NCBI GenBank assembly: GCA_964471795.1
Contig: CAYYHM010000007.1
Location: 1,221 to 65,220, forward strand
DNA length: 64,000 nt
Origin: an uncultured Chitinophagales bacterium
GTDB lineage: Bacteria; Bacteroidota; Bacteroidia; Chitinophagales; S012-47
Reading direction: 5' to 3'
Shown here: piece after piece, positions 1 to 64,000 of the stretch
Position numbering within the stretch: position 1 is the first letter of the stretch
Layout of the letters: the number at the start of each line of letters is the position of its first letter
Translations under genes and position numbers: made by a program
The notes under the pieces: model-generated
Database searches by the model: none
Told to the model about the DNA's origin: nothing
What the model saw: only the letters and a program-made list of their open reading frames with translations

Positions 1-1618
1 TTACCAGCACGGTGAGGTCCTTGATCTGGTACAGCTCCAGCGCCTGTCCACCAAACCAGAACACATCGCCCGGCTGCAGGCTGGAGATGAACCACTCTTC
101 TATGCTGCCCAGCCGTTTGCCGCTCAGCAGTTTCACCTGCATGCTTACATCGCCCACTATGGTGCCGATGCTCAACCGGTGGCGCATGGCAATGGCGCGG
201 CTGTTGACATGGTACAGGCCGTCTTCCACTACCACCTTGCGGTACTCGTCATACGCGTATAGGGAGTCTCCGCCGGTGGTGATGAACCGGAGCAGCCACT
301 GCCATTCTCGTTCGTCCAGACTTTCATAGGCGTAGGTGCTCTTTATCTCAGGCCATATCTCTTCAGGGCGGAATCCGTCGGATACCGCCAGTGTCACCAG
401 GTATTGCGCCAGCACATCAAAGGACCGGATATAGGGTATGCGGTCTTCGATTTCCTGTGTAGCTACGGCCTGCCGTAGTGCCGCCGCCTCGATGAGTTCG
501 AGCGCATGAGTAGGCACGAAGTGGATGGTGCTCACAGCGCCCGGCTGGTGACCGCTGCGGCCCGCCCGCTGCAGAAAACGCGCCACCCCTTTCGGTCCAC
601 CGATTTGTATTACTGTCTGTACCGGCCGAAAATCCACGCCCAGATCCAGGCTGGCCGTACAGATGACGGCTTTGAGGCTACCCTGGTGAAGTTGGTCCTC
701 CACCCATTCGCGCAGCTCCTTACTGATAGAGCCATGGTGCATGGCAATCTGCCCGGCCAGATCGGGGGCTACATCCAGCAACCGTTGATACCAGATCTCT
801 GCTTGTGCTCTTGTATTGGTGAAGATCAGGGTACTGGTGGAGTGTTCAATAACTGGCAGTACCTTTTCCAGTAGTTTGATGCCGAGGTGGCCGGCCCACG
901 GCAGTTCATCCACAGTATCGGGTAATACGGTAACCACCTCAATAGGCTTAGGCAAATGCGCCCGCACTACGGTGTGGGGCAGTTGGTGCCGCTGTGCGCC
1001 CAGTAGGATATCTACCGCTTCATCCAGGTTGCCGATGGTAGCTGAGATGCCCCAGATCCGCAGGTGTGGTGATATGGTTTTGAGGCGCGACAATGCCAGC
1101 TCCATCTGTACACCCCGTTTGCTGCCTACCAGCTCATGCCACTCGTCGGCTACGATGGCACGTAGTTTTGCAAAATAGTCGGCATAGCCCTTTTGTGCCA
1201 GCAGCAGGTGCAGGCTTTCGGGGGTGGTGATGAGCAGTTGCGGTGGTCGTTGTTTTTGCCGCTCCCGGTCTTTGGGGGAGGTGTCGCCATGCCGCACAGC
1301 TACCTCCCAGTCGAGCCCCAGCGATGCCAATGTGCGGGTAGTAGCCTGATAGATTTCTTTTGCCAGGGCACGGATAGGGGTAATCCAGATGGCCTGCAGC
1401 CCTGTAGCCTGTTTTCCCGTGTGGCGCCCTTCTGCAATGGCCTGTAGTGCAATGGCCATCCACAGGGCATAGGTCTTGCCGCTACCGGTAGGGGCATTCA
1501 GGAGGCCATGGTTGCCCGACAGATAGGCCTCCCACGTCTCTACCTGAAAAGGGAAAGGCTTCCAGCCTTGTTGGTGGAAATAGTGGAGGGCGGGATTTAT
1601 GTAGCTGTTTAGATTCAC
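1..1618 (-). CDS. Ligase-associated DNA damage response DEXH-box helicase (Lhr-like), N-terminal part; the 3' end runs off the window
   Basis: Absent from the ORF track because there is no stop in the window. My minus-strand translation from GTG at 1618 reads VNLNSYINPALHYFHQQGWKPFPFQVETWEAYLSGNHGLLNAPTGSGKTYALWMAIAL... It has a Walker A (APTGSGKT) and an in-frame DEWH (DEXH box) at 1147-1136. The + strand ORFs here are short and antisense. Ligase and exonuclease partner genes lie nearby. Confidence 0.8.
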   Translation of the reverse strand, partial: MNLNSYINPALHYFHQQGWKPFPFQVETWEAYLSGNHGLLNAPTGSGKTYALWMAIALQAIAEGRHTGKQATGLQAIWITPIRALAKEIYQATTRTLASLGLDWEVAVRHGDTSPKDRERQKQRPPQLLITTPESLHLLLAQKGYADYFAKLRAIVADEWHELVGSKRGVQMELALSRLKTISPHLRIWGISATIGNLDEAVDILLGAQRHQLPHTVVRAHLPKPIEVVTVLPDTVDELPWAGHLGIKLLEKVLPVIEHSTSTLIFTNTRAQAEIWYQRLLDVAPDLAGQIAMHHGSISKELREWVEDQLHQGSLKAVICTASLDLGVDFRPVQTVIQIGGPKGVARFLQRAGRSGHQPGAVSTIHFVPTHALELIEAAALRQAVATQEIEDRIPYIRSFDVLAQYLVTLAVSDGFRPEEIWPEIKSTYAYESLDEREWQWLLRFITTGGDSLYAYDEYRKVVVEDGLYHVNSRAIAMRHRLSIGTIVGDVSMQVKLLSGKRLGSIEEWFISSLQPGDVFWFGGQALELYQIKDLTVLV

Positions 1619-1694
1619 GATGTATTCTCCTTGGTGTGGCGGTATGACTCTCGCTTCATTGAAATTAACATAAATTAACAACTCCGATGAGTTT

Positions 1695-1706
1695 GGGGGG
1701 GGGGGG
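1695..1706. repeat. G12 homopolymer tract in the divergent intergenic region
   Basis: Twelve consecutive G counted at 1695-1706. The tract lies 77 nt upstream of the helicase GTG (minus strand) and 38 nt upstream of the ATG at 1745. Confidence 0.95.
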
Positions 1707-1707
1707 A

Positions 1708-1715
1708 TATATTTG
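1708..1715 (+). promoter_or_regulatory. Candidate Bacteroidota -7 promoter box (TATATTTG = TAnnTTTG) for the lipoprotein module
   Basis: TATATTTG matches the published Bacteroides -7 consensus TAnnTTTG. It sits 29 nt upstream of the ATG at 1745 and one base after the G12 tract. A TTTG at 1692-1695 lies on the other side of the tract. Confidence 0.3.
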
Positions 1716-1744
1716 CTAGTATTCTTAATCAAAAACTATAAAAC

Positions 1745-2119
1745 ATGAAAAATTTAATGCAATTAATGGTACTATTGTTGGTAGCGGCCTCTTGTGGCAA
1801 AACCCACTTGTCTGATGTGAAAATGGATGCACACCAAAACATCAGTTCTAAACAAGATGGTGATGTTGGGGTTTTATTTCAACTTGGACTTTTTAACAAA
1901 GATCCAATGACTAATGACAGATTAGATCCTTATGATTGTAACTATTGCTTAGAATGCGTTTGTTACATTCTTGTCAATGGAAATTCTGCAAATGCATTTT
2001 CTCAGGGAGATACTATTGATGCACTAATAATTGACGGTGCAGATACAGTGCAAAGGTCTGGTATTTTAAGAGTTTGGGATGGTAACAATTCACTAAATCA
2101 TGAAGTAGAGCTATTTTGA
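1745..2119 (+). CDS. Small Cys-rich lipoprotein, unknown function
   Basis: 124-aa ORF with signal peptide and lipobox MKNLMQLMVLLLVAASC. Cys cluster DPYDCNYCLECVC. Low-GC segment (a sampled line is about 33% GC). Confidence 0.55.
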   Translation: MKNLMQLMVLLLVAASCGKTHLSDVKMDAHQNISSKQDGDVGVLFQLGLFNKDPMTNDRLDPYDCNYCLECVCYILVNGNSANAFSQGDTIDALIIDGADTVQRSGILRVWDGNNSLNHEVELF

Positions 2120-3231
2120 TCCAGATGACTCGATTTATTATCATCCTCATAACATTGGTGTTCTTATCATGTGCGAAAAATTCGTACGATAAGGACACCA
2201 AATTTTTAAAAACAGCTGAATTCCTGATAGACGAATCCGAATATGTATTCATCAACAAGCCCAGAGATGTGCAGCCAATAGGAACAAGATGGCTAGTAGT
2301 AACTGCCGAAGGGGGCTTATTGGAGTATGATGAACAATGGAATTTTACTAAAACTCTCGAACCATTTACTGACAGCATTTATCAGCATTGCATCAATCTC
2401 ATCAACACAGTTTCTCCTAATCTCATCAACATTGATTCATCATCATTGCAGTTGTTGAAGCAGGTTGGAGCGAAATGTAACGCCATGCAATTATTCTTCG
2501 ATGAAACAGATTCAACATTATACCTTCAGTTCGATGTAGTTGGTATTACTACTATGACTCATGGAGAATATGGGGAAGGAAATGCAATAGTTGGGTATCA
2601 ATTTGTTACTGAATGGAATCCGGGTGAAAAGCAGGAGTTTGTGAATAGCAAGCTCTTGCCTTATACTGATTACTTGGAGAAAAAAGGGTTAATTATGAAT
2701 GCCTCAAAGGCGTTCATTGTCAATAAGGGAGATTTGTACGTCAATTTGTTGTGCTATCCGTATCAAACAGGTTTTCCCAAAGTAGCTTCCTTTTCACTAA
2801 CAGAAACCTCTGATACCGCCATTTTCAACAAATTGTACCTCCAACCAGTTCAACCAAAAAATCTTGAAGACATGTATCCGGGTGAGTTGGTTACTGTGCA
2901 GAAATTCTTCTTATCGCCACAAGGTGAAGTTCTTTATGTTAATGGTCAGTCTGTAACCAATTTATCGTCGGGAGAAATCGTATACATAGATTCTCATTCC
3001 AATCATATTCTGTATGATGCCGGATATATGGGTAATCAGTTGGTGGGATATGTATTGGTGAAAGATGACCAGCAAAGTACAACAGATATTTTCTTGATTG
3101 ATATACAATCTGGCAAAACACGATCACTGTCAACCGAGCACGATTTGGTTGGATTTTTTGCAAATGGATTCTTCTACAACCTCGTAAAAAGAGATGAGCA
3201 AGTATTTTGCGAAGTATATACTATTAGTTAG
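2116..3231 (+). CDS. Lipoprotein, unknown function (size and pattern compatible with a beta-propeller-type Bacteroidota lipoprotein)
   Basis: 371-aa ORF with lipobox ITLVFLSCAKN. The start is TTG 2116 (overlapping the upstream stop) or ATG 2125. Low GC. No catalytic motif recognised. Confidence 0.6.
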   Translation: MIQMTRFIIILITLVFLSCAKNSYDKDTKFLKTAEFLIDESEYVFINKPRDVQPIGTRWLVVTAEGGLLEYDEQWNFTKTLEPFTDSIYQHCINLINTVSPNLINIDSSSLQLLKQVGAKCNAMQLFFDETDSTLYLQFDVVGITTMTHGEYGEGNAIVGYQFVTEWNPGEKQEFVNSKLLPYTDYLEKKGLIMNASKAFIVNKGDLYVNLLCYPYQTGFPKVASFSLTETSDTAIFNKLYLQPVQPKNLEDMYPGELVTVQKFFLSPQGEVLYVNGQSVTNLSSGEIVYIDSHSNHILYDAGYMGNQLVGYVLVKDDQQSTTDIFLIDIQSGKTRSLSTEHDLVGFFANGFFYNLVKRDEQVFCEVYTIS

Positions 3232-3679
3232 CCTGGTTTTATTGGTGTGTGGCTGCCATGCAAAAATAAGCAGAGAAGAAGTGTGTGCATCGGTATGTCA
3301 AACCATGAATACTGATCTGAGTAGGACAGTTGAACATTGGGTTTTGGTGTATAGTCCTACGGATTGCATCAATTGTTATTTGTCTCTTCAAATGCTTTTT
3401 GAGGTAGCGCCAGAGATTCCCATTCAGGAGATAACGATAGTAACTGTAGCAATGCGGGAAGCTGAAAAGAAGGCAACTATAAAGAAATTGACGTTAAATG
3501 CACCACCATCCCTGGCCTACCATTTTGTATTTGAAGATGAATTATTTGAAGGTTTTACTGAATGTCTAGGTCAATCATCCACAAATCTTGTCTATTGGAA
3601 GGAGGATTGTGCTGAATGGAAATCAACAGACTTCAAGCAGCTACACATAGATGAGATAAAAGATTGGCCACAATTGTAA
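3194..3679 (+). CDS. Lipoprotein with a thioredoxin-like CxxC (CINC) motif
   Basis: 161-aa ORF with lipobox LVLLVCGC. WVLVYSPTDCINCY resembles the thioredoxin/TlpA-fold active-site context. Overlaps the upstream ORF by 38 nt, so the start is uncertain. Confidence 0.5.
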   Translation: MSKYFAKYILLVSLVLLVCGCHAKISREEVCASVCQTMNTDLSRTVEHWVLVYSPTDCINCYLSLQMLFEVAPEIPIQEITIVTVAMREAEKKATIKKLTLNAPPSLAYHFVFEDELFEGFTECLGQSSTNLVYWKEDCAEWKSTDFKQLHIDEIKDWPQL

Positions 3680-3685
3680 GCAAGG

Positions 3686-4189
3686 CTACAACCTCGTAAA
3701 CGATTTCCGCATCCGGCGCATGCGCATCTCACAGTCGTCTGTCACCAGCTCGAAAAACAAGGTATTCCAGTCGGGGGAGAAATAGACATCATAGGTGCCG
3801 GGCTGGTCGGTGCACATCAGCTGCGAGTTGCTGAGGAGGGTAATGCGGTTGCCCTGCATGGTAAACGAGCCTTCCACAGAGGGCCAGCCTTCGGCACTGA
3901 TGGTCATGGTGCCCCTGTCGGTGATGGTGATGGTAGTTGGCCTGCGAGCCTTGGTAGTCCAGTTGCCGGCCATTTTTTCATAGCCGGGAGAGATGGCCTT
4001 GCCGGGAGAAGCGGGCAGCTGAATGGGTACTTCAGTTGATGGCGTCTGATCATTGTTGGTAGCAGCACCTACTGCACTGATGACGGCTGTAGTGTCGACA
4101 GCCGTTGCATCCGGCATCGGAGGCGGAGGCGTGCTATCCGATTGGCAGGCGGCGATATACAGTATCAATGAGAAAAGTAGGATGCGCAT
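3686..4189 (-). CDS. Lipoprotein, unknown function
   Basis: 167-aa ORF with lipobox SLILYIAACQSD followed by a Pro/Thr-rich linker. Backbone-like GC. Starts 29 nt downstream of the ligase gene on the same strand. Confidence 0.6.
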   Translation of the reverse strand: MRILLFSLILYIAACQSDSTPPPPMPDATAVDTTAVISAVGAATNNDQTPSTEVPIQLPASPGKAISPGYEKMAGNWTTKARRPTTITITDRGTMTISAEGWPSVEGSFTMQGNRITLLSNSQLMCTDQPGTYDVYFSPDWNTLFFELVTDDCEMRMRRMRKSFTRL

Positions 4190-4218
4190 GGCTCAAAATT
4201 AGGATTTCGCTCCGTGAC

Positions 4219-5802
4219 TTACAGCAACGCCTTCAAATCTTCCAGCGTATTGGCTTCTTCCATGGGCTTATCCCTGCGCCAGCGATGGATGCGGGGAAAC
4301 CGTAAGGCGATACCCGACTTATGGCGGGGCGAGGTGGCAATTCCTTCAAAGGCGATCTCGAAAACGAGCTTAGGTACCACGCTGCGTACAGGCCCGAAGC
4401 GCTCCACAGTGTGTTGCTTAACGTATCGGTCTACTTCGCGCAGCTCGGCATCGGTGAGTCCGCTATAGGCTTTGGTGAACGGCACAAGCGTATCCCCATC
4501 CCACACGGCAAAGGTGTAGTCCGTAAATAGGTTGGCCCTGCGGCCATGTCCTTGCTGCGCATAGATGAGCACGGCATCCACTGTGTAGGGATCCACTTTC
4601 CACTTCCACCAGTCGCCTTTCTTGCGGCCGGTATGGTAGGTCGAGTCGAGGTGTTTCAGCATCAAGCCCTCGCTGAGTTGTTCCCGTGCCCGACTGCGCC
4701 ATTGCAGGGCTTCCTGCCAGGATGTAAACGGCACCACCGGCGACAGATGTAATGGTAGATAATCCGGCAATGCAGCCACGAGTACCTCCAGTTGTCGCCT
4801 GCGCTCCCGGAATGGCTTTTCCCGCCAGTCCGCTCCTTCCCATTCCAGCAAATCATATAGATACACAGCCACCGGTGCCTCCTTCAGTAGTTTGGCGCCA
4901 ACCTTCTTGCGGGTGATGCGGGTTTGCAGCAGTTGAAATGGTTGTATGCTACCATCTTTTACCACCAGTATTTCCCCATCCAGCACGGTGCCATCAGGAA
5001 GTGCAGTACGCAGGATGTCCAGTTCGGGGAATCGGTCGGTGAGCAGCTCCTCACCCCGGCTCCACACGTGTATTGCTCCTTTTCGTACAATCACCTGCCC
5101 GCGAATGCCGTCCCATTTCCATTCGGCCTGCCAGTTGTCGGGCGCCCCCAGCGCCTCAGGTTCTGTCTCCAGCGCATAGGCCAGGCAGAAGGGATAGGGC
5201 CGGGAATGGTCTTCTTGCTGATCGGCTTGCCATACCAGCTCATGAAAGGTGGTATCCTGTGGGCTCCAGTGCCCCATTAGGCGATGTGCCAGCAGGTTTT
5301 CATCCAGCCCTGTGTGTTTGGCCAATGCGCGGGTCATGAGCTTTTGGGAAACGCCGATGCGAAATCCTCCGGTAATGAACTTGTTGAACACAAATCGTTC
5401 GGTAGTATCCAGTTGTTGCCAGGCGTTGGCGACGGCTGTTTTACGATCCTCGTCGGGCAGTTGGTATAGTTGGATGAGCAGCTCCATCCAGTGGGTAAGG
5501 GAGGATTCCTGAAGGATAGCAGTGGGAGGTGGCAGCAGCAGGGCGATGGTTTCTGCCAGGTCGCCGACAATATGGTAGGTGTCCTCCAGCAGCCACAAAG
5601 GTAGCCCTGCCAATTCTGCTGCCCATTCGCGCAACTGTGTGGTGGTGATGGTGCGCTTTGGTCGGCGGTGCGACAGGATGGCGATGGTCCACAGCTTGTC
5701 GCTGTCGCTGGCGGCATCGAAATAGGCTGTCAACGCATCCACCCGCACGTTGGTTTTGGTGGTGCTGTCGAGTTCTTGTATCAGTTGGGCAAAGGCTCTC
5801 AT
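4219..5802 (-). CDS. ATP-dependent DNA ligase (ligase-associated DNA damage response type)
   Basis: 527 aa. Adenylation motif EWKWDGIRGQ (KxDG). The C-terminal OB-like region ends ...ALRFPRIHRWRRDKP. There is a 4-nt overlap with the exonuclease gene. Confidence 0.9.
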   Translation of the reverse strand: MRAFAQLIQELDSTTKTNVRVDALTAYFDAASDSDKLWTIAILSHRRPKRTITTTQLREWAAELAGLPLWLLEDTYHIVGDLAETIALLLPPPTAILQESSLTHWMELLIQLYQLPDEDRKTAVANAWQQLDTTERFVFNKFITGGFRIGVSQKLMTRALAKHTGLDENLLAHRLMGHWSPQDTTFHELVWQADQQEDHSRPYPFCLAYALETEPEALGAPDNWQAEWKWDGIRGQVIVRKGAIHVWSRGEELLTDRFPELDILRTALPDGTVLDGEILVVKDGSIQPFQLLQTRITRKKVGAKLLKEAPVAVYLYDLLEWEGADWREKPFRERRRQLEVLVAALPDYLPLHLSPVVPFTSWQEALQWRSRAREQLSEGLMLKHLDSTYHTGRKKGDWWKWKVDPYTVDAVLIYAQQGHGRRANLFTDYTFAVWDGDTLVPFTKAYSGLTDAELREVDRYVKQHTVERFGPVRSVVPKLVFEIAFEGIATSPRHKSGIALRFPRIHRWRRDKPMEEANTLEDLKALL

Positions 5803-6806
5803 CCTTCCACCTCCTCTTTGCTGTCGGCTTGTTCACCCTCATAGGCAGTAGCCAGCGGGTGTGCGTCCAACCCCTGTTCCCGCAGCCATTGGGAATAGAT
5901 GTCGCTGTAGCCATGGGTCACGAGCACCTGTTCTGCGCCTGTAGCGCGGATGGCGGCATTCAGCTCCTGCCAGTCAGCATGATCGCTCATCACGAAGCCT
6001 TTGTCTACAGCCCTTCGCCGCCGTGTTCCCCGCATTTGCATCCACCCACTGGCCATGGCAGTGGCGTACGGAGTGAATCGCTTCATCCAGCTACTACCCA
6101 GTGCGGCGGGTGGGGTAATCACTATAGCGCCGTTTATTTGCTCCTTAGCCATGTCAGCAGTTACTCGGGTAACAGCAGGTAAGGGTATCTCCAGTGATTG
6201 GTTCATCTCATCTACAGCACCATGCACCAGTATGGAGCCTATGGTGGGGTCAAGGAGGGACAGTATGCGCTGTGCCTTGCCGAGGGCATACGCTGCTACC
6301 ACACTGGTAATGCCTTGTGCCTGATTGTGCCGCCACCAGTTGTTCAGGTCATCGGCTACCTCTTGCTGTGTAGGCCACCGGAAAACCGGCAGGCCAAATG
6401 TGGATTCGGTAATGAAGGTATGACAGCGCACCGGCTCAAAAGGGGTGGAAATACCATCGGAATGCAGCTTATAGTCTCCTGACACCACCCATACCTCGCC
6501 CTTGTAGGCTACCCGGATTTGTGCCGACCCGGGGATGTGACCGGCCGGGTGGAAGGAAAATTCTACGCCATTGATGGTAAATGTCTCGCCATACCGGTAG
6601 GTGGTAATATCGATCTGCCCCAGCCTCTTCTGCAGGATGGGGGCTGACAGGGGCGTGCAAGCATAGTGTTGATGCCCCCACCGGGCATGGTCACTGTGGC
6701 CGTGGGTAATGAGGGCACGGGCTACCGGCCGCCAGGGATCGATGTACACATCGGCCTGCGGACAGTAGATACCGTGCTGATTGGTGGTAAGTAGTGGCAT
6801 AGGCAA
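5799..6806 (-). CDS. Ligase-associated DNA damage response exonuclease (metallo-beta-lactamase / beta-CASP fold)
   Basis: 335 aa. MBL motif ITHGHSDHA, with conserved His/Asp further on (VTHGYSD). Translationally coupled to the ligase gene. Confidence 0.85.
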   Translation of the reverse strand: MPMPLLTTNQHGIYCPQADVYIDPWRPVARALITHGHSDHARWGHQHYACTPLSAPILQKRLGQIDITTYRYGETFTINGVEFSFHPAGHIPGSAQIRVAYKGEVWVVSGDYKLHSDGISTPFEPVRCHTFITESTFGLPVFRWPTQQEVADDLNNWWRHNQAQGITSVVAAYALGKAQRILSLLDPTIGSILVHGAVDEMNQSLEIPLPAVTRVTADMAKEQINGAIVITPPAALGSSWMKRFTPYATAMASGWMQMRGTRRRRAVDKGFVMSDHADWQELNAAIRATGAEQVLVTHGYSDIYSQWLREQGLDAHPLATAYEGEQADSKEEVEG

Positions 6807-7063
6807 TTGGCCAGACGTGTTTTTTAGTAATCAAATTAGCAGTAATGAAAATTTAATCTCGTGTAACGCTCAATTCATTGGATGAATTTTTTATCTTTCA
6901 AACTCATAAACCAAAACCAAAACCATGTTCAGAACCATTCTCTTGGATTCCTCCAGCTAAGGCTGTCACCGGTATATCTCCTCTTTACTTTTCGTGATAC
7001 ACAAAGTGTCTTGCATACAAATGCGAGAAGCTACCTCTTGTTCCATATCCAAAACCCATTACC

Positions 7064-10000
7064 ATGAAGCGTATCCTTACCCTCATTGTAACCCTATTTT
7101 CTGCAATAAGTTGCATCTATGCGCAATCCTACGCACCCGTATTGGTAGAATCTACCCCTGTGCCGGGTGGTGTGCGACTCACCTGGACACCGGTGTCGTC
7201 TTCCAGTGCCTCCGGATATCACATCTACCGCAACGATGTGTTGATCGGTGTGACAGACGAGGTGATAGACAACGAATTCACCGACAGGAACCCGATTGCC
7301 GGTGCGGTGGTGACCTATTGTGTCACCTCCTATCAAGGGAGTACAGAATCTCCTTACCGCAACTGTATCATAGACTCGAGCTTCTACTACGGTGCCTTTC
7401 TGGCCTCAGATAGTGCCAGCGATGCCCGTATTGAGCTCACCTGGAGCATAGATGCAGGATGCCTGACAGTACCGGGGACGGACTCCATCTATCTGGAAGT
7501 AAAGAACGCTACCACCAACGAAGACGTTTTTGTACAGATCCTGCAGGCGGACAGTGTTCCTACCGCTTCGGAGGCCGTAGTGTCGGTAGCGCTTAGTGGC
7601 GGGAATCACCTGCTGTTGGATGCAGCCTACACCGGTGGGTCCTTGACGAGCACTTTTCTAACCGGCATTGGTCGGGCCATCGCTATTGATGGGAACAGAG
7701 CAGTCATTGGTGCGCCGCTGGCAGATGGAGGACTGGGAAAAGCGCATGTGTACGAGCGGGTAGGCAACGAGTGGGTAGAAACGGCTCAACTGGTGCCGGC
7801 CACAAGATCCATTACTGACAACTACGGGGAAAGTGTGGATATATATGGTGGTAAGATCATCGTTGGTGCTCCCGGTGGCAATGGTATAGCGTATGTGTTT
7901 GAGCTGTCCGGTGGTGTGTGGAGCGAGACGGGTCAGCTGACAGCAGATTTCCAGCAAGTCAATGATGATTTTGCCAAATCGGTGGTAATCGATACGCAGT
8001 TTGCACTGGTAGGTGCCCCCGCCAAATATGGTGCGCAGGGTGTGATATTCCTGTACATGAAGTCCGGCTCCACCTGGAATCGTATCGGGCGCATCTTTTC
8101 CCGATTCCCTGCCCCGGGTCAGCGGTTTGGTTACTCGCTGGACTTTGACGGCAGCATGTTGGCAGTGGGTTGTCCGGGCAACAGTGCAGGGCGAGGCAGT
8201 GCTTATCTGTTTCAAAAACTGGGCTTCAGCTTTATCTATAGAGCAGCGCTGAATCCCGGTACATTGGTGGTGAATGACCGGTTCGGGGAGTCGATATCCG
8301 TACAGGGGGGCAGAGCAGTAGTGGGTGCTCCGGGTTCCAACGGCAATAAAGGAAGGGTCTACGTGTTCCATCAACAGAATGCGTTCAACTGGCCATTGGC
8401 AGCCACGCTGGCTCCGGCAGAGTTGCAGGCCGGCGACAGGTTCGGTGAAGGGGTTGCTCATTATGGCGACTTGCTGTCAGGTGGTGCGCCCACACGCGCT
8501 GCCGACAATGGAGCCGTGTATTTCTACAGGTACAGCAGCAGCTGGCAGGCCAACGGAAAGGCAGTACGGCCTGCAGGTTCTGCCGGTGATGGATATGGGT
8601 TGGCGATGGATATGTGGACAGATGGATTGCTGGTAGGTGCCCCCTATGAGCAGGGTGGACAAAGCGCAGTGTATAAATATTTCCACAACGGCAACATCTG
8701 GAATGGAACGGGCACGATTGGCGGCATCAAGGGCCCGAGCAACACCCTGGAACTATGGGTACTTCGAAACGGTCCACAGGTAGGTAATGGCGCTTTGATA
8801 TCCGACGATTTTGTCTCGTTCAATATGACGTCACCAACTTTGGATCGGGTAAACTTTTCTACCGGTGCTGTGGTGTATCACTTCAACTATCAGGTGCCGA
8901 TGAATCGCTGGACGCACCTGGCACTGGTGAGTGATTCGTCAACTGGCAGGTCACGTTTGTATGCCAACGGAGCACTGGTGGATGAAAAACCGAATTTCTT
9001 CCTGTATGGTGTAGAGCGTGCCGGTTTCCAACCCGGACAAACACCGCCCAATCAGCTGCAGGCACAGATCCGGGATATCAGGTACTGGTCTGATGCCAGA
9101 ACCGGTCAAGAGATTGCCGACAACTTCGACCAGGTACTCACCGGCATGGAGCCGGACCTTACCGGATACTGGAAAGTATCGGAAGGAGCCGGTAACACGG
9201 CAGCCGACGCCACCGGTCACTATCCACCGGCAGTGTATCAAACCGGTAGCCCGGCGCCCTGGGTCATAGATTCCATCGCTCCGATTATCAGTGGTACAGC
9301 TACCGAGTGGGTAGGTGCCGATAAGGTGATGGCCTATACCCTCAACACATATTCCATAGGCTTTGGAACACCTTTGTGCCCGCCGACAAAACTGGATACC
9401 GGCAGCACACTGCCCTACAAAGTACCTGCAATCGTGGTTGACTCATCCCGGCCGGATCAGATGACCTTGTCGTGGGTAAATACATCAGAAGCGATTTCCT
9501 ATTATCGGGTTGTCCGCGATGGCCTATCACTGGGTTTGCTGGATTCAACGGCACTCAATTGGACTGATTCCTATCGCTATGGAGTGACCAACACCCTCAC
9601 GAATGGGCAGCCATACCGCTATTGTCTGGTTCCGTTTTCAACGTGGTTCCTCACCAACGGCCAGCCTACTGTGTATGACTCCATCTGCGTTCGTGGCAAT
9701 ACGCTGCCCATTGCATTCATGGCAGCAGACAACACAGCGCCGGCATCAGTTGACCTGACATGGAATGATATGTCGGCTTTTGGTGACTGGATAGAGATAT
9801 ACAGGGATGGCAGCTTCTTTGCCCAACTCGACAGTCAGGCAGTAGCCTACACAGATGCCAATCCGGTTCCCGGAAAGCGGCACGTGTACGAGTTTCGACT
9901 GCTGAATGACGGCGACATCGTGGTGGCAGCCACCGATACAGGTAGCATTCTGCCTGTGGGCGTTCTGGCAGGTCGGGTAATTACGCAATCCGGAGACTAC

Positions 10001-13000
10001 GCCCTGGCAGGGGTTGCCATCGAAGCAACGGCTATCGTAGAGGGAGACACGATGCGCTACCAAACGGTAACGGGTCTTGCAGGGGACTTCCACATGGACC
10101 AGGTATACTTTGGCACAACATCCAGCTACTCGGTAACAGCCACCGCACAGGCAGGGTACAACATTACGACACCGGCGCAAAATGTGGTGTTGAAGATCAG
10201 CGATCCTGAGCGGACCAACCTCGTATTCAAAGGCGATAAGGACATACAACCTACGGGTACGCAGGCATTGGCGCTAACTAACTTCCAGGCCACGGATTTG
10301 CCGGGACAGGACATGATCCAGCTGTCGTGGACCTACAGTAGTCCGGATACAACGTGGTTCAAGGTATACCGTGATGATGCACTACTGACGATATTGACAG
10401 ATACCGCTTCAGGAACGCTCACCTCATACAATGACCTCACGGGCGAACCCGGCACGAACTATCAATACGAGATACAAGCATATGTGTATGATAATGACAG
10501 TGTGGTAACAGAAGTGTCGGCCGGTGATGATGCCTCACTGAGTCTGTTGTCGGCAGTAGATACTTTTGATGCATCAGTAGTGGTCGGTGATGGGACCGTC
10601 CTACTCACCTGGTCACATTCATCAACCAACTTCGATGGCTTCGTGCTGTACCGTGATGGTGATGTGCTCGACACCATATCTGCCGCTGCGGCCTATTCCT
10701 TTGTAGATGAGCAGGGTATTCCCGGCAGGAACTACACCTACCGAATCCGCACCTTCGCCTCCCGAAACGATTCAACACACTATTCCGCCTACACGGATGG
10801 TGTTCCGTCGCCGGTGACCTATCCCGGCCTGCTTCCACCTGCTGTGGTAGATGCGACTGCAGTTGCTGCACAGGACCATGTGGTGATCACCTGGACCTAT
10901 CCTGTGACAGGGAATGCCAACTTCTTCGGGTTCGAAGTGTACCGCACGGCTTCCGGCAACACCGATACGCTCACGTTGTACCATAAGGACTTCTACACCG
11001 GTATATTGGGAGGATTCTATCAATACCAATACATCGATTACACCGGCATACCGGGATTGAACTACGAATATGGGGTTGCTTCCATCAAGCAAATGCCTTA
11101 CTTCGCCTCTACTGTAAATAGTGACACAGAGGTGTACCCTGCTGTATCCGAAGTGAGCGGGTTATCTGCCAGCACTACTTATACCGACCATGTGGAGCTC
11201 ACCTGGGCGGCAGGTAGCACCAACCACCAGGGCTATGAAGTGTGGCGCAATGGCAACAAAGTGGCTGCCCTCGGCAAGAGCGCCCGCAGCTACACGGATG
11301 CTGTTAATACGGCCTCTTCCGCCAGAAGCTTTGCCTACACCATAAAAGCCATCAGGGATATTGATGGTGCGATGTATACGTCAACAGGCGTTGCCGCAAC
11401 AGGCAGCACACTAGCACTTCCCAACGACGGACTGCAGATTCCGCTGAATTTTGTGGCCTCAGACCAATACACCAACCATGTACAACTCAGCTGGCAGTAT
11501 CCGCCATACGTACTGTCGAAGTTCTTCATCTACAAGGATGGTCAGCTTATCGATTCGCTGGACAACAGCTTGCGGTTCTATTTTGACACAGCCGTAGCAC
11601 CCGGCGATGTGCATACCTATGCCATTGAAGGCAGATGGATGGGCGACATCAGCGCTCGTGCCAGCGATGCCGGACGCCTTGGCTCACTGCTGCAGGTAGA
11701 AGGTATGGCTCAGTCTGACGAGGGGTATGGCATCCCCGGTGTGCGTGTGGCACTATCTGTTGGGGGCATCGAAACCGATGCTGCTTACACGGATGCTACC
11801 GGCTTCTACCGGATGCAAGGCGTAGCCAACGTGCCCGGCACTACAGTGACTGTTACTGCCAGCGGGCCGAATGCTGCCTTCCTGCAGCCTACCCAGCAGA
11901 TCACTATTTCTGCCGGTACAGATCGATATGTGGTCAACTTTACGGATACATTCTACCACAGGCTCATCCTGCCGGATAGCGACGTGGCCACGCCTGTTCC
12001 GTTCCTGGCCTCCATCGACAGGCTTACCAATCAGGTGGAGCTGCGGTGGAACGTAACCAATCCCAATTATTCCGGCTTCCGCATCTTCCGGGGACTGGCA
12101 CAGGCAGCCAATGTGCCTGCCGGACAGCCATTGAACTACCTGGATCCGTTTGCCTCACCCGGCTTCGACTATTACTACAGCATCTTCGCCTACTACTACA
12201 AACCAACCGGCACAGTACACTCCGACACCATCCACACCGGTATCTTTGTACCGAAGGTGCCACCGGTAGAAGGGCTGCAGGCATTGCCTGACTTTGATGA
12301 AGATGTGGTGAAGCTCTATTGGAGCCATCCTACAGACAAGCACACCTATTACGAGATACAGCGCAACGGCTCGGTAATTGCTACCGTACCGGCAGGGGAG
12401 CGCTTGTTCTTTGCCGATACCACCGGCAAGCCCGGGTATCTGTACCGCTACACGGTTACCTGTTACCTGGTGAATTCCGCAGGCTTCTTCAACTCCGATC
12501 CGGTAGTGGTGGAAACCAACTTCCCGGATGTAGCGCCTATTACCGAGCTGGCACTCACACCGGTTCCTGCCGATAACCGGGTAGACGTGAACTGGCGTCA
12601 CACCAGTGCCTACTACACCTATGCGCTGGTGTATCGCGACAACGTGGTGATTGACACCGTGTACCGCAACATGCCGTTGAAGCAGAGCCTCGACTACTGG
12701 GGGCGTCCCGGTATGGCTACCAGATATGCCGTACAGTCGGTCGTGCAAAAAGACAACACCTACTTCTTCTCCGATACAGTAGGCCTTTCTGTGGTTTATC
12801 CCACACTTTACACGCCTGTACTGGATGGCGACGTGGCTGGTGTGGATAGGCTTACCTTACAGGGCAGTTACCTGCCGGCAGATGGATACTCAGGCTTTGA
12901 GTTCTACCGAGACAACGACCAGCTGCCGGGAAGTCCACGTAGCGGCATCGCTGCCAGCTTTACTTTTGAAGATAATGATGGTGTGCCAGACTCGTCCTAC

Positions 13001-16000
13001 ACCTACAAGGTGCGCGCCTTCAAGGACGTGGATGTAACCTATTACTCACCCTATGCTACACGCACGGTGGCATTCCCGCCATTGGCACCGCCATTTGCCT
13101 GTGCAGCCTCCGATGGGGCATACTTCAACCACATTGAAATCACCTGGCAACATAGCTCCACTGCCAACGACGGGTTTATCCTGTACCGCGATAATGCGGC
13201 GATCGATACCCTGCCTGCCGGAGCCCGCAAGTACAAGGATATTGTGAACAGCAGCAGCAACTCCGGAGTGAATCCGGTGTACTTCCTGCGGGCGTACAAG
13301 GTGGACAATGGCAACTGGTATGTATCGGTGCCCAGCAACAGCGATGATGGGTATGCACTGATACAGCAGTTCAGCATTCTGAGCTCGTACACCGACAGTG
13401 TAGCCGGTGCCCATCTGGGATTGAACGTGGCGATCGGTGCCGACTTTGCGCTGGGAGGAACCGGCACATCCACACAGGTGGCCAAGACCTATGACCTCGA
13501 TGTTACGGGCAACTTCTCACCCGGTGCCGACCTTACACCTGATGCCGCCAGCGGCACGTCAACGGCTTTTGGCTATGATGTGGCGATTGCCGGCACACGG
13601 GCATTGGTGGGATCACCGTGGTCGTGGAACGCCAGTCCGTCGTCCCTGTTCTACCGGTCCGGTGAGGTATATGTGTACAACAAGCCAATCGGGCAGAACG
13701 TGTCGCTGGATACCATCCTGCGCAACTTCAACTTCCTGCCCACCATATTCCGCTCAGAGCATCGCCTGGGAACCCCCATCAACATGCAGCGGGTGGAATC
13801 CAACGCCTGGTCTACGTTCGTAGTCAATGATGTGACTACTTCGGTAGGACCAGCTGACACCTCAATCGGTACAGGTTCCGGTTTGACAAGTTTCGGTAAT
13901 CAGCTTTTCTTTGATGTTACCAACGATGTCGTACTGAATCAGGTGACCGTATATCCGCAGGACACCGGTGTGGTGAGTGTTACCATCCGGCCTGCTTCCG
14001 GAGGACCTATCTACAGCCAAAACTTCAACGTACAGCCTATAGCAGCGTATGCAGCAACTGTACTTACCTTGAATGCGGCCATTCCTCCCGGAACCGGGTA
14101 TAAGATCGATGCGCAAGGATCCAATAACATCGGTGCGCTTTACAGAAACAATGGCGGCGTATCCTACCCGTACACAGAGCCTGAAGGTGTGGTTTCCATC
14201 ACCGGTAGCAGTGCCGGGGGATCGTTCTACTATTACTTCTACGACTGGCAGGTGACTGTAAAAGATACCGTAGGTACGCGTGTACATGAACTGGCAACTT
14301 CATACACGGTAGATACTTTTAGCGCCACCTTTGCCGTAAATCTGCCGACAAACCACACCTATGGCACGGATATTCAGTTGGATACCGTGTGGGTGAGGAT
14401 GTCGAAGAATGGCTGGACACAGGGAACACGGGTAACCCTGGAGAACGTAACGCTGGAGAAAGTGGGTACCGGCTTCACCAAGACATTGTTCTCTACCAAT
14501 ACCAGCATCAGCTGTCCGCAAGACTCTATCGACATAGCACTGGTATCGACAGGTGGCAGCGGTCTGGTATCGGCCAACTGCTCCAACTCGGTTACGGGCG
14601 TGTTTACCAGTGCATCGAATTTTGCCGCATCCGGTATCACTACCAACGGCAATTACCGTCTTACATTCCGTGCCAGATTGCATGATCCTGTTGACACTGT
14701 CGCCAACGCGCTTACCGGACAGGTGATTGTAGATGAGGTGAAGTTGTCCTACTCCACGCTGGCAGGTGGCATCTACGCCAACGCACAATCTACAGGTGCT
14801 GAGATGGGCAGGGCAGTCGCGCTGAATGCGTCCATGATAGCAGGCGGAGGCCCGATTTTCAATACGCAGCGGGGTCTGGTTACCACTTTCATCCAGCGTG
14901 GCGACTGGGAGCCACTTGACACCCTGTTTGCGCCGACTACGGCAGCGCCGTTCTGTTCCTACACCGTATCGGTAAATGGCAACGGATACATGGATGAAAC
15001 GCAGTGGACCCTGCGCGACAACACCAATACCGTAATTGCCAGTGGTGGTCCCTACATCTTCGGTGGCGGTGGTTCCGTTACGGTAAACACAGCCAACGCC
15101 CCCTTGACTTTCTACATAGAAACACAAGGCACGTTCAATGATAACGTGGCCAGCTTCTCCATTGTCAGCAATGGTATAGTGATCCGCTCCGGTACGATCT
15201 TTGGCGGCCAGACCCGCACGGAGAACAACATCAACGGTACCTGTGCCGGCGCACAGTTCGGCTATTCTTTGGCGATGGGGCCTAACCGCATGATCGTGGG
15301 TATGCCACGGGAGGTGAATCCTGCCGACAACTTTGGCTCCAAAGGGGCTGTGTACTACTATGAGCTGGGTAGCGATGGCAACTGGGTACAGCGCCAGAAG
15401 ATTGCCATTCAACAGCCCGGACCTTCGGATGATCAGTTTGGGTTCTCGCTGGCACTGAGTGGCAACACGCTGGCCGTAGGCGCCAAAGGCGACGATTGGG
15501 ATGCCAACGCCAGCTTCTGGGATGCCGGTTCGGTGTCGCTGTACGAGTTCAACGTGAGCGCCAACGAATATCAATTCCAGCGGAAGATCTTCAATCCGGA
15601 CAATCCGCGGAAGACGTTCGAATTCTTCGGCAACGACATTGCCATTCAGGGCAACCTGATGGCCATTGGTGCGCCGGGTGTCAACAAGCTGGGATCAGGA
15701 TCCGTAACCAATGCCGGTGCAGTGTACTTGTATGAAAAAGATGAGAACGGCAACTGGCTGCTCAAGCAACGGTACTTTGCCGATGATGCACAGTCGGGTG
15801 GCCGCTTTGGCTCCAGTGTGGCCATCTCCGGTAACACCCTGATGATCGGCTCAGACGGCTATGATGCCGGTAGTGCTGCCGATGCCGGTAAGGTGTATTT
15901 CATCTACTTCCGCGATCAGATCGACTCCGTGGTAGCCAGCGACGGTACTGAGGGCACCAAAACCCGCATTGAGTGGGTGTATAACGGTGTACGTTCCAAC

Positions 16001-19000
16001 CTCAACAACTTCAACATATACCGAGATGGTGTACTGATCGCCGCAGCCAATCCAAACGAAAGCTTTGTGTTCGATTACGATGGCATACCGGGTAAGAAGT
16101 ATGTATATCAGGTAGCACCGGTATCGCTGGATAAGGTGGTAGGGGTTACCAAAGGCGACGAAGGATGGCGCGAAGAAAACGGCATCCTCGATGGTATCGT
16201 GCTGACCTTCGACGGACAGGTAGGTGTGCCGGGCATCAACATCGAAGCCTGGGCCATGGTGGAAGGGGAGCGTTTCTCCTACAGTACCATCACCGACCAG
16301 GAAGGTAAGTTCAAGATCAAGCGCATGTATTACAGCGATTCTACGCGCTACTTCGTACGTGCCTGGAAGCCCGGCCATGAGTTCAAGAAAGATACCATGG
16401 ATACAGAGTTCAACTTGCAGCAGTTCCAGCGTACCGTGGATCCGTTCTATGACCTTACAGCCTACGTGGTAACTGGTGTGGCTAAATATGAGAACACGGA
16501 CTGCCCCATCGACAGCATGGATGTAACGCAGTTCAAGATCCTGAATGACGGCACCGTGTTCAAAGAAACCCGTCAAACCAACAGCGAGGGCAGCTACACG
16601 TTCAACATCGAGCCATTCAATACCGATATCAACCGGTATGAATACCATATTGCCGGTGAGCGCTATCGAGTGTCTGACAGCAACTTGTTGGATACAGTCT
16701 ATTACCACTGGTCAGATAAGGTGAAAGTGCTGAACAACCCGGCTTCTGTCGGCAAAACCACTGTGCTGAGCGACTTTGTGGATACCACTACCTATCAGGT
16801 GCAGTTGTTTGTGCAGAACGTGTGTGGCCCTATTGGTCAAAACAGCTGGCAGGTGCAGGTGCAGTCTACCGATGGCTGTTACAACCAGCTGGTGAGCACC
16901 AACCTGAACGGCTTCCGCAACCTGTATCTGCCACCGAAGGACTACGTGTTCAGGGTGGTTGGCGTTGCCAGCCCCTCAGCGCAAACCTTGCCGGTGGTGG
17001 ATTACCTGAAGGTACGACCCAGAAGTCTGGATCTGATCGCCCTGCATGAGAGTCTGAATGGAGCCGTGTCTGATACACTGGTGCCGATGAACTTCGTGTT
17101 CCATGTAACGCCCAATATCGGCATCACCAACCTCACCGACTTCCTGTGTGATGATCCTACCTTGCCTGTGGTTGTCTCTACCGGAGATGTCAAGACCTAC
17201 AACGTAGTGGTAGGGGAGACATTTGATGGCATCACCTGTCCGGTTAACGAAGGCTTCCTCATCATTCGCAACAATGCCTCGGTAGAGGGAACCGTGCAGA
17301 TCGACTACGATCCGGCAACAGGCAGCTTCCCGCCGTACACCTTTACGGTGGGATCGCCCAACATCGTATCGCCGTATGTGAAGTTCATGTTTGTGGAGTA
17401 CCATACCGAAAGCGATGGCTTCCTGGGAAGCTATGCCGTAGCCTTCCTGATACAGGGTGTAGCCGGTGTGCCGGGCAACGACATCATCGTTACGCCGGCC
17501 TCTGAAAACGATCAGGTGCTGCTGCCACTGATGATCTTGCGTGATCCGCCGGGTGATGGCTCATTCGCACAGATCGACTCGGGTACTACCTTCGAGTCTA
17601 CCCTGTCTGTGCAGGACGAATACAAGTTCGGATTAGGACTGGGTATCGAGGTAAAGACCAAGGTGTTCGGCTCCGGCATTCAGCTGGATATCGCCGGCAA
17701 GGTAACGGGCGGTTTCGACAGAAATACGCAGTTCAAGGTTACGGCTACCACGTCAAAGACCATACAGACCTCTTCGGATAGTCAGGCCGATGCAGCCGAC
17801 CAGAGCAGCCGCTTTACCGGCGACAGAGCCGACGTGATTGTTGGTTCCGGCTTAGCCTTGCAGTATGGCATCGGTGTGGAGGTAAGTGTAGATGATACTT
17901 GCGGAGTTATCGTTGCCAACCGCATCACCACGGGTGCTGAGGTGCGCACCACCTGGATCTATGCGGTAGATCAGATCCGTCACCTGGTGAATGAATACAA
18001 CCGGAATATTGAGAACGCCCGCAATGGCACGTACACCATTGACACGCTGAGTGCGCAGGCTACAGAGGAATTCCTGGCATTGCGCCGCGACAACTGGAAT
18101 CAGATCCTCAACTATCATAGTGTAAAAACACTGCCGCACTATGCGTTCTGTGACCCGGCCAACTTTGCCCAGATTCCGGAGCCCTGGAAATCGGCAGCAG
18201 TAGCCTGGCGGACTGAAGGGTTCTGTACCCTGATCGGTAGCTACTCGCCCGATGGTCAAACATTCAACATGAATGAAGACATCGTGTGGGATGCCAACCT
18301 GATTGAGCGATACAACAAGGTGCGTCAGCAGGTGGGAGACATCGAAGACTATCTGAACTACAAGGGGCAGGTCATCTATGTAGAGTCTTTACTGGATCAG
18401 GTGCAGCTTGATCAGGCTTATCTGTCCTTGTATGGCCCCGATGCCAAGAACATCACCTTCTCCGGAGGTACGTCATTCTCCGAAGAGCGTGCCATTACCC
18501 GCGAGCGGGGAAGCTCCTTCAAGCAGAAGGTAGGTGGCGGCGCCAGTATTGCCGGTCAGACCATCGCTGCCGGTAAGGTTGTGACGTTCGTAGGTGCATG
18601 GGTAGGTTTCGGTGGTGGCGCCATGGGCGGTACTGTGCTGGAACTGACAGAGTTCGGCGTGTCGCTGAAGCCATCATTCGAGTTTGAGATCAACTACGAG
18701 CAGACGCAAGGATCTACGAACGGATTGCAGCAGAAGGTAAGCTACACACTCTCCGACGACGACCCGGGTGATCAGTATAGTGTGACCATCGTGCGGGGTG
18801 CACAGGCCAACCACACGCCTTACTTCTCCTTGCTGGGTGGACGTACCAGTTGCCCGACAGAGCCGGGTGCCATCTCCCGCGATATGCCGGATATCCAGCT
18901 GATGGGCCCCGGAGGTATGCCGGTGTCGCCGGTAACCTTCAATGCAGATCCGGATAAGCCGTTCATCATCCCGATACAACTGGCCAACCTGAATCCATTC

Positions 19001-21766
19001 GGAGAAGGGCGCTACTATGATGTGTACCTGACGGAGAACTCAAACCTGAATGGTGCCATCATCCGCGTAAATGGTCAGATTCTGGGGTACAACTCCGTAT
19101 CAACGGTATTCATCAACCCCGGACAACCGGTGTATGCCTACCTGATGCTCGACAGGAACCCATACTTCTACGATTATGAGGACATAGGCATCGGACTGCG
19201 CTCCAGCTGTGATCTCTATGTGTATGACGTGGCTACCTTCAGTGTACACTTCCGCCATCCTTGTTCGGATATCTCCATCAGCCAACCGTATGACAACTGG
19301 CTGATCAATGGCGATACCACATTGATGCCTGTGTACCTGACAGACTATGATCCATACAATCCGAAGCTGCAGAATGTGCAGCTGGTTTACCGTCGTATCG
19401 GCACGCCTGCGTGGGATACCATCGTAAGCCTGACCGCCGACTCCTTGCGGAACTATTTCGTTCGGTTCAGGCCTACCTATCCGGTGCCTACCTATCCGCA
19501 TGTGTGGGACATCTCTACGATTCCTGACCTGACGGACGGCGATTATGAGCTGATGGCCATTGCCAACTGTGCCACCAGTGGTGTGGTAACGTCGAATCGG
19601 GTACGAGGAACCATAGACCGCAGCACCTTCCGCTTGTTTGGTGTACCGCAGCCATCGGATGGATTGCTGAGTACAGGTGATGAGATATCGGTAAGCTTCA
19701 ACAAAGCCATCGACTGTCCGGTAAGTCAGGGTACAGCCGTGTACGAGTTCCGTGCTGATAGTGCCAATGGCCCGTTGGTGAATGCCTCGATGGCCTGCTT
19801 CGGCAACAAGATGGTGTTTTTGCTGGATAATCCGTTGTTGTATGAAGGCCGTATGGTCTATGCTACATTGAACGGCGTGTACGATGCAAGTGGCAACCTG
19901 CAGGCCGAAGAAGTAGCGTGGTCGTTCCGTGTGAGCAACAACCCGGTATATTGGCAGCCGATGCGCATAGAGGTGAGTGTGGAGAAAGGCACGCGTGGCC
20001 AGGTAACTGCTATGTTGCGCAATACAGGTGCCGGCAAGGACAATTACCAGCTGAGCTATACACAGGCATGGATGCGACCTTCGCCAATGGTGGGTCAGGT
20101 ACTTCCGGCAGGCATACCGGTAATGTTAGATCTGGATGCCACCAACCTGGAAGTAGGTACGTACAACGATGTAGTACGCGCAGCCATAGCCGGCTACACT
20201 ACCATCGATCTGCCGGTGACGATGCACGTCATCAAGCCATTGCCGGCGTGGAACGTAGATCCGGCTCAGTACCAGCATAGCCTCAACGTCATCGCCATCA
20301 ACTACATCGACTCGGTAGCTACTACCGATACCAACGATGTGATTACGGCCTGGGTGAATGGCACTCTGCGTGGTGTGGGCAAGATCCGTGAGGTGGCAGG
20401 GCCGCTGTACCGCAGCTATCTGACGGTTTACGGTAATGCCATCGATGCCGGTGCTATCATTGACTTCCGGGTATGGGATGCCAGCCGTGGCGCATTGTTC
20501 CAGGGTCATCCGGATAACGTGATGACTTTCGAGATCGATAACACCATCTATGGATCCACACCATCGCCTGAGAAGATCTGGGTGGACACAGACGTGGACT
20601 CATTCCGTATGATTCCGTTGAATCAGGGCTGGACATGGTTCTCCATCAACATTACTCAGCCGGATATGAGTGTGAACAACATCCTGCGTTCCATTTCTCC
20701 TGCCAATGGCGACATCATTATGGGCCAGGCGAAGAGTGCGGAATACCAGGTAGGTGTTGGCTGGACTACGTTGACCGGTTCGCCGGCCAACACGCTGCTG
20801 GATACCATCAGGCCTGTAGAAGGGTACATGATTCATCTGGCACAAGCAGACACCTTGTTGCTGACGGGCGAAGATGCACTGAACCAGCTGATTCCTGGCT
20901 TCAGCGGCTGGAACCTGATTGGTTACCTGCCGCAGGAAGCCCGTCCAATCAATGACGCATTCCTGACTACGGTAAGCTTTGCCGATGGTGATGTGCTGAA
21001 GAGCCAGACTGACTTTGCCATCTACAATGATGTAGATGCGGTGTGGGAAGGCAGTCTAACGGAGATGTCGCCCTATCAGGCCTACAAGCTGAAGTTGGGC
21101 AGTAACACAGGTGTGTACTACCGTGGTACGGGCCCGGCGGGCTGGAAGGTAGAGCCGTCGGCTTATGAGCATGCCATGCGTATGATGGCGGTGGTAAACG
21201 TGTTCGGCTTCGAGTTCAGGGATGAGGAGAGCATGGTAGCCGCCTTTATCAACGGAGAATGCCGCGGTGTTACCAAGCTGGTGTATGTGCCGCATCTGAA
21301 TCGCTATCTGGCGCCACTGTTCGTGTACAGCAACGAAGTAGGCGAAGAGGTGACATTCAAGATTTGGGACGGTATCATTGATACGCTATATGATGCTTCA
21401 CAGCGTATTGCGTTTAACCCGCAGGCACTACCCGGACGGATGCGGACGCCTTTTGTGGTGTCGCCACAAGGCACCAGTACAGGTACGGATGCAGGCATAG
21501 AGCCGGTACAACAGGCATTCAGTCTGCAGCCGAATCCATTCACCGAGCAGATGGTGCTGGAGATCACCGAGGAGATGGGCGACGACTACGAGGTAGTGAT
21601 GTACAACGCGATTGGCGAAGTAGTGTATCACCTAGATGCCAGCACCGTGAAAGGCAACAACCGCTTTGTGGTGAAGCCGCACAGAAAGTTGGATGCCGGC
21701 TTGTACATGGTGGTGATCCGCAATGGAGAACAGATGGTACAGCAGTTCAAGGTGGTGAAATTGTAA
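7064..21766 (+). CDS. Giant (4900 aa) T9SS-secreted mosaic cell-surface protein: FG-GAP/integrin-like propellers, LamG, Fn3 array, CarboxypepD_reg-like sandwiches, a long uncharacterised C-terminal region and a T9SS sorting domain
   Basis: Uninterrupted 14.7-kb ORF with signal peptide MKRILTLIVTLFSAISCIYAQ. Domain motifs are listed in the sub-features below. Every antisense ORF inside it is much shorter. Confidence 0.93.
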   Translation: MKRILTLIVTLFSAISCIYAQSYAPVLVESTPVPGGVRLTWTPVSSSSASGYHIYRNDVLIGVTDEVIDNEFTDRNPIAGAVVTYCVTSYQGSTESPYRNCIIDSSFYYGAFLASDSASDARIELTWSIDAGCLTVPGTDSIYLEVKNATTNEDVFVQILQADSVPTASEAVVSVALSGGNHLLLDAAYTGGSLTSTFLTGIGRAIAIDGNRAVIGAPLADGGLGKAHVYERVGNEWVETAQLVPATRSITDNYGESVDIYGGKIIVGAPGGNGIAYVFELSGGVWSETGQLTADFQQVNDDFAKSVVIDTQFALVGAPAKYGAQGVIFLYMKSGSTWNRIGRIFSRFPAPGQRFGYSLDFDGSMLAVGCPGNSAGRGSAYLFQKLGFSFIYRAALNPGTLVVNDRFGESISVQGGRAVVGAPGSNGNKGRVYVFHQQNAFNWPLAATLAPAELQAGDRFGEGVAHYGDLLSGGAPTRAADNGAVYFYRYSSSWQANGKAVRPAGSAGDGYGLAMDMWTDGLLVGAPYEQGGQSAVYKYFHNGNIWNGTGTIGGIKGPSNTLELWVLRNGPQVGNGALISDDFVSFNMTSPTLDRVNFSTGAVVYHFNYQVPMNRWTHLALVSDSSTGRSRLYANGALVDEKPNFFLYGVERAGFQPGQTPPNQLQAQIRDIRYWSDARTGQEIADNFDQVLTGMEPDLTGYWKVSEGAGNTAADATGHYPPAVYQTGSPAPWVIDSIAPIISGTATEWVGADKVMAYTLNTYSIGFGTPLCPPTKLDTGSTLPYKVPAIVVDSSRPDQMTLSWVNTSEAISYYRVVRDGLSLGLLDSTALNWTDSYRYGVTNTLTNGQPYRYCLVPFSTWFLTNGQPTVYDSICVRGNTLPIAFMAADNTAPASVDLTWNDMSAFGDWIEIYRDGSFFAQLDSQAVAYTDANPVPGKRHVYEFRLLNDGDIVVAATDTGSILPVGVLAGRVITQSGDYALAGVAIEATAIVEGDTMRYQTVTGLAGDFHMDQVYFGTTSSYSVTATAQAGYNITTPAQNVVLKISDPERTNLVFKGDKDIQPTGTQALALTNFQATDLPGQDMIQLSWTYSSPDTTWFKVYRDDALLTILTDTASGTLTSYNDLTGEPGTNYQYEIQAYVYDNDSVVTEVSAGDDASLSLLSAVDTFDASVVVGDGTVLLTWSHSSTNFDGFVLYRDGDVLDTISAAAAYSFVDEQGIPGRNYTYRIRTFASRNDSTHYSAYTDGVPSPVTYPGLLPPAVVDATAVAAQDHVVITWTYPVTGNANFFGFEVYRTASGNTDTLTLYHKDFYTGILGGFYQYQYIDYTGIPGLNYEYGVASIKQMPYFASTVNSDTEVYPAVSEVSGLSASTTYTDHVELTWAAGSTNHQGYEVWRNGNKVAALGKSARSYTDAVNTASSARSFAYTIKAIRDIDGAMYTSTGVAATGSTLALPNDGLQIPLNFVASDQYTNHVQLSWQYPPYVLSKFFIYKDGQLIDSLDNSLRFYFDTAVAPGDVHTYAIEGRWMGDISARASDAGRLGSLLQVEGMAQSDEGYGIPGVRVALSVGGIETDAAYTDATGFYRMQGVANVPGTTVTVTASGPNAAFLQPTQQITISAGTDRYVVNFTDTFYHRLILPDSDVATPVPFLASIDRLTNQVELRWNVTNPNYSGFRIFRGLAQAANVPAGQPLNYLDPFASPGFDYYYSIFAYYYKPTGTVHSDTIHTGIFVPKVPPVEGLQALPDFDEDVVKLYWSHPTDKHTYYEIQRNGSVIATVPAGERLFFADTTGKPGYLYRYTVTCYLVNSAGFFNSDPVVVETNFPDVAPITELALTPVPADNRVDVNWRHTSAYYTYALVYRDNVVIDTVYRNMPLKQSLDYWGRPGMATRYAVQSVVQKDNTYFFSDTVGLSVVYPTLYTPVLDGDVAGVDRLTLQGSYLPADGYSGFEFYRDNDQLPGSPRSGIAASFTFEDNDGVPDSSYTYKVRAFKDVDVTYYSPYATRTVAFPPLAPPFACAASDGAYFNHIEITWQHSSTANDGFILYRDNAAIDTLPAGARKYKDIVNSSSNSGVNPVYFLRAYKVDNGNWYVSVPSNSDDGYALIQQFSILSSYTDSVAGAHLGLNVAIGADFALGGTGTSTQVAKTYDLDVTGNFSPGADLTPDAASGTSTAFGYDVAIAGTRALVGSPWSWNASPSSLFYRSGEVYVYNKPIGQNVSLDTILRNFNFLPTIFRSEHRLGTPINMQRVESNAWSTFVVNDVTTSVGPADTSIGTGSGLTSFGNQLFFDVTNDVVLNQVTVYPQDTGVVSVTIRPASGGPIYSQNFNVQPIAAYAATVLTLNAAIPPGTGYKIDAQGSNNIGALYRNNGGVSYPYTEPEGVVSITGSSAGGSFYYYFYDWQVTVKDTVGTRVHELATSYTVDTFSATFAVNLPTNHTYGTDIQLDTVWVRMSKNGWTQGTRVTLENVTLEKVGTGFTKTLFSTNTSISCPQDSIDIALVSTGGSGLVSANCSNSVTGVFTSASNFAASGITTNGNYRLTFRARLHDPVDTVANALTGQVIVDEVKLSYSTLAGGIYANAQSTGAEMGRAVALNASMIAGGGPIFNTQRGLVTTFIQRGDWEPLDTLFAPTTAAPFCSYTVSVNGNGYMDETQWTLRDNTNTVIASGGPYIFGGGGSVTVNTANAPLTFYIETQGTFNDNVASFSIVSNGIVIRSGTIFGGQTRTENNINGTCAGAQFGYSLAMGPNRMIVGMPREVNPADNFGSKGAVYYYELGSDGNWVQRQKIAIQQPGPSDDQFGFSLALSGNTLAVGAKGDDWDANASFWDAGSVSLYEFNVSANEYQFQRKIFNPDNPRKTFEFFGNDIAIQGNLMAIGAPGVNKLGSGSVTNAGAVYLYEKDENGNWLLKQRYFADDAQSGGRFGSSVAISGNTLMIGSDGYDAGSAADAGKVYFIYFRDQIDSVVASDGTEGTKTRIEWVYNGVRSNLNNFNIYRDGVLIAAANPNESFVFDYDGIPGKKYVYQVAPVSLDKVVGVTKGDEGWREENGILDGIVLTFDGQVGVPGINIEAWAMVEGERFSYSTITDQEGKFKIKRMYYSDSTRYFVRAWKPGHEFKKDTMDTEFNLQQFQRTVDPFYDLTAYVVTGVAKYENTDCPIDSMDVTQFKILNDGTVFKETRQTNSEGSYTFNIEPFNTDINRYEYHIAGERYRVSDSNLLDTVYYHWSDKVKVLNNPASVGKTTVLSDFVDTTTYQVQLFVQNVCGPIGQNSWQVQVQSTDGCYNQLVSTNLNGFRNLYLPPKDYVFRVVGVASPSAQTLPVVDYLKVRPRSLDLIALHESLNGAVSDTLVPMNFVFHVTPNIGITNLTDFLCDDPTLPVVVSTGDVKTYNVVVGETFDGITCPVNEGFLIIRNNASVEGTVQIDYDPATGSFPPYTFTVGSPNIVSPYVKFMFVEYHTESDGFLGSYAVAFLIQGVAGVPGNDIIVTPASENDQVLLPLMILRDPPGDGSFAQIDSGTTFESTLSVQDEYKFGLGLGIEVKTKVFGSGIQLDIAGKVTGGFDRNTQFKVTATTSKTIQTSSDSQADAADQSSRFTGDRADVIVGSGLALQYGIGVEVSVDDTCGVIVANRITTGAEVRTTWIYAVDQIRHLVNEYNRNIENARNGTYTIDTLSAQATEEFLALRRDNWNQILNYHSVKTLPHYAFCDPANFAQIPEPWKSAAVAWRTEGFCTLIGSYSPDGQTFNMNEDIVWDANLIERYNKVRQQVGDIEDYLNYKGQVIYVESLLDQVQLDQAYLSLYGPDAKNITFSGGTSFSEERAITRERGSSFKQKVGGGASIAGQTIAAGKVVTFVGAWVGFGGGAMGGTVLELTEFGVSLKPSFEFEINYEQTQGSTNGLQQKVSYTLSDDDPGDQYSVTIVRGAQANHTPYFSLLGGRTSCPTEPGAISRDMPDIQLMGPGGMPVSPVTFNADPDKPFIIPIQLANLNPFGEGRYYDVYLTENSNLNGAIIRVNGQILGYNSVSTVFINPGQPVYAYLMLDRNPYFYDYEDIGIGLRSSCDLYVYDVATFSVHFRHPCSDISISQPYDNWLINGDTTLMPVYLTDYDPYNPKLQNVQLVYRRIGTPAWDTIVSLTADSLRNYFVRFRPTYPVPTYPHVWDISTIPDLTDGDYELMAIANCATSGVVTSNRVRGTIDRSTFRLFGVPQPSDGLLSTGDEISVSFNKAIDCPVSQGTAVYEFRADSANGPLVNASMACFGNKMVFLLDNPLLYEGRMVYATLNGVYDASGNLQAEEVAWSFRVSNNPVYWQPMRIEVSVEKGTRGQVTAMLRNTGAGKDNYQLSYTQAWMRPSPMVGQVLPAGIPVMLDLDATNLEVGTYNDVVRAAIAGYTTIDLPVTMHVIKPLPAWNVDPAQYQHSLNVIAINYIDSVATTDTNDVITAWVNGTLRGVGKIREVAGPLYRSYLTVYGNAIDAGAIIDFRVWDASRGALFQGHPDNVMTFEIDNTIYGSTPSPEKIWVDTDVDSFRMIPLNQGWTWFSINITQPDMSVNNILRSISPANGDIIMGQAKSAEYQVGVGWTTLTGSPANTLLDTIRPVEGYMIHLAQADTLLLTGEDALNQLIPGFSGWNLIGYLPQEARPINDAFLTTVSFADGDVLKSQTDFAIYNDVDAVWEGSLTEMSPYQAYKLKLGSNTGVYYRGTGPAGWKVEPSAYEHAMRMMAVVNVFGFEFRDEESMVAAFINGECRGVTKLVYVPHLNRYLAPLFVYSNEVGEEVTFKIWDGIIDTLYDASQRIAFNPQALPGRMRTPFVVSPQGTSTGTDAGIEPVQQAFSLQPNPFTEQMVLEITEEMGDDYEVVMYNAIGEVVYHLDASTVKGNNRFVVKPHRKLDAGLYMVVIRNGEQMVQQFKVVKL
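7670..8700 (+). other. Domain: seven FG-GAP (integrin-alpha-like) blades
   Basis: There are seven units of the type (F/Y)GxSVxIxGxxxxVGAPxxxxxGxAYVF. Examples are GESVDIYGGKIIVGAPGGNGIAYVF, FGYSLDFDGSMLAVGCPGNSAGRGSAYLF and FGESISVQGGRAVVGAPGSNGNKGRVYVF. Confidence 0.75.
8740..9200 (+). other. Domain: LamG / concanavalin-A-like lectin fold
   Basis: WTHLALVSDSSTGRSRLYANGALVDE and IRDIRYWSDARTGQEI are typical of Laminin_G_3-type domains. Confidence 0.6.
9430..13240 (+). repeat. Array of a dozen or more Fn3-like modules interspersed with CarboxypepD_reg-like beta-sandwiches
   Basis: Recurrent (L/I)(T/S)W...(G/N)(Y/F)x(V/I)YR(D/N)(G/D)...Y.Y.(V/I) units, about 85-95 aa each. Examples are LTWNDMSAFGDWIEIYRDG, LSWTYSSPDTTWFKVYRDD and LTWSHSSTNFDGFVLYRDG. 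Two segments look CarboxypepD_reg-like: AGRVITQSGDYALAGVAIEA... and GIPGVRVALSVGG...TGFYRM. Confidence 0.7.
15250..15910 (+). other. Domain: second block of FG-GAP blades
   Basis: FGYSLAMGPNRMIVGMP...GAVYYYE, FGFSLALSGNTLAVGAKGDD...GSVSLYEF, FGNDIAIQGNLMAIGAPG...GAVYLYE and FGSSVAISGNTLMIGSDG...GKVYFIYF. Isolated blades occur earlier at about 13330-13700 and 14800-14880. Confidence 0.7.
21518..21763 (+). other. Domain: T9SS (Por) C-terminal sorting domain of the giant protein
   Basis: FSLQPNPFTEQMVLEITEE...YNAIGEVVY...GLYMVVIRNGEQMVQQFKVVKL matches the usual type-A CTD pattern. Confidence 0.85.
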
Positions 21767-21820
21767 CCACCGCTGCTACCTGATAACTGATAAAGGGCTG
21801 CCGAAAGGCGGCCCTTTTTT
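21738..21820. repeat. 83-bp direct repeat, copy 1 (last 9 codons and stop of the giant gene, plus its terminator)
   Basis: Aligns without gaps to 25847-25929 at a constant offset of 4109 nt. 80 of 83 positions are identical; the mismatches are at 21772, 21791 and 21813. Confidence 0.95.
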
Positions 21821-21821
21821 T
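21792..21821 (+). terminator. Rho-independent terminator of the giant gene
   Basis: Hairpin AAAGGGCTGCC-GAAA-GGCGGCCCTTT followed by a T7 run. Confidence 0.8.
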
Positions 21822-21898
21822 GCAGATTAGCGAATAACTCATAACAAAAAAACAACATTCAGATATTGCATATTTAAAATTGGGTTTGTATACTTGTT

Positions 21899-24451
21899 TT
21901 GTTCTTCACCAAACACACCACTCATGAAGCTCAATACACCTTACCTTACCTTACCTTACTTGCTATCCTACAGTGCAGTAGCCAACTCTTGGCACAAAGC
22001 CATGCATTTGTTCCAAACAAAGGGCAATTGATAGATATGCAAGGAGACAGTGTGCCGGAATACAAGTACTACATGCAAGCGGGGCCAAATAGTACCTTTT
22101 TTACATCCAACGGGTATGATGTGGTGTACAGAAGACCAGATACAAGTGGTATTGCAGCAGACTCCATCATCCGCATCAACATGCATTTTGGGCAAACAGA
22201 TGCCTACCCCGATTTTGTACCCGGGGATTCATCAAGCTACGTATTGAACTATTACCTTCCGCAGGCAGATACCAACCTGAGTACAGGACTAAGGAGATAC
22301 AGCAGTATAACCGCAGAGAATATCTATCCAGGCATTAGCGTCACCTACATGGATAAGAATCCGGGTATTGGCATTCAGTTTACCATAGATACCTCCCAAC
22401 AGCCGGAGGTAATTGAGCTGGTATTTACGGGACAAGACAGCGTGCGGCTTGATACGGTTAGCGGCATATTGCGTATTGATACAAAGCTAGATCCTCTGTT
22501 ATACACCTTACCGGTAGCATGGCAGCAAAGTGGCTTGGTAGACGTAACGTATGATGTTGACAGCATTAATGTGGTTCGATTTGCAGTAGGCTCCTACAGG
22601 CTAGATGAAGAACTATACATAGAGATAGGTCAGGTAGAAGCCCTTACCGACCAGTGTGAAGGCAACCTGGCTTGGAGCACGTATTTGGGAGGGGAGAGTA
22701 CAAACGATTTGGTGCATGACATAATTATTGAACCAGGCTCCGGTAGTACAGATAAGTTGTTTGTAGGAGGAGAGCTCGGTAGCCCCAGCATACCCAATTA
22801 CACGGCTACGGGTAGTGTGTTGGCGTATGTGGGAGTGGTTGATGGCTTTGTAGCGGCATTTGACGTACAGGAAGGTGCAAATGGACTTGAGCATACCATG
22901 AAATGGTTGACGTACTATGGCAGCGGTGGAGTAGATCGTGTAAAGGCGGTGGAGTATGGCCGTTCATCTAGTTTTATGTATGCCTCAGGCGAGGTAGCAG
23001 GTAGTAACCTGCCCCTGCGCAAACCCAATAATGATGTGTATTGGAACGTACAGAACAACAGACGGCTATTTGTGGCAAGATTTGTGAAAAGTACTGGAAA
23101 ACTGAACTGGGGCACCTATTTTGGTGGTAATGATGCTGATGAAATCCATGATATGGAAATGAACCAGGCCAATGAAATATACATAGTAGGAAGAACAGAA
23201 AGTGTGAATTTTCCATTGCTTGACTTGAGTGATGGTAGTTATTACAAGGGCATACCTAAAACACCGGGAATTGCTTTTGTATCCATATTTGATAATGACC
23301 AAGGATTGCTACACAGCACCTGTTTTGGCACCTCTGAGACGGCGATACATGCTATAGCATTAAACTATGAAGGATCATTTTCATCATCTGTGTACATAAC
23401 AGGTGAAACCAATGCAGGTAATACCAGCGATTTTCTGGTAAAAGAAGTAAGTACAGGATTTGATAATGTAACCAATAGTTATGGTGGAGGAAATCTGGAT
23501 GCATTCATTACCAAGTTTCAACCCACTACAACGGCTAAGTTTCCCTTATCATGGTCATCCTACATAGGTGGAAGTGATGCGGACGCAGGCCTTACCATAG
23601 CTATTGCTTCAGAAGACGTGTATGTGGGAGGCTACACGGGTTCAGGAGATTTTCCGATTGAAGAAGATACATCGTCAGGCGCATTCAACCAAACTGCCAA
23701 ATACAATCAGGCTGATGGTTTCATTGGCCGCTTTACCAAACAGGGTGAGCAGCTGTGGACTACTTATTTTGGCAGCGATGGAATAGATGAAATCAGAACT
23801 ATTCTGGCACATCCACAACATGAAGATATTTACTTTATAGGTCATCAGATAAGCCCTACCGGCCCACGTGATATCAGTATAGCCAGTTTATCAAATGCAT
23901 GGAATCAACCCACCCCGTCCAGCATCAATAAGGAAGTATTCATAGGTTGGTTGATGCCGGACAACCGATTGAATTGGTCTTCCTACTTTGGTGGAGACAA
24001 TGATGATGAAGCCTACTCAGGCACCAGAAAAGCACAGGACTATTTTGTGATTGGAGGGATAACAAAGACCTCCCAGGATCCGCGCTCTTCTAGTGTTTTT
24101 CCACTTTGCAATCCACTGGATTATTATAGTGTAGTTCAAGTTCAAAATAATCTTAATGTTGAATATGGATTCTTGTCCAACTTTGAAGTGCGGGGGCTGA
24201 CTACAAATGTGGAAATTTTTGGTGACCAAATGGAAATCAAAGTTTTCCCTACCATAGCTGATGATTGGATTTGTATTGAGATGCTGGTAGACAACCTTAC
24301 AGACTATAGCTATATGCTATTGAATACAATTGGTCAACATGTTTTGGTAGGTGCCATTCATAACAGCTATCAACTGGTAGATGTAAGCAGTCTTCCTAAT
24401 GGCGTGTATTTGTTGTCCATAAGAAGCCTAGCTGGTGTTGAATCAACGTAG
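21899..24451 (+). CDS. T9SS cargo protein with SBBP-type beta-propeller repeats
   Basis: 850 aa. Repeated W(S/G/T)(T/S)Y(L/F/I)GG...D motifs: WSTYLGGESTND, WGTYFGGNDADE, WSSYIGGSDADA, WTTYFGSDGIDE and WSSYFGGDNDDE, with G.T.S.(D/N)FP-like segments. The C-terminal CTD is IKVFPTIADD...LPNGVYLLSIRS. The TTG start is uncertain. Low GC. Confidence 0.8.
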   Translation: MFFTKHTTHEAQYTLPYLTLLAILQCSSQLLAQSHAFVPNKGQLIDMQGDSVPEYKYYMQAGPNSTFFTSNGYDVVYRRPDTSGIAADSIIRINMHFGQTDAYPDFVPGDSSSYVLNYYLPQADTNLSTGLRRYSSITAENIYPGISVTYMDKNPGIGIQFTIDTSQQPEVIELVFTGQDSVRLDTVSGILRIDTKLDPLLYTLPVAWQQSGLVDVTYDVDSINVVRFAVGSYRLDEELYIEIGQVEALTDQCEGNLAWSTYLGGESTNDLVHDIIIEPGSGSTDKLFVGGELGSPSIPNYTATGSVLAYVGVVDGFVAAFDVQEGANGLEHTMKWLTYYGSGGVDRVKAVEYGRSSSFMYASGEVAGSNLPLRKPNNDVYWNVQNNRRLFVARFVKSTGKLNWGTYFGGNDADEIHDMEMNQANEIYIVGRTESVNFPLLDLSDGSYYKGIPKTPGIAFVSIFDNDQGLLHSTCFGTSETAIHAIALNYEGSFSSSVYITGETNAGNTSDFLVKEVSTGFDNVTNSYGGGNLDAFITKFQPTTTAKFPLSWSSYIGGSDADAGLTIAIASEDVYVGGYTGSGDFPIEEDTSSGAFNQTAKYNQADGFIGRFTKQGEQLWTTYFGSDGIDEIRTILAHPQHEDIYFIGHQISPTGPRDISIASLSNAWNQPTPSSINKEVFIGWLMPDNRLNWSSYFGGDNDDEAYSGTRKAQDYFVIGGITKTSQDPRSSSVFPLCNPLDYYSVVQVQNNLNVEYGFLSNFEVRGLTTNVEIFGDQMEIKVFPTIADDWICIEMLVDNLTDYSYMLLNTIGQHVLVGAIHNSYQLVDVSSLPNGVYLLSIRSLAGVEST

Positions 24452-24473
24452 AAGATTATCAAACAATAAGGTT

Positions 24474-25844
24474 ATGTTGGTAAAATATGTAATGAGCTTA
24501 CTAGCCTTATCTATTCTGTTGGCTGGTCAAGGAAGTGCGCAGTGGGTGGAACATTCACGCCTAATAAATCTGAATCAAAGACCTGACATTGCAATCAGCA
24601 TTTCTTTTATAACTAAAGATACGCTCGTACTAACTGAAACTCATAATGAAATTCTTACTTCTTATGATGGAGGTAAAACATGGAATTCGCGGATAATTGG
24701 AAGTAGTTTATTGTCTCAGTTATGCCGTGCTGTGTACTACGATCCTAGGCAAAAGCGCATCTGGGTAGGGTGTGAGAATGACCAACTGTGGATATCAGAT
24801 GATTTTGGCCGATCGTGGACGGATGTATGGCCCTTTTCCCTGACCAGCGTATTCAACTCCCTCTATTCATTCGATAAGGACCTGGTATTTTTTTCTGACC
24901 TGCATTCCGGATTCGGGTTCTATTCAGTAAGTGATGAAAATATATCCTGGGTAAATGATCGAATTATTCGACCAGATGGTGGTACTATGGGGTTTTTTAA
25001 TGCATATCAGGTTGATTTTGTCAATGACAGTGTAGGGTATCTGGTGCATGATAAAAAACACTCTAACGCACCCCCAAATATTTACAGAACAGAGGACGGT
25101 GGCTACACATGGCGGTTTGTAACAGGCAACGATCCGGCAGGAGTGAATGATAAGAATATTTACATCATACAGTTCATTACCGAAGAGATTGGCTATGGAG
25201 TAAGCAAGGGGTGGAGCAATCTGTACAAAACAGTAGATGGTGGCAAAACCTGGAACGAGGTTTTGGATGCACACGGGCAAATTGCAAGAAGTAGGTTTCT
25301 TACCCCTAATAACTTAAAGTGCTTTGATTTTGTAAATGAGGAGTTTGGGATGGTTGTAACTGACAATAATATATACCGAACATGTGATGGAGCGCAAACA
25401 TGGGAAATTGTCAACCCTGAAATAAAACATTATATAGCCATATTTGATGGGATAGACTGTTATGATGAAAGCAATTGTGTTGTTTTTGGATATGGCAAGC
25501 ATAATTCTACCGATATAGGCTATAACGCTATATGGCGCACAGAGAATGGTGGTGGCCCCGGTATCCCGCTATCGGTAGAGTCTGCACCTGCTGTACCACA
25601 GCTGGCAGCCAGAATACAGCCGGTACCTACGGGGGGTGATAGTCAGCTGCTACTATCTGCTATGGCACACAAGGAGGTAGAGGTGCGAGTAATGGATATT
25701 GCCGGCAAACTCGTTTATGATACCACACTGCAAGGCGTACACCAACATACCTTACCAAGTGCTGCCTGGGCCAGCGGTATGTACCTGGTACATGTAATTC
25801 CTGCCGGCCAGCCGGCACAGGTACTCAAAATGGTGCGGCAATAA
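24474..25844 (+). CDS. T9SS cargo protein with BNR/Asp-box repeats (sialidase/Ycf48-like beta-propeller)
   Basis: Asp-boxes SYDGGKTW, SDDFGRSW, TEDGGYTW, TVDGGKTW and TCDGAQTW. CTD ARIQPVPTGGDSQLLL...GMYLVHVIPAGQPAQVLKMVRQ. I prefer ATG 24474 (signal peptide MLVKYVMSLLALSILLAGQGSAQ) over the track start 24435, which overlaps the upstream gene. Confidence 0.8.
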   Translation: MLVKYVMSLLALSILLAGQGSAQWVEHSRLINLNQRPDIAISISFITKDTLVLTETHNEILTSYDGGKTWNSRIIGSSLLSQLCRAVYYDPRQKRIWVGCENDQLWISDDFGRSWTDVWPFSLTSVFNSLYSFDKDLVFFSDLHSGFGFYSVSDENISWVNDRIIRPDGGTMGFFNAYQVDFVNDSVGYLVHDKKHSNAPPNIYRTEDGGYTWRFVTGNDPAGVNDKNIYIIQFITEEIGYGVSKGWSNLYKTVDGGKTWNEVLDAHGQIARSRFLTPNNLKCFDFVNEEFGMVVTDNNIYRTCDGAQTWEIVNPEIKHYIAIFDGIDCYDESNCVVFGYGKHNSTDIGYNAIWRTENGGGPGIPLSVESAPAVPQLAARIQPVPTGGDSQLLLSAMAHKEVEVRVMDIAGKLVYDTTLQGVHQHTLPSAAWASGMYLVHVIPAGQPAQVLKMVRQ

Positions 25845-25846
25845 CA

Positions 25847-25929
25847 TACAGCAGTTCAAGGTGGTGAAATTGTAACCACCCCTGCTACCTGATAACTGAC
25901 AAAGGGCTGCCGAAAGGCGGCGCTTTTTT
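25847..25929. repeat. 83-bp direct repeat, copy 2 (non-coding relic of the giant-gene 3' end plus terminator)
   Basis: See copy 1. It begins 3 nt after the BNR gene stop. The hairpin AAAGGGCTGCC-GAAA-GGCGGCGCTTT plus T6 is retained. The T-tract overlaps the stop codon (25928-25930) of the convergent hydrolase gene. Confidence 0.95.
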
Positions 25930-26758
25930 ATGGAATCTGGGCTATGGCAGCTGTCACGGCTCTTGCCATGTCTTGAGGCAGTACAGCTTGCTTCCAGGGA
26001 TGCTTGCCGCCAAATGTGTGACCGGCATAGGGTAACAGCAGCAATTGACTGTTGGGCTGTGCTGCATGGAGTTGGTGGGCGGCTGCTACCGTAACGGCTT
26101 CATCAGCCGTGCCATGTATGATCAGCCAGGGGATGCTGATATGTGAGGCAAGTGTCAGTATGTCGAAACGGGCATGATGCGCCATGAAATCATCATACAA
26201 GGTGATGTACATCGGTAGTTGCTCACCGGTGCGGCTATTGACCACATATTGCACGCCATCACGCTGCCAGCGGGTGAGTAATGCCGGCGTCCAGAAGTGA
26301 TCGAAACTATGCACGGCTGCCCAGGTAACCAAACGAGTTACACGAGGGTCTTCTGCTGCCTTGCAAATGGCCAATCCACCACCCCGGCTATGACCCAACA
26401 AGGCAATACGTTTCCGGTCTACAGGTATTTCTGCCAGTCCCCAGTCCAGCACCCGACCCAGGTCGTCCAGTTCAATGGAAAACGTATTACGGCCAAAAGC
26501 CTCCGGGTCGGCAAAGGTGGTGAGGTGCTCCGGTGTGGTGCCATTGTGGCTGCCATTGAAACGCACTACCATACAGCCGGCTGCAGCCAACCGTTTTGCT
26601 ACCAGGGGGAAGGGCCCCCAATCCATGAAACCCTTGAAACCATGAATGAAGATCACCAACGGAAACGGCCCTTCACCATCGGGCATCGTTACCTTCACCG
26701 GTATCGGGCGATCATGATTGGGCTGGTACAGCAATTCGAAGCGGTCTTGGCGGGGCAT
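25928..26758 (-). CDS. Alpha/beta-fold hydrolase (dienelactone hydrolase / esterase-like)
   Basis: 276 aa. Nucleophile elbow GHSRGG. FIHGFKG and HGTAD...GH segments are typical of the fold. Confidence 0.8.
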   Translation of the reverse strand: MPRQDRFELLYQPNHDRPIPVKVTMPDGEGPFPLVIFIHGFKGFMDWGPFPLVAKRLAAAGCMVVRFNGSHNGTTPEHLTTFADPEAFGRNTFSIELDDLGRVLDWGLAEIPVDRKRIALLGHSRGGGLAICKAAEDPRVTRLVTWAAVHSFDHFWTPALLTRWQRDGVQYVVNSRTGEQLPMYITLYDDFMAHHARFDILTLASHISIPWLIIHGTADEAVTVAAAHQLHAAQPNSQLLLLPYAGHTFGGKHPWKQAVLPQDMARAVTAAIAQIP

Positions 26759-26829
26759 GTGGTATGTGGTTTCTCGTTTTTAGTTTATGGATTCGGTTAC
26801 CTAAAAATACCCGTTTCAGGCAACAGAGT

Positions 26830-26908
26830 GCCGTACAGTGATATGCGATGTGCGTACAGCGATATGCGATTTGCGTACAGCGATATGCGTACAGCGATTT
26901 GCGACAGC
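26830..26908. repeat. Degenerate tandem repeat (GCGTACAGCGATATGCGATTT-type units of 21 and 14 bp)
   Basis: gccgtacagtgatatgcgatgt / gcgtacagcgatatgcgattt / gcgtacagcgatat / gcgtacagcgattt / gcgacagc, read directly from the sequence. Intergenic. Confidence 0.85.
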
Positions 26909-27055
26909 AGAGGATCGACCAACCTTAAAAACGGTCAACGCTATTTAGGGATGGTCAGGCAACTGGCAACCCACAACTAAGGATTGATAATCCAATATAA
27001 CTGGGAGATTGCCATGCCTGAGGCGGACAAGCCACGGTCGTTCCTCCCTCGCAAT

Positions 27056-27145
27056 AAACCTTGAACCTTGAACCTTAAACCTTGAACCTACCTGCGGCAG
27101 GCAGGCTTGCTTTGAACCTTGAACCTTGAACCTTGAACTCCAAAC
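27056..27145. repeat. Heptamer microsatellite arrays (AACCTTG)n flanking the conserved core CCTACCTGCGGCAGGCAGGCTT
   Basis: aaaccttgaaccttgaaccttaaaccttgaaCCTACCTGCGGCAGGCAGGCTTgctttgaaccttgaaccttgaaccttgaactcc. The 11-mer GGCAGGCAGGC is at 27096-27106. The element lies about 85 nt upstream of the polyprenyl synthase start. Confidence 0.9.
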
Positions 27146-27229
27146 ATCCAACCTCAAATATCTAATATCCAACTTCCCCATCCAACTTCCCCTCCTCCCG
27201 TTTCGTTGTATCTTCGTGCAAACGATAAC

Positions 27230-28201
27230 ATGTCTGTAGTAGACGACATAAAAGCACCGGTGGTGCGTGAACTGGAGATCTTCGAGGAGCGATTCCGCGA
27301 CTCCATGCGCAGCCAGGTGCCCCTGCTCGATCGTATCACGCACTATATTGTAAAGCGGAAAGGCAAGCGCATCCGCCCCATTTTCGTCTTCCTCTCAGCC
27401 CGCCTGATAGGCGATGTTACCGATGCCACCTACCGGGGTGCTTCCCTCATCGAGTTGCTACACACCGCCACGTTGGTACATGATGACGTGGTTGACGATG
27501 CCTTTGAACGGAGGGGTTTCTTCTCTATCAATGCCTTGTGGAAGAACAAGATAGCCGTACTGGTGGGCGATTACCTGCTGTCGCGGGGGTTGCTGCTGTC
27601 ATTGGATAATAACGACTATGAGCTACTGCAGACCGTATCGGATGCAGTGCGGCAGATGAGTGAAGGGGAATTGCTGCAGATTGAAAAGGCACGCAGACTG
27701 GACATCAAAGAGGACATCTACTACGAGATTATCCGCCAAAAGACAGCCTCACTCATTGCTTCGGCTTGTAAGGTAGGCGCCCTCTCGGCAGGTGCCAATG
27801 CGGAGGAAGCAGCTCGGGTGAAGGATTTTGGTGAAAAAGTGGGCATGGCCTTCCAAATCAAAGATGATCTGTTCGATTATGGTGATGCCGTAGTGGGTAA
27901 GCCTACCCGCATCGACATACAGGAGCGTAAGATGACGCTACCCCTCATCTATACCCTGCAGCAAGCCGATAGCAGGGAAAAACGCTGGATCATCAATACC
28001 GTGAAAAACCACAACGAAGACAAACCCCGTGTAGAACAGCTGGTGCGTATGGTCATCGATAAGGGCGGCATCGACTATGCCACACAGGTAATGCATCGCT
28101 TCCGTGATGAAGCCTTGGCGGTGCTGGATACCTTCCCCGCCGGAGAGGCTCGCAGCAGCCTGCGGAAGCTGGTGGAGTACACTGTGGATAGGGAGAAATG
28201 A
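27230..28201 (+). CDS. Polyprenyl diphosphate synthase (trans-IPPS, IspB-like)
   Basis: First Asp-rich motif LVHDDVVDD and second motif QIKDDLFDYG. I prefer ATG 27230 (MSVVDDIKAPV...) over the track's TTG 27206. Confidence 0.88.
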   Translation: MSVVDDIKAPVVRELEIFEERFRDSMRSQVPLLDRITHYIVKRKGKRIRPIFVFLSARLIGDVTDATYRGASLIELLHTATLVHDDVVDDAFERRGFFSINALWKNKIAVLVGDYLLSRGLLLSLDNNDYELLQTVSDAVRQMSEGELLQIEKARRLDIKEDIYYEIIRQKTASLIASACKVGALSAGANAEEAARVKDFGEKVGMAFQIKDDLFDYGDAVVGKPTRIDIQERKMTLPLIYTLQQADSREKRWIINTVKNHNEDKPRVEQLVRMVIDKGGIDYATQVMHRFRDEALAVLDTFPAGEARSSLRKLVEYTVDREK

Positions 28202-28219
28202 CTTGTCAAGGGGAGAGGG

Positions 28220-28675
28220 GTGAATTAGAAAATCAGAAAATTAGAGGATTAGAAAATGGGCCGAGCCGTTGTGGCGCAGTATTGCTAAGCGTGCTGCGAT
28301 CTACGATTGGCCTGCTGCTAGTCAGGTTACTCAGAACGGATATCCGACAACCGAGAACGCTGAAATAGTGAATTAGAAAATCAGAAAATTAGAGGATTAG
28401 AAAATGGGCCGAGCCGCTGTGAGCGCAGTGTCGGTGTGCGTGCTGCGAACTACTATTGGCCTGCGGCCAGTCAGGTGATTCTTAACGGACAACCCACAAT
28501 ACCCAACCGAGAACGCTGAAATAGCGAATTAGAAAATCAGAAAATTAGAGGATTAGAAAATGGGCCGAGCCGCTGTGGCGCAGTGTAGGTGTGCGTGCTG
28601 CGATCTACAATTGGCCTACTGCTAGTCGGGTGACTTAAAACAGACAACCGACAACGGATAACGGACAACTTGAAA
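28220..28675. repeat. Three tandem copies of a ~148-156-bp intergenic repeat
   Basis: Units start at 28220, 28368 and 28524. Each begins G(T/C)GAATTAGAAAATCAGAAAATTAGAGGATTAGAAAATGGGCCGAGCCG (an 8-bp sub-periodicity TTAGAAAA). A GC-rich middle follows (..GCGCAG..GTGCTGCGA..TTGGCCT..GCTAGTC.GGT), then a CCGACAAC-type tail. Confidence 0.9.
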
Positions 28676-28705
28676 CCCTTACACTTCGACAAGCTTAGTG
28701 TGACA

Positions 28706-28742
28706 CCAACTTCGAACTTCGAACATTGAACATTGAACTCTG
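28706..28742. repeat. Short heptamer array (CTTCGAA/CATTGAA)
   Basis: ccaacttcgaacttcgaacattgaacattgaactct, immediately 3' of the membrane-fusion gene stop. Confidence 0.7.
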
Positions 28743-28751
28743 CACTACAGG

Positions 28752-30077
28752 CTACTCCTTCTTCACCGCAGCAGCCTTCCCATCCTCTTCCGAAATCGTT
28801 ACCTTATCACCACGTTGTAGGGTGCGTTGTACCGTGGTATACGGTCCACTAATGATGGTTTCTCCTTCGGCAATGCCTTCCAGCACTTCGATATACTTGT
28901 CGTCTTGAATGCCGGTCGTAACCTGCACAGGACGTACAGTCTTGTCGTCGTTCAAGCCGAATACTACCTCCACCAGATCGTCTTTCACATCTGCTTGGGT
29001 GGTGTCGCCAATCTGCTTGGGTGTGCGTGTGGTTACCGCTTCAATCGGAATACTCAACACCTCCGTTTTTACCTGCGTAATGATGTCCACCGAAGCCGAC
29101 ATACCCGGCAGGAACGGGAATTGTCCTTTTTCGGGGTTCAGCAGGTCGGCGTAGCTGGATTCCAACAGCCGGATGCGTACCGTAAAGTTGGTAGCGGTTT
29201 CGGTGGTCAGCTGGCGGTTGGCATTGGTGGCTGACGAGGATATCTGCGTAACGATGCCTTTGAATACACGGTCATCATAGGCTTCCACCTCAATCAATGC
29301 GGTATCGCCAATGGAAATGCGGAGGATATCGTTTTCACTCACGTCTACTCTGGCTTCCATCACCGACAAGTCGGAGATGCGCATCATTTCTGTGGCAGAG
29401 AATGTGTTGATGCCGCCCACCACTTTACCTTCTTCCACGTTCAGGCCGGTAACGATACCCGCCATAGGGGCGTACACTGTTGTACGGGCCAGATTGTTGC
29501 GGGCTTCCTGCAGGGTTGCCTCGGCACTTTGCACCTGGAAGGTGGCTGCCTTTACGCTCTCATCAGCAGCTTCCAATTCAGCCTCAGCTACCTTGAAGGC
29601 TGCCTCTGCGGCGTCAAATTCCGCTCTGGATATAACCTGTTGGTCAAACAGTTGCTTCTGGCGACCGAAGTCCAGTTTGGCACGCTCGTACTGCGCCTTG
29701 GCCTGTGCTGCACGAGCTTTTGTGTTTCCCAGATTGGCCTTGGCGGTGAGCACGGCCGCTTCTGTTCTTTTTAAGGCATCCTGGAAGATGTCGGGGTTGA
29801 TGCGTACCAGCACATCATCGCGCTGCACACTATCGCCATCCTGCACCATGAGTTCAATGATCTCGCCGGCTATTTCGGGGATGATGGCTACTTCATCTTC
29901 CGGATAGATCTTTCCCGAAGCTGACACCATTTCAGTGATGGTCCGTTTTTCCGGTTTGGTTGTTTCAACCTCGATACCGCCATCTCCTTTTTTGAAGAAA
30001 ATCGCTGCTACGATGAGGAGAATCACCGCCACGATGAGGATGGCGATTACCGGCCTTTTTTTCTTACCCTGTGCCAT
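28752..30077 (-). CDS. Efflux transporter periplasmic adaptor (membrane fusion protein, HlyD/MacA-like)
   Basis: 441 aa. N-terminal membrane anchor KKKRPVIAILIVAVILLIVAAIFF. A long coiled-coil hairpin (AKANLGNTKARAAQAKAQYERAKLDF...AEAELEAADESVKAATFQVQSAEATLQEARNNLARTTVYAPMAGIVT) is followed by beta-barrel segments. Confidence 0.85.
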   Translation of the reverse strand: MAQGKKKRPVIAILIVAVILLIVAAIFFKKGDGGIEVETTKPEKRTITEMVSASGKIYPEDEVAIIPEIAGEIIELMVQDGDSVQRDDVLVRINPDIFQDALKRTEAAVLTAKANLGNTKARAAQAKAQYERAKLDFGRQKQLFDQQVISRAEFDAAEAAFKVAEAELEAADESVKAATFQVQSAEATLQEARNNLARTTVYAPMAGIVTGLNVEEGKVVGGINTFSATEMMRISDLSVMEARVDVSENDILRISIGDTALIEVEAYDDRVFKGIVTQISSSATNANRQLTTETATNFTVRIRLLESSYADLLNPEKGQFPFLPGMSASVDIITQVKTEVLSIPIEAVTTRTPKQIGDTTQADVKDDLVEVVFGLNDDKTVRPVQVTTGIQDDKYIEVLEGIAEGETIISGPYTTVQRTLQRGDKVTISEEDGKAAAVKKE

Positions 30078-30080
30078 AGT

Positions 30081-31505
30081 CTATTTGAGTTGGAGTGGTT
30101 TGCCAATGTTGAAGTCCAGCACCTTCAGTGATAGCAGGTACTGGTATTTTGCCTGTGCCAGGTTGGCACGGGCAATGTTCAGGTTATTTTGTGCAATGGA
30201 GAAGTCGAAGGGCGTTACCACCCCTTGTTCTGCCCGCTTTTTCGTGTACTCGAAGGAGCGTTCAGTAGCGGTCAGGTTATTCTCTGCAGCAGCATAGCGT
30301 TTGGCTGCGGCTTGTGCATTCAGGTAGGCGGTGTAGATGTTATCGCGGAGTGTGTTTCTACGCTGTTCCAGTAGCAGTTGGCTGCTTTGCGCACCCAGGT
30401 TGGATTGTACCACCCCATTTTTTACCAGGTTGCGGTTGAAGATGGGGATTTGCAGCGATACACCCAGCTGCCGGTTGAGGTTATCGTTGAGCTGATCCAG
30501 ATAAGGGTATGGCAAAATCTCGGTCGTAAAGAAGGGCAGCGTAGATACTACGGGTGTGTTGGCACCCTGCACCAGTCCAATCACGGGGAAGGTGGCCTCG
30601 CCCTGTTCGAAGCGGCGGCGTGCGCTGGAGTGTGTAGTGCCCAGTCCGCCGTTGAGGCTCAGGGAGGGGAAGTAGCCGGCACGGGCAATGCGTACACCCA
30701 ATTCTGCGCTGCGGTATTGCTGTTCGGCATCCAGCATCAGCGGGTGGGTGCCGAGAGCCTGATTAAACAGGGCTGCTACATCGCCATACTGTTGCAGTGC
30801 CACTTCATCCACTTCACCGGTGAGGTTTTGGATGTTAAAGCCGGGTGTAGGCTCCATCAGCATGGTAAGCTGCAGCCGCAACAACGACAGGTCTACGTCG
30901 TTTTCTGCATTTACCACCTGCAGTTCGGCTTGCGCTACCTGCGCTTCCACTTCCAGCTGATTGCCTTCGGGCAATGTGCCGGCAGTCACGAATTTCTGGG
31001 TGATGGACAATTGCTGCTGTGCGTTGGCCAGCTGATCCTGTGCGATGCCCAGGTTTTCCTTGGCTACCAGCACAGTTAGGTAGGCTTGGGTGATGGTAAG
31101 GGCAATGGACAGTGCCGTATTGTCGCGGGCATACTCGCTGGCCGCCAGGTTGGCCTTGTTTTGTTCTATCGTGTTTCGGATGCGTCCACCGCTGAACAAG
31201 GTGACGCTGCTGTTCATGTTCAGCGTGGTAGTATTGGTAGCCTCCGTGATGAACTCGTTGGTGGTAGGGTCAATGAATCGCCCCCAGTTGAAGAACAGTC
31301 CACCACCGGCATTCAGGTTGGGCAGCATGCCGAAACGGGCCGTCTGCAACTGGCTGGCATTGGCCTGTATGTTGAGCTCACTCTGCTGAACGGTGATGTT
31401 GTTGTCTACCGCATATTGTATGCATTGCTCCAGCGACCACGACTGTGCATATTGCAGCCGGGGCAACGCCACAATAAGCAGAAGAAGACATAGTATAGGT
31501 TTCAT
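30081..31505 (-). CDS. TolC-family outer membrane efflux protein
   Basis: 474 aa. Signal peptide MKPILCLLLLIVALPRLQYAQ. Duplicated OEP-type halves (LSLEQCIQYAVDNNITVQQSELN... and ...AKYQYLLSLKVLDFNIGKPL). Lies 3 nt upstream of the adaptor gene. Confidence 0.85.
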   Translation of the reverse strand: MKPILCLLLLIVALPRLQYAQSWSLEQCIQYAVDNNITVQQSELNIQANASQLQTARFGMLPNLNAGGGLFFNWGRFIDPTTNEFITEATNTTTLNMNSSVTLFSGGRIRNTIEQNKANLAASEYARDNTALSIALTITQAYLTVLVAKENLGIAQDQLANAQQQLSITQKFVTAGTLPEGNQLEVEAQVAQAELQVVNAENDVDLSLLRLQLTMLMEPTPGFNIQNLTGEVDEVALQQYGDVAALFNQALGTHPLMLDAEQQYRSAELGVRIARAGYFPSLSLNGGLGTTHSSARRRFEQGEATFPVIGLVQGANTPVVSTLPFFTTEILPYPYLDQLNDNLNRQLGVSLQIPIFNRNLVKNGVVQSNLGAQSSQLLLEQRRNTLRDNIYTAYLNAQAAAKRYAAAENNLTATERSFEYTKKRAEQGVVTPFDFSIAQNNLNIARANLAQAKYQYLLSLKVLDFNIGKPLQLK

Positions 31506-31619
31506 GGTTTACTGCTAATTTTCCGACGGATAAAGTTAGGGATTAAAACAGGGGGCGCTCTTTTTTGCCCCGTAGCCTTACAGTATTTTAACATTTGATG
31601 CATTCTTATCAGATACTAC

Positions 31620-32075
31620 ATGTCTCTTATTCAGCCATTTGACGACACACATTACATGAAAGAGGCCCTGCGTGAGGCGCAGCGCGCCATGTCGGAGGAA
31701 GAGGTGCCGATTGGTGCTGTGGTGGTAGCCAACGGGCGCATCATTGCACGTGGGCATAACATGGTAGAAAAACTGCACGATGCTACGGCTCATGCGGAGA
31801 TGATAGCCATTACGGCTGCTTCGGAGCAGCTGCACAGCAAGTACCTGAAAGATTGTACCGTGTATGTAACCGTAGAGCCATGCCCCATGTGTGCTGCGGC
31901 ACTGAAGTGGGCGCAGGTAGCGCGTGTGGTGTATGGTGCACCGGAAGAAAAATGGGGTTATCGCCACATCAGCGAGGAGTTGCTGCATCCCAAAACGGCC
32001 GTCACCGCCGGCATCCTGGCCGATGACTGCAGAACCTTGATGCAGACTTTCTTCCGCAGCAAACGCGAGGACTAG
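31620..32075 (+). CDS. tadA: tRNA-specific adenosine deaminase
   Basis: 151 aa. CDA zinc motifs HAEMIAI and PCPMCAAAL. Confidence 0.9.
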   Translation: MSLIQPFDDTHYMKEALREAQRAMSEEEVPIGAVVVANGRIIARGHNMVEKLHDATAHAEMIAITAASEQLHSKYLKDCTVYVTVEPCPMCAAALKWAQVARVVYGAPEEKWGYRHISEELLHPKTAVTAGILADDCRTLMQTFFRSKRED

Positions 32076-32197
32076 TTTGTGGTTTATTGATTGTGGTGTT
32101 TAATTACCTCAACCTACAACCTACAATCCACAACAGATCGCCGACAACCGGCATCCGAGGTCAAACAACTGCAAACTTCAATATGCTTATTTGACGG

Positions 32198-32240
32198 CAA
32201 CTTTGAACTTTGAACCCTCAACCTTGAACCCCAAACCTCC
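32198..32240. repeat. Heptamer array (CTTTGAA/CCTTGAA type) upstream of the SOD gene
   Basis: caactttgaactttgaaccctcaaccttgaaccccaaacctcc, preceded at 32100-32135 by CAACCTA/CAACAG-type low-complexity units. Confidence 0.7.
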
Positions 32241-32329
32241 CCGCCAATTGAACTATTTTTGCATCCTCAGGTTTAGGAATACGAACTATCGACACAACTG
32301 TTTATTCACCCAAAAAAATAACGCATACC

Positions 32330-32935
32330 ATGGCTTTTCAATTACCCGATCTGCCCTATGCACACGATGCACTGGAGCCGAACATCGACACACTTACCAT
32401 GCAAATCCATCATGGGAAACACCATGCCGCTTACACTACGAACCTGAATAATGCTATCGCCGGCACCGAACTGGAGAGTCAATCAATTGAAGCTATCATT
32501 GCACATGCCGGAGCTCATGGAGCGGCTGTGCGCAACAATGGTGGCGGGTTTTATAACCACAACCTGTTTTGGACTGTGATGAGCCCCAACGGGGGAGGCC
32601 AGCCTGCCGGTGAGTTGGCTGAGGCCATCAATGCCGCTTTCGGTTCATTCGATGCATTCAAGGAAACCTTCGCCAAAGCAGCCGCTACTCGTTTCGGTTC
32701 CGGCTGGGCTTGGCTGATCGTACAGAACGGTACGCTGAAAGTAACGTCTACCCCCAACCAGGACAATCCCCTGATGGATGTGGCCGAAGAAAAAGGCACC
32801 CCCATCTTCGGCATCGATGTATGGGAACATGCCTACTACCTGCACTACCAGAACCGCCGTCCCGACTATATCTCCGCTTTCTGGAATGTAGCCGACTGGG
32901 ACGAAGTAGCCCGCAGGTACGCTGCCGCTAAATAA
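32330..32935 (+). CDS. Fe/Mn-family superoxide dismutase
   Basis: 201 aa. [31 protein letters not shown] and the DVWEHAYYL signature. Confidence 0.93.
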
Positions 32936-32959
32936 GCATTCAGCAATATCCAATCTACA

Positions 32960-32993
32960 AGAGCTGATCGGTTACCGGTCGGCTCTTTTTTTT
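32960..32993 (+). terminator. Rho-independent terminator of the SOD gene
   Basis: AGAGCTGATCGG-TTAC-CGGTCGGCTCT followed by a T8 run. Confidence 0.75.
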
Positions 32994-33249
32994 AGATGTC
33001 GGATATGAGATATGGGATTTTAGACATTTGATTTGCAATACCAGCCTGCAGCGGGTTCAATCAAATTGGTGAAGTAGCATCTACACCGGTGCAGGTAATC
33101 AACCCTGCAGTCGCAATACAAGGTACGGATATGAGCTACGGACCCTCACATTGGTGGACATAGTAATCAGGCATCACAACATCTGTTTTACTGCAACTTC
33201 TCTCCGGAATGGTTATTTTGGGCCATATTATTCATATAAAACAATCATA

Positions 33250-34785
33250 GTGATTACAAGTAAGCATGGCCTTTTGGCCCTATTGACAGTAACGGTCGTA
33301 TTGTTGGGCTGTAAGAAACAACGCCCTACCGGTGAACGCTTGAACTTTGAGGATATGTTGGCACAATCCGTGGCAATCACCGTTAACCCCTCCGGTAATG
33401 CGCCGCTATCGGCACTCCTTACATGCAGAACAGAAGAACCCTCTTTGTTGGAAATCACCGTACAAGGTGATGCGCCGTTGCAGCGTACTACTACTGAATA
33501 CCGCTTTGAGCAGCAGGTGCCTGTCATTGGCCTGTATCAGGGTAAAAACCAAGTGACCGTAAAAGTGATTGACGACCTGGGCAATTACGGGGAGCAGTCG
33601 TTCGATGTGGTAACCGATTCGCTCCCATCGTTCGTTCCCGACACCCGTATCATCGCTTATGATGAAACGCTGGCAGAACCCGGCTGGAATTTCTGCGAGG
33701 TAAGCATCGGCGCTGGCGGAGCGTTCAAGAGCTACCCGATAGTAGTAGATCAGTATGGTGAAATTCGCTGGGCGATGAATGCCTTCAGTTATCCGGATCT
33801 GTTGTTTCCGTGGAAACGCCTGCCCAATGGTAACCTGTTAACAGGAATTCACGAACAACTGTACGAATTCGATTGGCTGGGCAATGAGGTGCGGTCTATC
33901 GCCATTCCGGGTTACCATGCCCACCATGAAATTACTCCTATGCCCAACGGGAATATTCTGGTGGCTGTAGATAAACTGGGCCTGAATACGGTAGAAGACC
34001 ATATCATCGAAATTACTTCCTCGGGAATGATTGTGCAGGAATGGGATCTCCGGCAGATCTTGGATGTAGACCGATATGATCTGGTATTGGATAGTGTGGA
34101 TTGGTTCCATATGAATGCCATTTTTTACAGTGAGACTGACGATTGCTTGATCGTGTCCGGTAAGAACCAGGGAATCGTCAAGATTACCCGAGATAACCAG
34201 CTGGTTTGGATATTGGCACCACACAAAGGTTGGGGAAAAGCCGGCATGGACGGAACGGGATATGAAACTTCCGATTACTTGCTTACGGCTGTTAATGGAT
34301 CCGGCATGGCCTATCCGCAGGATGTGCAGGATGGTGTGGTTACCAATCCCGATTTTGACTGGACATGGGGACAACACGCGCCCATGCTGCTGCCCAATGG
34401 CAATCTGTTTGTGTTTGATAATGGCGGAGGGCGCAAATTTGACAACAACACCTTTACCTACTCACGTGCTGTAGAATACAGGATTGATGAAGCGAACCAA
34501 ACAATAGAGGAAGTGTGGCAATACGGTAAGGAGCGGGGGCTGGAGCTTTTTGCGCTCATTATCAGTGACGTAGATGCGCTCGCTGGTAGCAATCGCCTGA
34601 TGACTTCCGGCATTATGTTTGATCCCAACCAACCGTATGCACGCGTGGTGGAGGTGAGCTATCCGGGGAAAACGGTAGTGAGCGAGTTGTCTATTGACTT
34701 CCATAATGAATTGGGCGCAGGCACGTTTGCCTGGGGCGAATTCGACATCTGCTATCGAGCCGAACGCATGGATCTGTCGAAGTAA
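33250..34785 (+). CDS. Arylsulfotransferase (ASST)-family beta-propeller lipoprotein
   Basis: Motifs PGYHAHHEI, DWFHMNAI and WGQHAPMLLPNGNLFVFDNG resemble PF05935-type proteins. I prefer GTG 33250, which gives the lipoprotein signal (M)ITSKHGLLALLTVTVVLLGCKK, over the track start 33151. Confidence 0.7.
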   Translation: MITSKHGLLALLTVTVVLLGCKKQRPTGERLNFEDMLAQSVAITVNPSGNAPLSALLTCRTEEPSLLEITVQGDAPLQRTTTEYRFEQQVPVIGLYQGKNQVTVKVIDDLGNYGEQSFDVVTDSLPSFVPDTRIIAYDETLAEPGWNFCEVSIGAGGAFKSYPIVVDQYGEIRWAMNAFSYPDLLFPWKRLPNGNLLTGIHEQLYEFDWLGNEVRSIAIPGYHAHHEITPMPNGNILVAVDKLGLNTVEDHIIEITSSGMIVQEWDLRQILDVDRYDLVLDSVDWFHMNAIFYSETDDCLIVSGKNQGIVKITRDNQLVWILAPHKGWGKAGMDGTGYETSDYLLTAVNGSGMAYPQDVQDGVVTNPDFDWTWGQHAPMLLPNGNLFVFDNGGGRKFDNNTFTYSRAVEYRIDEANQTIEEVWQYGKERGLELFALIISDVDALAGSNRLMTSGIMFDPNQPYARVVEVSYPGKTVVSELSIDFHNELGAGTFAWGEFDICYRAERMDLSK

Positions 34786-34801
34786 CGTTACCGACCTGCA
34801 T

Positions 34802-34831
34802 AAAAAAAGACGCTTTCGAGCGTCTTTTTTT
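34802..34831. terminator. Bidirectional-type terminator hairpin
   Basis: A7-AGACGC-TTTCGA-GCGTCT-T7. Confidence 0.75.
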
Positions 34832-34905
34832 ATGGCCATAACTTATCAGCTTATCCGGCACTGCTATTCTGTCCCAATACGCTATACGTCTACCAAGCAC
34901 TCCCA

Positions 34906-35003
34906 ATCACCATTCATTGAAAATCAGCCCATTCAGTTGGCACATTCGTTTTTCCCCCTTTTCTTAGCAGCATGCTCTTCCGGACATGCATCGCGGTATG
35001 CTG
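34906..35003 (+). promoter_or_regulatory. Conserved leader element, copy A (5' of, and overlapping, the annotated start of the 207-aa secreted-protein gene)
   Basis: atcaccattcattgaaaatcagcccattcagttggcacattcgTTTTTCCCCCTTTTcttagcagcatgctcttccggacatgcatcgcggtatgctgg. By eye about 90% identical to copy C (37923-38020), apart from the homopolymer block. Confidence 0.7.
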
Positions 35004-35609
35004 GAGATTGTTTTGTTTACTACCTCCAAAAAACCCTTCACTATTAAACACCTTGTCCCCGCTATCACTCTTTTGCTGGCTTCTTTCTTTTTCACCTCAG
35101 TAACAGCTCAGAACTGGTACAATCCCGGTGAAACCTATGTGTTCCAATCGCTTAGTGGCCATGATTATGGCCAGGCAGTGCAGGTACAGATAGTGTTTGA
35201 TAGTGCCGGGGTAGCTACAGTTTCCCAATCCTACCATACTGGCTCCGGTACTGATCAAATCCGCGGCTATTTCCGTGGCCGGCAGGGAGACTGGTCGTTC
35301 AGTGATAACACCTTGTCCATTCCCGGTAATGCGCCTTCCTATTTCCTGCTAACCCTGGACGATTTGCGAGTGTATGCCATCAATGGTGGTGCCATTTCAC
35401 TCCACTGTGCTTGCAAGGCCGGCACCGATGAAGAGGCTACCTGCGAAGTCTCCCTTGTGGTAGCTGAGGGTGGGCACCATCTTAGTCTGGCCTGTAGGTC
35501 TGCCTTAGGGTGCAGTAGCTGTATCAAGCCGGTTGTTTCATCCACAGGCTTGGGCGATTTCTCACAAGGATTCCTGATAATGCAGGCCACTTCGGTGGTA
35601 ATTGAGTGA
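34986..35609 (+). CDS. Secreted protein, unknown function
   Basis: 207-aa ORF with signal-like segment LVPAITLLLASFFFTSVTAQ. The start codon is uncertain because the first ~6 codons lie inside the conserved leader. Cys-rich C-terminal half. Confidence 0.55.
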   Translation: MHRGMLEIVLFTTSKKPFTIKHLVPAITLLLASFFFTSVTAQNWYNPGETYVFQSLSGHDYGQAVQVQIVFDSAGVATVSQSYHTGSGTDQIRGYFRGRQGDWSFSDNTLSIPGNAPSYFLLTLDDLRVYAINGGAISLHCACKAGTDEEATCEVSLVVAEGGHHLSLACRSALGCSSCIKPVVSSTGLGDFSQGFLIMQATSVVIE

Positions 35610-35650
35610 GTTTCTATAGCGGTTGAGCGGGGCGATTTTCGTACCTTGTA

Positions 35651-36172
35651 GTGATGCGTCCGCTTCTGTTTCTTTTTTCCATAGGATGGCTGTTGGGTTG
35701 TAAATCATACCCGCCATTGCCCACTGTGGCATCGGTAGATTTAGAACAATATGCAGGTACCTGGTATGAGATAGCCAGCTTCCCTAGTCGTTTCCAGCGG
35801 GGGTGCCATTGTACCACAGCTACGTACACCTTGCATCCCAAAGGTTATGTGGTGGTAGAGAATCGCTGCAACCGCGATAGCACCACCGGCAAGGAGAGCT
35901 ACATCAAGGGCAAGGCGTTTGTGGTAAAGGGCAGTGGCAATGCCCGTCTCAAGGTGCAGTTCTTTTGGCCCTTCCGGGGCGACTACTACATCATCCATCT
36001 CGCCAGCGATTATCGCTATACCCTGGTAGGCTCACCCAGCCGCAATTACCTGTGGTTACTGAGTCGTACCCCGCAGCTGCCGGCATCCGACATCGACACA
36101 TTGCTACAAGCCGCCAAGGATGTAGGTTTCGATACCAGCCGATTGGTTTTTACGGTGCAGGAGGGGTGTTGA
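35651..36172 (+). CDS. blc: Bacterial lipocalin (Blc-like outer-membrane lipoprotein)
   Basis: 173 aa. Lipobox SIGWLLGC. Lipocalin signature YAGTWYEIASFPSRFQRGC. Confidence 0.85.
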   Translation: MMRPLLFLFSIGWLLGCKSYPPLPTVASVDLEQYAGTWYEIASFPSRFQRGCHCTTATYTLHPKGYVVVENRCNRDSTTGKESYIKGKAFVVKGSGNARLKVQFFWPFRGDYYIIHLASDYRYTLVGSPSRNYLWLLSRTPQLPASDIDTLLQAAKDVGFDTSRLVFTVQEGC

Positions 36173-36255
36173 GTGGTGAAATTGATCTTCTTCCTTGTAA
36201 TAAAAACGCCCCTTACGATAGGTAAGAGGCGCCTTGCATTTTTGGAGGTGGCGGA

Positions 36256-36345
36256 TCACAACTTCCCCACCATCTTTTCCGGCTACACTTAGCGGTCAAA
36301 TTCTTCTTCAGTCAGTAGCTCCAGTGCCAGGGTTGCTTCCTTTAA
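36256..36345 (-). pseudogene. Relic of a fumC 3' end (about the last 28-30 codons, with two internal stops)
   Basis: My minus-strand translation is ..[27 protein letters not shown], against the intact fumC C-terminus ..[29 protein letters not shown]. 36259-36283 is identical to 39331-39355 (25 nt) and the rest is diverged. A hairpin/T-run at about 36205-36245 precedes it, as at the intact gene. Confidence 0.8.
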
Positions 36346-36481
36346 AATTGATGGTACAAGTACTTATGTGAAGTGACAGTAATGGGTAAGGGATTGCCAT
36401 ACTAATGTTAAGAAAGTATTTAATCGACATTTGCGACTAAATAAATAGTGAAAAATATCCACATACTCTTGACAAAGTCAA

Positions 36482-36574
36482 TTTTTTTTTTTCACTTTAG
36501 TACCATGCTCTTCCGGAAATGCATCGCGGTATGCCGAAAAGCGAATAGAGTAGGCTCACTTAAACACCACAATC
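36482..36574 (+). promoter_or_regulatory. Conserved leader element, copy B (runs up to the ATG of the 171-aa lipoprotein gene)
   Basis: T11-cactttagtacCATGCTCTTCCGGAAATGCATCGCGGTATGCCGAAAAGCGAATAGAGTAGGCTCACTTAAACACCACAATC-ATG. Nearly identical to copy C over the last ~70 nt. Similarity stops at the start codon. Confidence 0.7.
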
Positions 36575-37090
36575 ATGAAAGTATCAATTATTTTGATTGC
36601 CCTTTTAGTTGGATTAACAGTGGGATGTAAAAAGGAAGATATTGGAGCTTCCACAAATAACCAGTCTCAATCCAACAAATTCAATGCACCTGTTTATGAG
36701 AAGATCAAATTCTGCGTAAAGCATAGTGGCAATTCTCAATGTTACGTTACGCCATGTTCGCCATGTGATTGTCCTTTAGGTATATGTTTAATTAGGACAA
36801 GGCGGTATGGATCAGGCTTAAGTGTAGATGAAATTCAGGATGGGTATGGAACAGGTAATGCCTATTTTGATACTACCTATAACGAGGTAATGATAGTTTT
36901 TGACCAGGCTACTGCATTACCGGATTCGACAATTCCTGTTACTACTAATAATCGGGTATGGGATCAAAACAATGATATTGTTCAAAATTTCGGTTATGAT
37001 TCAATAGTGTTTGATGTTGGCTCTTATCCAGTGAACTTTGACAGCTTACCATACGGTTTTGTGATTCTGCCATATGTGGCTTATAAGTGA
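36575..37090 (+). CDS. Small Cys-rich lipoprotein, unknown function
   Basis: 171 aa. Lipobox LVGLTVGCKKE. Cys cluster CYVTPCSPCDCPLGIC. Low GC (a sampled line is about 37%). Confidence 0.6.
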   Translation: MKVSIILIALLVGLTVGCKKEDIGASTNNQSQSNKFNAPVYEKIKFCVKHSGNSQCYVTPCSPCDCPLGICLIRTRRYGSGLSVDEIQDGYGTGNAYFDTTYNEVMIVFDQATALPDSTIPVTTNNRVWDQNNDIVQNFGYDSIVFDVGSYPVNFDSLPYGFVILPYVAYK

Positions 37091-37122
37091 GTTATCGGAT
37101 TTCCTTACACTTTAAAATTTCT

Positions 37123-37155
37123 CATCCATAGAAGCTATGATAGCTTCTATGGATG
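37123..37155. terminator. Perfect 15-bp-stem hairpin (terminator-like, no T-run)
   Basis: CATCCATAGAAGCTA-tga-TAGCTTCTATGGATG. Confidence 0.5.
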
Positions 37156-37165
37156 GGCTTTCGAT

Positions 37166-37819
37166 ATGATGTCAAGACTGTTAATCGTTCTCGTACTTCT
37201 CAATGTTGCCTCGTGTAGGCCCATTCAACAATGGGTATTTGGTTTTAGGATCATTACCGAATTTGAGCCTGAGAAAAGCGTCACCTTCATGCAGAAAATG
37301 GGGATTGACCAGCCGCTTATCTATGTAGATGCCGATTTATACAATCAATACCAAAAGGAGCAGCAGTACAATTGGTTGGCTATGGATAGGTCAATGCAGC
37401 CGATGCAGATGCGTATGTACAATCAGCAAGGTGACTTAGTAGGCTACACGGTAAATTGTGTTACCGGCATGGATCAAAACAGGAAGCTTGATTGGTTCAA
37501 GGACTACCATAGCGAATGTGTGTTGGACAGTTTTGGACAGGAAGCTTATGTAGGGTTCACGCCACCGCCTACCCTTCAGGAAGAAGTGAGATACTGGGTG
37601 GCTGAGGAGCCAATTGTCATTGATTCCTCCAAGCAGCATGTAGTTGTCTATTATTCCAGGGTAGTCATGAAACAGAATATACACTTGGTAGAGGAGGTGA
37701 AACGTAGGTTTGGGCATTGTGAGGACGTGAACATTATCTACGTATCCCTTGAAGAGGTGATAGCTAAGTGGTTTTCTGATACGTTGGAGTATTATCCCCC
37801 AGTGGAGGATGACAAGTAA
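37166..37819 (+). CDS. Lipoprotein, unknown function
   Basis: 217 aa. Lipobox VLLNVASCRP. No catalytic motif recognised. Confidence 0.55.
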   Translation: MMSRLLIVLVLLNVASCRPIQQWVFGFRIITEFEPEKSVTFMQKMGIDQPLIYVDADLYNQYQKEQQYNWLAMDRSMQPMQMRMYNQQGDLVGYTVNCVTGMDQNRKLDWFKDYHSECVLDSFGQEAYVGFTPPPTLQEEVRYWVAEEPIVIDSSKQHVVVYYSRVVMKQNIHLVEEVKRRFGHCEDVNIIYVSLEEVIAKWFSDTLEYYPPVEDDK

Positions 37820-37922
37820 TGAGAAGAACAGCTTATGCCTAATGAATGTGTAAGCGAGGGATAGGTACAACGTACGCTGGGGCCTGCTTCCTCATTGCAT
37901 AGTCACACATCGCTGTACTTAC

Positions 37923-38054
37923 ATCACCACTCATTGAAAATCAACCAATTCATTTGGCACATTCGTTTTTTTTTCTTAGCGACATGCTCTTCCGGAAAAT
38001 GCATCGCGGTATGCCGAAAAGCGCATAGAGTAGGCTCACTTAAACACCACAATT
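37923..38054 (+). promoter_or_regulatory. Conserved leader element, copy C (full length, runs up to the ATG of the 146-aa lipoprotein gene)
   Basis: atcaccactcattgaaaatcaaccaattcatttggcacattcg-T9-cttagcgaCATGCTCTTCCGGAAAATGCATCGCGGTATGCCGAAAAGCGCATAGAGTAGGCTCACTTAAACACCACAATT-ATG. The upstream half matches copy A and the downstream half matches copy B. Confidence 0.7.
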
Positions 38055-38495
38055 ATGAGAAATTTACCATTCTTGCTACTCATTTTTTTAGCGATTATCG
38101 CATTTGGATGCAATAAGGCAACCACTGAATTAGATTCAGAATCAACCATAATCAGTGGAAAGAAAAAAGCAGTTGATATCACTATTACATCCAACGAAGG
38201 TTGCCTGATCCGGATTCAAGGAGATGTTGAGTTTACTATATTGCCACCAGAAATTACAGGATTTACGGGTACAATTACATTCTTAGGGGGTGGGGCGAAT
38301 TGTCCAACAGGAGTGCTTACGTTTGGTATGATTTCTAGTGGTCAAGATCTGACCATAAGCTTGGATAATTCCAATCCATGTTTAGCCACAGTAATTACAT
38401 GGTCGGGTTCATTCAGTCAAGAGATTCAAATCCTTCAGCAACTCAATATTCAGAATACCTTGCTGGCTGAGTTTGAGGCAATAACTGATTGCTAG
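38055..38495 (+). CDS. Small lipoprotein, unknown function
   Basis: 146 aa. Lipobox LAIIAFGCNKA. Confidence 0.6.
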   Translation: MRNLPFLLLIFLAIIAFGCNKATTELDSESTIISGKKKAVDITITSNEGCLIRIQGDVEFTILPPEITGFTGTITFLGGGANCPTGVLTFGMISSGQDLTISLDNSNPCLATVITWSGSFSQEIQILQQLNIQNTLLAEFEAITDC

Positions 38496-38508
38496 AAATC
38501 AACCGCAT

Positions 38509-39204
38509 ATGCTACACAGGATTATCATTTTCTTGTTTGTGACCAGCTGGGCGATTCTACCCGGCTGGTCGCAAATCTATTCTGCCACCTATCGATACAC
38601 GTTCAACACATTGGAAGAATTGATAGAACAGGTGAAAGAACCACAACAAGCAGCCACGTTTGTACTCCCTCTAAAGCTGGTTGTGGACTACACGGTGATT
38701 ACTGATGGAAGCAAGTACCTCGTCTCAGGCAAGCAAATATCTGCCGAAGGTTTGGGACTCGGATTCCATCAGCAAGGCCCCATTCGTGCTTTTGCCGATA
38801 TTTCTTCGGGTAAGGTAGTGTTGCAAGCAGATGATGGTCATTTTGGTGCCCCATCGTGGCTGTATAGCTATATGGTGGGGAAGCAACTTCCATCTGACCC
38901 AAATCACATCACCTACCAACTAGCAGCACCCGATAGTGGGTATACCGTTACTTTTTGTGATACCATTCCTCCAGCCATTCATCCGGTTACGCCTATTAGA
39001 GGCGCCACGGGAGGAGTTACGGCTATCCGGTCACAATTAGTGGAATGGGATCTGATGGGTTGGCAGAGGATACAGCGATTTCCTGCTCCCTGGCCAGACT
39101 TCCCAATGGGCAAGCCTGCTACTGACCAATTTTTCAAAATGCTTCCAGACGAAGCCACCATGTGGCAAAAAGTGAAAGCCGACTGGCAAAATGGTCAGCG
39201 GTAG
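38509..39204 (+). CDS. Secreted protein, unknown function (weak resemblance to the GLPGLI family)
   Basis: 231 aa. Signal peptide MLHRIIIFLFVTSWAILPGWSQ. The segment TFCDTIPPAIHPVTPIRGATGGVTAI is only loosely like the AWF..IP...GP..F.GLPGLI region. Confidence 0.5.
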   Translation: MLHRIIIFLFVTSWAILPGWSQIYSATYRYTFNTLEELIEQVKEPQQAATFVLPLKLVVDYTVITDGSKYLVSGKQISAEGLGLGFHQQGPIRAFADISSGKVVLQADDGHFGAPSWLYSYMVGKQLPSDPNHITYQLAAPDSGYTVTFCDTIPPAIHPVTPIRGATGGVTAIRSQLVEWDLMGWQRIQRFPAPWPDFPMGKPATDQFFKMLPDEATMWQKVKADWQNGQR

Positions 39205-39281
39205 GCAGTTGTGAGAGTGATCACTTTGGCTATCCTCATGTGGTCGTCAATACGATAAGTGATTATGCTGTCACCAAAAGC

Positions 39282-39318
39282 AAAAGGCCCTTCACCAGGG
39301 CCTTTTGCGCATTTTTTA
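39282..39318. terminator. Bidirectional terminator between the island and fumC
   Basis: AAAAGGCCCT-TCACC-AGGGCCTTTT followed by GCGCATTTTTTA. Confidence 0.75.
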
Positions 39319-39328
39319 TGGCTGTAGT

Positions 39329-40726
39329 TTACAACTTCCCCACCATCTTTTCCGGTATTACTATCCGGTCGAATTCTTCCTCCGTCAACAGGCCCAATTG
39401 CAGGGCGGCTGCTTTCAGGGACGTGCCTTCGGCATGGGCTGTCTTGGCTATCTTGGCCGCATTGTCGTACCCAATGTGGGTGTTCAGGGCCGTTACCAGC
39501 ATCAGTGAATTGTTGAGGTGTTCCTTGATGCGCGCATAGTTGGGCTGTATGCCAATAGCGCAGTGGTCGTTGAACGACACACAAGCATCCCCAATTAAGC
39601 GGGCACTGTGCAGGAAGTTGTAGATCATCATCGGCTTGAACACGTTCAGCTCAAAGTGGCCGGTGGCGCCACCCACGTTGATGGCTACATCGTTGCCCAG
39701 CACTTGCGCACACACCATGGTCAAGGCTTCTGATTGGGTAGGGTTCACCTTACCCGGCATGATGGAGCTGCCCGGCTCATTCTCAGGGATGATGATTTCA
39801 CCAATGCCACTGCGAGGGCCGCTGCTTAGCATGCGGATGTCGTTACCGATCTTCATCAGGCTCACGGCCAGCGTCTTTAAGGCACCATGTGCTTCCACAA
39901 TGGCGTCATGTGCTGCCAGGGCCTCGTACTTGTTGGCCGCACTGCGGAAGGGAAGTCCTGTCAGGTCGGCAATATGAGCCGCCACCTTGTCGGCATAGCC
40001 TTCCGGTGTGTTGATGCCTGTGCCTACGGCCGTGCCACCCAGTGCCAGTTCGCTCAGGTGATCCAGCGTGTTGCGCAGGGCTTTCATGCCGTGGTCCAGC
40101 TGCGCCACATAGCCGCTGAACTCCTGCCCCAGGGTAAGCGGAGTAGCATCCATGAAGTGGGTACGGCCAATCTTCACCACCTTCCAAAATTCTTGGCTCT
40201 TGGCTGCCAGCGTATCGCGCAGCAGCTGCACACCCGGCAGGGTGGTCTCCACCACCATTTTGTAGGCGGCTATGTGCATGGCAGTAGGGAAAGTATCATT
40301 GCTGCTCTGGCTCTTGTTCACATCATCGTTGGGGTGGAGGGTCTTGCCGCCATCACCCAGGGTGCCGCCATTGAGTACGTGGGCGCGGTTGGCAATCACT
40401 TCATTCACGTTCATGTTGCTCTGCGTGCCGGAGCCGGTTTGCCACACCACCAGCGGAAACTGGTCATTCCACTGACCTGCCAATATTTCGTCACACACCT
40501 TACCAATCAGCGTGGCTTTTTCTGCCGGCAACACACCACAGTCGCGGTTGGCCAGGGCGGCAGCTTTCTTCAGATAGGCAAATGCCTCCACGATTTCCTG
40601 TGGCATACGCTGACGTTCGCCACCAATCTTGAAATTCTCCAGGCTGCGCTGTGTCTGTGCGGCCCAATACTTGTCGGCAGGTACCTGCACCTGCCCCATG
40701 GTGTCTTTTTCTATTCTGTAGCTCAT
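39329..40726 (-). CDS. fumC: Class II fumarate hydratase
   Basis: Signature [16 protein letters not shown]. The N-terminus [28 protein letters not shown] is typical. The start is set at ATG 40726; the track's 40852 start adds 42 non-homologous residues that overlap the neighbouring gene. Confidence 0.95.
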
Positions 40727-40739
40727 GATATGCGGTTGG

Positions 40740-41519
40740 TTATTTTCCGGTGAATTGTGCTTTTCGTTTCTCCAAAAAGGCGGTAGTGCCCTCGCGGAAG
40801 TCAGCCGTATCGAAGCTTTTACCGAAGAGGGTGATCTCGCGCTGCATGCCATCCTCTTCTTTGTCGAAGTAGGCGTTCACGCAGTCGATGATCTTAGCCA
40901 GCGCCAAGGGACCCTTGCCCAGCATGGTGTGCAGCATCTTCTCGGCTGCGGGCAGCAGATCGGCTGCGGGTACCACCGCGTTGGCCAACCCAATGCGATG
41001 GGCTTCCTCAGCAGTTACCATGTTGCCGGTGAGGAGCAGTTCCAGCGCCTTGCCTTTGCCGGCCAGTTGCACCAGTCGCTGTGTGCCGCCATAGCCAGGT
41101 ATCAGACCCAGGTTCACCTCCGGCTGTCCAAAGCGGGCGTTATCGCTAGCAATGCGGATGTGGCATGCCATGGCCAGTTCGCAGCCTCCACCCAGGGCAA
41201 AGCCGTTCACAGCGGCAATTACCGGTTTGGGGCAGGCCTCTATCTTGTTGAAGATGTGGTGACCATCCTGCGCCATGGCAGCTCCCTGTTCTCCATCAAA
41301 ATCGGCAAACTCGGCAATGTCGGCACCGGCCGCAAAAGCCTTGTCACCGGCACCGGTGAGGATTACCCCGCGGATGTCGCTGTTGCCATACACCTCATCC
41401 ATCACCTGGTCCAGCTCGCTGAGTAGCATCAGGTTCAGGGCGTTCATTTTGTCGGGCCGGTTGAGGGTGATGTACAGGATGTGGTTGTCGAGTCGCGTCA
41501 GCAGGGTTTGATAGCTCAT
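40740..41519 (-). CDS. Enoyl-CoA hydratase/isomerase (crotonase) family protein
   Basis: Only the last 259 aa of the 671-aa track ORF are crotonase-like: [29 protein letters not shown]...[13 protein letters not shown]...[21 protein letters not shown]. The start is at ATG 41519. Confidence 0.9.
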
Positions 41520-41612
41520 GGCGTGATATTTATGGGCGATAGGATGACGTTTATCATGTGAAAGGCTACGATGGGTTGTGTATTTTAGCGCAAACCAACC
41601 ATCCCCGCAACC

Positions 41613-42746
41613 ATGAGCGAAAATACCAATAAAGAGCCTTTGTTTGCCGAATTTCCCGCTGTTTCCAAAGCGCAATGGCTGGAATTGATACAGAAAGACC
41701 TGAAGGGAGCCGACTTCCACGACACGCTGGTGTGGGACACGCCCGAGGGCTTTGCCGTGCAGCCGGTGTATACGGCAGAAGACGTGCACGAGACCGTCCA
41801 ATTTTCCTTTGCCACCAACGAGTGGGCCATGCGGCAAAACTACCTCGTGTTTTCCGTGGAGGAAGCCCGGCAGAAGCTGGAAGCGCTGGTGAAACAGGAT
41901 TTTACCCAGGCCGGACTGGTGCTGGATAATCCACAGTTGATTCACCACCTGGGTGAATTGGCCTTCCTCGGTGCCGAAATGGGGGTGTCGCTGTTTTTGA
42001 GCGCGCCCAGCCACCGCAACGAGCTGGCAATGGCATTCGCCCAATGGATCCGCAACAATCCCGATGGCTCGGAGCATATAGCCGGCATCGAGACTGACTG
42101 GGCGCACCTGCACACCGATGCCAAGCTGGCACTGGCGGAGTTGGTGCCCAAATATGGTGGTACGCTGTTCTATATCGATGGACACCTGATCCACCAGGAG
42201 GCCGGCAACAACACTGAAGAGCTGAGCCGATTGCTCATGCGGTTCGATGAGATGATGGAGGAGGTGAGTGGCAGTGGCGTGTCTGTAGCCGATATGCTGC
42301 CCCGCATGAAGGTGACGCTGGCTGTGGGGCCTGATTATTTCATGGAAATGGCCAAGATACGGGCTGCCCGCCTGCTGCTGGCCAACATCCTGCACATCTA
42401 CGATCCCCAATTGCGGCATCCCGATCAGCTGCACATCCATGCGGTGAACTCGTTCCGCTACCACGATGCAGAAGACCCGGACCGCAACCTGCTGCAAAGT
42501 ACCACCGAAGCCATGTCGGCCATATCGGCAGGGGTGCAGAGCCTCAGCCTGGATACGCAGGACCACACGCCCGAGCGTGACGTAGCCTTCTACGAGCGCA
42601 TCACCCGCAACATACAATTGCTGCTGAAGCATGAATCGCACCTCGGCAAGGTACACGACCCGGCAGGTGGCGCCTACTACGTGGAAACCCTCACCCACCA
42701 ACTCGCCCAACAGGCCTGGAACGCATTCCGCACCATGGCCTCCTGA
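41613..42746 (+). CDS. Methylmalonyl-CoA mutase small (beta) subunit-like protein
   Basis: 377 aa. The N-terminus [48 protein letters not shown] is typical of MutA-type subunits. Lies directly upstream of the large-subunit gene. Confidence 0.8.
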
Positions 42747-42763
42747 CCCAAACACCCATTACC

Positions 42764-44899
42764 ATGGAAAGAAAGAACATTGCCCAACTCGACTATAGCC
42801 GGCTACAAAAAGACTTTGCAGCAACCGATTCGCAAAACGTGTGGACGGCACCTGAGGAAATCGACATCCTGAACCGGTATTCGCCTGCGCTGCTCAGGGA
42901 CTTGCAGCACCTGCACTATGCGGCCGGTATTCCGCCCTTTTTGCGAGGGCCTTACAGCACCATGTACGTCATCCGTCCGTGGACCATCCGCCAGTATGCA
43001 GGATTCAGCACAGCCGAAGAGAGCAACGCCTTTTACAGGCGCAACCTCGCAGCCGGACAGAAGGGCCTCAGCGTAGCATTCGACCTGCCTACGCACCGGG
43101 GGTACGACTCCGACAATCCGCGGGTGGTGGGCGATGTGGGCAAGGCCGGAGTAGCCATCGACTCCATCCTCGACATGAAGGTGCTGTTCGACAGCATACC
43201 CCTCGACCAGATGAGTGTGAGCATGACCATGAACGGGGCGGTGATACCCATCATGTCCTTTTACATTTTGGCAGCGGAAGAACAAGGCGTGAAGCCGGAG
43301 CAGCTTAGCGGCACCATACAAAACGACATCCTGAAGGAGTTCATGGTGCGGAACACCTACATCTATCCGCCCGGTCCGTCCATGCGCCTCATTGCCGACA
43401 TCTTCCGGTACACGGCCAAGCACATGCCGCGCTTCAACTCCATCTCCATCAGTGGCTACCACATGCACGAAGCGGGTGCTCCGGCCCATGTGGAGCTGGC
43501 CTACACCCTGGCCGATGGCTTGGAGTATGTGCGTACCGGACTAGCTGCCGGCTTGTCCATTGACGAGTTTGCCCCGCGGCTATCCTTCTTTTGGGGCATC
43601 GGCATGAACCACTACATGGAGGTAGCCAAGATGCGGGCCGGCCGGTTGTTGTGGGCCAAGGTGATTCAGCAGTTCAACCCCCAAAGCGACAAATCCCTGG
43701 CCTTGCGTACCCACAGCCAAACCAGCGGCTGGAGCCTCACCGAGCAGGATCCCTTCAACAACGTGGCGCGTACCTGCATAGAAGCCCTGGCAGCTGCGCT
43801 GGGCCACACGCAAAGCCTGCATACCAACGCGCTGGACGAGGCCATTGCGCTGCCTACCGACTTCTCGGCACGCATTGCGCGGGAAACGCAGTTGTATTTG
43901 CAGAAAAAGACCAACATCACCCGCACGGTGGATCCGCTGGGTGGTTCGCGGTATGTGGAATACCTCACCGATCAGCTGGTACGTAAGGCGTGGGCGCTGA
44001 TACAGGAGGTAGAAGAGCTGGGTGGTATGGCCAAGGCCATTGAAAGTGGGGTGCCCAAGATGCGCATTGAAGAAGCCGCTGCCCGCAAGCAAGCCCGCAT
44101 TGATGCCGGCAAGGAGGTGATTGTGGGAGTCAACCGCTATCGCCCTGAATCGGAAGCCGAGATACCGATATTGGAGGTGGACAATTCGGCAGTGCGGGAG
44201 AAGCAGATAGCCAGGCTGCAGGAGCTGCGTGCCCAACGCAACGAAGCGGAGGTACAAGCTGCCCTGCAAGCCATCACCGAGGGAGCCCAAACCACCGAGG
44301 CCAACTTGCTGGAACTGGCGCTGGATGCGGCCCGTAAGCGTGCTTCCTTGGGCGAGATCAGCGATGCCATGGAGAAAGTATTCGGTAGATTTACCGCAAC
44401 TACACGTTCCATTTCGGGTGTATATGCAGCGGAGATGAACCACGAAGAAGCATTTGACGAAGTACGGGCGCTGGCCGACCGCTTTGCAGAACTGCAAGGT
44501 CGCAGGCCGCGCATCATGGTAGCCAAGATGGGGCAGGATGGCCACGACCGGGGCGCCAAAGTGATTGGCACCTCCTTTGCCGATCTGGGCTTTGATGTAG
44601 ACATAGGGCCACTGTTCCAAACCCCTGCCGAGGTAGCGCGCCAGGCAGCGGAGAATGATGTGCACCTGATTGGTGTGTCATCCTTGGCAGCAGGGCATAA
44701 GACCTTGGTGCCGCAGCTGATAGAAGAACTGAAAAAGATAGGCCGCGAAGACATCCTTGTGATTGTAGGGGGCGTGATCCCCCACCAGGATTATGACTTC
44801 CTCTTCAAGGCTGGTGTGGTAGGTGTATTCGGCCCGGGTACCCGCATTCCCGATGCGGCTGCGGAGATACTAGAGACTTTGATGAAGCGGGTGGAGTAG
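42764..44899 (+). CDS. scpA: Methylmalonyl-CoA mutase large subunit (B12-dependent)
   Basis: 711 aa. [58 protein letters not shown]-terminal B12-binding domain [24 protein letters not shown]. Confidence 0.95.
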
Positions 44900-44916
44900 A
44901 TGGAATGAGTTGAAGA

Positions 44917-44966
44917 GCCTGCCTGCCGTTAGGTCGGCCTGCCTGCCATCATGCCTACAGGCAGGC
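44917..44966. repeat. GCCTGCCTGCC motif cluster and hairpin downstream of the mutase gene
   Basis: GCCTGCCTGCC at 44917-44927 and 44937-44947. The inverted partial copy CAGGCAGGC at 44958-44966 can pair with 44937-44945. The same 11-mer (as GGCAGGCAGGC) forms the core of the heptamer elements at 27096 and 57933. Confidence 0.8.
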
Positions 44967-45028
44967 TAAAGAGGAGAGTAGGAGCTCATTAAAAATAGTC
45001 TGCTAGAAAAGTGCTGATAGCTGTAGAC

Positions 45029-45107
45029 CTGACAGGTTTTCAAAACCTGTCAGGTCTACAGCTATCCAAAATAAACCTCCAAGGTTTCAAAAACCTTGGA
45101 GGTTTGC
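45029..45107. repeat. 79-bp double-hairpin element, copy 1
   Basis: CCTGACAGGTTTTCAAAACCTGTCAGG...AAACCTCCAAGGTTTCAAAAACCTTGGAGGTTT. 74 of 79 positions are identical, without gaps, to 54851-54929. In this copy the first palindrome extends to 45025-45059 (17-bp arms). Confidence 0.95.
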
Positions 45108-45364
45108 CACCAAGTATATCCCTAAGCGGTGTCTTTTCCGAACCGAGCAGGGTAGTCATTTAACCGTTTTGAATCCTGGGCGAGTACCTGGCGCCTTGGG
45201 TATCTCTTAGGCAATAGATAGGAAGGCACTTGGTGGTATAATTTACAGGTTTGGTGTTGTGCTGGTGTAGTTCCCTTCATTCATTGTCCGTTCTCCCTGT
45301 CACCTACATGTTACTTCTTACCGATAGACTTGCATATCAATGAAAAATTCAATTTCTTCATAAC

Positions 45365-46390
45365 ATGAAACACCTCATCCTCACCCTATTACTTGGCTGC
45401 ACTGGCCAACTCACCTTCAGCCAAACCAATAACTGGGCTCCGGTAGGAGCGAAGTGGATGTACAATTACATCTATTGTAATACTGACCCTTACTGTGGAT
45501 ATGCCATTTTTGAATCCATTGGGGATACTACTATTCTGGGTAAAACTTGTCGGAAGGTTCGTAGAGAAGAGGTTTTACTTGACTCAAACGATACCTTTTG
45601 GGCCACAGGCTCTTCTTTTTATTCGGACTCAATTCTTTTTATTTATGAGGATAGTGGGCAAGTGAATGTGTATGACAAAGTCAACAGCGAATTCTTTACC
45701 CTGTATGATTTTAGTTTAGGCGCTGGTGACTCATTAATTATAGCTGATACATTGACCAGCAGAGGCTTTGTAGGAGCGCATTGCAATCCAGCCTGGCCCG
45801 AAAAGAATGTAAGGTTTTGTTACCCCATAGCCTATAAGATTGAAAGGGATACACAGGTGATGATCAATGGTACCAGTCATTATGCGCAAATTCCGGCTCG
45901 TGATGCTTCATATCAGGGGAAACAAAGTGGATTGGGTTTCGGGGAAAATTTTTTACTTGTTGAAGGTATTGGTGCTACTGGTCCCAACTTATTTGGATAC
46001 GATCCTAATAGTCTATTATTATATCCTATGGCTCCAGGCCGCCTTTTATGCTATACCATTAAAGATTCTGTGGTATGGAATGATCCTGCAGTCGATTGTC
46101 TGAATTTAACTACCGTACCTACAATAGAGCAAAAATCAGCTATTGTGGAAGTGTTTCCCAATCCCAACAACGGCACTTTCCAGTTGGTGCTTGAAGAAGA
46201 GGTACTACAAAAGGCGCAGGGCAAAATAGGTTATAAAGTATTGGATAGCACCGGGCGTACAGTCCATACGGGGAATATTTCCTCTATAGAAACCACTGTT
46301 AGTTTACCGGCATTGCCGGCAGGGGTGTATTTATTGCACTTTCCAAGTACAGCCTACAATACTACACCAATTATTATTCAATACCCATAA
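45365..46390 (+). CDS. T9SS cargo protein, unknown function
   Basis: 341 aa. Signal peptide MKHLILTLLLGCTGQLTFSQ. CTD VFPNPNNGTFQLVLEEE...LPAGVYLLHFPSTAYNTTPIIIQYP. Low GC (a sampled line is about 40%). Confidence 0.75.
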   Translation: MKHLILTLLLGCTGQLTFSQTNNWAPVGAKWMYNYIYCNTDPYCGYAIFESIGDTTILGKTCRKVRREEVLLDSNDTFWATGSSFYSDSILFIYEDSGQVNVYDKVNSEFFTLYDFSLGAGDSLIIADTLTSRGFVGAHCNPAWPEKNVRFCYPIAYKIERDTQVMINGTSHYAQIPARDASYQGKQSGLGFGENFLLVEGIGATGPNLFGYDPNSLLLYPMAPGRLLCYTIKDSVVWNDPAVDCLNLTTVPTIEQKSAIVEVFPNPNNGTFQLVLEEEVLQKAQGKIGYKVLDSTGRTVHTGNISSIETTVSLPALPAGVYLLHFPSTAYNTTPIIIQYP

Positions 46391-46402
46391 GAAACACATT
46401 TC

Positions 46403-47995
46403 ATGAAAAACCTTTCTTATATCACCTGGCTCCTACTATCCCTTCAGATCATTCTAAGTGCGCAGGTGCAGGCCCAGCCACATCTTACCAAAACTGATTT
46501 CTTCGGTGGAAGCGGCTATGATGGGATATTTACAGGCTATCCTACTGCCGAGGGATGGCTATTGGTAGCTACCACTACCAGCACTGATGGTACGGTTTCC
46601 TGCACCAATACCAGTGTACGAGGGCATACCTGGGTGATACAATTAGACACTGCTGATCAGGTGGTATGGCAGCAGTGCTACCCACAAAATGAGGGTACAG
46701 TGCCTTGGTTTATTGAGCCTTATGGTGATGGTACGTACATTATTTTTGGCGAAAGCCGGGAAGATACCACCCTATTGCCCTGCCACAAAGGCTCAGATGA
46801 CCTCTGGCTGCTGCATATCGATAGCCTGGGGCAGCAAATCAGCCAACATTGCTTTGGGGGTAGTGCTATTGAAAAGGTATACGACTTCAGGAAAACTAGT
46901 CAAGGTACATACATAGTGGCTGCCCGAAGTCATAGTTCTGATGGTGATTTATCCCCATACTACGCGTCTACCTTTGTAGAAGATGCCTGGGTGTTTGAGT
47001 TGGACAGCTTCTTCAATATCACCTGGTCCTTGCAATGGGGCGGTACTTCCTACGACCAGGCCAATGCCATAGCCGAACATCCACACGGTGGCTATGTGGT
47101 GGCAGCTAATAGCAACTCCAGTGATGGCGATGTATCCACCAATACCGGGAAATCAGACCCCTGGCTATTGCGGTTAGACACAGCCGGGCAGGTAGTATGG
47201 CAAAAGCACTATGGCAAGCCTACCCATGAAGACAATCTGCACCTGCTCGTTGACAGTGCCGGTTATAGCTACCTGGCCATGGAGTCCGATCCGATACAAG
47301 GGGTGAAGGGCGGAGCCGATATCCGGCTAATGAAAATAGACACACAAGGCAATGTAGTATATGATACCTACGTAGGCGGCAACTGGGAGGAGCGTATTGA
47401 TGACTTTAAGTGGCTCGAAGGTAATCTGTTGATTGCAGGGGGTAGTAATTCTACCGGGGATGGTGTACCCGGAAATTATGGTGGACAGGATATATGGTTG
47501 GCCGTTGTTGATACCCAATTGCAGGTGTTACGATCAAATCATTATGGGGGGAGTTCCTCAGACAGAGTTTACAGTATACAAATACAGGAGAACAGAGTTA
47601 AATCATTCGGGTTTACGAAATCGGTTGATTATGATTTTTCAAGTAATCCTTTCAATATTGGACCCAGTGGCAAATGGGTAGGTATATTTTGCGAATGGAT
47701 TTCTTACCCGGTCGGTATTCCCATACCAGATAAGCAAGAATCTATTGGCGTACAGCTATACCCCAATCCCAGTAACGGCACATTCCAATTGGTGCTTGAT
47801 GAAGAGGTACTACAAAAGGCTCACGGGAAAGTAGACTATCAAGTATTGGATAGTACTGGTCGTACTGTCCATACTGGGAATATTTCCTCTATAGTAACCT
47901 CTGTTAATTTACCCGCATTGCCGGCAGGGGTGTATTTATTGGACTTTCCAAGGACAGCTTACCATGCTATACCAATTCTTATTCAATACCCATAA
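46403..47995 (+). CDS. T9SS cargo protein with ~55-60-aa beta-propeller-like repeats
   Basis: 530 aa with a signal peptide. Repeats of the type GG(S/T)xxDxxxxI...GGYxxA..S.SSDGDVS...G..D.WLL.LD..GQVVW. The CTD is 62/79 identical (my count) to that of the upstream gene. Confidence 0.75.
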   Translation: MKNLSYITWLLLSLQIILSAQVQAQPHLTKTDFFGGSGYDGIFTGYPTAEGWLLVATTTSTDGTVSCTNTSVRGHTWVIQLDTADQVVWQQCYPQNEGTVPWFIEPYGDGTYIIFGESREDTTLLPCHKGSDDLWLLHIDSLGQQISQHCFGGSAIEKVYDFRKTSQGTYIVAARSHSSDGDLSPYYASTFVEDAWVFELDSFFNITWSLQWGGTSYDQANAIAEHPHGGYVVAANSNSSDGDVSTNTGKSDPWLLRLDTAGQVVWQKHYGKPTHEDNLHLLVDSAGYSYLAMESDPIQGVKGGADIRLMKIDTQGNVVYDTYVGGNWEERIDDFKWLEGNLLIAGGSNSTGDGVPGNYGGQDIWLAVVDTQLQVLRSNHYGGSSSDRVYSIQIQENRVKSFGFTKSVDYDFSSNPFNIGPSGKWVGIFCEWISYPVGIPIPDKQESIGVQLYPNPSNGTFQLVLDEEVLQKAHGKVDYQVLDSTGRTVHTGNISSIVTSVNLPALPAGVYLLDFPRTAYHAIPILIQYP

Positions 47996-48005
47996 ATCAC
48001 CAATT

Positions 48006-51000
48006 ATGCAAAACGTACTGCTTACCATTTCAGTTATCATGGCTGTTGCCCTGAGCACAACAGCGCAAACCTGGCACACGCTGATGGCCAACCCGGAATT
48101 AGACTATGATTCTGTTGCATCCATCATGAATACCTATTTCACAGAACCACCGGACTCCAGCATACTGGAAGCTCCGGAAAGTGGTGGCACCGGCCCTGCC
48201 AGTTGGGAGAGTGAGGCCACCCATTACTCCCGGTGGCAATGGTTCTGGGAAACTCGTTTAGGCGTTGTAGATAGTCAACCCAGGCAGTTTCAGCCGCTTG
48301 CCGAGGCCATTTTTGACTGGGTAGACAATTATCCAACAATGAATTGTGCTTCGGATATTTTTCAAGCAGATTGGCAATGTATCGGTCCTTTTGAACATGA
48401 GCACCAGCGAATGGGCAGGATAGAAGCCATCTGGGTGGACCCTGCTGACCAAAATAACATCCTGGCGGCCAGCAACAGCGGAGGCCTTTGGCGATACAAT
48501 GCGGCTGGGCCGGTAAACTGGGAATGTATCACCGATGGATCTGGCATACCTGCTTTAGGTATCAACAAGATACTGGTAGATCAATCAGGTGCTGAAGATC
48601 ACATCATTTGCGGTACCGGTTTCAATGCGCAGGGAGCCAATTATTACGGGGTGGGTATAATAGAGTCCACCGATGGTGGAGATACCTGGAGTATAGATGA
48701 AGGATTTAGGGACGTGCTGGTTAGCACTGGTATCGGAAAGCGATTCCGGCAATATTATCCTACCGTAGAAGATGTGGAGTTTTTGCCTGGAAGTAATCAA
48801 CTAATAGCCACCTGTAGAAATCACATTCTCATCAAAGATGCCAATGGCAATTGGAGCCGTGTGTATAGTCATTATGATATAGATGGTAATGGAGATACCA
48901 ATCGATTAGTGGTAAGGTTGCATGATATTGAAATAGTACCTGGTACCAATGGCCAAACTATTTTGATTGGGAGTGCGGATGAGAATGGAAATGGTGGAGG
49001 AGCGGTCTTATTAAAATCAACTAATGGAGGCCAAAATTGGAATCGCGTAATCCTGCCTTCCAGTGCAAGTGAGATGTTGGGTTCTAACAGGGATTTCGAG
49101 TTTCAGTATGGGACAACACCGCCAACACCGCCATATTTTGTTAATTGGTTTGAAGACCCAAATTGGGGGACATCAGGTTGGGAGCACTGGCAGTCGTCAA
49201 CTATCGGAGGCAATAGGGTAGCTTCAATCGCTCCCTTGAATAATGGGAACAATGCAAAACTCATTCGAGGATTTAATAAAGCCATCTTACATGGAGTAGA
49301 GTATTTGCTGGAGTTCGACTATGATATTCCTGTTGATTGCCGATTGGAAATATATTTAACCAAGAAAGACAACCAAGGCCATTATACCCATACCTATTAT
49401 GATGAGTTGGCTTCTGGAAATGGCAGAGCAGAGATTGTCCTTAAGCATTTTGATGGCAATGTCAATACGGGTTATTACTTCTTTAGTCTTCAGCCTGTTT
49501 ATGATGGCTCCCAGGCACAATCGCCAGATAATGTGTGGGTTGATAATTTTAGTCTCAAGTCCAATGTGGCTCAACTGATTTCCATTGAAACACCGGGATC
49601 AGAAAACTGGTTTGTTGCACAGTCCATGGTTGGCTCAGGAAGTGGCATTATAGAATACAATGATTTCGGAAATGGTTATAAGTGGGATGTGATTGCCACT
49701 AATGTTGGAATAGGAAAATTTGCAAGGTATGCGGTAAACACCAGCAATCCCGATATCATGTACCTCGGGAATGTTTATATAACTAAATCAACTAATCGAG
49801 GAAACAACTTTACATCTATCCACCCATCTGGGAATAAATCCGTTCATGTAGATATACGACATTTATCTGTTTATGCAGCTTCGACTGATGGTTTATCGGA
49901 CAAAATATACATGGGTACAGATGGTGGCGTTTCTTATTCGGCACATGGAGGTGCTGTAAACCAATGGATAGATATGAATGGCAACGGATTGGCCATTAGC
50001 CAGTTTTACGGATTTGCCAACCATGAACAAGATGCCAGTAAGATTCTTGGAGGCACCCAAGATAACGGCACTGTCATTACCTATGACAAACTGGAGTGGG
50101 ACATTAAGACAGAGAGTGACGCTTATGAAGGGGTAATGAAACGAAGCGATAATTCCATTTGGTTTATGGAAAAAGGGCCGGGGTGGGACAGGTCTAACCT
50201 TTATAGAACAGACCTTCCAGGTGAAAGAGATCCACCTAACATAAGTAATGAAAATATTCCAGATTTTAGCCTTAACGTAAAGCCTATCGATTACCATTTA
50301 CAACTACAAGACAAATTATTTATTGGTTATCACCGATTTTTTAGGAGCAATGACGATGCTGAAACACCTGCTGGATGGGTAGAATTGAATGCGGATAAAT
50401 CTAAGCCCCTCAAAACCTTTGCACTCGACACCTACAATCCCGATGCGGATAAGTATTATGTGGGATATAAAAGGAGGAGTGATAATGGTGTACTATTGCT
50501 TGGTGAAGGATTTCCAAATCCTGATTGGTCCAATGGAGATAGGTCTTCAGGCTTACCGACTAAATGGTACCCAATTACCGGCATCGCAACAGATCCTTAC
50601 AACTTTGACCGGGTGTGGGTGTCATTTGGAGATATTTCATACAATGAGCATCCGGACGGGGGATTTCGTGGCCGGGTGTCCTACTCTGCCACAGGAGGTG
50701 CGAATGGGGATTGGACGGATATGTCGCAAGGATTGCCACAGTTCCCGGTGAATAAGATCATTTATCTTGAAAATAGCGATGACATACTTTTTGCTGCAAC
50801 TGATGTAGGGGTTTATATATGGAATAAAAATGCAGGGACAAATGGAATGTGGGAGTGTTTTAACCAGGGTATGCCTACTGCCTTGATTACCGACCTCGAA
50901 GTTAATTATTGTACTGGCACATTGCGTGCGGCTACGTATGGAAGAGGAATTTGGGAAACACCTTTACCCAATTTAGATCTGCAAGTCAAAGAGGTAACTA

Positions 51001-53309
51001 CGAACACAGTTTGGAATTTAAAAATGAATTTCCCAACTGATTTAATCATCAAATCCGGCCAAACCCTCACCCTTGGCAGCGATGCCGTACTGAACATGGC
51101 CCCGGGCACCAGGATCATAGTAGAGCGTGGTGGAAAATTGATTGTGGATGGCGCTACCCTTACCAATACCTGTGGCAATTTCTGGACCGGCATCGAAGTA
51201 CACGGCCATGCAGACCAGCCGCACTACAGCCATTATGCTACACAAATAGCCCTGGGCACCTACCCGGTAGATAGCAATGACCACGGGGTGGTGGTAATTA
51301 AAAATGGGGGTACCATAGAAAATGCCCATGTTGGCATTACCAATGTAAAGAAGAATAATGGCGCTATATTGACCCATAGTGGAGGCATCATCATAGCCGA
51401 GGAGGCCAACTTTATCAACTGTTGGAAGGGCGTGGAGATGTACCAGTTTCGCCCCGATAAAGCGGGTTCAGCCTCCAACCCCAAACAAAACATCAGCCGC
51501 TTTACCAACTGCACCTTCAAAACCACCAGCGATTACTTTCATGATGACTATCCACCCACCGATTTTGTCACGCTGTGGGACGTACATGATGTACAATTTT
51601 CCGGCTGTACATTTGAAAATGAAGCCTATGCCGACTTTTTAGTGGACGATAGAGGCAATGGTATCACCTCCATTGATGCCACCTACCAACTGAAAGGCCG
51701 CTGCACAGCTTTTGATACAGACGGCAAGTGTACCACCTATCAGCGCAACAGCTTCTCTCACCTCACCGAGGGTATCAGCTATACGGCTTCTCTGGGGCAG
51801 CCCTTTATCACCTGGATAGACCGCACTGACTTTACCGGCAACGCCATAGGTGTACAGGCCAAAGGTACCCACCACGACTTCCGCGTAACACGCAGCCACT
51901 TTACCTTACCGACCAGTGCCAGTGTGAACAACCGCAGGTGTGCAGGGATAGAGTTACTGGGCAGCACCGGCTTTACAGTGGAAGACAACACCTTTGAGCA
52001 GTCGGCTACTTTTACCGGAAGTGAAAGTAGTGCGGGTATAAGAATAGGTGTATCGGGCCAAAAGGCCAACCGCATCTACCGCAATACCTTTACCAACATC
52101 ACCAACGGTATCTGGGCCGATGACGACAACCGTGGGCTACAGATCAAATGCAACACCTTTACCACTGGCACCATCCACAAGCACGATGTGATTGTATGTG
52201 GCAACTCGACACGCGATGGAATTGCTAAATTACAAGGAGAGTGCAGGCAAGATATATCTGACTTCGACTACTTCTCCGCCCCTGCGGGTAACCTCTTCAG
52301 CCAAAGCCAGGGGGTACAATACAGTGATTGGTACAATGCCACTGCCTTGCCTACCACGAAATACCACCATCATTTTACCAGCACAAGTAATGATCCGCTA
52401 GAGTTGGTTTACAAAAACAATGCTACAAACGAAGAGTGTGTAGCGGAATATGACGCAACTAAGGCCTGTCCGCTAAATCCCATCCTGGATGACGGTAAAG
52501 GCCCCAACCAGCAGATTAGTGAGCTGCGCACCCGCATGGCCGACATCCACACCGAACTGGATGGAGCTCCGGGAGGCGATTATGAAAAATACCTGAACAC
52601 CGAGCGGGAGCTGGCCTTATCCGAAGGTTACAAGCTATACCTGACGCACGACAGCCTGTATGGCCTTGACAGTGCGCGCTACTGGTTGGAGCAAGATACC
52701 AGTGACCTGGCCAAAGCCTTGTTGGTGGCACTCTATGTGCAAGAGGGAGACTATACCCTGGCAGACCAGGCGCTCGACTCCATTACCGACCTGGCCTACA
52801 CGGAAAACACCGGCAAGAGCTATCTGGATAAGCTGATCACCATTAAAAGCACCGATTGGCACTATAGCAGTACGGACAGCACCACCTTAGCGCAGGTAGC
52901 CGCCCTGGCCAACGATAGTACCACCTACGGTTGGCAAGCTTACGGTATGCTGGCGAGTGCCGGCTATCTGGAGTACCCGGTACCGGAGCCGCCTTGTGGC
53001 CCCGGTGCAGTGATCGGCTCCGGCAAGCGGGCTATGGACACGCTGACCGAAGCACCTGCCGCAAAAACTTTCCTGACCTTGCAGCCTAACCCCACCAGTG
53101 GAGGTGTTACCCTTACCTGGGATAGTGAAGGTGAACAAATAGACCTGCGGGTACTGACCCCTCAGGGCAAGGTAGTGTACCAGGCGCAAAGCTGGCCGGG
53201 TAGCGGTACGAGGCAAATAGCCACCCCTTGGCCGTCCGGTATGTACTTCATTGTACTCACCGATGATCAGGGCAAACAGCACAGCACCTCCTTACTGCTC
53301 ACCAAATGA
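48006..53309 (+). CDS. Large T9SS cargo protein: BNR/Asp-box propeller-like N-terminal part plus a probable right-handed beta-helix region
   Basis: Start at ATG 48006 (signal MQNVLLTISVIMAVALSTTAQT). Asp-box-like STDGGDTW, STNGGQNW and TDGGVSYS. Later NxxGI/NTF-type repeats (TFENEAY.., TFEQSAT.., TFTNITNGIWADDDNRGLQIKCNTF) suggest a parallel beta-helix. CTD FLTLQPNPTSGGVTLTW...SGMYFIVLTDDQGKQHSTSLLLTK. Confidence 0.8.
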   Translation: MQNVLLTISVIMAVALSTTAQTWHTLMANPELDYDSVASIMNTYFTEPPDSSILEAPESGGTGPASWESEATHYSRWQWFWETRLGVVDSQPRQFQPLAEAIFDWVDNYPTMNCASDIFQADWQCIGPFEHEHQRMGRIEAIWVDPADQNNILAASNSGGLWRYNAAGPVNWECITDGSGIPALGINKILVDQSGAEDHIICGTGFNAQGANYYGVGIIESTDGGDTWSIDEGFRDVLVSTGIGKRFRQYYPTVEDVEFLPGSNQLIATCRNHILIKDANGNWSRVYSHYDIDGNGDTNRLVVRLHDIEIVPGTNGQTILIGSADENGNGGGAVLLKSTNGGQNWNRVILPSSASEMLGSNRDFEFQYGTTPPTPPYFVNWFEDPNWGTSGWEHWQSSTIGGNRVASIAPLNNGNNAKLIRGFNKAILHGVEYLLEFDYDIPVDCRLEIYLTKKDNQGHYTHTYYDELASGNGRAEIVLKHFDGNVNTGYYFFSLQPVYDGSQAQSPDNVWVDNFSLKSNVAQLISIETPGSENWFVAQSMVGSGSGIIEYNDFGNGYKWDVIATNVGIGKFARYAVNTSNPDIMYLGNVYITKSTNRGNNFTSIHPSGNKSVHVDIRHLSVYAASTDGLSDKIYMGTDGGVSYSAHGGAVNQWIDMNGNGLAISQFYGFANHEQDASKILGGTQDNGTVITYDKLEWDIKTESDAYEGVMKRSDNSIWFMEKGPGWDRSNLYRTDLPGERDPPNISNENIPDFSLNVKPIDYHLQLQDKLFIGYHRFFRSNDDAETPAGWVELNADKSKPLKTFALDTYNPDADKYYVGYKRRSDNGVLLLGEGFPNPDWSNGDRSSGLPTKWYPITGIATDPYNFDRVWVSFGDISYNEHPDGGFRGRVSYSATGGANGDWTDMSQGLPQFPVNKIIYLENSDDILFAATDVGVYIWNKNAGTNGMWECFNQGMPTALITDLEVNYCTGTLRAATYGRGIWETPLPNLDLQVKEVTTNTVWNLKMNFPTDLIIKSGQTLTLGSDAVLNMAPGTRIIVERGGKLIVDGATLTNTCGNFWTGIEVHGHADQPHYSHYATQIALGTYPVDSNDHGVVVIKNGGTIENAHVGITNVKKNNGAILTHSGGIIIAEEANFINCWKGVEMYQFRPDKAGSASNPKQNISRFTNCTFKTTSDYFHDDYPPTDFVTLWDVHDVQFSGCTFENEAYADFLVDDRGNGITSIDATYQLKGRCTAFDTDGKCTTYQRNSFSHLTEGISYTASLGQPFITWIDRTDFTGNAIGVQAKGTHHDFRVTRSHFTLPTSASVNNRRCAGIELLGSTGFTVEDNTFEQSATFTGSESSAGIRIGVSGQKANRIYRNTFTNITNGIWADDDNRGLQIKCNTFTTGTIHKHDVIVCGNSTRDGIAKLQGECRQDISDFDYFSAPAGNLFSQSQGVQYSDWYNATALPTTKYHHHFTSTSNDPLELVYKNNATNEECVAEYDATKACPLNPILDDGKGPNQQISELRTRMADIHTELDGAPGGDYEKYLNTERELALSEGYKLYLTHDSLYGLDSARYWLEQDTSDLAKALLVALYVQEGDYTLADQALDSITDLAYTENTGKSYLDKLITIKSTDWHYSSTDSTTLAQVAALANDSTTYGWQAYGMLASAGYLEYPVPEPPCGPGAVIGSGKRAMDTLTEAPAAKTFLTLQPNPTSGGVTLTWDSEGEQIDLRVLTPQGKVVYQAQSWPGSGTRQIATPWPSGMYFIVLTDDQGKQHSTSLLLTK

Positions 53310-54814
53310 GGATAGTAATGCGGATTATTGGATTACTCATGTTCTACCTGGGGCTGGGCATCACACTCCATGCCCAGCAACCCTTTGCCTATCCCATAGA
53401 CTTTGAAGATAATGTGGAGACAGCAGGGCAAATGACCATATATAATGATACAGTCTATTTTTTATCAAAGGGTTGGTCGCAAACGGATACACTGCGAAGG
53501 CGAAAAATGGTTCTACAGGCCTGTGATTTGGAGGGGCAGGTGATTTTTCAGCAAAAGCTATTTGGAGACGATATGCATAGCTATCAACCCGCCCCCTTCA
53601 ATGAACTACCGGTAACCAATGACGGTCACTTTCTGGTAGTAGGTATGCGAAATGATTTGATCAGCCCCACCCATCAGGCGGACATCTTTGTGGCGAAGGT
53701 GACCCGGCAGGGCGATACGGTGTGGACGAAGACCTACCCGCGGTACAACACCAGCGAGTGGCCCTTTGCTATTGGGTATAGCCCCAATGGGATGCTCATT
53801 ATCACCGGTGCCCGTAACAAACCGGGTGGTGACCTGGATGGTATGATTGTAGCCATTGATACCGCTACAGGTCAGTTTTTATGGGAGAATTATATTGACT
53901 ATGGAGAGCATGATGGATTTTCCGATTTGGAATTTGATTCTACAGCCATGGAAATCATTGTTAGTGGAGGTACACTGGCCTCTGGTATGAGTGGTTTTAA
54001 AGGTATGTTATGGTATTTTGATTATAGTGGGAAGTTTTTGCGTTCTAAGATGCTTTCCGGTCTGGAAGCTGGAGGTATTTCTCATTTGGCAAAGGCATTT
54101 GGAGGTCATGTTTCATTACAAAAAACACTCACCAATACTTTCGAGTACTATCCCCATCGCATCAGAAAATATAACCAAAACTGGAATGTACAATGGACCA
54201 CTATGATAGATGACCTGGGTGACGATTCAGAAATTGCTGAGGTATTTACCCTACCAGATGGGTCGATATGGATGGTAGGCTGGGCGTACACCAGTACCCA
54301 GCAGTATGCACAGGCGCTGAAGCTGGACAGTACCGGTACCATTGTGTGGCACAGGCGCTACTTCAGCAAGGATGTCACCGGCAGTAGTCCGCTCATCAAC
54401 TACGCCAACTACTACCCCGGCCCCAATGCCGTGTATGCAGTGGGTACCGTTACCGGTCCCGGGCAGAACAACAGCGACTCCTGGCTGGTGCGCTTCGATA
54501 GCATGGGCTGCCTGGTCCCCGGCTGCGATACGCTTTACACCGGCACGGCTCCCATGCCTTTCCAACCTGCCACCCTCCACATCTACCCCAACCCCGGCAC
54601 CACACAACTCACCATCGACCTGCCACCGGATTGGATCACCACCGCCACCCACCTACAGCTCCGCAACCTGCGCGGACAGATCGTCCACCACCAAGCCACA
54701 CAAGGCAACCTCCGTCAAACCGTAGCTACAGGTCATCTGCCTGCCGGCCTCTACCTCGTAGAGGTATGGAGTTCGGATGGTATGCTGGGCAGGGAGAAGT
54801 GGGTGAAATTGTGA
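53306..54814 (+). CDS. T9SS cargo protein with beta-propeller-like repeats
   Basis: 502 aa. The ATGA start/stop overlap with the upstream gene suggests translational coupling. Repeats are of the type D.FVAKVTRQGDTVWTKTY, DGMIVAIDTATGQFLWENY and DSWLVRFDSMGCLV. CTD LHIYPNPGTTQLTIDL...LPAGLYLVEVWSSDG. Confidence 0.75.
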   Translation: MRIVMRIIGLLMFYLGLGITLHAQQPFAYPIDFEDNVETAGQMTIYNDTVYFLSKGWSQTDTLRRRKMVLQACDLEGQVIFQQKLFGDDMHSYQPAPFNELPVTNDGHFLVVGMRNDLISPTHQADIFVAKVTRQGDTVWTKTYPRYNTSEWPFAIGYSPNGMLIITGARNKPGGDLDGMIVAIDTATGQFLWENYIDYGEHDGFSDLEFDSTAMEIIVSGGTLASGMSGFKGMLWYFDYSGKFLRSKMLSGLEAGGISHLAKAFGGHVSLQKTLTNTFEYYPHRIRKYNQNWNVQWTTMIDDLGDDSEIAEVFTLPDGSIWMVGWAYTSTQQYAQALKLDSTGTIVWHRRYFSKDVTGSSPLINYANYYPGPNAVYAVGTVTGPGQNNSDSWLVRFDSMGCLVPGCDTLYTGTAPMPFQPATLHIYPNPGTTQLTIDLPPDWITTATHLQLRNLRGQIVHHQATQGNLRQTVATGHLPAGLYLVEVWSSDGMLGREKWVKL

Positions 54815-54850
54815 GACTTTCAAAAATTGTTGATTTATAGGGTTATAAGT

Positions 54851-54929
54851 CCTGACAGGTTTTCGAAACCTGTCAGGTCTGACGATATCCAAAATAAACC
54901 TCCAAGGTTTCAAAAACCTTGGAGGTTTG
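54851..54929. repeat. 79-bp double-hairpin element, copy 2
   Basis: CCTGACAGGTTTTCGAAACCTGTCAGG...AAACCTCCAAGGTTTCAAAAACCTTGGAGGTTT. See copy 1. Starts 36 nt after the stop of the last T9SS gene. Confidence 0.95.
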
Positions 54930-55169
54930 AGCATAAGATAATCTATTATTTAATACCCATACTTAGCCTCACTGCGCCATGCTCCTCACGATATGACATA
55001 GCTTGCAGGTAAGAACTGATTTTATTTCAAGAATAAGATTATTTTCGATCCCTGTTTCGGCCATTGGAAGGATGGTGATAAAGTCCAACTCTTCAGTTCG
55101 ACATCCATTTCCTTGTTGTGGACCGCTTCAGGTGCAGCGTATCTTACTGGTAATGTAAACTAATTAGAT

Positions 55170-56189
55170 ATGTTTGACTATCTGAAGCGAAAAGTATTGT
55201 CCAACCGCAAGCTGCGAAAGGCCATCATCAGGGTACTGCGTCAGCAGCAATTATCCACTTTCTCCATCCACAAGTTTACGGTCTACGACTCGTTCAGGAA
55301 GGACAATGGTCGAGACATCGATCTATATAAAGGGCTCCGGTCGTTTGTGAATCCCGATTGGGAAAAGATGTTCCAGGCGCAAAAGGATACCGCTGATATC
55401 CCCTTTGATGCAGATATAGATTTGTTGACCAAGGAGTCCATGCTGTACTTCCTCTACTTCGAGAAGGTACTCATGTCATACGATATTTCCATGCAGGGTA
55501 GAAAGCTGTTGGAAATTGGGGCCGGCAACATGTTGCTATCCTGCCTGATGGCGAAAAAGTACCCGGATACGGAGATAGTAGCCAGTGGCGTGGATAGTTA
55601 CTACGATGATCTGGGAAAGGGTGCAGCCATTCAGGAAGCACGCAAAAAAGTGATGAACCATTTTGGTGTTTCTCTACCGTATGTGGCCGACAGTATCACC
55701 AGCAGTTCCTTTGAGGATGCTTCTTTCGATGTCCTTTTCAGTAACACCGTTTTGGAACATGTAGACGACATCAATGCCTGCTTCAATGAGATGAAAAGGA
55801 TACTGAAGCCGGGTGGTATCGGGTTCCATTTTTACAATCCCTTTTTCAGCTACAATGGTGGCCATACCAGCTGTAGTACCGATCATCCCTGGGGGCATTG
55901 TGTGCTCAGTGAGGCTGAATATTTGCGTTACCTCAAGGAAAAGGATGCCGCGAATGTAGACATCTCCATCACCTTTTACCGGAATGATTTGAACAAGAAA
56001 AGCCTGAAAGAATTCCGGGATGCCTTGGCTGCAGCAGGGTTTTCGCAGTACTCCATGATTCCGGAGACCAATTTCAATGTGAGCCAGTTGTTGCTGCCCT
56101 TCACGCTGCAGGAAACCAGGCAACACTATCCATTGATCACCCTGGAGGATCTGCTGACCAACTCGGTGTTGGTGGTTTTCCAAAAGTGA
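55170..56189 (+). CDS. Class I SAM-dependent methyltransferase
   Basis: 339 aa. Motif I-like LLEIGAGNMLLS and a Methyltransf_11-like FDVLFSNTVLEHVDD...LKPGG. Confidence 0.75.
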   Translation: MFDYLKRKVLSNRKLRKAIIRVLRQQQLSTFSIHKFTVYDSFRKDNGRDIDLYKGLRSFVNPDWEKMFQAQKDTADIPFDADIDLLTKESMLYFLYFEKVLMSYDISMQGRKLLEIGAGNMLLSCLMAKKYPDTEIVASGVDSYYDDLGKGAAIQEARKKVMNHFGVSLPYVADSITSSSFEDASFDVLFSNTVLEHVDDINACFNEMKRILKPGGIGFHFYNPFFSYNGGHTSCSTDHPWGHCVLSEAEYLRYLKEKDAANVDISITFYRNDLNKKSLKEFRDALAAAGFSQYSMIPETNFNVSQLLLPFTLQETRQHYPLITLEDLLTNSVLVVFQK

Positions 56190-56199
56190 TTACGGGCTA

Positions 56200-56226
56200 C
56201 CGGAAGCAAGACTCTTCTTGTTCCGG
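56200..56226 (+). terminator. Hairpin between the methyltransferase and pnuC (terminator or attenuator candidate)
   Basis: CCGGAAGCAAGA-ctc-TCTTGTTCCGG (11 bp with one bulged G). There is no clear T-run. Its presence argues for the pnuC start at ATG 56245. Confidence 0.4.
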
Positions 56227-56244
56227 TATCTATCTTTGCGTGCC

Positions 56245-56877
56245 ATGTGGCAAACCGTAATTGATTTCCTGATAGCGCCCTACGAAGGCACTGCCACGTA
56301 CCTCATCGTGCTGGAAGCCATTGCGGTTGTGTTTGGTATTGCTTCGGTGTATTTCGCCAAGCAGCAGAACATCCTCGTGTATCCTACCGGCATTGTCAGC
56401 ACGTTGATCTATGTCTACATCCTGGCCATAGGGGCCTTCTTTGGCGATATGATGATCAACGGCTACTACACCATCATGAGTGTGTACGGGTGGGTGGTAT
56501 GGAGTAGGGTGGGCACGGATCATGCACCTCTCAAGGTAAGCTGGACCACACCACGAGAGCGTTGGATAGCATTGGGATTGTTTGCCATTACGGCCATCGT
56601 AGTATTTGTAGTGTACCAGGTGTATGGCAAGTTTGGTGCCTGGTACGATTATACCGATATGTTCACCACAGGCGTATTCTTTGCCGGCATGTGGCTGATG
56701 GCGAGGAAGAAGATCGAGAACTGGCACCTGTGGCTGATCGGAGATGTGGTTTCCATTCCGCTGTACTATGTGAAAGGCTATGGGATATCCATGTTGCAGT
56801 ATGCTGTATTTTTAGTGTTGGCTTGGCAAGGATTCCAGGCATGGAAGAAAAGCTATTACATAGCTAGTGATACATAG
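56245..56877 (+). CDS. pnuC: Nicotinamide riboside transporter PnuC
   Basis: Multi-TM protein with VYFAKQQNILVYPTGIVSTLIYVYI and WLIGDVVSIPLYYVKG, typical of PnuC. The track start TTG 56218 is possible but would overlap the hairpin. Confidence 0.85.
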   Translation: MWQTVIDFLIAPYEGTATYLIVLEAIAVVFGIASVYFAKQQNILVYPTGIVSTLIYVYILAIGAFFGDMMINGYYTIMSVYGWVVWSRVGTDHAPLKVSWTTPRERWIALGLFAITAIVVFVVYQVYGKFGAWYDYTDMFTTGVFFAGMWLMARKKIENWHLWLIGDVVSIPLYYVKGYGISMLQYAVFLVLAWQGFQAWKKSYYIASDT

Positions 56878-56894
56878 AGAAAGGCCTAACTGAA

Positions 56895-57083
56895 TCAAGA
56901 AAATGCCAGACAAGCGCTGATATGGATATCAGTGATTTCCGGAAAGTCTGCTTTGATTTCTTCTCGTGTCATACCGGACGCCAGCCAACTTAACACATCA
57001 TACACAGAAATTCTGGTTCCTTTGATGCAAGGTTTTCCAAAGCGTTTGTCCGGATTGATTACGATATAAGCTGAATAGTCCAT
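56895..57083 (-). CDS. DUF433 domain protein (antitoxin-like HTH), no partner gene
   Basis: MDYSAYIVINPDKRFGKPCIKGTRISVYDVLSWLASGMTREEIKADFPEITDIHISACLAF is the typical DUF433 pattern. The start is set at the second ATG (57083). Confidence 0.75.
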   Translation of the reverse strand: MDYSAYIVINPDKRFGKPCIKGTRISVYDVLSWLASGMTREEIKADFPEITDIHISACLAFS

Positions 57084-57201
57084 GATTGTTTTTGTGGGTG
57101 TTCCAAATATAAGTGGAATGGCCGTAATAAAATTCATAACACATCTGTACGGAATGGGAGTAGCATGGACGCATCCTTGAGTTGATTACCTTTGAAGACC
57201 C

Positions 57202-57774
57202 ATGGCATCCCTGCTTCATCAAGAAAAGATTCCAGAGCTCATCAGAGTAGTCCTGTACGGCCCGGAAAGTACCGGTAAAACCACGATGGCGAGGCTGTTG
57301 GCCATGCACTACGATACCGAATGGGTACCCGAATACGCACGGGAATACCTGGAGGAGAAGATGATACGTACCGGTGTCAACTGCCTGCTGGAAGATATCC
57401 TGCCCATCGCCATTGGGCAGCAGCAGTTGGAGAATCAATTAGCTCTCCAAGCGCGCCACCACCTGTTGGTCTGCGATACCGACTTGCTCACCACCAAAGC
57501 CTACTCCGACCTGTTTTATGGGGAAAGTCCGCCCGAACTGAATGCAGCCATTCCTCACCTGTACCACGACTTATACCTGCTCACCGACATTGATGTGCCC
57601 TGGCAAGCTGATGCCATCCGCGACAGGCCGGATAGTCGTGCTGTCATGTTGGCTTATTTCGAGGAACTGCTGCACCGATATGGTAAACGCTATGTGAAGA
57701 TATCCGGCAACGTAGAGGAGCGTTTACAACAAGCCATACCCATCATTGACGAACTGTTGGGTAAACCCGTTTGA
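57202..57774 (+). CDS. NadR-type nicotinamide riboside kinase / AAA ATPase domain protein
   Basis: 190 aa. P-loop VVLYGPESTGKTTMARLLA and EWVPEYAREYL resemble the NadR C-terminal RNK domain. Genomic association with pnuC. Confidence 0.75.
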   Translation: MASLLHQEKIPELIRVVLYGPESTGKTTMARLLAMHYDTEWVPEYAREYLEEKMIRTGVNCLLEDILPIAIGQQQLENQLALQARHHLLVCDTDLLTTKAYSDLFYGESPPELNAAIPHLYHDLYLLTDIDVPWQADAIRDRPDSRAVMLAYFEELLHRYGKRYVKISGNVEERLQQAIPIIDELLGKPV

Positions 57775-57872
57775 GTTGTTCATTTGGTGGAAAAAGAATG
57801 ATGATGACTAACTGCCTTCCTGTTATTTTGGATGCCGGACATTGGATGTTGGACGTTTGACAATTGACCGAC

Positions 57873-57977
57873 AACTTTGAACTTTAAACTTTAAACTTTA
57901 AACTTTAAACTTTGAACCTTGAACCTACCTACGGCAGGCAGGCTTTGAACCTTGAACTTTCAACTTTGAACTTGCAC
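57873..57977. repeat. Heptamer microsatellite arrays (AACTTTA/AACTTTG/AACCTTG) flanking the core CCTACCTACGGCAGGCAGGCTT
   Basis: aactttgaactttaaactttaaactttaaactttaaactttgaaccttgaaCCTACCTACGGCAGGCAGGCTTtgaaccttgaactttcaactttgaacttgc. The 11-mer is at 57933-57943. The element overlaps the track's 5' end of meaB. Confidence 0.9.
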
Positions 57978-58970
57978 CCCCCCTCCACTGACCAACTCAT
58001 AGCCGGCATCCGTGCCGGAGACAGGTTTTTGCTCAGCCGGGCCATTACCCTGGTGGAGAGTACGTTGCCCAAACACCAGGCGGAAGCGCAAGCCATTGTG
58101 GAGGCATGTCTGCAGGTGCCAAGCCAAGCTGTCCGCGTGGGCATCACCGGAGTGCCGGGAGTGGGGAAAAGTACGTTCATCGAGGCATTGGGTACATTGC
58201 TTACAGCACGTGGACTAAAAGTGGCAGTGCTGGCGGTGGATCCCAGCAGTAGCGTTACCGGTGGCAGCATTTTGGGTGATAAGACACGCATGGAAAAGCT
58301 GTCCAACGATCCGTTGGCCTACATCCGTCCCAGTCCTTCAGGTAGTACAGTAGGGGGTGTGGCACGGAAGACCCGCGAAACCATCTTTTTGTGTGAGGCA
58401 GCCGGCTTCGATGTGATATTGGTGGAGACGGTAGGCGTAGGGCAAAGCGGAACTGCCGTGCATTCTATGGTCGATTTCTTTCTATTGCTGATGCTGGCCG
58501 GTGCGGGTGATGAACTACAAGGCGTAAAGCGGGGCATCATGGAGATGGCCGATGCCGTGGTAATCAACAAAGCCGATGGTGACAATGAGCGGCCTGCCGA
58601 ACAAGCCCGCATGCAATACAAGCAAGCGCTTCACCTGTTCCCTGCTACTGAATCGGGCTGGACACCCCAAGTACTTACCTGCTCGTCCTTGACAGGGAAA
58701 AGCATCGATACGGTTTGGAAAGTGGTGGAAGACTACCTGGCTACCACGAAAGAAAATGGCTACCACGACAGCCAACGGAAAGAACAGAATGCCTTCTGGC
58801 TGCACGAAACCATCGACCAACGGTTGCGGGATTGGTTTTATGGGAACGAGGCGGTGAAGCAGTCATTTCAAGAGCTGAAACAACAAGTAAAAGAAGGAAA
58901 CATCAGCTCGTTCCACGCAGCCGATCAACTGATGGTGCTATTTATTGAATCAGTGAAGAAGGGTGACTAG
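57912..58970 (+). CDS. meaB: Methylmalonyl-CoA mutase-associated GTPase MeaB (ArgK family)
   Basis: LIAGIRAGDRFLLSRAITLVES, P-loop GITGVPGVGKSTFIE, DELQGVKRGIMEMADAVVINKADGDN. The true start is probably downstream of 57912 (in-frame TTG at 57966 or 57972), since the first ~20 codons are the heptamer array. Confidence 0.9.
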   Translation: MNLEPTYGRQALNLELSTLNLHPPSTDQLIAGIRAGDRFLLSRAITLVESTLPKHQAEAQAIVEACLQVPSQAVRVGITGVPGVGKSTFIEALGTLLTARGLKVAVLAVDPSSSVTGGSILGDKTRMEKLSNDPLAYIRPSPSGSTVGGVARKTRETIFLCEAAGFDVILVETVGVGQSGTAVHSMVDFFLLLMLAGAGDELQGVKRGIMEMADAVVINKADGDNERPAEQARMQYKQALHLFPATESGWTPQVLTCSSLTGKSIDTVWKVVEDYLATTKENGYHDSQRKEQNAFWLHETIDQRLRDWFYGNEAVKQSFQELKQQVKEGNISSFHAADQLMVLFIESVKKGD

Positions 58971-59185
58971 CACGCTTTGTCTCAAATCAGATACCTGCCT
59001 GGTACTTGCTGCTGTCATTGGATAACCTCCGAAGAAGCTGTAACGTATGCGGTAAATGCCTAACCTAGTAATTGATGCTTAGTGCAATCCTGAGTAATAC
59101 CCGCTAAAAAACCCAACCCAGTATACTTCGATAGCAACTCACTCATTTTCTCATTTTCTAATCACCTGATTATCAAATTATTATC

Positions 59186-59515
59186 TTATTCCTCCTCGCC
59201 ATCCTCCTCCTCAAAATCCCCCTCTTCCTCTTCGCGACCTGCTGATTCCTCATCATCCAATGGGCCATTCCAGTACTTTTCGTCCTTATAGGTGTTCTGG
59301 AACTCGCCCTCCTTGGTGATATCATCCCTGTCTACCAGCTTCTTGTCTTCCACCTCCCGATTCAGGAACTTGTTGATCTTATCGATGTCGTATGAGGTTA
59401 CGATTTGTCCGAACTCGTTGATGGTGATATCCAGGCCTTCCAGTTCCTTGTTTACCTTGGGCAGGCCGTGCATAGGCTTCTTCTTAGGCATAGCGTTGGT
59501 TTTACGGTGATACAA
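59186..59515 (-). CDS. Small acidic protein, unknown function
   Basis: 109-aa ORF (or from MPKKKP at the second ATG) ending in EEEEGDFEEEDGEEE. No recognised domain. Confidence 0.45.
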   Translation of the reverse strand: MYHRKTNAMPKKKPMHGLPKVNKELEGLDITINEFGQIVTSYDIDKINKFLNREVEDKKLVDRDDITKEGEFQNTYKDEKYWNGPLDDEESAGREEEEGDFEEEDGEEE

Positions 59516-59580
59516 CAGTCATTTCACCGATTGTAGTTCCATCCGTAAGTTACGATACACCGGGATGATAGACAATGATA

Positions 59581-61278
59581 TTACTTGGCAGCTTCTTTTG
59601 CCCAGGTATCGCGCAAACCTACCGTTCGGTTGAAGATCAGTTTCTCGCCAGTAGAATACTTGTCTACACAGAAGTAGCCCAACCGCTGGAACTGAAAGGT
59701 GTCACCGGGTTTGGCCGCTTGTAGACTCAGTTCCAACTTGCAGTCCGGTAGAATTTGCAGGGAGTCCGGATTCAAGAATTCCTTGAAGCTCTTCTCCTCA
59801 TCTGCTTCGGGGTCCTCTACTGAGAACAATCGGTCGTATTGCCTTACCTCTGCTGTGATGTGGTGAGAAGCCGACACCCAGTGCAGGGTGCCCTTTACCT
59901 TGCGCTCGCTTTCAGGTGTACCACTACCACTGCGGCTCAACGGATCGTAGGTGCAGTGGATCTCGGTGATGTGGCCATCGGCATCCTTTACCACACTATC
60001 GGCTTTTACAATGTAGGCACCTTTCAAGCGTACTTCATTGCCCAGCGACAGGCGGAAGAACTTCTTGGGTGCCTCTTCCATGAAATCTTCCCGCTCAATG
60101 TACAGCTCGCGGGAAAAGACCATCTCGCGAACGCCGGCTGTGGGATCTTCCGGGTTGTTTTCCGTCACTACCGTTTCGGCCTGGCCTTCGGGATAGTTGG
60201 TCAACACCACCTTCACCGGATTCAATACGGCCATCACGCGGTTGGTGGATTTGTTCAGGTCTTCGCGGATGCAGGACTCCAGCAACGCCACGTCAATGAT
60301 GTTCTCTCTTTTTGATACACCAACTACCTCTATAAACTGCCGGATAGCTGCTGCCGTATATCCCCTTCTTCGCAATCCGGAGATGGTGGGCATACGTGGA
60401 TCATCCCAGCCATCTACCACTCCTTCTTCCACCAGTTGCAGCAGCTTGCGCTTGCTCATGATGGTATAGTTGAGGTTGAGGCGGGCAAACTCACGCTGTT
60501 TGGGCGGTTGTGGCCATTGGTTGTCATCGAATACCTCCTGTACAAACCAATCATACAGCTCCCGGTGTGGCATGAACTCCAGCGAGCACAGTGAGTGGGA
60601 AATCTGCTCCAGGTAATCACTTTGGCCATGTGCCCAGTCGTATAAGGGGTAGATGCACCATTTGTCACCCGTACGGTGGTGGTGCTTGTACATGATGCGG
60701 TACATCAACGGATCGCGCATCAGCATGTTGGGGTGTGCCATGTCGATCTTGGCACGCAGTACATGTTCGCCCTCCTTGAATTTGCCGTCGCGCATACCAT
60801 AGAAAAGCTCCAGGTTTTCCTCCACAGAACGGTTGCGGAACGGGCTGTTGGTGCCCGGACTGGTGGGCGTACCCTTCTGGGTGGCCATGGCTTCGGAAGT
60901 CTGTGAGTCTACATACGCCTTGCCTTTCTGGATCAGTGCCACGGCCCAGTCGAACAACTGCTGGAAGTAGTCAGACGCATAGCATTCCTTGTCCCACGAG
61001 AAGCCCATCCAGGCCAGGTCTTCGCGGATGGCATCCACGTAGCGCTGTTCTTCCTTGGTAGGGTTGGTGTCGTCGAAGCGTAGGTTCACACGTGCGTTGT
61101 AAGCTTCTCCTAAGCCGAAGTTGAGGCAGAACGCCTTGGCATGGCCGATGTGCAGATAGCCATTCGGCTCCGGCGGAAACCGGAAGCGCAGGCGATCTGC
61201 CGGCAGACCACTTTTCAGGTCCTCTTCAATGATTTGTTCTATGAAGTTGAGGGAACGTTTTTCGTTGATTGGTTCCAT
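59581..61278 (-). CDS. glnS: Glutamine--tRNA ligase
   Basis: 565 aa. HIGH motif PEPNGYLHIGHAKA and KMSKS variant IMSKRKL. C-terminal GlnRS anticodon-binding beta-barrels (FQFQRLGYFCVD). Confidence 0.93.
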   Translation of the reverse strand: MEPINEKRSLNFIEQIIEEDLKSGLPADRLRFRFPPEPNGYLHIGHAKAFCLNFGLGEAYNARVNLRFDDTNPTKEEQRYVDAIREDLAWMGFSWDKECYASDYFQQLFDWAVALIQKGKAYVDSQTSEAMATQKGTPTSPGTNSPFRNRSVEENLELFYGMRDGKFKEGEHVLRAKIDMAHPNMLMRDPLMYRIMYKHHHRTGDKWCIYPLYDWAHGQSDYLEQISHSLCSLEFMPHRELYDWFVQEVFDDNQWPQPPKQREFARLNLNYTIMSKRKLLQLVEEGVVDGWDDPRMPTISGLRRRGYTAAAIRQFIEVVGVSKRENIIDVALLESCIREDLNKSTNRVMAVLNPVKVVLTNYPEGQAETVVTENNPEDPTAGVREMVFSRELYIEREDFMEEAPKKFFRLSLGNEVRLKGAYIVKADSVVKDADGHITEIHCTYDPLSRSGSGTPESERKVKGTLHWVSASHHITAEVRQYDRLFSVEDPEADEEKSFKEFLNPDSLQILPDCKLELSLQAAKPGDTFQFQRLGYFCVDKYSTGEKLIFNRTVGLRDTWAKEAAK

Positions 61279-61360
61279 GATATCGCTTTTCTTTCATGAA
61301 TGCCCGGGGGCAGCCATGAATGGGGATACAAAAGTACAGAGTTATAAGGTCTTGAAGGGG

Positions 61361-62875
61361 TTACTGTGCCAGTTGCTGCAGGCCTTTCTCCAGTCGCTGC
61401 AGACATTCTTGCTGACCCAAAACCTCCATGGTATCGAATAGTCCGGGGCCACCACCCATACCGGTAAGTAACAGGCGAAGTGGAGCCATCCCGGATTTCA
61501 GACCCAGTCCTTTCCCTTCCAGGTATTGCTTGAAAGTAGCTTCCAGCTCAGCAGCACGCCACTCCTGTTGCCGGAAGGCAGCCATAAGGTCTGTGACGAT
61601 GCCCGGCGATTCATCCGCTTTCCACATCTTCTTCACCAGCTCTTTATCAAGCGTTTCCGGTGCTGTGAAGAAGAAAGCCCCTTGCACCGGTATGTCTTTT
61701 ACAAAGGTACACCGCTCCTTCATGAGGTCGCAGATGCGGCTAAGCTGTTGGTGATTATACTTGGTTTCGATGAAATCCTGCAGTTGGTAAGCCAATACAC
61801 TTCCATCCCGCTTATGCAGGTATTGTGCGTTGAACCACTTAGCCTTGTCAGGGTCGAATCGGGCGCCCGACTTACCCACGCGGTCCAGTGAGAACACGGC
61901 AGCCAACTCATCCAGTGAAAATAGTTCCTGCTCAGAGCCCGGGTTCCATCCCAGTAGTGCCAGCATGTTGATGAAGGCGTCAGGGAAGTAGCCGTCTTCA
62001 CGGTAGCCGCTGGATATTTCGCCACTCTCCGGATCTTGCCATTGCAGTGGGAATACAGGGAATCCCAGCCTGTCGCCATCGCGCTTGCTGAGCTTACCCT
62101 TGCCTTCAGGCTTCAGGATGAGGGGCAGGTGGGCAAATTCAGGCATCGACCACCCGAACGATTGATACAGGAATACGTGTAATGGGGTAGAGGGGAGCCA
62201 CTCTTCACCGCGGATCACATGGCTGATTTGCATCAGGTAGTCATCCACCACATTGGCCAGGTGATAGGTGGGCATGCCATCGGATTTATACAGCACCTTG
62301 TCGTCCAGCTCCGAAGCCTGAAACGATACCTCGCCACGGATAGCGTCAGTAAACGAGATGGTTTCATCGGCCGGCAGCATTGCTCGGATTACGTATGCGT
62401 CGCCCGCAGCAATCCGGTCCTGCACCTCCTGATGTGTCATCGTTAGTGCATTACGCATGCCGGTGCGGGTGTGGCTGTCATATTTCGGGGTGTGGTCACC
62501 GGCCAGCTTGCGCTCCTCCCGCCATGCATCCAGTTCTTCGGGCGTGTCAAATGCATAGTAGGCCTTACCCACCGATACCAGTTCTTCTGCATACTGCCGG
62601 TAGATGGCTTTGCGTTCACTCTGTCGGTAGGGACCATAAGTGCCGCCTTCCTGAATGCCCTCATCAATAGTGAGACCGGCCCAGCGTAAGGAGTCAATGA
62701 TGTATTGTTCGGCTCCGGGCACATAGCGCGTCTGGTCGGTATCTTCGATTCTGAGGATGAAAGTGCCCTTGTGTCTGCGGGCAAACAGGTAGTTATACAG
62801 AGCTGTTCTAACGCCCCCAATGTGCAGTGGGCCTGTAGGACTAGGCGCAAATCGAACCCTTACCGGACGAGTCAT
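61361..62875 (-). CDS. gltX: Glutamate--tRNA ligase
   Basis: 504 aa. RFAPSPTGPLHIGGVRTALYNYLFA and KLSKRDG. Confidence 0.93.
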   Translation of the reverse strand: MTRPVRVRFAPSPTGPLHIGGVRTALYNYLFARRHKGTFILRIEDTDQTRYVPGAEQYIIDSLRWAGLTIDEGIQEGGTYGPYRQSERKAIYRQYAEELVSVGKAYYAFDTPEELDAWREERKLAGDHTPKYDSHTRTGMRNALTMTHQEVQDRIAAGDAYVIRAMLPADETISFTDAIRGEVSFQASELDDKVLYKSDGMPTYHLANVVDDYLMQISHVIRGEEWLPSTPLHVFLYQSFGWSMPEFAHLPLILKPEGKGKLSKRDGDRLGFPVFPLQWQDPESGEISSGYREDGYFPDAFINMLALLGWNPGSEQELFSLDELAAVFSLDRVGKSGARFDPDKAKWFNAQYLHKRDGSVLAYQLQDFIETKYNHQQLSRICDLMKERCTFVKDIPVQGAFFFTAPETLDKELVKKMWKADESPGIVTDLMAAFRQQEWRAAELEATFKQYLEGKGLGLKSGMAPLRLLLTGMGGGPGLFDTMEVLGQQECLQRLEKGLQQLAQ

Positions 62876-63007
62876 TCTCTTTGGATTTTAGTGAATCAGA
62901 ACTGCAAAGCTATAAAAACACGAAGCCCTTACTTTGCTAAAATTGCTATATTCATCGCCCGTTGTTTGCATGATTACCCGATTACACCACCCACAAAAGC
63001 CGACCGC

Positions 63008-63643
63008 ATGTACTTTGTCAATATGTATTTGACTAAGACTACCTCGATAATCAAGCAATTCTATCGTGATTATGTGTGGTCCATCGATACGAAGCAGAAG
63101 GAGCTGTTTCTGACGTTCGATGATGGGCCGCATCCTGAGATAACTCCGTTTGTGTTAGATACCCTTGCCGAATATGGCGCTAAGGCTACATTCTTCTGCA
63201 TAGGCAAGAACATCGAAGCACACCCTCACGTGTTTCAGCGCATCCTTCAAGAAGGACATGCTGTAGGCAACCACACCTACAATCACCTCAACGGCTGGGA
63301 AACCGGCAATATGCAGTACTGGCGCAACGTGTTGCAGACGGAGCGATTGATGACCTCTAATCTGTTCCGCCCGCCGTACGGGAAAATCAGGCGGTCGCAG
63401 GCAAAAGCGCTGAAGAGCAGGTACCACCTGGTGATGTGGGATGTGCTTACGTGGGATTTTCAGCAGGACAATTCCCCGGAGCAGGTGCTTAACAATGCTG
63501 TCAACCATGCCGAGCAGGGAAGCATCATCGTGTTCCACGACAGTGAGAAGGCCTGGAACAACATGTCGTATGCGTTGCCTCGGGTGTTGCGTCACTTTAC
63601 CGAAAAAGGGTACTCCTTTCCGGCGATTCAACTGGCTCGATAA
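63008..63643 (+). CDS. Polysaccharide deacetylase (NodB homology domain) family protein
   Basis: LTFDDGPHPEITPFVLDTLAEYGAKATFFCIG and HAVGNHTYNH motifs. The start is set at ATG 63008 (or 63023), because the track start 62705 overlaps gltX. Confidence 0.85.
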   Translation: MYFVNMYLTKTTSIIKQFYRDYVWSIDTKQKELFLTFDDGPHPEITPFVLDTLAEYGAKATFFCIGKNIEAHPHVFQRILQEGHAVGNHTYNHLNGWETGNMQYWRNVLQTERLMTSNLFRPPYGKIRRSQAKALKSRYHLVMWDVLTWDFQQDNSPEQVLNNAVNHAEQGSIIVFHDSEKAWNNMSYALPRVLRHFTEKGYSFPAIQLAR

Positions 63644-63658
63644 GCTACCTTTGCCCCC

Positions 63659-64000
63659 ATGTTAGCGGATACGCATGCTCATTTGTATGCTGCAGAGTTT
63701 GCAGAAGATCGTGATGCCATGATGGCGAGGGCGCTGGAGGCTGGTGTGGATTATTTCTTTTTGCCAAACATCGACGGCGGGTCTATTCAGGGAATGCACG
63801 CACTGTCGGCAGCATTTCCGGGAAAGGTATTTTCGATGATGGGGTTGCATCCATGCTACGTAAAGGAGGACTACCTCATAGTGCTCGACGAGATGGAAGC
63901 ATTGCTGTCGGAAAGGGGCTATGTAGGCATTGGGGAGACGGGATTGGATTACTATTGGGATACTACCTTCAAAGAAGCGCAACAGGTATCGCTGAAGCGC
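63659..64000 (+). CDS. TatD-family metal-dependent hydrolase (partial, runs off the window)
   Basis: Absent from the ORF track because there is no stop in the window. My translation from ATG 63659 reads MLADTHAHLYAAEFAEDRDAMMARALEAGVDYFFLPNIDGG...GIGETGLDYYW. DTHAHL and GE(T/I)GLD are TatD motifs. Confidence 0.85.
   Translation, partial: MLADTHAHLYAAEFAEDRDAMMARALEAGVDYFFLPNIDGGSIQGMHALSAAFPGKVFSMMGLHPCYVKEDYLIVLDEMEALLSERGYVGIGETGLDYYWDTTFKEAQQVSLKR

Follow-up and report, generated by a model that had tools for sequence, protein, structure and literature searches.

The 64-kb stretch of DNA analysed here (the window) comes from a Saprospiraceae-like bacterium and contains four low-GC blocks, at about 1.6-3.7, 21.8-25.8, 36.3-39.3 and 45.1-54.8 kb, which vary among strains and to which we refer as islands 1 to 4 (Table 1). 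GC troughs reach 0.38-0.47 within the islands, compared with 0.50-0.59 in the rest of the window, and the GC3 of island genes is 0.26-0.57 (0.56-0.59 in the 3' third of island 4, which is neighbour-like from about 50.9 kb onwards and makes this island a mosaic) against 0.52-0.73 in 22 neighbouring genes. Among these neighbours are a secreted 4,900-aa CTD protein (GC3 0.63) and two lipoproteins (0.62 and 0.69). Since the deficit of the islands lies at synonymous, third codon positions, amino-acid composition alone does not explain it.

The islands hold 13 ORFs (three, two, four and four, respectively), and every one of the 13 proteins starts with an N-terminal hydrophobic signal or a lipobox. 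By a crude hydropathy rule, all 13 island genes but only 9 of the 22 neighbours score positive (Fisher p=6e-4). Six island proteins gave Por_Secre_tail (T9SS CTD) matches in a Pfam profile search, three of them above the Pfam threshold (genes at 45365, 46403 and 53306) and three below it (21899, 24435 and 47964; E 2e-3 to 3e-5), with two island proteins also passing the TIGR04183 cut-off; combining an N-terminal signal peptide with a C-terminal Por_Secre_tail, all six have the make-up of T9SS cargo with a type A CTD. Searches of the 13 proteins against Pfam, PHROGs and NCBIfam gave no match to an integrase, transposase, relaxase or phage family, the non-coding gaps within the islands do not exceed 260 nt, and there is no tRNA gene in the window and no plasmid match for islands 1-3. 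We rejected an origin of the island proteins as duplicated paralogues, as the similarity found between them was CTD-to-CTD only. Several island genes contain simple-sequence tracts of the kind typical of contingency loci.

Table 1. Islands, flanking repeats and adjoining host genes, by position in the window.
Feature	Position	Strand	Remarks
Host ligase-associated DEXH helicase, 5' part	2..1618	-	TIGR04121, E 1.5e-231; junction alignment
Island 1	1597..3685	+	2,089-nt low-GC insert; GC3 0.26-0.39; no direct repeat
Island 1, three lipoprotein genes	1745-2119, 2125-3231, 3194-3679
Host operon upstream of island 1	3686..6806	-	167-aa lipoprotein, ATP-dependent ligase, MBL-fold exonuclease; TIGR04120, TIGR04122
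Island 2 left repeat, 83 nt	21738..21820	+	last 29 nt of the 4,900-aa CTD gene plus terminator
Island 2	21821..25846	+	two T9SS cargo genes; GC3 0.39-0.41; Pfam matches
Island 2, DUF7948 protein	21899/22052-24451
Island 2, BNR-repeat protein	24435/24474-25844
Island 2 right repeat, 83 nt	25847..25929	+	identical to the single copy of relative L102
Island 3 distal repeat	36236..36342	-	fumC 3'-end pseudo-fragment, in-frame stops; 25-mer core 36258-36282
Island 3	36343..39308	+	four small secreted/lipoprotein genes
Island 3, genes	36575-37090, 37166-37819, 38055-38495, 38509-39204
Island 3 proximal repeat	39309..39415	-	3' end of intact fumC; 25-mer core 39331-39355
Island 4 left repeat, 82 nt	45025..45106	+	two perfect hairpins, 126 nt past the stop of the methylmalonyl-CoA mutase large subunit
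Island 4	45107..54847	+	four T9SS cargo genes
Island 4, genes	45365-46390, 46403-47995, 47964/48006-53309, 53306-54814
Island 4 right repeat, 82 nt	54848..54929	+	last 43 nt identical to the left copy

Occupied and empty sites

Empty sites were read from contigs of relatives that are 85-97% identical to the window, including one 33.9-kb contig from a relative that lacks both island 1 and island 2. A 95.7% relative (L084) that diverges inside a hydrolase gene was left out, as it may be chimeric, and a reference-genome scan based on fumC turned up no relative above 80% identity, and synteny was not conserved in those that it did find.

Within the ligase-associated DNA-repair operon, island 1 consists of 2,089 nt in place of 61 nt that the relatives have. 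On one side it adjoins the stop codon of the 167-aa lipoprotein and on the other it supplies, from its left end, the first ~7 codons and the GTG start of the helicase. In the relatives L095-L098 the lipoprotein and helicase genes lie 39 nt apart and the operon is contiguous with the helicase, in a canonical four-gene cluster with an intact helicase start. For the 368-aa protein of this island, a set of 1.84 billion representatives yielded only four clusters of homologues.

Island 2 is a precise 4,109-bp insertion, with the 83-nt repeats as its exact boundaries. The two repeat copies are 96% identical, a pairing of which none is expected by chance, and a single 83-mer occupies the empty site in three assemblies (L093, L094 and L102), one of them an NCBI MAG. 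The right copy, which matches the single copy of L102 throughout, is the native allele. The left, gene-proximal copy is a hybrid: its nt 1-34 are the same as in the right copy, and nt 35-83 hold three non-native alleles (3/49 differences, against 3/334 in adjacent sequence; p=0.03). A 32-nt stretch of the 83-mer had no match in IMG/VR, and a scan of JGI metagenomes with the BNR-repeat protein brought up distant relatives only, none above 29% identity.

At island 3, the 107-nt repeats are 72% identical and share an exact 25-mer (again, no such pair is expected by chance). The flank of the distal repeat beyond the core is native fumC downstream sequence, and the terminator now serving fumC comes from the island. 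The core has 0/25 differences and the arm 16/51 (p=8e-4), which is a crossover signature rather than uniform decay. An independent contig (L086) covers the island and both junctions at 99.97% identity. In another relative (L100) the order is lipocalin, terminator and an intact-looking fumC end, with a flank that matches the flank of the remnant in the window, and island 3 is probably absent from this relative, judging from a contig that stops 8 nt beyond the core. Two of the four island 3 genes are preceded by a DUF805b-type leader. The fumC 25-mer had no match in IMG/VR.

The repeats of island 4 are intergenic and 93% identical over 82 nt, once more with none expected by chance. An island-4-like cluster lies between unrelated flanks in another genome (L091), with counterparts of genes 1 and 4 at 95.5% and 87.6% identity and an S8 peptidase in place of the middle of the island; there, a remnant of the right repeat's first hairpin follows the homologous last gene. 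Because these hairpins are also found 3' of the island's last gene in that genome, they are not simply the terminator of the host. The adjoining methyltransferase yielded no empty site for island 4: it is a rare accessory gene, and its closest homologue (66%) belongs to a glycan cluster that is unrelated. A reading of the hairpins as a dispersed REP-like family had weak support, with hairpin 1 in only three IMG/VR contigs and absent from 1.6 Mb of other Bacteroidota loci. A further low-GC CTD gene, in the relative L095, had no repeats on its flanks.

The islands, with their atypical synonymous composition and a presence/absence polymorphism with sharp boundaries, are thus genuine, recent, horizontally acquired islets of surface and secreted proteins. 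The first-pass annotation had described four compositionally distinct, recombinase-free segments with 13 genes, all with a signal or lipobox and six with a CTD, and GC3, ORFs and profile searches confirm this; the low GC is synonymous, and amino-acid usage, which it had named as a refuting explanation, does not account for it. Its suggestion of acquisition is supported by the comparison with relatives, in which islands 1 and 2 are missing at exact boundaries. It had also placed direct repeats around three segments and tied them to the insertion boundaries; both points hold, with repeats of 82-107 nt at islands 2, 3 and 4 and the exact ends of island 2 given by its 83-mers. Of the host material that it saw in the repeats, those of island 2 contain the last 29 nt of the gene plus its terminator and those of island 3 the fumC 3' end; the hairpins of island 4 are not simply a host terminator. 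The proposed position just downstream of host terminators does not hold for island 1, which lies inside an operon and has no repeat.

About 30% of the 64-kb stretch is recently acquired DNA devoted wholly to the cell surface (T9SS cargo and lipoproteins), in islets that are small, recombinase-free and located at gene ends, one of which rewired a DNA-repair operon on insertion. This offers a boundary-resolved view of the turnover of the surface repertoire, the interface with phages, predators and substrates, in an uncultured lineage of Bacteroidota.

Proposed origin and competing explanations

On balance we favour a scenario in which the islands arrived by at least two routes, the repeat-flanked ones, which are CIME-like, by a reciprocal crossover at a short core and island 1 illegitimately. 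Islands 2 and 3, which share the same anatomy, and probably island 4, would have integrated by a reciprocal (Campbell-type) crossover between a short sequence on the incoming DNA and a matching 3' end or terminator stretch of a host gene, within cores that are identical over 34, 25 and 43 nt, respectively. The crossover would leave attL/attR-like direct repeats on either side of the island, and the host gene would gain a replacement 3' end and/or terminator, with the native one displaced to the far end of the island. Its catalyst might be a recombinase from elsewhere in the genome or outside it, or else host RecA using the short homology, and strains could later have passed on or lost such islets through ordinary homologous recombination, either in the flanks or from repeat to repeat. 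The foreign composition, the absence from relatives, the exact boundaries and the hybrid gene-proximal repeat are observations, from which we infer the reciprocal crossover, the enzyme and the donor. Counting against this scenario, the three repeat pairs have no core in common, and a 14/16-nt motif across the stop codon is found in islands 2 and 3 only (p about 0.005). Island 1, with junctions at a stop codon and inside the first codons of the helicase and with no repeats, is instead an illegitimate insertion or replacement. The homology-driven single crossover at a 3' end or terminator that the first-pass annotation had put forward fits the SNPs of island 2 and the structure of island 3, where an identical core adjoins a diverged arm, but not island 1, which also speaks against its one common route for all segments; nor would the route be undescribed, as CIMEs (PMC7563491) and mobile-element-free hotspots (PMC5635113) provide precedents. 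As a whole, that interpretation is partly supported.

Homology-facilitated illegitimate recombination (HFIR) would produce a similar layout, and is a possible though unlikely origin. DNA from a relative would be anchored in the giant CTD gene or in fumC, its far end would be joined illegitimately a few dozen nt before the stop codon, and the native 3' end and terminator would be displaced downstream. No recombinase is needed, the distal repeat of island 2 is native while the proximal one carries foreign alleles, as this mechanism would have it, and island 1 shows that illegitimate joining happens in the lineage. There is also precedent in the 'C-terminal displacement' of Rhs genes and in T6SS orphan-immunity arrays, where foreign DNA likewise arrives 3' of a conserved gene and leaves the resident 3' end behind as an orphan (PMC5361080). 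However, what is displaced here amounts to just 29-76 nt and a terminator, and neither a donor tract nor a microhomology junction was detected in the short sequences available: the 1.4 kb of the giant gene beside the repeat is its least divergent part, at 0-5 differences per 200 nt, with no donor-type divergence, and no microhomology is visible at the right junction of island 2. Furthermore, at island 3, the arm of the relative L100 has 1/10 mismatches to the intact fumC arm and at least 3/10 to the remnant arm, the opposite of what HFIR predicts.

A further, rather improbable reading is a dedicated cassette-exchange system of Saprospiraceae. Surface-protein cassettes with promoters of their own would each contain a module of two hairpins, one at the stop codon and one a terminator, that doubles as recombination site and as the replacement 3' end of the target gene. 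A structure- or sequence-specific recombinase encoded elsewhere would move them from one gene end to another, or they would travel as circles that RecA generates between the direct repeats. Each repeat of the three pairs folds into two hairpins. This architecture, together with the motif GGTGG-N-GAA-R-TTGT-R-A that the cores of islands 2 and 3 share, would be the signature of such a system.

It is very unlikely that the islands are old, vertically inherited genes that relatives lost by deletion between the repeats, with a low GC reflecting relaxed selection on rarely expressed surface genes. Recombination between the 83-nt repeats would yield exactly the empty site that is seen, the island 3 genes are present in strains that are 97% identical, and a conserved gene nearby has a leader with 92% identity to those of island 3. 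Yet the gap between a GC3 of 0.26-0.41 and the 0.63 of a co-located secreted gene is too large for relaxed selection, the island proteins are near-orphans, island 1 has no repeats, and the relatives show the canonical four-gene cluster with an intact helicase start. The repeats themselves would still require an insertion event.

Only marginally more remote is an assembly artefact, in which islands 2 and 4 would be separate low-GC molecules, or those of another organism, threaded into the contig through the 82-83 nt of shared sequence. Logan unitigs (k=31) run exactly from repeat to repeat at island 2 (21742-25876) and island 4 (9,804 nt), so that the assembly graph alone is compatible either with an integrated island or with a circle plus an empty chromosome, and one contig (L085) begins inside the right repeat. 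Against this, the SNPs between the repeat copies follow the pattern of an integrated, recombinant state, the independent contig across island 3 contains both junctions, and island 1 has no repeat at which a mis-join could occur. Standard metagenome assemblers use large k-mers and reads longer than 34 and 43 nt, the lengths of the identical cores of islands 2 and 4.

Integron integrases and HUH transposases act on hairpins, but transposition or an integron-type cassette insertion, with the repeats as long target-site duplications or attC-like sites served by a dedicated enzyme that the element itself encodes, is hardly credible despite the two hairpins per repeat. There is no transposase or intI in the islands or the 64-kb window, and terminal inverted repeats were not reported. 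At 82-107 nt, the duplications greatly exceed known target-site duplications, and their copies differ, where fresh duplications would be identical. The genes within an island abut or overlap, and no site is repeated from one to the next.

Relation to known elements

Many hotspots of horizontal transfer contain no mobile elements and owe their turnover to homologous recombination (PMC5635113). The islands resemble them in being small accessory blocks between conserved genes with contents that are swapped, as in the middle of island 4 compared with L091, but a double crossover in the flanks makes no direct repeats and leaves the hybrid left repeat of island 2 unaccounted for. The icd locus offers another parallel: phage 21 and e14 integrate into the 3' end of this protein-coding gene, bring a substitute for that end with them and encode their integrase beside the att site. 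The duplicated gene 3' end, the identical core with a diverged arm and an intact host gene with an element-supplied end are all found here as well, unlike the integrase, which the islands do not encode. With no PHROG matches in the islands, they are neither prophages nor phage satellites.

Integron cassettes, CALINs, Xer-dependent IMEX and pdif modules are moved by a recombinase in trans, and like them the islands are recombinase-free units of cargo with short structured sites at their ends. They differ in having no attC or dif-like consensus, with sites that are specific to each island and derived from the target gene. The islands do not classify as integron arrays or CALINs, with repeats at island ends only that differ between islands and with no intI, nor as transposons or insertion sequences, lacking a transposase and reported terminal inverted repeats and having flanking repeats that are long and non-identical.

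The closest counterparts are the CIMEs of streptococci, which measure 1.2-13 kb, occupy the 3' ends of fda, rpsI, rpmG or tRNA genes, are by definition decay products of ICEs or IMEs, and usually lie in tandem with one (PMC7563491). With no recombinase in cis, the elements described here are CIME-like, that is, att-flanked cargo without mobility genes: they are strain-variable islets of nothing but cargo, lacking integrase, relaxase and conjugation genes and set between att-type direct repeats at a protein-coding gene's 3' end. The att-like repeats at a target gene 3' end are a feature of islands 2 and 3, whereas those of island 4 are intergenic and island 1 has none; the lack of recombination, conjugation and mobilization genes applies to 13/13 proteins. 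The decay of an ICE or IME that the definition of CIMEs includes is not borne out, since the islands contain no remnant of one (no pseudogene remnants and, for islands 1-3, no plasmid similarity). The islands also differ from CIMEs in having no partner element and no integrase within the 64 kb, in belonging to another phylum, and in carrying secreted proteins exclusively. If the repeat-flanked islets are mobilised in trans, the CIME concept would extend to Bacteroidota, and the fumC 25-mer and the 83-mer would be candidate att sites with which to find the cognate recombinase. Finally, 'MicroCIMEs' of 130-220 bp resemble the 299-nt fumC-end units that we observed in another sequence (L078).

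The analysis confirms the first-pass observation with two corrections, on where island 1 lies and on the uneven make-up of island 4, and partly supports its interpretation. The islands are genuine and were acquired recently; all but island 1, which has no repeat, are bounded by repeats, in keeping with single-crossover capture. They class as recombinase-less, CIME-like genomic islets (CIME, cis-mobilizable element), formed neither by a single mechanism nor by one that is clearly undescribed.

Composition and gene content

The islands appear as four troughs in the GC profile (about 1.6-3.7, 21.8-25.9, 36.3-39.3 and 45.1-51 kb), at 0.38-0.47 versus 0.50-0.59 elsewhere. The four compositionally distinct segments of the first-pass annotation are therefore recovered, but island 4 is not uniform: GC at third codon positions (GC3) is 0.34-0.50 in the 5' two-thirds of its 1,781-aa gene and 0.56-0.59 in the 3' third of that gene and in the last gene. 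GC3 is 0.26-0.57 in island genes versus 0.52-0.73 in 22 neighbors, and secreted neighbors have host values (giant CTD protein, 0.63; 167-aa lipoprotein, 0.69; lipocalin, 0.62), so that amino-acid composition, the alternative raised beforehand, is not the cause of the low GC.

All 13 island ORFs (3, 2, 4 and 4 in islands 1 to 4) begin with a hydrophobic N-terminal signal, as had been claimed, and many have a lipobox cysteine; by a crude hydropathy rule, the count is 13/13 versus 9/22 for neighbors (Fisher p=6e-4). Six island proteins match the T9SS C-terminal sorting domain (CTD), the number originally given, although three of these matches are below the Pfam threshold. Searches of Pfam, PHROGs and NCBIfam gave no recombinase, transposase, relaxase or phage match among the island proteins, again as first stated, and a mobility gene would not fit into the short non-coding gaps. 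No tRNA gene was found in the 64-kb window, and islands 1-3 had no plasmid matches. The 368-aa protein of island 1 has four homologous clusters among 1.84 billion, and relatives of an island 2 protein in JGI metagenomes are all at most 29% identical.

The genes around the islands are ordinary chromosomal ones: a ligase-associated DNA-damage cluster, the 4,900-aa FG-GAP/CTD protein (the giant gene), an alpha/beta hydrolase, polyprenyl synthase, efflux components, TadA, SOD, Blc lipocalin, fumC (no more than 80% identity to Saprospiraceae MAGs), methylmalonyl-CoA mutase and MeaB. Two more are putative aminoacyl-tRNA synthetases, assigned from position and size only.

Empty sites and junctions

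Exact-sequence look-ups found the source strain in a 67.7 kb NCBI MAG contig and in Logan assemblies; relatives' variants were taken from 90%-identity clusters of flanking genes. The proposed presence/absence comparison favored acquisition, with sharp boundaries: a 33.9-kb Logan contig (SRR19514071; 85-97% identical to the window, varying by segment) carries hydrolase, giant gene, exonuclease, ligase, 166-aa lipoprotein and helicase in that order, and lacks both island 1 and island 2.

Direct repeats bound islands 2, 3 and 4 and coincide with composition breaks, and two of them (giant gene, fumC) include the host gene's last codons, as the first-pass annotation had it. At the empty site of island 2, hydrolase and giant gene are convergent, separated by 52 nt, with a single 83-mer (relatives' contigs L093 and L094, and NCBI MAG contig L102, GCA_964620505.1), which makes island 2 a precise 4,109-bp insertion of the island plus one repeat copy. 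The right copy is identical to the single copy of L102; it starts 2 nt after the last island gene terminates, in another reading frame. The left copy has three differences, all within nt 35-83 (3/49 versus 3/334 in adjacent sequence, p=0.03), and there is no divergence step in the last 1.4 kb of the giant gene.

The two island 3 copies differ at 0 of 25 core positions and 16 of 51 arm columns (p=8e-4), which is unlike uniform decay. The core takes in the final eight codons of fumC plus the initial base of the stop, and in the distal copy the fumC 3' end survives as a pseudo-fragment with in-frame stops. A probable empty site is seen in L100, a short contig from a relative (~87% identity) that reads lipocalin, terminator, 21 nt and the fumC 3' end with its TAA stop, ending 8 nt beyond the core; its flank matches that of the window's fumC remnant, and its arm has 1/10 mismatches to intact fumC versus at least 3/10 to the remnant. 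An independent Logan contig (99.97% identity) covers island 3 and both junctions, and the first two island genes also occur in strains 97-98% identical.

Differences between the island 4 copies are confined to the first 39 nt, the last 43 being identical. The relatives' contigs yielded no empty site for island 4. In L091, a contig with completely different flanks, gene 1 (95.5%) and the last gene (87.6%) enclose an S8 peptidase in place of the second gene and most of the third. Downstream of the last gene, L091 keeps part of the first hairpin, indicating that the hairpin travels with island 4; the cluster is modular and mobile. A shared SRA series suggests that L091 and the other relatives may belong to one population, a point on which flank GC3 is ambiguous.

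Island 1 has no flanking repeat. In relatives, 39 nt separate the lipoprotein stop from the helicase start; the window has lost this spacer together with ~22 nt from the 5' end of the helicase gene, 61 nt in all, and has 2,089 nt (1597-3685) in their place. On the right, the insert meets the lipoprotein gene at its stop codon (TAA to TAG); on the left, it provides the helicase with a GTG start and ~7 new codons. Island 1 is thus an illegitimate insertion/replacement within the cluster TIGR04122-TIGR04120-(lipoprotein)-TIGR04121, and the claim that every island lies just downstream of a host terminator fails at this operon.

Routes of acquisition

The hybrid gene-proximal repeats are as expected from a reciprocal crossover, which would have joined the host site and a similar sequence on incoming DNA inside their longest identical stretch. 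For island 2, the left copy is native through nt 34 and carries foreign alleles thereafter, with a native distal copy; for island 3, a native arm, identical core and foreign terminator lie proximally, and a diverged fumC-like arm, core and native flank distally. Each element provides its host gene with a new end or terminator, as is classical for integrative elements targeting gene 3' ends. For islands 2 and 4, k=31 Logan unitigs extend from repeat to repeat, so support for the integrated state comes from the NCBI assembly together with the recombinant pattern of SNPs.

The earlier suggestion of single-crossover capture therefore fits the repeat-bounded islands, but a common route does not hold, since plain illegitimate insertion is also at work (island 1). 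Together with a relative's repeat-less CTD gene, island 1 makes the theme a class of outcomes reached by more than one route. The main rival, homology-facilitated illegitimate recombination with 3'-end displacement (PMC5361080), is disfavored by the short sequences compared, which show no donor tract and in which the intact fumC arm is the more native-like one. Under single-crossover capture, the enzyme would be either a recombinase in trans or RecA acting on 25-43 nt of identity. We give a trans-recombinase or structure-specific model low probability; it is kept alive by a motif common to the cores of islands 2 and 3 across the stop codon (GGTGG-N-GAA-R-TTGT-R-A; 14/16 matches, ~0.005 chance expectation), by the two-hairpin fold of all three repeats (hairpins 40-48 nt apart) and by L078, a Chitinophagaceae MAG contig in which three copies of the fumC 3' end, in units of 299 nt, recall microCIMEs.

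With no recombinase encoded in cis, the closest described category is that of CIMEs, att-flanked cargo islets that measure 1.2-13 kb, sit at the 3' end of fda, rpsI or rpmG, lack an integrase and are thought to be abundant (PMC7563491); the route is thus not clearly the undescribed one that had been suggested as possible. After formation, islets could spread or vanish via ordinary homologous recombination, the proposed explanation for many HGT hotspots without mobile elements (PMC5635113).

Repeats and accessory features

Repeats and other features of the window and comparison contigs (window coordinates unless a contig is named)
Feature	Coordinates	Description
Island 2 repeat		83-mer, 96% identity; giant gene's last 29 nt (QQFKVVKL-stop) and terminator
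Island 3 repeat		107 nt, 72% identity, exact 25-mer
Island 4 repeat		82 nt, 93% identity; two perfect hairpins, 126 nt past mutase stop
12-G run	1695-1706	39 nt upstream of island 1 first-gene ATG, between it and divergent helicase start
Giant gene	7064-21766	single 4,900-aa ORF; FG-GAP repeats, RGI-lyase-like domain, CTD; host-like composition
(ACCTT)x4	21924-21960	5' end of island 2 first gene; ATG at 21924 out of frame
21-nt tandem array	26824-26904	upstream of hydrolase
Intergenic elements	27042-27139, 28700-28739, 32191-32257, 44920-44975, 57865-57972	CTTGAAC-like heptamer tandem repeats and GGCAGGCAGGC/GCCTGCCTGCC palindrome
138-nt unit, three in tandem	28222-28663	polyprenyl synthase/efflux adaptor gap; ~154 nt in L102
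Leader copies	34906-35001, 36484-36578, 37923-38058	~130-nt promoter/leader
DUF805b motif (Rfam)	36523-36556, 38003-38036	35.6 bits (equal to gathering score), 31.6 bits
Mutase subunits	41613-44899
CTD-coding 3' ends, island 4 genes 1 and 2	46157-46390, 47762-47995	88% identical over 234 nt
Island 4 gene 3	47964-53309	compositional mosaic; C-terminal part common to L091 S8 peptidase
MeaB	57912-58970	usual mutase partner
AGACCTGACAGGTTTTGAAAACCTGTCAGGTCT hairpin matches	L081 2905, L083 772, L082 2867	contexts all unlike window
fumC-end units	L078 11346-12065	last ~85 nt of fumC repeated 2.5 times, 299-nt tandem units, right after gene
T9SS CTD genes	L078 12961-18415	two, downstream of fumC-end units
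Low-GC CTD gene	L095 14601-16385, L097 4762-6486	GC3 0.42; tail to tail, 3 nt past helicase stop
Hydrolase region	L084 867-3819	95.7% identical

The giant gene is kept at 95-97% in relatives, and its uneven divergence (0-19 differences per 200 nt) suggests internal recombination. The conserved CTD-coding ends in island 4 suggest recombination handles for functional-domain swaps. Mutase and MeaB are 13 kb apart, with island 4, a methyltransferase, PnuC and an AAA_28 kinase-like gene between them; the methyltransferase is rare (best homologue 66%, in a glycan-biosynthesis cluster), and the entire 45-57.9 kb interval may be accessory. Two IMG/VR contigs carry the island 4 hairpin with an identical stem and one changed loop base, and a third has a variant of it. 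Judging by the L078 arrangement, recombination or integration may recur at the 3' end of fumC in Bacteroidota.

The CTD gene of L095 and L097 (variants of 594 and 574 aa), which no repeats flank in L095, lies before a PdeM-like phosphoesterase that belongs to the ligase-associated cluster. Inside the hydrolase gene (window 26066), the ENA metagenome contig L084 changes abruptly to a fused ORF plus unrelated genes (DUF5606); the contig is either chimeric or spans the breakpoint of a rearrangement.

The heptamer/palindrome elements recur between host genes and resemble an interspersed repeat family specific to this genome. The DUF805b-bearing leader, which precedes two unrelated lipoprotein genes of island 3 and, in part, the conserved neighbor gene at 34986 (92% over 38-48 nt), looks like a portable regulatory module. 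The 12-G run is possibly a slipped-strand switch or a sequencing artefact. The first gene of island 2 has no signal peptide from its annotated start (22052); losing one 5-nt unit would bring the upstream ATG in frame with a good one (MKLNTPYLTLLAILQCSSQLLAQS), making phase variation possible.

What the first reader, a model, noticed from the sequence alone, without database searches (positions are those of the whole stretch)
21738..25929. An 83-bp duplication of the giant gene's 3' end plus terminator brackets a 4.1-kb low-GC T9SS-cargo insertion
21738-21820 and 25847-25929 are direct repeats of equal length at a constant offset of 4109 nt. 80 of 83 positions are identical, with mismatches at 21772, 21791 and 21813.

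Copy 1 is the last 9 codons and stop of the 4900-aa gene (..VQQFKVVKL*) plus its hairpin/T-run terminator. Copy 2 is non-coding and starts 3 nt after the BNR-gene stop. Its T-run overlaps the stop codon (25928-25930) of the convergent alpha/beta-hydrolase gene.

The simplest history is giant gene -> shared terminator <- hydrolase, with the two T9SS genes inserted between them together with a duplication of the 83 bp. Sampled lines in those genes are about 40% GC, against about 57% in the giant gene.

83 bp is too long for a transposase target-site duplication. It is what a Campbell-type single crossover or an att-site integration leaves behind. Yet no integrase or transposase ORF lies in or beside the insert. 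A microhomology ATGGTRCRGCA (21734-21744 and 25830-25840) sits just left of the junction.
Basis: partly seen in the sequence, partly recalled or inferred. Interest (0 to 1): 0.7.

Follow-up and report, generated by a model that had tools for sequence, protein, structure and literature searches.

The report
Strain-specific secreted-protein operon flanked by repeats
A 4-kb two-gene operon for secreted proteins is present in this bacterial strain and absent from the same spot in two close relatives; it is bracketed by an 83-bp duplicate of the neighbouring gene's end, which is an ordinary recombination scar and not a new kind of mobile element.

Summary
21738-21820 and 25847-25929 are 83-nt direct repeats (80/83) bracketing a 4,026-bp unit: a promoter, a DUF7948 gene and a BNR/Ycf48-like gene, both with T9SS tails. 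Two sister lineages (95-97% nt identity; seven Logan contigs and one NCBI MAG) have the uninterrupted site, giant gene, one 83-mer, then hydrolase. So this is a real presence/absence polymorphism.

Independent k=31 unitigs from other runs reproduce both novel junctions. The 83-mer is not a dispersed repeat, since only its 29-nt terminator hairpin recurs, in unrelated taxa. The window has no integrase, transposase, terminal inverted repeats or tRNA. The claimed microhomology is chance (7-10%).

Low GC is real (GC3 0.40-0.41 vs 0.63±0.04). However, it is a standing property of this gene pair. A family-level relative carries the pair, equally low-GC, in another slot of the same conserved neighbourhood.

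Copy 2 is identical to one relative's single-copy allele. Copy 1 differs at all three variable sites. This favours a recombinational origin: single crossover of a circularised fragment carrying its own 83-mer, or a one-sided homologous event. A fresh target-site duplication is less likely. The mechanism remains unproven. Interest is modest.

The parts
7064..21766 (+). Giant 4900-aa T9SS-secreted surface protein (FG-GAP, Laminin_G_3, fn3, Big_5 domains; Por_Secre_tail at the C-terminus). Its last 29 nt form the first part of the repeat.
   Evidence: ORF; domains; a 4900-aa orthologue in relatives.
21738..21820 (+). Repeat copy 1 (left, attL-like). It holds the end of the giant gene plus stop, hairpin 1 across the stop codon, a CTGATAA x2 spacer, a GAAA-tetraloop terminator hairpin and a T-run. 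Alleles are G35, T54, C76.
   Evidence: RNA fold -38.9 kcal/mol, z = -5.6. The differences at 21772 and 21791 are private to the window.
21821..25846 (+). Inserted unit X (4,026 bp; GC 0.432): about 100 nt of promoter/5' region, the DUF7948 gene and the BNR gene. It has no terminator of its own, no mobility gene and no terminal inverted repeats.
   Evidence: It is absent from L003-L009 and L150. Boundaries are defined by homology to L064/L065. GC. TIR test gave 9/40 matches. An independent unitig, L067, equals window 21742-25876 at 100%.
21899..24451 (+). Gene 1: DUF7948 protein with a weak T9SS C-terminal domain. The long ORF opens only at TTG 21899. The ATG conserved in homologues (21924) is out of frame.
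21939..21958 (+). (CCTTA)x4 pentanucleotide run in the signal-peptide region of gene 1. Homologues have x3, and the extra unit shifts the conserved ATG out of frame.
   Evidence: Alignment; translation from 21924 stops after 35 codons; sequence.
24474..25844 (+). Gene 2: BNR/Ycf48-like beta-propeller protein with a complete T9SS C-terminal domain and its own stop codon.
25847..25929 (+). Repeat copy 2 (right, attR-like), non-coding here. It provides the only terminator for the inserted operon and abuts the hydrolase stop. Alleles are C35, C54, G76. G76 breaks one stem pair.
   Evidence: Fold -30.9 kcal/mol vs -35.3 for the L007 empty-site allele. Identical at 83/83 to the single copy in L150. 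Terminator-like call at 25906-25921.
25928..26758 (-). Convergent alpha/beta-hydrolase gene, the right-hand neighbour in both occupied and empty sites.

Best explanation
The 4.1-kb segment is an accessory two-gene T9SS-cargo operon. It has its own promoter and no terminator of its own. It lies exactly between the giant gene's terminator and the convergent hydrolase in this strain and is missing from that spot in two sister lineages. The flanking 83-bp direct repeat is a recombination scar, not a transposase target-site duplication and not a dispersed repeat. Most likely, DNA carrying the operon next to a diverged copy of the same giant-gene tail and terminator was circularised. That DNA would come from a related lineage in which the operon already lay just downstream of that terminator. 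The circle then integrated by one homologous (RecA-type) crossover within the first 34 identical bases of the 83-mer. An equivalent route is entry as a linear fragment through one homologous and one illegitimate junction. Either route leaves the giant gene intact with the incoming version of the tail (copy 1). It also moves the resident version (copy 2) behind the new operon, where it now serves as that operon's only terminator. The same repeats would allow RecA-dependent loss. Shown: the presence/absence polymorphism, the exact boundaries, the absence of mobility genes, the uniqueness of the 83-mer and the allele pattern. Inferred: the circular or linear intermediate, the donor arrangement and the direction of the event.
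For: Empty sites with a single 83-mer occur in seven Logan contigs from SRR19514067-75 and in NCBI MAG GCA_964620505.1. These strains are 95-97.6% nt identical to the window. Both novel junctions are reproduced by unitigs from other runs (L067 in 3 samples, L068, L001). Copy 2 is 83/83 identical to L150's single copy. Copy 1 differs from it at all three variable sites, two of them private to the window. Position 76 carries in the two copies the two alleles (C/G) that segregate among empty-site lineages. Private substitutions of the window number 13 in the 850 nt left of the insert and 4 in the 750 nt right of it, so each copy resembles its outer flank. There is no integrase, transposase, tRNA or TIR. 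The insert's boundaries coincide with the limits of homology to the same gene pair in other genomes, leaving no extra element-specific DNA that could hold recombinase arm sites. In E. coli experiments, flanking duplications of the homologous segment (109-950 bp) are the signature of single crossovers by circularised molecules (PMC3240628).
Against: No donor arrangement (tail and terminator followed by the operon, without a second copy) and no circular form has been seen. 83 bp, or 34 bp of perfect identity, is short for RecA-dependent crossover. The asymmetry in private substitutions is only marginal and disappears with wider windows, because 26597-26846 has 14 private sites. Three differences between the copies are also compatible with an old de novo duplication followed by mutation or later homologous exchange with other strains. 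Both junctions look blunt (0-1 nt shared), which gives no positive signature of any pathway.
Confidence: 0.5

Rival explanations
1. De novo duplication at the moment of insertion. A break with roughly 83-nt staggered ends at the hairpin-rich terminator captured a foreign linear fragment by end joining and fill-in. Alternatively, a replication template switch copied the fragment and re-entered 83 nt upstream. The three differences arose later by mutation or by homologous exchange with other strains.
For: Both junctions are essentially blunt, with no microhomology. The insert is a fragment cut out of a larger homologous region, since L064 and L065 remain similar to each other further upstream than the window is to either. 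The duplicated stretch is bounded by two strong hairpins. Three differences in 83 bp are within what the window lineage's private divergence allows (about 1.5%, two copies).
Against: It needs copy 1 or copy 2 to have mutated at position 76 to exactly the alternative allele segregating in relatives, or a later recombination tract. No known prokaryotic mechanism gives about 80-bp target duplications; this rests on general knowledge and was not tested.
Confidence: 0.2
2. Site-specific integration in trans. The unit is a decayed or satellite island (CIME-like), the 83-mer is its att site at the 3' end of the giant gene, and an integrase encoded elsewhere moves it.
For: The architecture is classical for islands that target a gene's 3' end and restore it. 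The repeat length is in the range of att identity blocks. An empty site exists in relatives. CIMEs are defined as elements that lost integration and transfer genes but kept attL and attR (PMC5704250).
Against: There is no recombinase in 64 kb. There is no element-specific DNA between the repeats and the cargo genes, so there is no room for arm sites or integrase remnants. The 83-mer was not found next to any other insert in JGI metagenomes or viral contigs, and not in GTDB representatives beyond the generic hairpin. The pair has no homologues on known plasmids or phages.
Confidence: 0.15
3. Polarity reversed. The occupied state, with its repeats, is ancestral to this species group, and the empty sites arose by recombination between the two 83-mers. 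This rival concerns direction only and is compatible with any origin of the repeats.
For: The same gene pair lies in the same conserved neighbourhood in a family-level relative (L064), with protein divergence (50-61%) like the flanking orthologues (49-77%). 83-bp direct repeats are a ready substrate for deletion. A crossover in the first 34 nt would give exactly the C35/C54/G76 allele seen in L150.
Against: In L064 the pair sits in a different intergenic slot and there is no giant gene. The empty-site strains show no close homologue of the BNR gene anywhere. Two empty lineages with different alleles (CCC and CCG) would need two deletions or one deletion plus a mutation.
Confidence: 0.25
4. Assembly resolution artefact. 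In the sampled population the chromosome is empty (giant gene, 83-mer CCG, hydrolase), and the 4,109-bp unit (insert plus 83-mer GTC) exists as a circle or tandem array. The assembler threaded it into the chromosome through the shared 34-mer.
For: The k=31 unitigs L001, L067 and L068 all end at the shared 34-mer, so they fit both resolutions. The would-be chromosomal allele CCG is exactly that of the empty site in L150.
Against: The window comes from a 67.7-kb NCBI contig. Such contigs are normally assembled with k above 34 or with paired reads, which would resolve a 34-bp shared node; this is inference. A 4.1-kb circle with no replication gene could not persist on its own.
Confidence: 0.05
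5. The 83-mer is a generic dispersed intergenic repeat (REP/MITE-like) that merely happens to flank the two genes.
For: The 29-nt hairpin plus T-run occurs in 54 GTDB genomes.
Against: Those hits cover only positions 55-83, are single-copy per locus and lie in unrelated taxa, mostly Sphingomonadales. One third of the 83-mer is coding sequence of the giant gene. There is no further copy in the window, in JGI metagenomes or in viral contigs.
Confidence: 0.01

Closest known systems
Single-crossover (Campbell-type) integration of a circular molecule through a short homologous segment
   Same: The insert is flanked by a direct duplication of the homologous segment, the target gene stays intact, and no element-encoded recombinase is needed. 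In E. coli such events gave 109-950-bp duplications (PMC3240628). The two copies here carry different alleles, as expected for reciprocal hybrids of resident and incoming sequence.
   Different: The homology is only 83 bp, with 34 bp perfect. No circular form or donor has been observed. This is a natural population variant, not a laboratory construct.
Genomic islands / CIMEs integrated at the 3' end of a gene (att-flanked, target gene end restored)
   Same: The direct repeats include the 3' end of the target gene. An empty site exists in relatives. The cargo is of atypical composition. A CIME is defined as retaining attL and attR but lacking integration and transfer genes (PMC5704250).
   Different: No integrase is present nearby, there is no spare DNA for arm sites, the target is a protein gene's tail plus terminator and not a tRNA or tmRNA, and no other element uses the site.
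Homology-facilitated illegitimate recombination, as invoked for displacement of T6SS effector-immunity modules in Vibrio cholerae
   Same: New secreted-protein modules are added downstream of a conserved gene using that gene as a homologous anchor, without an integrase, and leave orphaned remnants (PMC5361080).
   Different: HFIR typically deletes recipient DNA and shows 3-10-bp microhomology at the illegitimate joint (PMC3240628). Here there is a duplication, and no microhomology is detectable.
Transposon or IS insertion with target-site duplication
   Same: Direct repeats of target sequence flank an insert.
   Different: 83 bp is far beyond known target duplications (general knowledge). There is no transposase and no terminal inverted repeats. 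The copies are not identical and match different population alleles.

Membership tests
Integrase-borne genomic island at a gene 3' end | Direct repeats that include and restore the 3' end of the target gene | tested here: met
   Copy 1 completes the giant ORF, and copy 2 repeats the same 83 nt.
Integrase-borne genomic island at a gene 3' end | Tyrosine or serine recombinase gene inside the island, next to one att site | tested here: not met
   The island holds only the DUF7948 and BNR genes. There are 103 nt and 2 nt of spare DNA at its two ends.
Integrase-borne genomic island at a gene 3' end | Empty site in related strains | tested here: met
   L003-L009 and L150.
CIME (cis-mobilizable element) | attL and attR retained, integration and transfer genes lost | tested here: inconclusive
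   The structure fits. However, nothing shows that the repeats are recombinase sites, and there are no remnants of lost genes.
CIME (cis-mobilizable element) | A cognate ICE or IME that integrates at the same att site | tested here: not met
   The 28-mer of the site is absent from JGI metagenome contigs and viral contigs. All eight related loci show either the empty site or this insert. The complete source genome could not be searched.
Transposon / insertion sequence | Transposase gene and terminal inverted repeats | tested here: not met
   Pfam and NCBIfam scans; ends match at 9/40 in register; no terminal inverted pair.
Campbell-type single-crossover product | Duplication of the homologous segment flanking the insert | tested here: met
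Campbell-type single-crossover product | The two copies are reciprocal hybrids of resident and incoming alleles | tested here: inconclusive
   Copy 2 equals the allele of empty-site lineage L150, and copy 1 differs at 3 sites. This is consistent, but three sites cannot exclude mutation or later exchange.
Campbell-type single-crossover product | Circular intermediate carrying one copy of the segment | not testable with these tools
   k=31 unitigs end at the shared 34-mer. Raw reads are needed.
Homology-facilitated illegitimate recombination | One homologous junction plus one illegitimate junction with 3-10-bp microhomology, usually with a deletion | tested here: inconclusive
   There is no microhomology at either junction relative to the empty site. 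The reported 11-mer is chance. The donor flank is unknown.
Integron gene cassette | attC with RYYYAAC / GTTRRRY core sites at the cassette boundary, and an IntI integrase nearby | tested here: not met
   By inspection of the 83-mer, no core-site pair lies at the boundaries. No integrase is in the window. No attC covariance model was available.
Dispersed intergenic repeat (REP/MITE) | Many copies per genome in unrelated contexts | tested here: not met
   Two copies in 64 kb. Only the 29-nt hairpin recurs elsewhere, once per locus, in other phyla.

The most novel reading that the evidence does not exclude
T9SS cargo operons in this lineage might move as recombinase-independent or trans-mobilised 'cargo cassettes'. 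They would dock at the tail-plus-terminator of a resident cargo gene, duplicating it so that both the resident gene and the incoming operon end up with a terminator. This would be a T9SS counterpart of T6SS effector-module displacement or integron cassette capture. Hints: the same gene pair sits in different slots of one conserved neighbourhood in two distant genomes while staying low-GC in both. A second T9SS-cargo block in the window is bracketed by an 82-nt hairpin repeat. Adjacent cargo genes share an 88%-identical 234-nt CTD-coding end.
Probability: 0.08. Interest if true: 0.65.

Novelty: new member of a known kind. Interest (0 to 1): 0.3.

Why it matters
This is a well-resolved natural example of how accessory secreted-protein genes enter or leave a Bacteroidota-type chromosome without any mobility gene. 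Occupied and empty alleles are both in hand, the breakpoints are exact, and the allele patterns suggest the two repeat copies have separate ancestries. It is useful as a worked case of strain-level gene flux. It also cautions that low GC in an island does not by itself show recent foreign origin. It does not reveal a new mechanism or system.

Tried and rejected
1. Generic repeat. I scanned GTDB representative genomes for the hairpin 21-mer and got 54 hits. All were limited to the 29-nt hairpin plus T-run in unrelated taxa. The source species is apparently not among the representatives.

2. Other contexts of the 83-mer. A 28-mer from its invariant part found nothing in JGI metagenome contigs or IMG/VR.

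3. More contexts of the gene pair. A profile search of JGI metagenomes returned only generic BNR proteins at 20-30% identity. There were no homologues on PLSDB plasmids or INPHARED phages.

4. Flanking repeats around the pair in L064. None were found.

5. Microhomology at the junction. It is not significant.

6. Recombination-tract signature in the giant gene. Divergence to the empty-site strain is heterogeneous (1-15% per 250 bp), with no step at the junction. The three-way site-pattern asymmetry is suggestive only.

7. Known RNA or tRNA target. No tRNA was found and no Rfam hit came near threshold.

8. Parallel case at 45-55 kb. The relative's cluster has a different composition and sits in another context, so no clean empty site could be obtained.

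9. A shared DNA 'handle' in T9SS tails. Only one other cargo gene shares 13 nt (VKL-stop), and the tails are otherwise divergent.

10. L002, the 97% hydrolase relative. Its 3' part is replaced by a CofH_C-like sequence, so it says nothing about the junction.

Full report
**1. Observation**

21738-21820 and 25847-25929 are direct repeats of 83 nt at an offset of 4109. They are identical at 80 of 83 positions and differ at 21772/25881 (G/C), 21791/25900 (T/C) and 21813/25922 (C/G).

Neither half of the 83-mer occurs anywhere else in the 64-kb window, even with three mismatches allowed, and shuffled sequence gives no such pair.

Copy 1 contains the last 29 nt of the 4900-aa ORF 7064-21766 (…QQFKVVKL, stop) plus 54 nt of 3' flank. 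As RNA the 83-mer folds into two hairpins. One spans the stop codon. The other is a GC-rich GAAA-tetraloop stem followed by a T-run, which is an intrinsic-terminator shape (terminator-like call at copy 2).

Copy 2 begins 2 nt after the TAA of the BNR gene. Its T-run overlaps the stop codon of the convergent hydrolase gene (25928-26758, minus strand).

**2. What lies between the repeats**

The 4,026 bp between the repeats (21821-25846) carry two co-directional genes.
- The first is a DUF7948 protein (E = 1e-25) with a sub-threshold T9SS sorting-domain match.
- The second is a BNR/Ycf48-like beta-propeller protein with a T9SS sorting domain (TIGR04183, 27.4 bits against a cut-off of 23).

The giant gene also ends in a T9SS sorting domain and carries FG-GAP, Laminin_G_3 and fn3 domains.

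The composition contrast is real. GC is 0.432 for the insert, 0.540 for the giant gene and 0.514 for the right flank. GC3 is 0.41 and 0.40, against 0.628 ± 0.040 for 18 housekeeping-like genes of the window (z = -5.5 and -5.8).

**3. Empty sites exist**

The hydrolase protein's 90% cluster led to seven Logan contigs from runs SRR19514067-75 (L003-L009). In these the hydrolase is followed after 52 nt by the convergent 4900-aa gene, with a single 83-mer between them. These strains are 95-97.6% identical to the window at the DNA level.

A third lineage has the same uninterrupted arrangement: NCBI MAG GCA_964620505.1, contig CAZUHS010000010.1 (L150).

The insert is therefore a genuine presence/absence polymorphism among close relatives.

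**4. The occupied form is not an artefact of one assembly**

Logan unitigs from a different run series reproduce it.
- L067 (SRR14492188, the same contig in three samples) equals window 21742-25876 at 100%.
- L068 ends at 25880.
- L001 starts at 25851 and carries the copy-2 alleles.

L067's length of 4135 nt is exactly what a k=31 unitig should measure when it runs from the 34-nt stretch shared by both copies, through copy 1 and the insert, and back into that stretch. So both novel junctions (terminator→insert and insert→83-mer) exist in raw data.

What k=31 cannot tell is whether the unit is integrated, or a 4,109-bp circle sitting beside an empty chromosome. The 67.7-kb NCBI contig from which the window derives shows it integrated. 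I rate the circle-only reading at about 5%.

**5. The 83-mer is not a generic repeat**

A scan of 185,579 GTDB species representatives for the 21-nt hairpin core gave 54 loci. BLAST of the full 83-mer against them matches only positions 55-83 (hairpin plus T-run), once per locus, mostly in Sphingomonadales. This is a common terminator shape, not a repeat family.

A 28-mer from the invariant part is absent from JGI metagenome contigs and from IMG/VR.

**6. No mobility functions**

Every ORF of 200 aa or more in the window was scanned. The genes found were:
- an Lhr-type helicase, an ATP-dependent DNA ligase and a beta-lactamase-fold exonuclease;
- the giant adhesin, the hydrolase, polyprenyl synthetase, HlyD and OEP;
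- superoxide dismutase (SOD), arylsulfotransferase, fumarase, enoyl-CoA hydratase, methylmalonyl-CoA mutase and MeaB;
- four more T9SS cargo genes, a methyltransferase, PnuC (nicotinamide mononucleotide transporter), GlnRS, GluRS and a deacetylase;
- a few ORFs without Pfam matches.

No integrase or transposase was found. There are no tRNA genes and no Rfam match near threshold. The insert ends share 9 of 40 positions as inverted repeats, which is chance level.

It is also 13 nt out of register with the breakpoint. Compared with the empty site, both junctions share 0-1 nt.

**7. Where the gene pair comes from**

The BNR protein has no close relative outside the source strain. The best hits are 54, 50 and 45% identical. 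In two of these three lineages the context could be fetched, and there it is again preceded by a DUF7948 gene (L064, L065/L066). So the pair is a conserved unit.

Alignment of the three contexts shows where homology starts and stops. It begins about 100 nt upstream of gene 1; on the window side this is right at 21821. It stops at the BNR stop codon, plus 2 nt in the window. The inner edges of the repeats are therefore the true limits of the unit, and there is no extra element-specific DNA. L064 and L065 remain similar to each other further upstream than the window does. The window's unit thus looks like a fragment cut from a larger homologous region. It keeps the promoter but has no terminator of its own, and copy 2 supplies one.

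**8. Low GC is not evidence of recent foreign origin**

L064 comes from a 107-kb contig of a family-level relative. It shares the window's backbone: helicase, a small ORF (x191), ligase, exonuclease, hydrolase, polyprenyl synthetase, HlyD and OEP, at 43-78% amino-acid identity. It has no giant gene, and its DUF7948+BNR pair sits between x191 and the ligase, a different slot of the same neighbourhood.

The pair's proteins are 61% and 50% identical to the window's, within the range of the backbone orthologues. The pair is equally low in GC3 there (0.36-0.42, against 0.46-0.62 for the flanking genes). In the window, other accessory secreted or lipoprotein ORFs are just as low.

Low GC is therefore a standing property of this class of genes. 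It does not date the insertion.

**9. Ancestry of the two copies**

The single 83-mer of the SRR195140xx strains reads C35/C54/C76. That of L150 reads C35/C54/G76, which is identical to the window's copy 2 at all 83 positions. Copy 1 reads G35/T54/C76.

Three-way site patterns show the following.
- In the last 850 nt before the insert, including copy 1, the window has 13 private substitutions, while the two empty-site lineages differ from each other at only 3 sites.
- In the 750 nt after the insert, including copy 2, the window has 4 private sites, against 8 and 10 for the other two lineages.

Each copy thus resembles its outer flank. At position 76 the two copies carry the two alleles that segregate among the empty-site lineages.

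This is what a crossover between a resident 83-mer and an incoming, diverged 83-mer would leave, if it fell in the first 34 identical bases. A freshly made target duplication would start with identical copies. It would then need a mutation to exactly the alternative population allele, or a later recombination tract.

The evidence is suggestive but not decisive. The asymmetry is marginal and vanishes with wider windows, since 26597-26846 holds 14 private sites. Local divergence (about 1.7%) allows three differences to accumulate in an old duplication.

G76 weakens the copy-2 terminator: -30.9 kcal/mol, against -35.3 for the C76 empty-site allele and -38.9 for copy 1.

**10. Mechanism**

The best-supported reading (about 0.5) is a recombinational origin without a dedicated mobile-element enzyme. 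DNA from a related lineage, in which the operon already lay just downstream of the giant-gene terminator, was circularised and integrated by one homologous crossover in the 83-mer. Alternatively it entered by one homologous and one illegitimate junction.

In E. coli, flanking duplications of the homologous segment (109-950 bp) were the hallmark of such single crossovers. True HFIR usually deletes recipient DNA and shows 3-10-bp microhomology (PMC3240628). HFIR-like addition of secreted-effector modules downstream of a conserved anchor gene has been proposed for V. cholerae T6SS loci (PMC5361080).

The rivals are as follows.
- A de novo duplication by staggered-break repair or template switching (0.2).
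- A CIME-like island moved in trans by an unseen integrase (0.15; definition in PMC5704250).
- An assembly-resolution artefact (0.05).

The direction of the event is a separate question that I cannot settle. I rate loss in the relatives through the same repeats at about 0.25.

**11. Verdict**

The insertion history is confirmed by empty sites. The mechanism is narrowed but not proven.

The feature is a new instance of a known kind: an integrase-less islet flanked by a duplicated gene end. Interest is modest (0.3). Its value is as a well-resolved case, with both alleles and exact breakpoints, of mobility-gene-free flux of T9SS cargo genes.

The most novel reading still open is a general docking of cargo operons at the tail-plus-terminator of resident cargo genes. 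It has only circumstantial support and is not supported by any shared DNA handle among T9SS tails.

Noticed in passing
window 21939-21958 (and ATG at 21924): Gene 1 carries (CCTTA)x4 in its signal-peptide region where homologues in L064 and L065 have x3. The extra 5 nt puts the conserved ATG out of frame, with a stop after 35 codons, so the long ORF opens only at TTG 21899. This could be a frameshift pseudogene, an alternative start or slipped-strand phase variation. The Logan unitig L067 has the same x4.
   Followed up: partly
window 45025-45106 and 54848-54929: An 82-nt direct repeat (93% identity) made of two AT-rich palindromic hairpins, entirely intergenic. It brackets four consecutive T9SS-CTD genes (45365-54814) that lie downstream of methylmalonyl-CoA mutase; its partner MeaB follows only at 57912. 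This resembles the main finding in layout. A relative (L069, SRR19514075) has a differently composed cluster in another context, so no clean empty site was obtained.
   Followed up: partly
window 46157-46390 and 47762-47995: The CTD-coding 3' ends of two adjacent T9SS cargo genes (45365-46390 and 46403-47995) are 88% identical over 234 nt. This is far more than the other CTDs of the window and suggests recent duplication or gene conversion of the sorting domain.
   Followed up: no
window 1745-3679; L064 5443-9374: A helicase / small ORF / ATP-dependent ligase / exonuclease gene block, all on the minus strand, is interrupted by opposite-strand low-GC secreted-protein genes at different junctions in two genomes. 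In the window three unknown ORFs (GC about 0.38) lie between the helicase and x191. In L064 the DUF7948+BNR pair lies between x191 and the ligase.
   Followed up: partly
window 27042-27139, 28700-28739, 32191-32257, 57865-57972: Short arrays of a heptamer (GAACCTT / GAACTTT)n recur in several intergenic regions, sometimes followed by CCTGCGGCAGGCAGGCTT. This is an unexplained dispersed intergenic motif.
   Followed up: no
window 26824-26904: Tandem copies of about 21 nt (GCGATATGCGTACAGCGAT...) lie upstream of the hydrolase gene. All Logan contigs of the relatives break about 100 nt upstream of the hydrolase start, near this array.
   Followed up: no
window 28222-28663: Three tandem copies of a unit of about 138-150 nt (60-88% identity) lie between polyprenyl synthetase and the HlyD gene.
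   Followed up: no
window 34906-35001, 36487-36578, 37923-38058: Repeated 40-60-nt segments (92-97% identity), spaced about 1.5-3 kb apart, precede small ORFs without Pfam matches (207, 217 and 231 aa). This may be a small paralogous family with conserved upstream regions, in a region with a GC dip (0.42 at 36-38 kb).
   Followed up: no
L002 (ENA ERZ28594149 scaffold_11778), 246-1388: A 380-aa protein is 97% identical to the first 75% of the hydrolase and then continues into a CofH_C-like domain. This is either a rearrangement in that strain or a chimeric scaffold.
   Followed up: no
L010-L063 (GTDB genomes): The exact 29-nt hairpin plus T-run AAAGGGCTGCCGAAAGGCGGCCCTTTTTT occurs once each in dozens of Sphingomonadales/Sphingorhabdus genomes and in a few other phyla. 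This is presumably a conserved terminator at one orthologous locus there and is unrelated to this window.
   Followed up: no

What the first reader, a model, noticed from the sequence alone, without database searches (positions are those of the whole stretch)
34906..38054. A conserved ~70-130-nt leader is shared by three unrelated small secreted-protein genes, and its similarity stops exactly at the ATG
Copy C (37923-38054) is full length. Its upstream half matches copy A (34906-35003) at about 90% by eye. Its downstream half matches copy B (36482-36574) almost perfectly, right up to the start codon (..GTAGGCTCACTTAAACACCACAAT(C/T)ATG).

The downstream coding sequences encode 207, 171 and 146 aa. 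I could align them at neither the nucleotide nor the protein level, signal peptides included.

At one fixed position the three copies carry different homopolymer blocks: T5C5T4 at 34948-34961, T11 at 36482-36492 and T9 at 37966-37974.

The element could be a shared promoter plus 5' UTR (cis-regulatory RNA or regulator binding site) with a slippage-prone spacer. It could also be a portable expression module in front of exchangeable cassettes.
Basis: seen in the sequence. Interest (0 to 1): 0.6.

Follow-up and report, generated by a model that had tools for sequence, protein, structure and literature searches.

The report
Shared pseudoknot leader before secreted-protein genes
Three unrelated small secreted-protein genes share a duplicated promoter and leader, and in two of them its conserved core is a catalogued but functionally uncharacterised RNA motif of Bacteroidota (Rfam DUF805b) that folds as a small pseudoknot about 20 bases before the start codon.

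Summary
Three leader copies (A 34906-35001, B 36482-36574, C 37923-38054) share 92-97% identical blocks. Similarity ends at an ATG, and the proteins are unrelated by BLASTP.

The downstream half of B and C matches Rfam DUF805b (RF02914). B scores 35.6 bits, exactly the gathering score; C scores 31.6. Copy A is truncated and lacks the motif.

About 280 further instances from Bacteroidota genomes and viral contigs show three things.
- The motif is an H-type pseudoknot. P1 and a loop-to-tail helix P2 (GCC/GGC) both covary.
- Its 3' end lies 18-24 nt before the AUG, separated by a G-poor spacer that carries the phylum's normal start-site signature.
- It precedes exported proteins, secretion-system cargo, outer-membrane barrels and bacteriocin precursors. 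In viral contigs it precedes ParB-like and methyltransferase genes. DUF805 genes were not among the common families.

It follows promoters at variable distance or sits directly after an upstream stop codon, so it acts as RNA.

I infer a portable cis-acting 5'-UTR expression element, probably acting on translation initiation in these Shine-Dalgarno-less bacteria. That mechanism is untested.

The homopolymer tracts are identical in five other assemblies. Genes B and C lie in a low-GC islet flanked by a duplicated fumC 3' end.

The parts
34906..35001 (+). Leader copy A. It has the promoter-proximal half and the hairpin, is cut off at GGTATGC and has no pseudoknot.
   Evidence: D11, D13; no DUF805b or R1 match.
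34937..34943 (+). TTGGCAC, a sigma-54-like -24 box in copy A. It is followed by N5 and then TTTT, not the canonical TTGC.
34949..34962 (+). T5C5T4 tract of copy A.
34972..34991 (+). Hairpin AUGC-(UCUUCCGGACAU)-GCAU, copy A.
   Evidence: Read from the sequence. The pairing is inferred; no covariation is available.
34986..35609 (+). Gene A, 207 aa, with a Sec-type signal peptide and no Pfam family. An alternative in-frame start at 34998 lies on the last conserved bases.
36482..36574 (+). Leader copy B.
   Evidence: D10, D13, D16.
36482..36492 (+). T11 tract of copy B, unchanged in five other assemblies.
36505..36524 (+). Hairpin AUGC-(UCUUCCGGAAAU)-GCAU, copy B.
   Evidence: Read from the sequence. 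Rfam does not recognise the equivalent stretch of copy C on its own.
36524..36555 (+). DUF805b-type pseudoknot, copy B. P1 is (U)CGC 36524-36527 paired with GCG(A) 36541-36544. L1 is GGUAU 36528-36532. P2 is GCC 36533-36535 paired with GGC 36553-36555. L2 is GAAAA 36536-36540. L3 is AAUAGAGUA 36544-36552; A36544 is counted here and as the optional outer P1 pair.
   Evidence: Rfam RF02914 at 35.6 bits, equal to the gathering score; R1 at 32.1 bits, E = 1.4e-8; family covariation.
36556..36574 (+). 19-nt spacer and translation initiation region of B, without G. The A run at -14 to -12 and A at -3 fit the Bacteroidota pattern.
   Evidence: PMC6847099.
36575..37090 (+). Gene B, a 171-aa lipoprotein with GC 0.37. 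Its only homologue is 56% identical.
37923..38054 (+). Leader copy C, the full-length copy.
37954..37960 (+). TTGGCAC, a sigma-54-like -24 box in copy C.
37966..37974 (+). T9 tract of copy C, unchanged in three other assemblies.
37984..38004 (+). Hairpin AUGC-(UCUUCCGGAAAAU)-GCAU, copy C.
38004..38035 (+). DUF805b-type pseudoknot, copy C. P1 is CGC 38005-38007 paired with GCG 38021-38023. L1 is GGUAU 38008-38012. P2 is GCC 38013-38015 paired with GGC 38033-38035. L2 is GAAAA 38016-38020. L3 is CAUAGAGUA 38024-38032.
   Evidence: Rfam RF02914 at 31.6 bits, below the gathering score of 35.6, E = 2.8e-6; R1 at 29.3 bits, E = 1.2e-7.
38036..38054 (+). 19-nt spacer and translation initiation region of C.
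38055..38495 (+). Gene C, a 146-aa lipoprotein with GC 0.39 and no homologue outside its own organism.

Best explanation
**What it is.** The shared leader is a duplicated promoter-plus-5'-UTR module. Its conserved functional core, present in copies B and C only, belongs to the Rfam DUF805b/DUF805 clan.

**Shown here:**
- The core is a 32-nt H-type RNA pseudoknot. A 3-6 bp stem P1 encloses a loop, and the loop's GCC pairs with a downstream GGC to form P2. The unpaired segments GAAAA and AGAGUA are nearly invariant.
- It is transcribed as part of the mRNA and ends 19 nt before the start codon. The family range is 18-24 nt.
- A G-depleted spacer follows, carrying the usual Bacteroidota start-site signature (A at -11 to -14 and at -3).
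- Across the phylum and its phages the same unit precedes unrelated genes, mostly exported proteins and peptides.

**Inferred:**
- It is a portable, cis-acting expression signal. In these bacteria ribosomes do not use Shine-Dalgarno pairing.
- It most likely helps the 30S subunit engage the start region, or protects the mRNA just upstream of the ribosome footprint. Either would give accessory, often horizontally acquired, genes efficient expression whatever the promoter or upstream cistron.

**In this window:**
- A promoter region with a sigma-54-like TGGCAC box (copies A and C), a T-rich tract and a small upstream hairpin were copied along with the core.
- Copy A kept only that upstream part and starts translation at or near the former L1/P2 junction AUG.
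For: **Membership**
- Rfam cmscan scores 35.6 and 31.6 bits.
- Both copies match the 19-base consensus exactly, with 0 matches expected by chance.
- My own covariance model gives E = 1e-8 and 1e-7, and finds no other copy in the 64 kb window.

**Structure**
- 97.2% of cells are paired, against 84.3% in shuffles. The covariation score is 0.318 against 0.064, reached by 0 of 500 shuffles.
- The third P1 pair occurs as AU 71, GC 40, UA 19 and CG 15.
- In the unfiltered set 176 of 187 instances are complementary at that pair. The shuffle mean is 87 and the maximum 108.
- P2 was tested with scans that left both sides free (analysed). Of 26 instances that depart from GCC/GGC, 18 keep full pairing: UCC/GGA 9, ACC/GGU 3, CCC/GGG 2, and one each of UCC/GGG, GCC/GGU, GGG/CCU and GUC/GAC.
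- Of the other eight, two pair at two of three positions and six look like chance matches inside coding sequence.

**Position**
- The distance from the motif end to the ATG peaks at 21 nt. Of 192 instances with a downstream ORF, 146 fall at 18-24 nt.
- The spacer has at most 5% G at most positions, 75% A at -12 and -13, and 62% A at -3. This matches PMC6847099, section 15.

**RNA-level placement**
- Canonical TAnnTTTG boxes lie at variable distances upstream, with the closer ones about 10-50 nt from the motif.
- In 24 of 62 viral cases an upstream same-strand ORF ends within 5 nt of the motif.

**Gene set**
- Type IX secretion sorting domains in 10-11 proteins, outer-membrane beta-barrels in 8, and bacteriocin or lanthipeptide leader families in about 8.
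- 77 of 121 unique genomic proteins have a signal-peptide-like N-terminus by a crude heuristic.
- In viral contigs, ParB-like proteins in about 15 of 53 and DNA methyltransferases in about 12 of 53.

**Portability**
- L090 carries 97-98% identical leaders before unrelated proteins.
Against: - No experiment or transcript map was available, so the transcription start site and any effect on expression are untested.
- Viral loci carry about one copy per 9-14 kb and the window only two. The motif was not seen before housekeeping or capsid genes. That fits a gene-specific regulatory site as well as, or better than, a general enhancer.
- Tandem units in Lewinellaceae, Saprospiraceae and Paludibacter and the near-invariant loops are also typical of binding sites for a ligand or protein.
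- Copy C scores below Rfam's gathering threshold.
- Both window copies have a 5-nt L1 instead of the usual 4.
- The diverged strain carries a G-to-A change in the almost invariant L2.
- Minimum-free-energy folding of the leaders is no better than shuffles, with z between +0.9 and +1.5. That method cannot model pseudoknots.
- G-U wobble pairs do not clearly outnumber A-C mismatches, so base-pair types alone do not prove that RNA rather than single-stranded DNA folds.
Confidence: 0.55

Rival explanations
1. The pseudoknot is an operator for a conserved trans-acting factor. This could be an RNA-binding protein, or a small RNA pairing with AGAGUAGGC. The factor would switch translation of a regulon of exported and accessory genes on or off, and phages would have captured the site.
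For: - Near-invariant unpaired nucleotides: GAAAA, AGAGUA and a GG-rich L1.
- One copy per phage region, at particular genes.
- Directly abutting tandem units in several lineages.
- A coherent exported-protein gene set.
- A co-occurring sigma-54-type promoter in one Flavobacteriaceae gene family. The sigma-54 regulon of F. psychrophilum includes exported proteins of unknown function (PMC9723704).
Against: - No candidate factor was identified and no neighbouring gene is conserved.
- The phage genes (ParB-like, methyltransferase) do not fit an envelope regulon.
- The motif is constant across several classes of the phylum, which also fits recognition by the ribosome itself.
Confidence: 0.25
2. 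It is a small-ligand riboswitch aptamer with a preQ1-I-like H-type fold that senses a global signal such as a second messenger or an ion.
For: - Size and topology: about 32 nt, with an A-rich L3 crossing P1.
- Invariant loop nucleotides.
- Occasional tandem arrangement.
- A varied gene set with surface proteins and phage genes, reminiscent of second-messenger riboswitches (my own knowledge).
Against: - No expression platform. The 18-24 nt spacer is unconserved and G-poor, and no terminator follows.
- No metabolic theme among the downstream genes.
- Rfam lists it only as a candidate cis-regulatory motif.
Confidence: 0.1
3. The homopolymer tract between a -35-like box and CTTAGC makes the three promoters phase-variable by slipped-strand mispairing, and the shared leader exists to place the genes under that switch.
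For: - The tracts differ among paralogues: T5C5T4, T11 and T9.
- A T-run followed by CTTAGC is also kept upstream of the 56%-identical homologue of B in another organism.
- The distance from TTGGCA, TTGACA or TTTGCA to CTTAGC is 15-20 nt, counted by eye from the sequence and the alignment.
Against: - T11 and T9 are identical in five independent assemblies, including a strain with three substitutions in the leader.
- The boxes match neither the Bacteroidota sigma-A consensus nor a sigma-70 consensus.
- One tract is interrupted by C5.
Confidence: 0.1
4. The element acts as DNA. It could be a promoter for an alternative sigma factor, a target for RNA-guided transcription (dCas12f with sigma-E), or an attC-like recombination site that joins cassettes.
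For: - Repeated copies stand before successive unrelated ORFs: the window, L084 and L090.
- The islet is flanked by a duplicated fumC 3' end.
- Weinberg et al. note that structured motifs in consecutive intergenic regions can be attC-like (PMC5737381).
- Bacteroidetes do have RNA-guided transcription (PMC13472631).
Against: - Two crossing helices covary.
- Orientation and distance to the downstream AUG are fixed.
- Ordinary promoters lie upstream at variable distance.
- The sequence is the same across the whole phylum, unlike species-specific guide targets, which lie mostly upstream of susCD (PMC13472631, section 7).
- No integrase gene was recognised in the islet: the Pfam scan covered A207, the lipocalin, B171, D217, C146, E231 and the arylsulfotransferase.
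Confidence: 0.05

Closest known systems
Rfam DUF805b RNA (RF02914), clan CL00115 with DUF805 RNA (RF03081). These are candidate cis-regulatory motifs. I recall them as coming from the Weinberg et al. 2017 survey, but I could not check this: the main text does not mention them and the supplements are not held.
   Same: - Copy B reaches the gathering score and copy C falls 4 bits short.
- Same hairpin, same GCCGAAAAGC loop-and-stem block, same AGAGUAGGC tail.
- Same phylum.
- Same position upstream of a gene.
   Different: - L1 has 5 nt (GGUAU) instead of 4.
- The downstream genes are orphan lipoproteins, not DUF805 proteins.
- An extra upstream hairpin resembles the first hairpin of DUF805 only by eye (loop CCGGAAA against CCAGAAA). 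Rfam does not recognise that stretch of copy C alone.
- The cmscan structure line shows only the 4-bp hairpin. I cannot tell whether the original description included them.
preQ1-I riboswitch (H-type pseudoknot of about 34 nt next to the ribosome-binding site); comparison from my own knowledge.
   Same: Size, the two crossing helices, an A-rich third loop and a position just upstream of the start region.
   Different: No sequence similarity, no Shine-Dalgarno sequestration, no queuosine-related genes and no evidence of a ligand.
5'-UTR mRNA stabilisers (E. coli ompA leader, Bacillus 5' stabilisers) and platform-binding pseudoknots such as the rpsO operator; comparison from my own knowledge.
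   Same: A structured element in the leader of abundant envelope-protein mRNAs. A pseudoknot placed at the 5' edge of the 30S footprint.
   Different: - Those are species-specific hairpins or autoregulatory operators for single genes.
- This one is a phylum-wide module reused before hundreds of unrelated genes and in phages.
Cassette arrays with repeated structured intergenic elements: integron attC sites and the DUF1874 motif discussed in PMC5737381.
   Same: A repeated element before successive unrelated small ORFs. The local low-GC islet is bounded by a direct repeat.
   Different: - The element sits on the 5' side at a fixed distance from the AUG.
- It also occurs singly behind ordinary promoters.
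- No recombinase is nearby.

Membership tests
Rfam DUF805b (RF02914) | Covariance-model score at or above the curated gathering score of 35.6 bits. | tested here: met
   Copy B scores 35.6 bits, exactly the threshold. Copy C scores 31.6 bits, below it, with E = 2.8e-6 in a 3.6 kb search. Copy A has no match.
Rfam DUF805b (RF02914) | A short hairpin whose loop and 3' arm carry GCCGAAAAGC, followed by the single-stranded tail AGAGUAGGC. | tested here: met
   Exact matches at 36533-36555 and 38013-38035, with 0 expected by chance. P1 is CGC/GCG, plus a U-A pair in B. The loop is one nucleotide longer than the consensus (alignment).
Rfam DUF805b (RF02914) | Location upstream of a DUF805-domain gene, the feature that gave the family its name. 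| tested here: not met
   Genes B and C have no Pfam family. Among 112 other downstream proteins, DUF805 is not in the 25 most frequent of the 40 families matched, so the association does not define the RNA.
Rfam DUF805b (RF02914) | Host in Bacteroidota or Chlorobiota. | tested here: met
   The window encodes proteins with type IX secretion C-terminal sorting domains. All but one of the listed genome hits come from Bacteroidota or Chlorobiota.
DUF805b-type pseudoknot as defined here | The loop triplet is complementary to the triplet after AGAGUA (P2), and the motif's 3' end lies 18-24 nt from the AUG. | tested here: met
   GCC/GGC in both copies and a spacing of 19 nt.
Rfam DUF805 (RF03081, 68 nt: upstream hairpin plus a DUF805b-like unit) | A match of the upstream hairpin and linker to the model. 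| tested here: not met
   Submitting copy C 37975-38014 (hairpin, P1 5' arm, L1 and the first two bases of P2) gives no match with E up to 10. With the full leader only DUF805b is reported. The hairpin resembles the L088 members by eye only.
Sigma-54 (-24/-12) promoter | TGGCAC, then N5, then TTGC, with GG at -24 and GC at -12. | tested here: inconclusive
   Copies A and C have TTGGCAC-ATTCG-TTTT, so the -24 box is perfect and the -12 GC is absent. Copy B has TTGACAA. Better matches (TGGCACG-N4-TTGA) precede the motif in 7 Flavobacteriaceae loci, and the reverse-complement control gives none.
Phase-variable homopolymer promoter | Tract length varies within or between populations. | tested here: not met
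   T11 is identical in five Logan assemblies and T9 in three. Only consensus assemblies could be read, not reads.
Integron-like cassette array (attC) | An integrase, with imperfect palindromic sites at the 3' end of each cassette. | tested here: not met
   No recombinase domain in the proteins scanned: A207, the lipocalin, B171, D217, C146, E231 and the upstream arylsulfotransferase. The element is a pseudoknot on the 5' side of genes.
Metabolite riboswitch | Ligand binding and an expression platform. | not testable with these tools
   No terminator or sequestering helix appears in the spacer. Ligand binding needs experiments.

The most novel reading that the evidence does not exclude
The DUF805b pseudoknot is a structured ribosome-recruitment element, a bacterial counterpart of an internal ribosome entry signal. 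Placed at the 5' edge of the 30S footprint, it would replace the missing Shine-Dalgarno interaction for a class of accessory, exported-protein and phage genes throughout Bacteroidota. That would explain why it travels with genes and why leader similarity stops at the start codon.
Probability: 0.25. Interest if true: 0.8.

Novelty: new member of a known kind. Interest (0 to 1): 0.45.

Why it matters
Bacteroidota ribosomes ignore Shine-Dalgarno sequences. How individual mRNAs obtain strong or selective translation in this phylum is only partly understood (PMC6847099).

This small pseudoknot is conserved across the phylum and sits at a fixed distance before start codons. It precedes exported proteins, bacteriocin precursors and phage genes. 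That makes it a concrete, easily mutated candidate for gene-specific control of translation or mRNA stability.

It is also a compact part that could be tested for engineering expression in gut and environmental Bacteroidota.

For this window the practical result is more modest. The finding is largely explained by a catalogued RNA motif plus local duplication of its promoter region.

Tried and rejected
- **Literature.** Searches for DUF805b, for DUF805 with 'RNA motif' or Bacteroides, and for the motif sequence found nothing on function. The Weinberg 2017 main text does not mention the motif and its supplements are not held. The supplements of the F. psychrophilum transcriptome paper had no hits.\n- **RNA-guided transcription (dCas12f with sigma-E).** Considered and rejected. 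Those targets lie mostly upstream of susCD and match genome-specific guides, whereas this motif is the same across the phylum and covaries as RNA.\n- **Sigma-70 promoter scan.** Nothing relevant, and this consensus does not apply to Bacteroidota.\n- **Minimum-free-energy folding.** The leaders are no more stable than shuffles. The method cannot model pseudoknots.\n- **Metagenome scan for the window's own L1 variant.** One unrelated contig (L214), a GG-leader peptide gene without the upstream core. The window-specific hairpin therefore could not be tested by covariation.\n- **Homologues.** C has none outside its own organism. B has one at 56% identity, whose leader keeps the T-run and CTTAGC but lacks the pseudoknot.\n- **Organism name.** Not recoverable. 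The cluster look-up gives only 'NCBI, 67,724-bp contig'.\n- **Structure prediction for hidden paralogy.** AlphaFold2 gave pLDDT 33 for B and 46 for C, which is unusable.\n- **Conserved upstream ORF.** Rejected. The A-run length difference shifts the frame between B and C (sequence).\n- **3-nt periodicity.** The motif-to-AUG distances show none.

Full report
**1.

The sequence, the repeat finder and a three-way alignment show three related upstream regions.
- A 34906-34953 matches C 37923-37970 at 92%.
- A 34964-35001 matches B 36497-36534 at 92%.
- B 36517-36578 matches C 37997-38058 at 97%. The match ends one base after the ATG.

The 31-nt core and the 23-nt downstream block have zero matches expected in shuffled sequence. 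T5C5T4 is at 34949-34962, one base to the right.

The three proteins are unrelated by BLASTP, with a best E of 0.69, and have no Pfam family. B and C are lipoproteins. A has a Sec-type signal.

An in-frame TAG inside the conserved AGAGTAGGC lies 24 nt before each ATG of B and C. The leader therefore cannot be part of a longer gene.

**2. Part of it is a catalogued RNA motif**

Rfam finds one family in the whole window. DUF805b (RF02914) matches 36523-36556 at 35.6 bits, exactly its gathering score. A more permissive scan adds copy C at 31.6 bits.

Copy A has no match. Its similarity stops at GGTATGC, whose ATG (34998) is in frame with the called start of gene A. Only B and C therefore carry the conserved core.

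**3. What the motif looks like across nature**

An exact-pattern scan (GCCGAAAAGC, then 3-8 free bases, then AGAGTAGGC) found 77 viral contigs. All but one of the listed genome hits come from Bacteroidota or Chlorobiota. A sample of these loci scores above Rfam's threshold for DUF805b.

*Structure.* The search pattern left the 5' arm of the stem free.
- 175 of 187 unique instances have the GC that pairs with the fixed GC.
- The next pair is complementary in 176 of 187, as AT 89, GC 33, TA 26 and CG 24. The shuffle mean is 87 and the maximum 108.
- On a 150-sequence alignment the named structure is 97.2% paired against 84.3% in shuffles. The covariation score is 0.318 against 0.064, reached by 0 of 500 shuffles. 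Sliding the 3' partners by one to three columns gives at most 41% paired cells and a covariation score of at most 0.059.

*A second helix crosses the first.* The loop triplet GCC pairs with the GGC that follows AGAGUA. Three viral scans left both triplets free and gave 77 unique instances.
- 51 are GCC/GGC.
- 18 keep full pairing through changes: UCC/GGA 9, ACC/GGU 3, CCC/GGG 2, and one each of UCC/GGG, GCC/GGU, GGG/CCU and GUC/GAC. Together these change all three positions of P2.
- Two pair at two of three positions.
- Six look like chance matches inside coding sequence.

The unit is thus an H-type pseudoknot. In order it has:
- P1, 3-6 bp;
- L1, usually GGAA;
- the 5' strand of P2;
- L2, GAAAA;
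- the 3' strand of P1;
- L3, 6-13 nt ending in AGAGUA;
- the 3' strand of P2.

The cmscan structure line for RF02914 shows only the hairpin. I cannot tell whether the published description included the pseudoknot.

*Position.*
- 192 of 208 instances have an ATG-initiated ORF within 80 nt on the same strand.
- The distance from the motif end peaks at 21 nt, and 146 instances fall at 18-24 nt. The window copies are at 19 nt.
- The spacer is almost free of G, with 75% A at -12 and -13 and 62% A at -3. This is the initiation-region signature measured in F. johnsoniae (PMC6847099, section 15).

*What lies upstream.*
- The Bacteroidota -7 box TAnnTTTG occurs at variable distances.
- A sigma-54-type TGGCACG-N4-TTGA precedes one Flavobacteriaceae gene family, and the reverse-complement control has none.
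- In 24 of 62 viral cases an upstream same-strand ORF ends within 5 nt of the motif. One example is Flavobacterium phage lillamy9-1, between gp40 and a ParB-like gene.

A unit that keeps its distance to the AUG but not to the promoter, and that works between cistrons, acts as RNA on the downstream start.

*Genes served.*
- In genomes, 77 of 121 unique proteins have a signal-peptide-like N-terminus by a crude heuristic.
- Pfam and NCBIfam find type IX secretion sorting domains (10-11), outer-membrane beta-barrels (8), subtilases, and bacteriocin, lanthipeptide or other ribosomally made peptide leader families (about 8).
- DUF805 is not among the frequent families, so the name reflects the seed set rather than the biology.
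- In viral contigs the downstream genes are ParB-like proteins (about 15 of 53), DNA methyltransferases (about 12) and small unknown proteins.
- There is usually one copy per 9-14 kb viral locus and there are two in this 64 kb window.

*Tandem forms.* In Lewinellaceae, Saprospiraceae and Paludibacter loci a second unit directly precedes the first, with its own complementary triplets (CCG/CGG, UCG/CGA, CCC/GGG). Rfam's 68-nt DUF805 model is an upstream hairpin (loop AGaCCAGAaA) plus a DUF805b-like unit. In L088 it precedes a 179-aa lipoprotein.

**4. Anatomy in the window**

Copy C reads, 5' to 3':
- a sigma-54-like TTGGCAC (37954-37960) followed by N5 and TTTT, without the canonical GC;
- T9, then CTTAGC;
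- a hairpin AUGC-(UCUUCCGGAAAAU)-GCAU (37984-38004);
- the pseudoknot (38004-38035);
- a 19-nt spacer;
- the ATG.

Copy B has the same parts from the T-run onward. Further upstream it is only weakly similar, with TTGACAA in place of TTGGCAC. Copy A has the upstream half and the hairpin only.

The hairpin loop recalls the DUF805 hairpin and the first unit of the tandem forms. However, Rfam does not recognise the hairpin-containing stretch of copy C alone, and no relatives were found to test it. The 56%-identical homologue of B from another organism keeps a T-run and CTTAGC but has no pseudoknot. The promoter-proximal part and the RNA unit are therefore separable.

I could not assign the promoter type.

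**5. How three unrelated genes came to share it**

- B, D217, C and E231 lie in a segment with GC 0.35-0.46, against 0.51 for the window.
- The segment is bounded by a degenerate direct copy of the 3' end of fumC. 36236-36342 matches 39309-39415 at 72%, with a 25-nt identical core, and only the right-hand copy is in frame. This is the footprint of an insertion into the end of fumC.
- Leader A lies outside the islet.
- The same pattern occurs in L090, where 130-nt leaders are 97-98% identical before two unrelated 141-aa secreted proteins.

The simplest reading is that the leader is the conserved, selectable part. It is copied or recombined in front of fast-turnover accessory genes.

**6. Mechanism**

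Shown: an RNA pseudoknot, fixed spacing to the AUG, a normal start region downstream, independence from promoter type, and reuse before unrelated genes and in phages.

Inferred: a cis-acting expression signal. I favour an effect on translation initiation. The 3' end at about -20 to -24 places the knot at the upstream edge of the 30S footprint, next to the A-rich -11 to -14 segment that lies near protein S1 (PMC6847099). A related possibility is protection of the mRNA 5' of the ribosome.

The main rival is an operator for an unknown regulator. It is favoured by the sparse, gene-specific distribution, by the tandem forms and by the invariant loops. A riboswitch is less likely because no expression platform exists. 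DNA-level roles are unlikely given two covarying crossing helices and the fixed relation to the AUG.

Phase variation through the T-tracts has no support. Tract lengths are identical in five other assemblies, one from a diverged strain.

**7. Verdict**

The finding is real and well described. Its core is a new member, with a slightly variant L1, of a known but functionally uncharacterised Rfam family, embedded in a locally duplicated promoter region. Interest is moderate. The family-level features assembled here (pseudoknot, spacing, gene set, phage use) make a testable case for a Shine-Dalgarno-independent leader element, but nothing in the window itself is unprecedented.

Noticed in passing
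window 36236-36342 and 39309-39415; islet about 36350-39300: A degenerate direct copy (72%, with a 25-nt identical core) of the 3' end of the fumarate hydratase gene flanks a low-GC segment (0.35-0.46 against 0.51). The segment carries genes B, D217, C and E231. It looks like the scar of an insertion into the gene's end, and no integrase gene is present.
   Followed up: partly
L090 (MAG NORP28), leaders before ATGs at reverse-strand positions 1521 and 3718: Two 130-nt leaders, 97-98% identical and including the DUF805b unit, precede two unrelated 141-aa secreted proteins. This is the same phenomenon as in the window.
   Followed up: partly
L099, L161, L168, L191, L122 (Lewinellaceae/Saprospiraceae); L088 (Paludibacter): Tandem double units. 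A first pseudoknot-like unit (for example GGA-GACCU-CCG-GAAAA-UCC-ACAAGAGUA-CGG) abuts the canonical unit. Rfam's 68-nt DUF805 model appears to be a hairpin-plus-unit version of this.
   Followed up: partly
L084 289-313, 2511-2535, 3548-3572: Three motif copies in consecutive intergenic regions before a patatin-like protein and two unknown proteins.
   Followed up: no
L087, L116, L126, L139, L141, L142, L157, L165, L183: A Flavobacteriaceae family of exported proteins (..VFVERGIEFFVF..) combines a sigma-54-type promoter (TGGCACG-N4-TTGA in most of these loci) with the motif about 20-40 nt downstream.
   Followed up: partly
window 27042-27139, 28700-28739, 32191-32257, 57865-57972: Short arrays of a 7-nt unit (CCTTGAA / CTTTGAA) recur in several intergenic regions (repeat families D3 and D5).
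   Followed up: no
window 21738-21820 and 25847-25929: An 83-nt element, 96% identical in two places, ends in a G+C-rich hairpin and a T-run. It lies just after the stop of the 4,900-aa ORF and of the ORF ending at 25844.
   Followed up: no
window 45025-45106 and 54848-54929: An 82-nt element (93% identical) made of two perfect hairpins (AGACCTGACAGGTTTT..AAAACCTGTCAGGTCT and AAACCTCCAAGGTTT..AAACCTTGGAGGTTT).
   Followed up: no
window 28222-28663 and 26824-26904: Tandem repeats: three copies of about 138-150 nt, and four copies of about 21 nt (GCGATnTGCGTACAGCGATAT).
   Followed up: no
window 7064-21766: A single ORF of 4,900 aa on the + strand. Two downstream genes (46403-47995 and 53306-54814) carry type IX secretion sorting domains. 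A 234-nt repeat (46157-46390 and 47762-47995, 88%) covers the C-terminal ends of two adjacent ORFs (45365-46390 and 46403-47995).
   Followed up: no
window 37121-37157: An 18-bp perfect palindrome lies between gene B and gene D217. It produced spurious microRNA hits in the permissive Rfam scan and is probably a terminator without a T-run.
   Followed up: no
window 36505, 36519, 36531 (B) and 37984, 37999, 38011 (C): Three AUG triplets sit inside each leader, which is unusual near Bacteroidota start sites. The reading frames they open differ between B and C because of the A-run length, so no conserved upstream peptide exists.
   Followed up: partly
L004/L005 (Logan SRR24907605, SRR33375173): A diverged strain of the same organism has GCCAAAAAGC instead of GCCGAAAAGC in copy B. 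This changes the almost invariant G of L2, and GAAT becomes GTAT after P1.
   Followed up: no
window 59581-61278 and 61361-62875 (- strand): Two adjacent class-I Glu/Gln-type aminoacyl-tRNA synthetase genes with different anticodon-binding domains.
   Followed up: no
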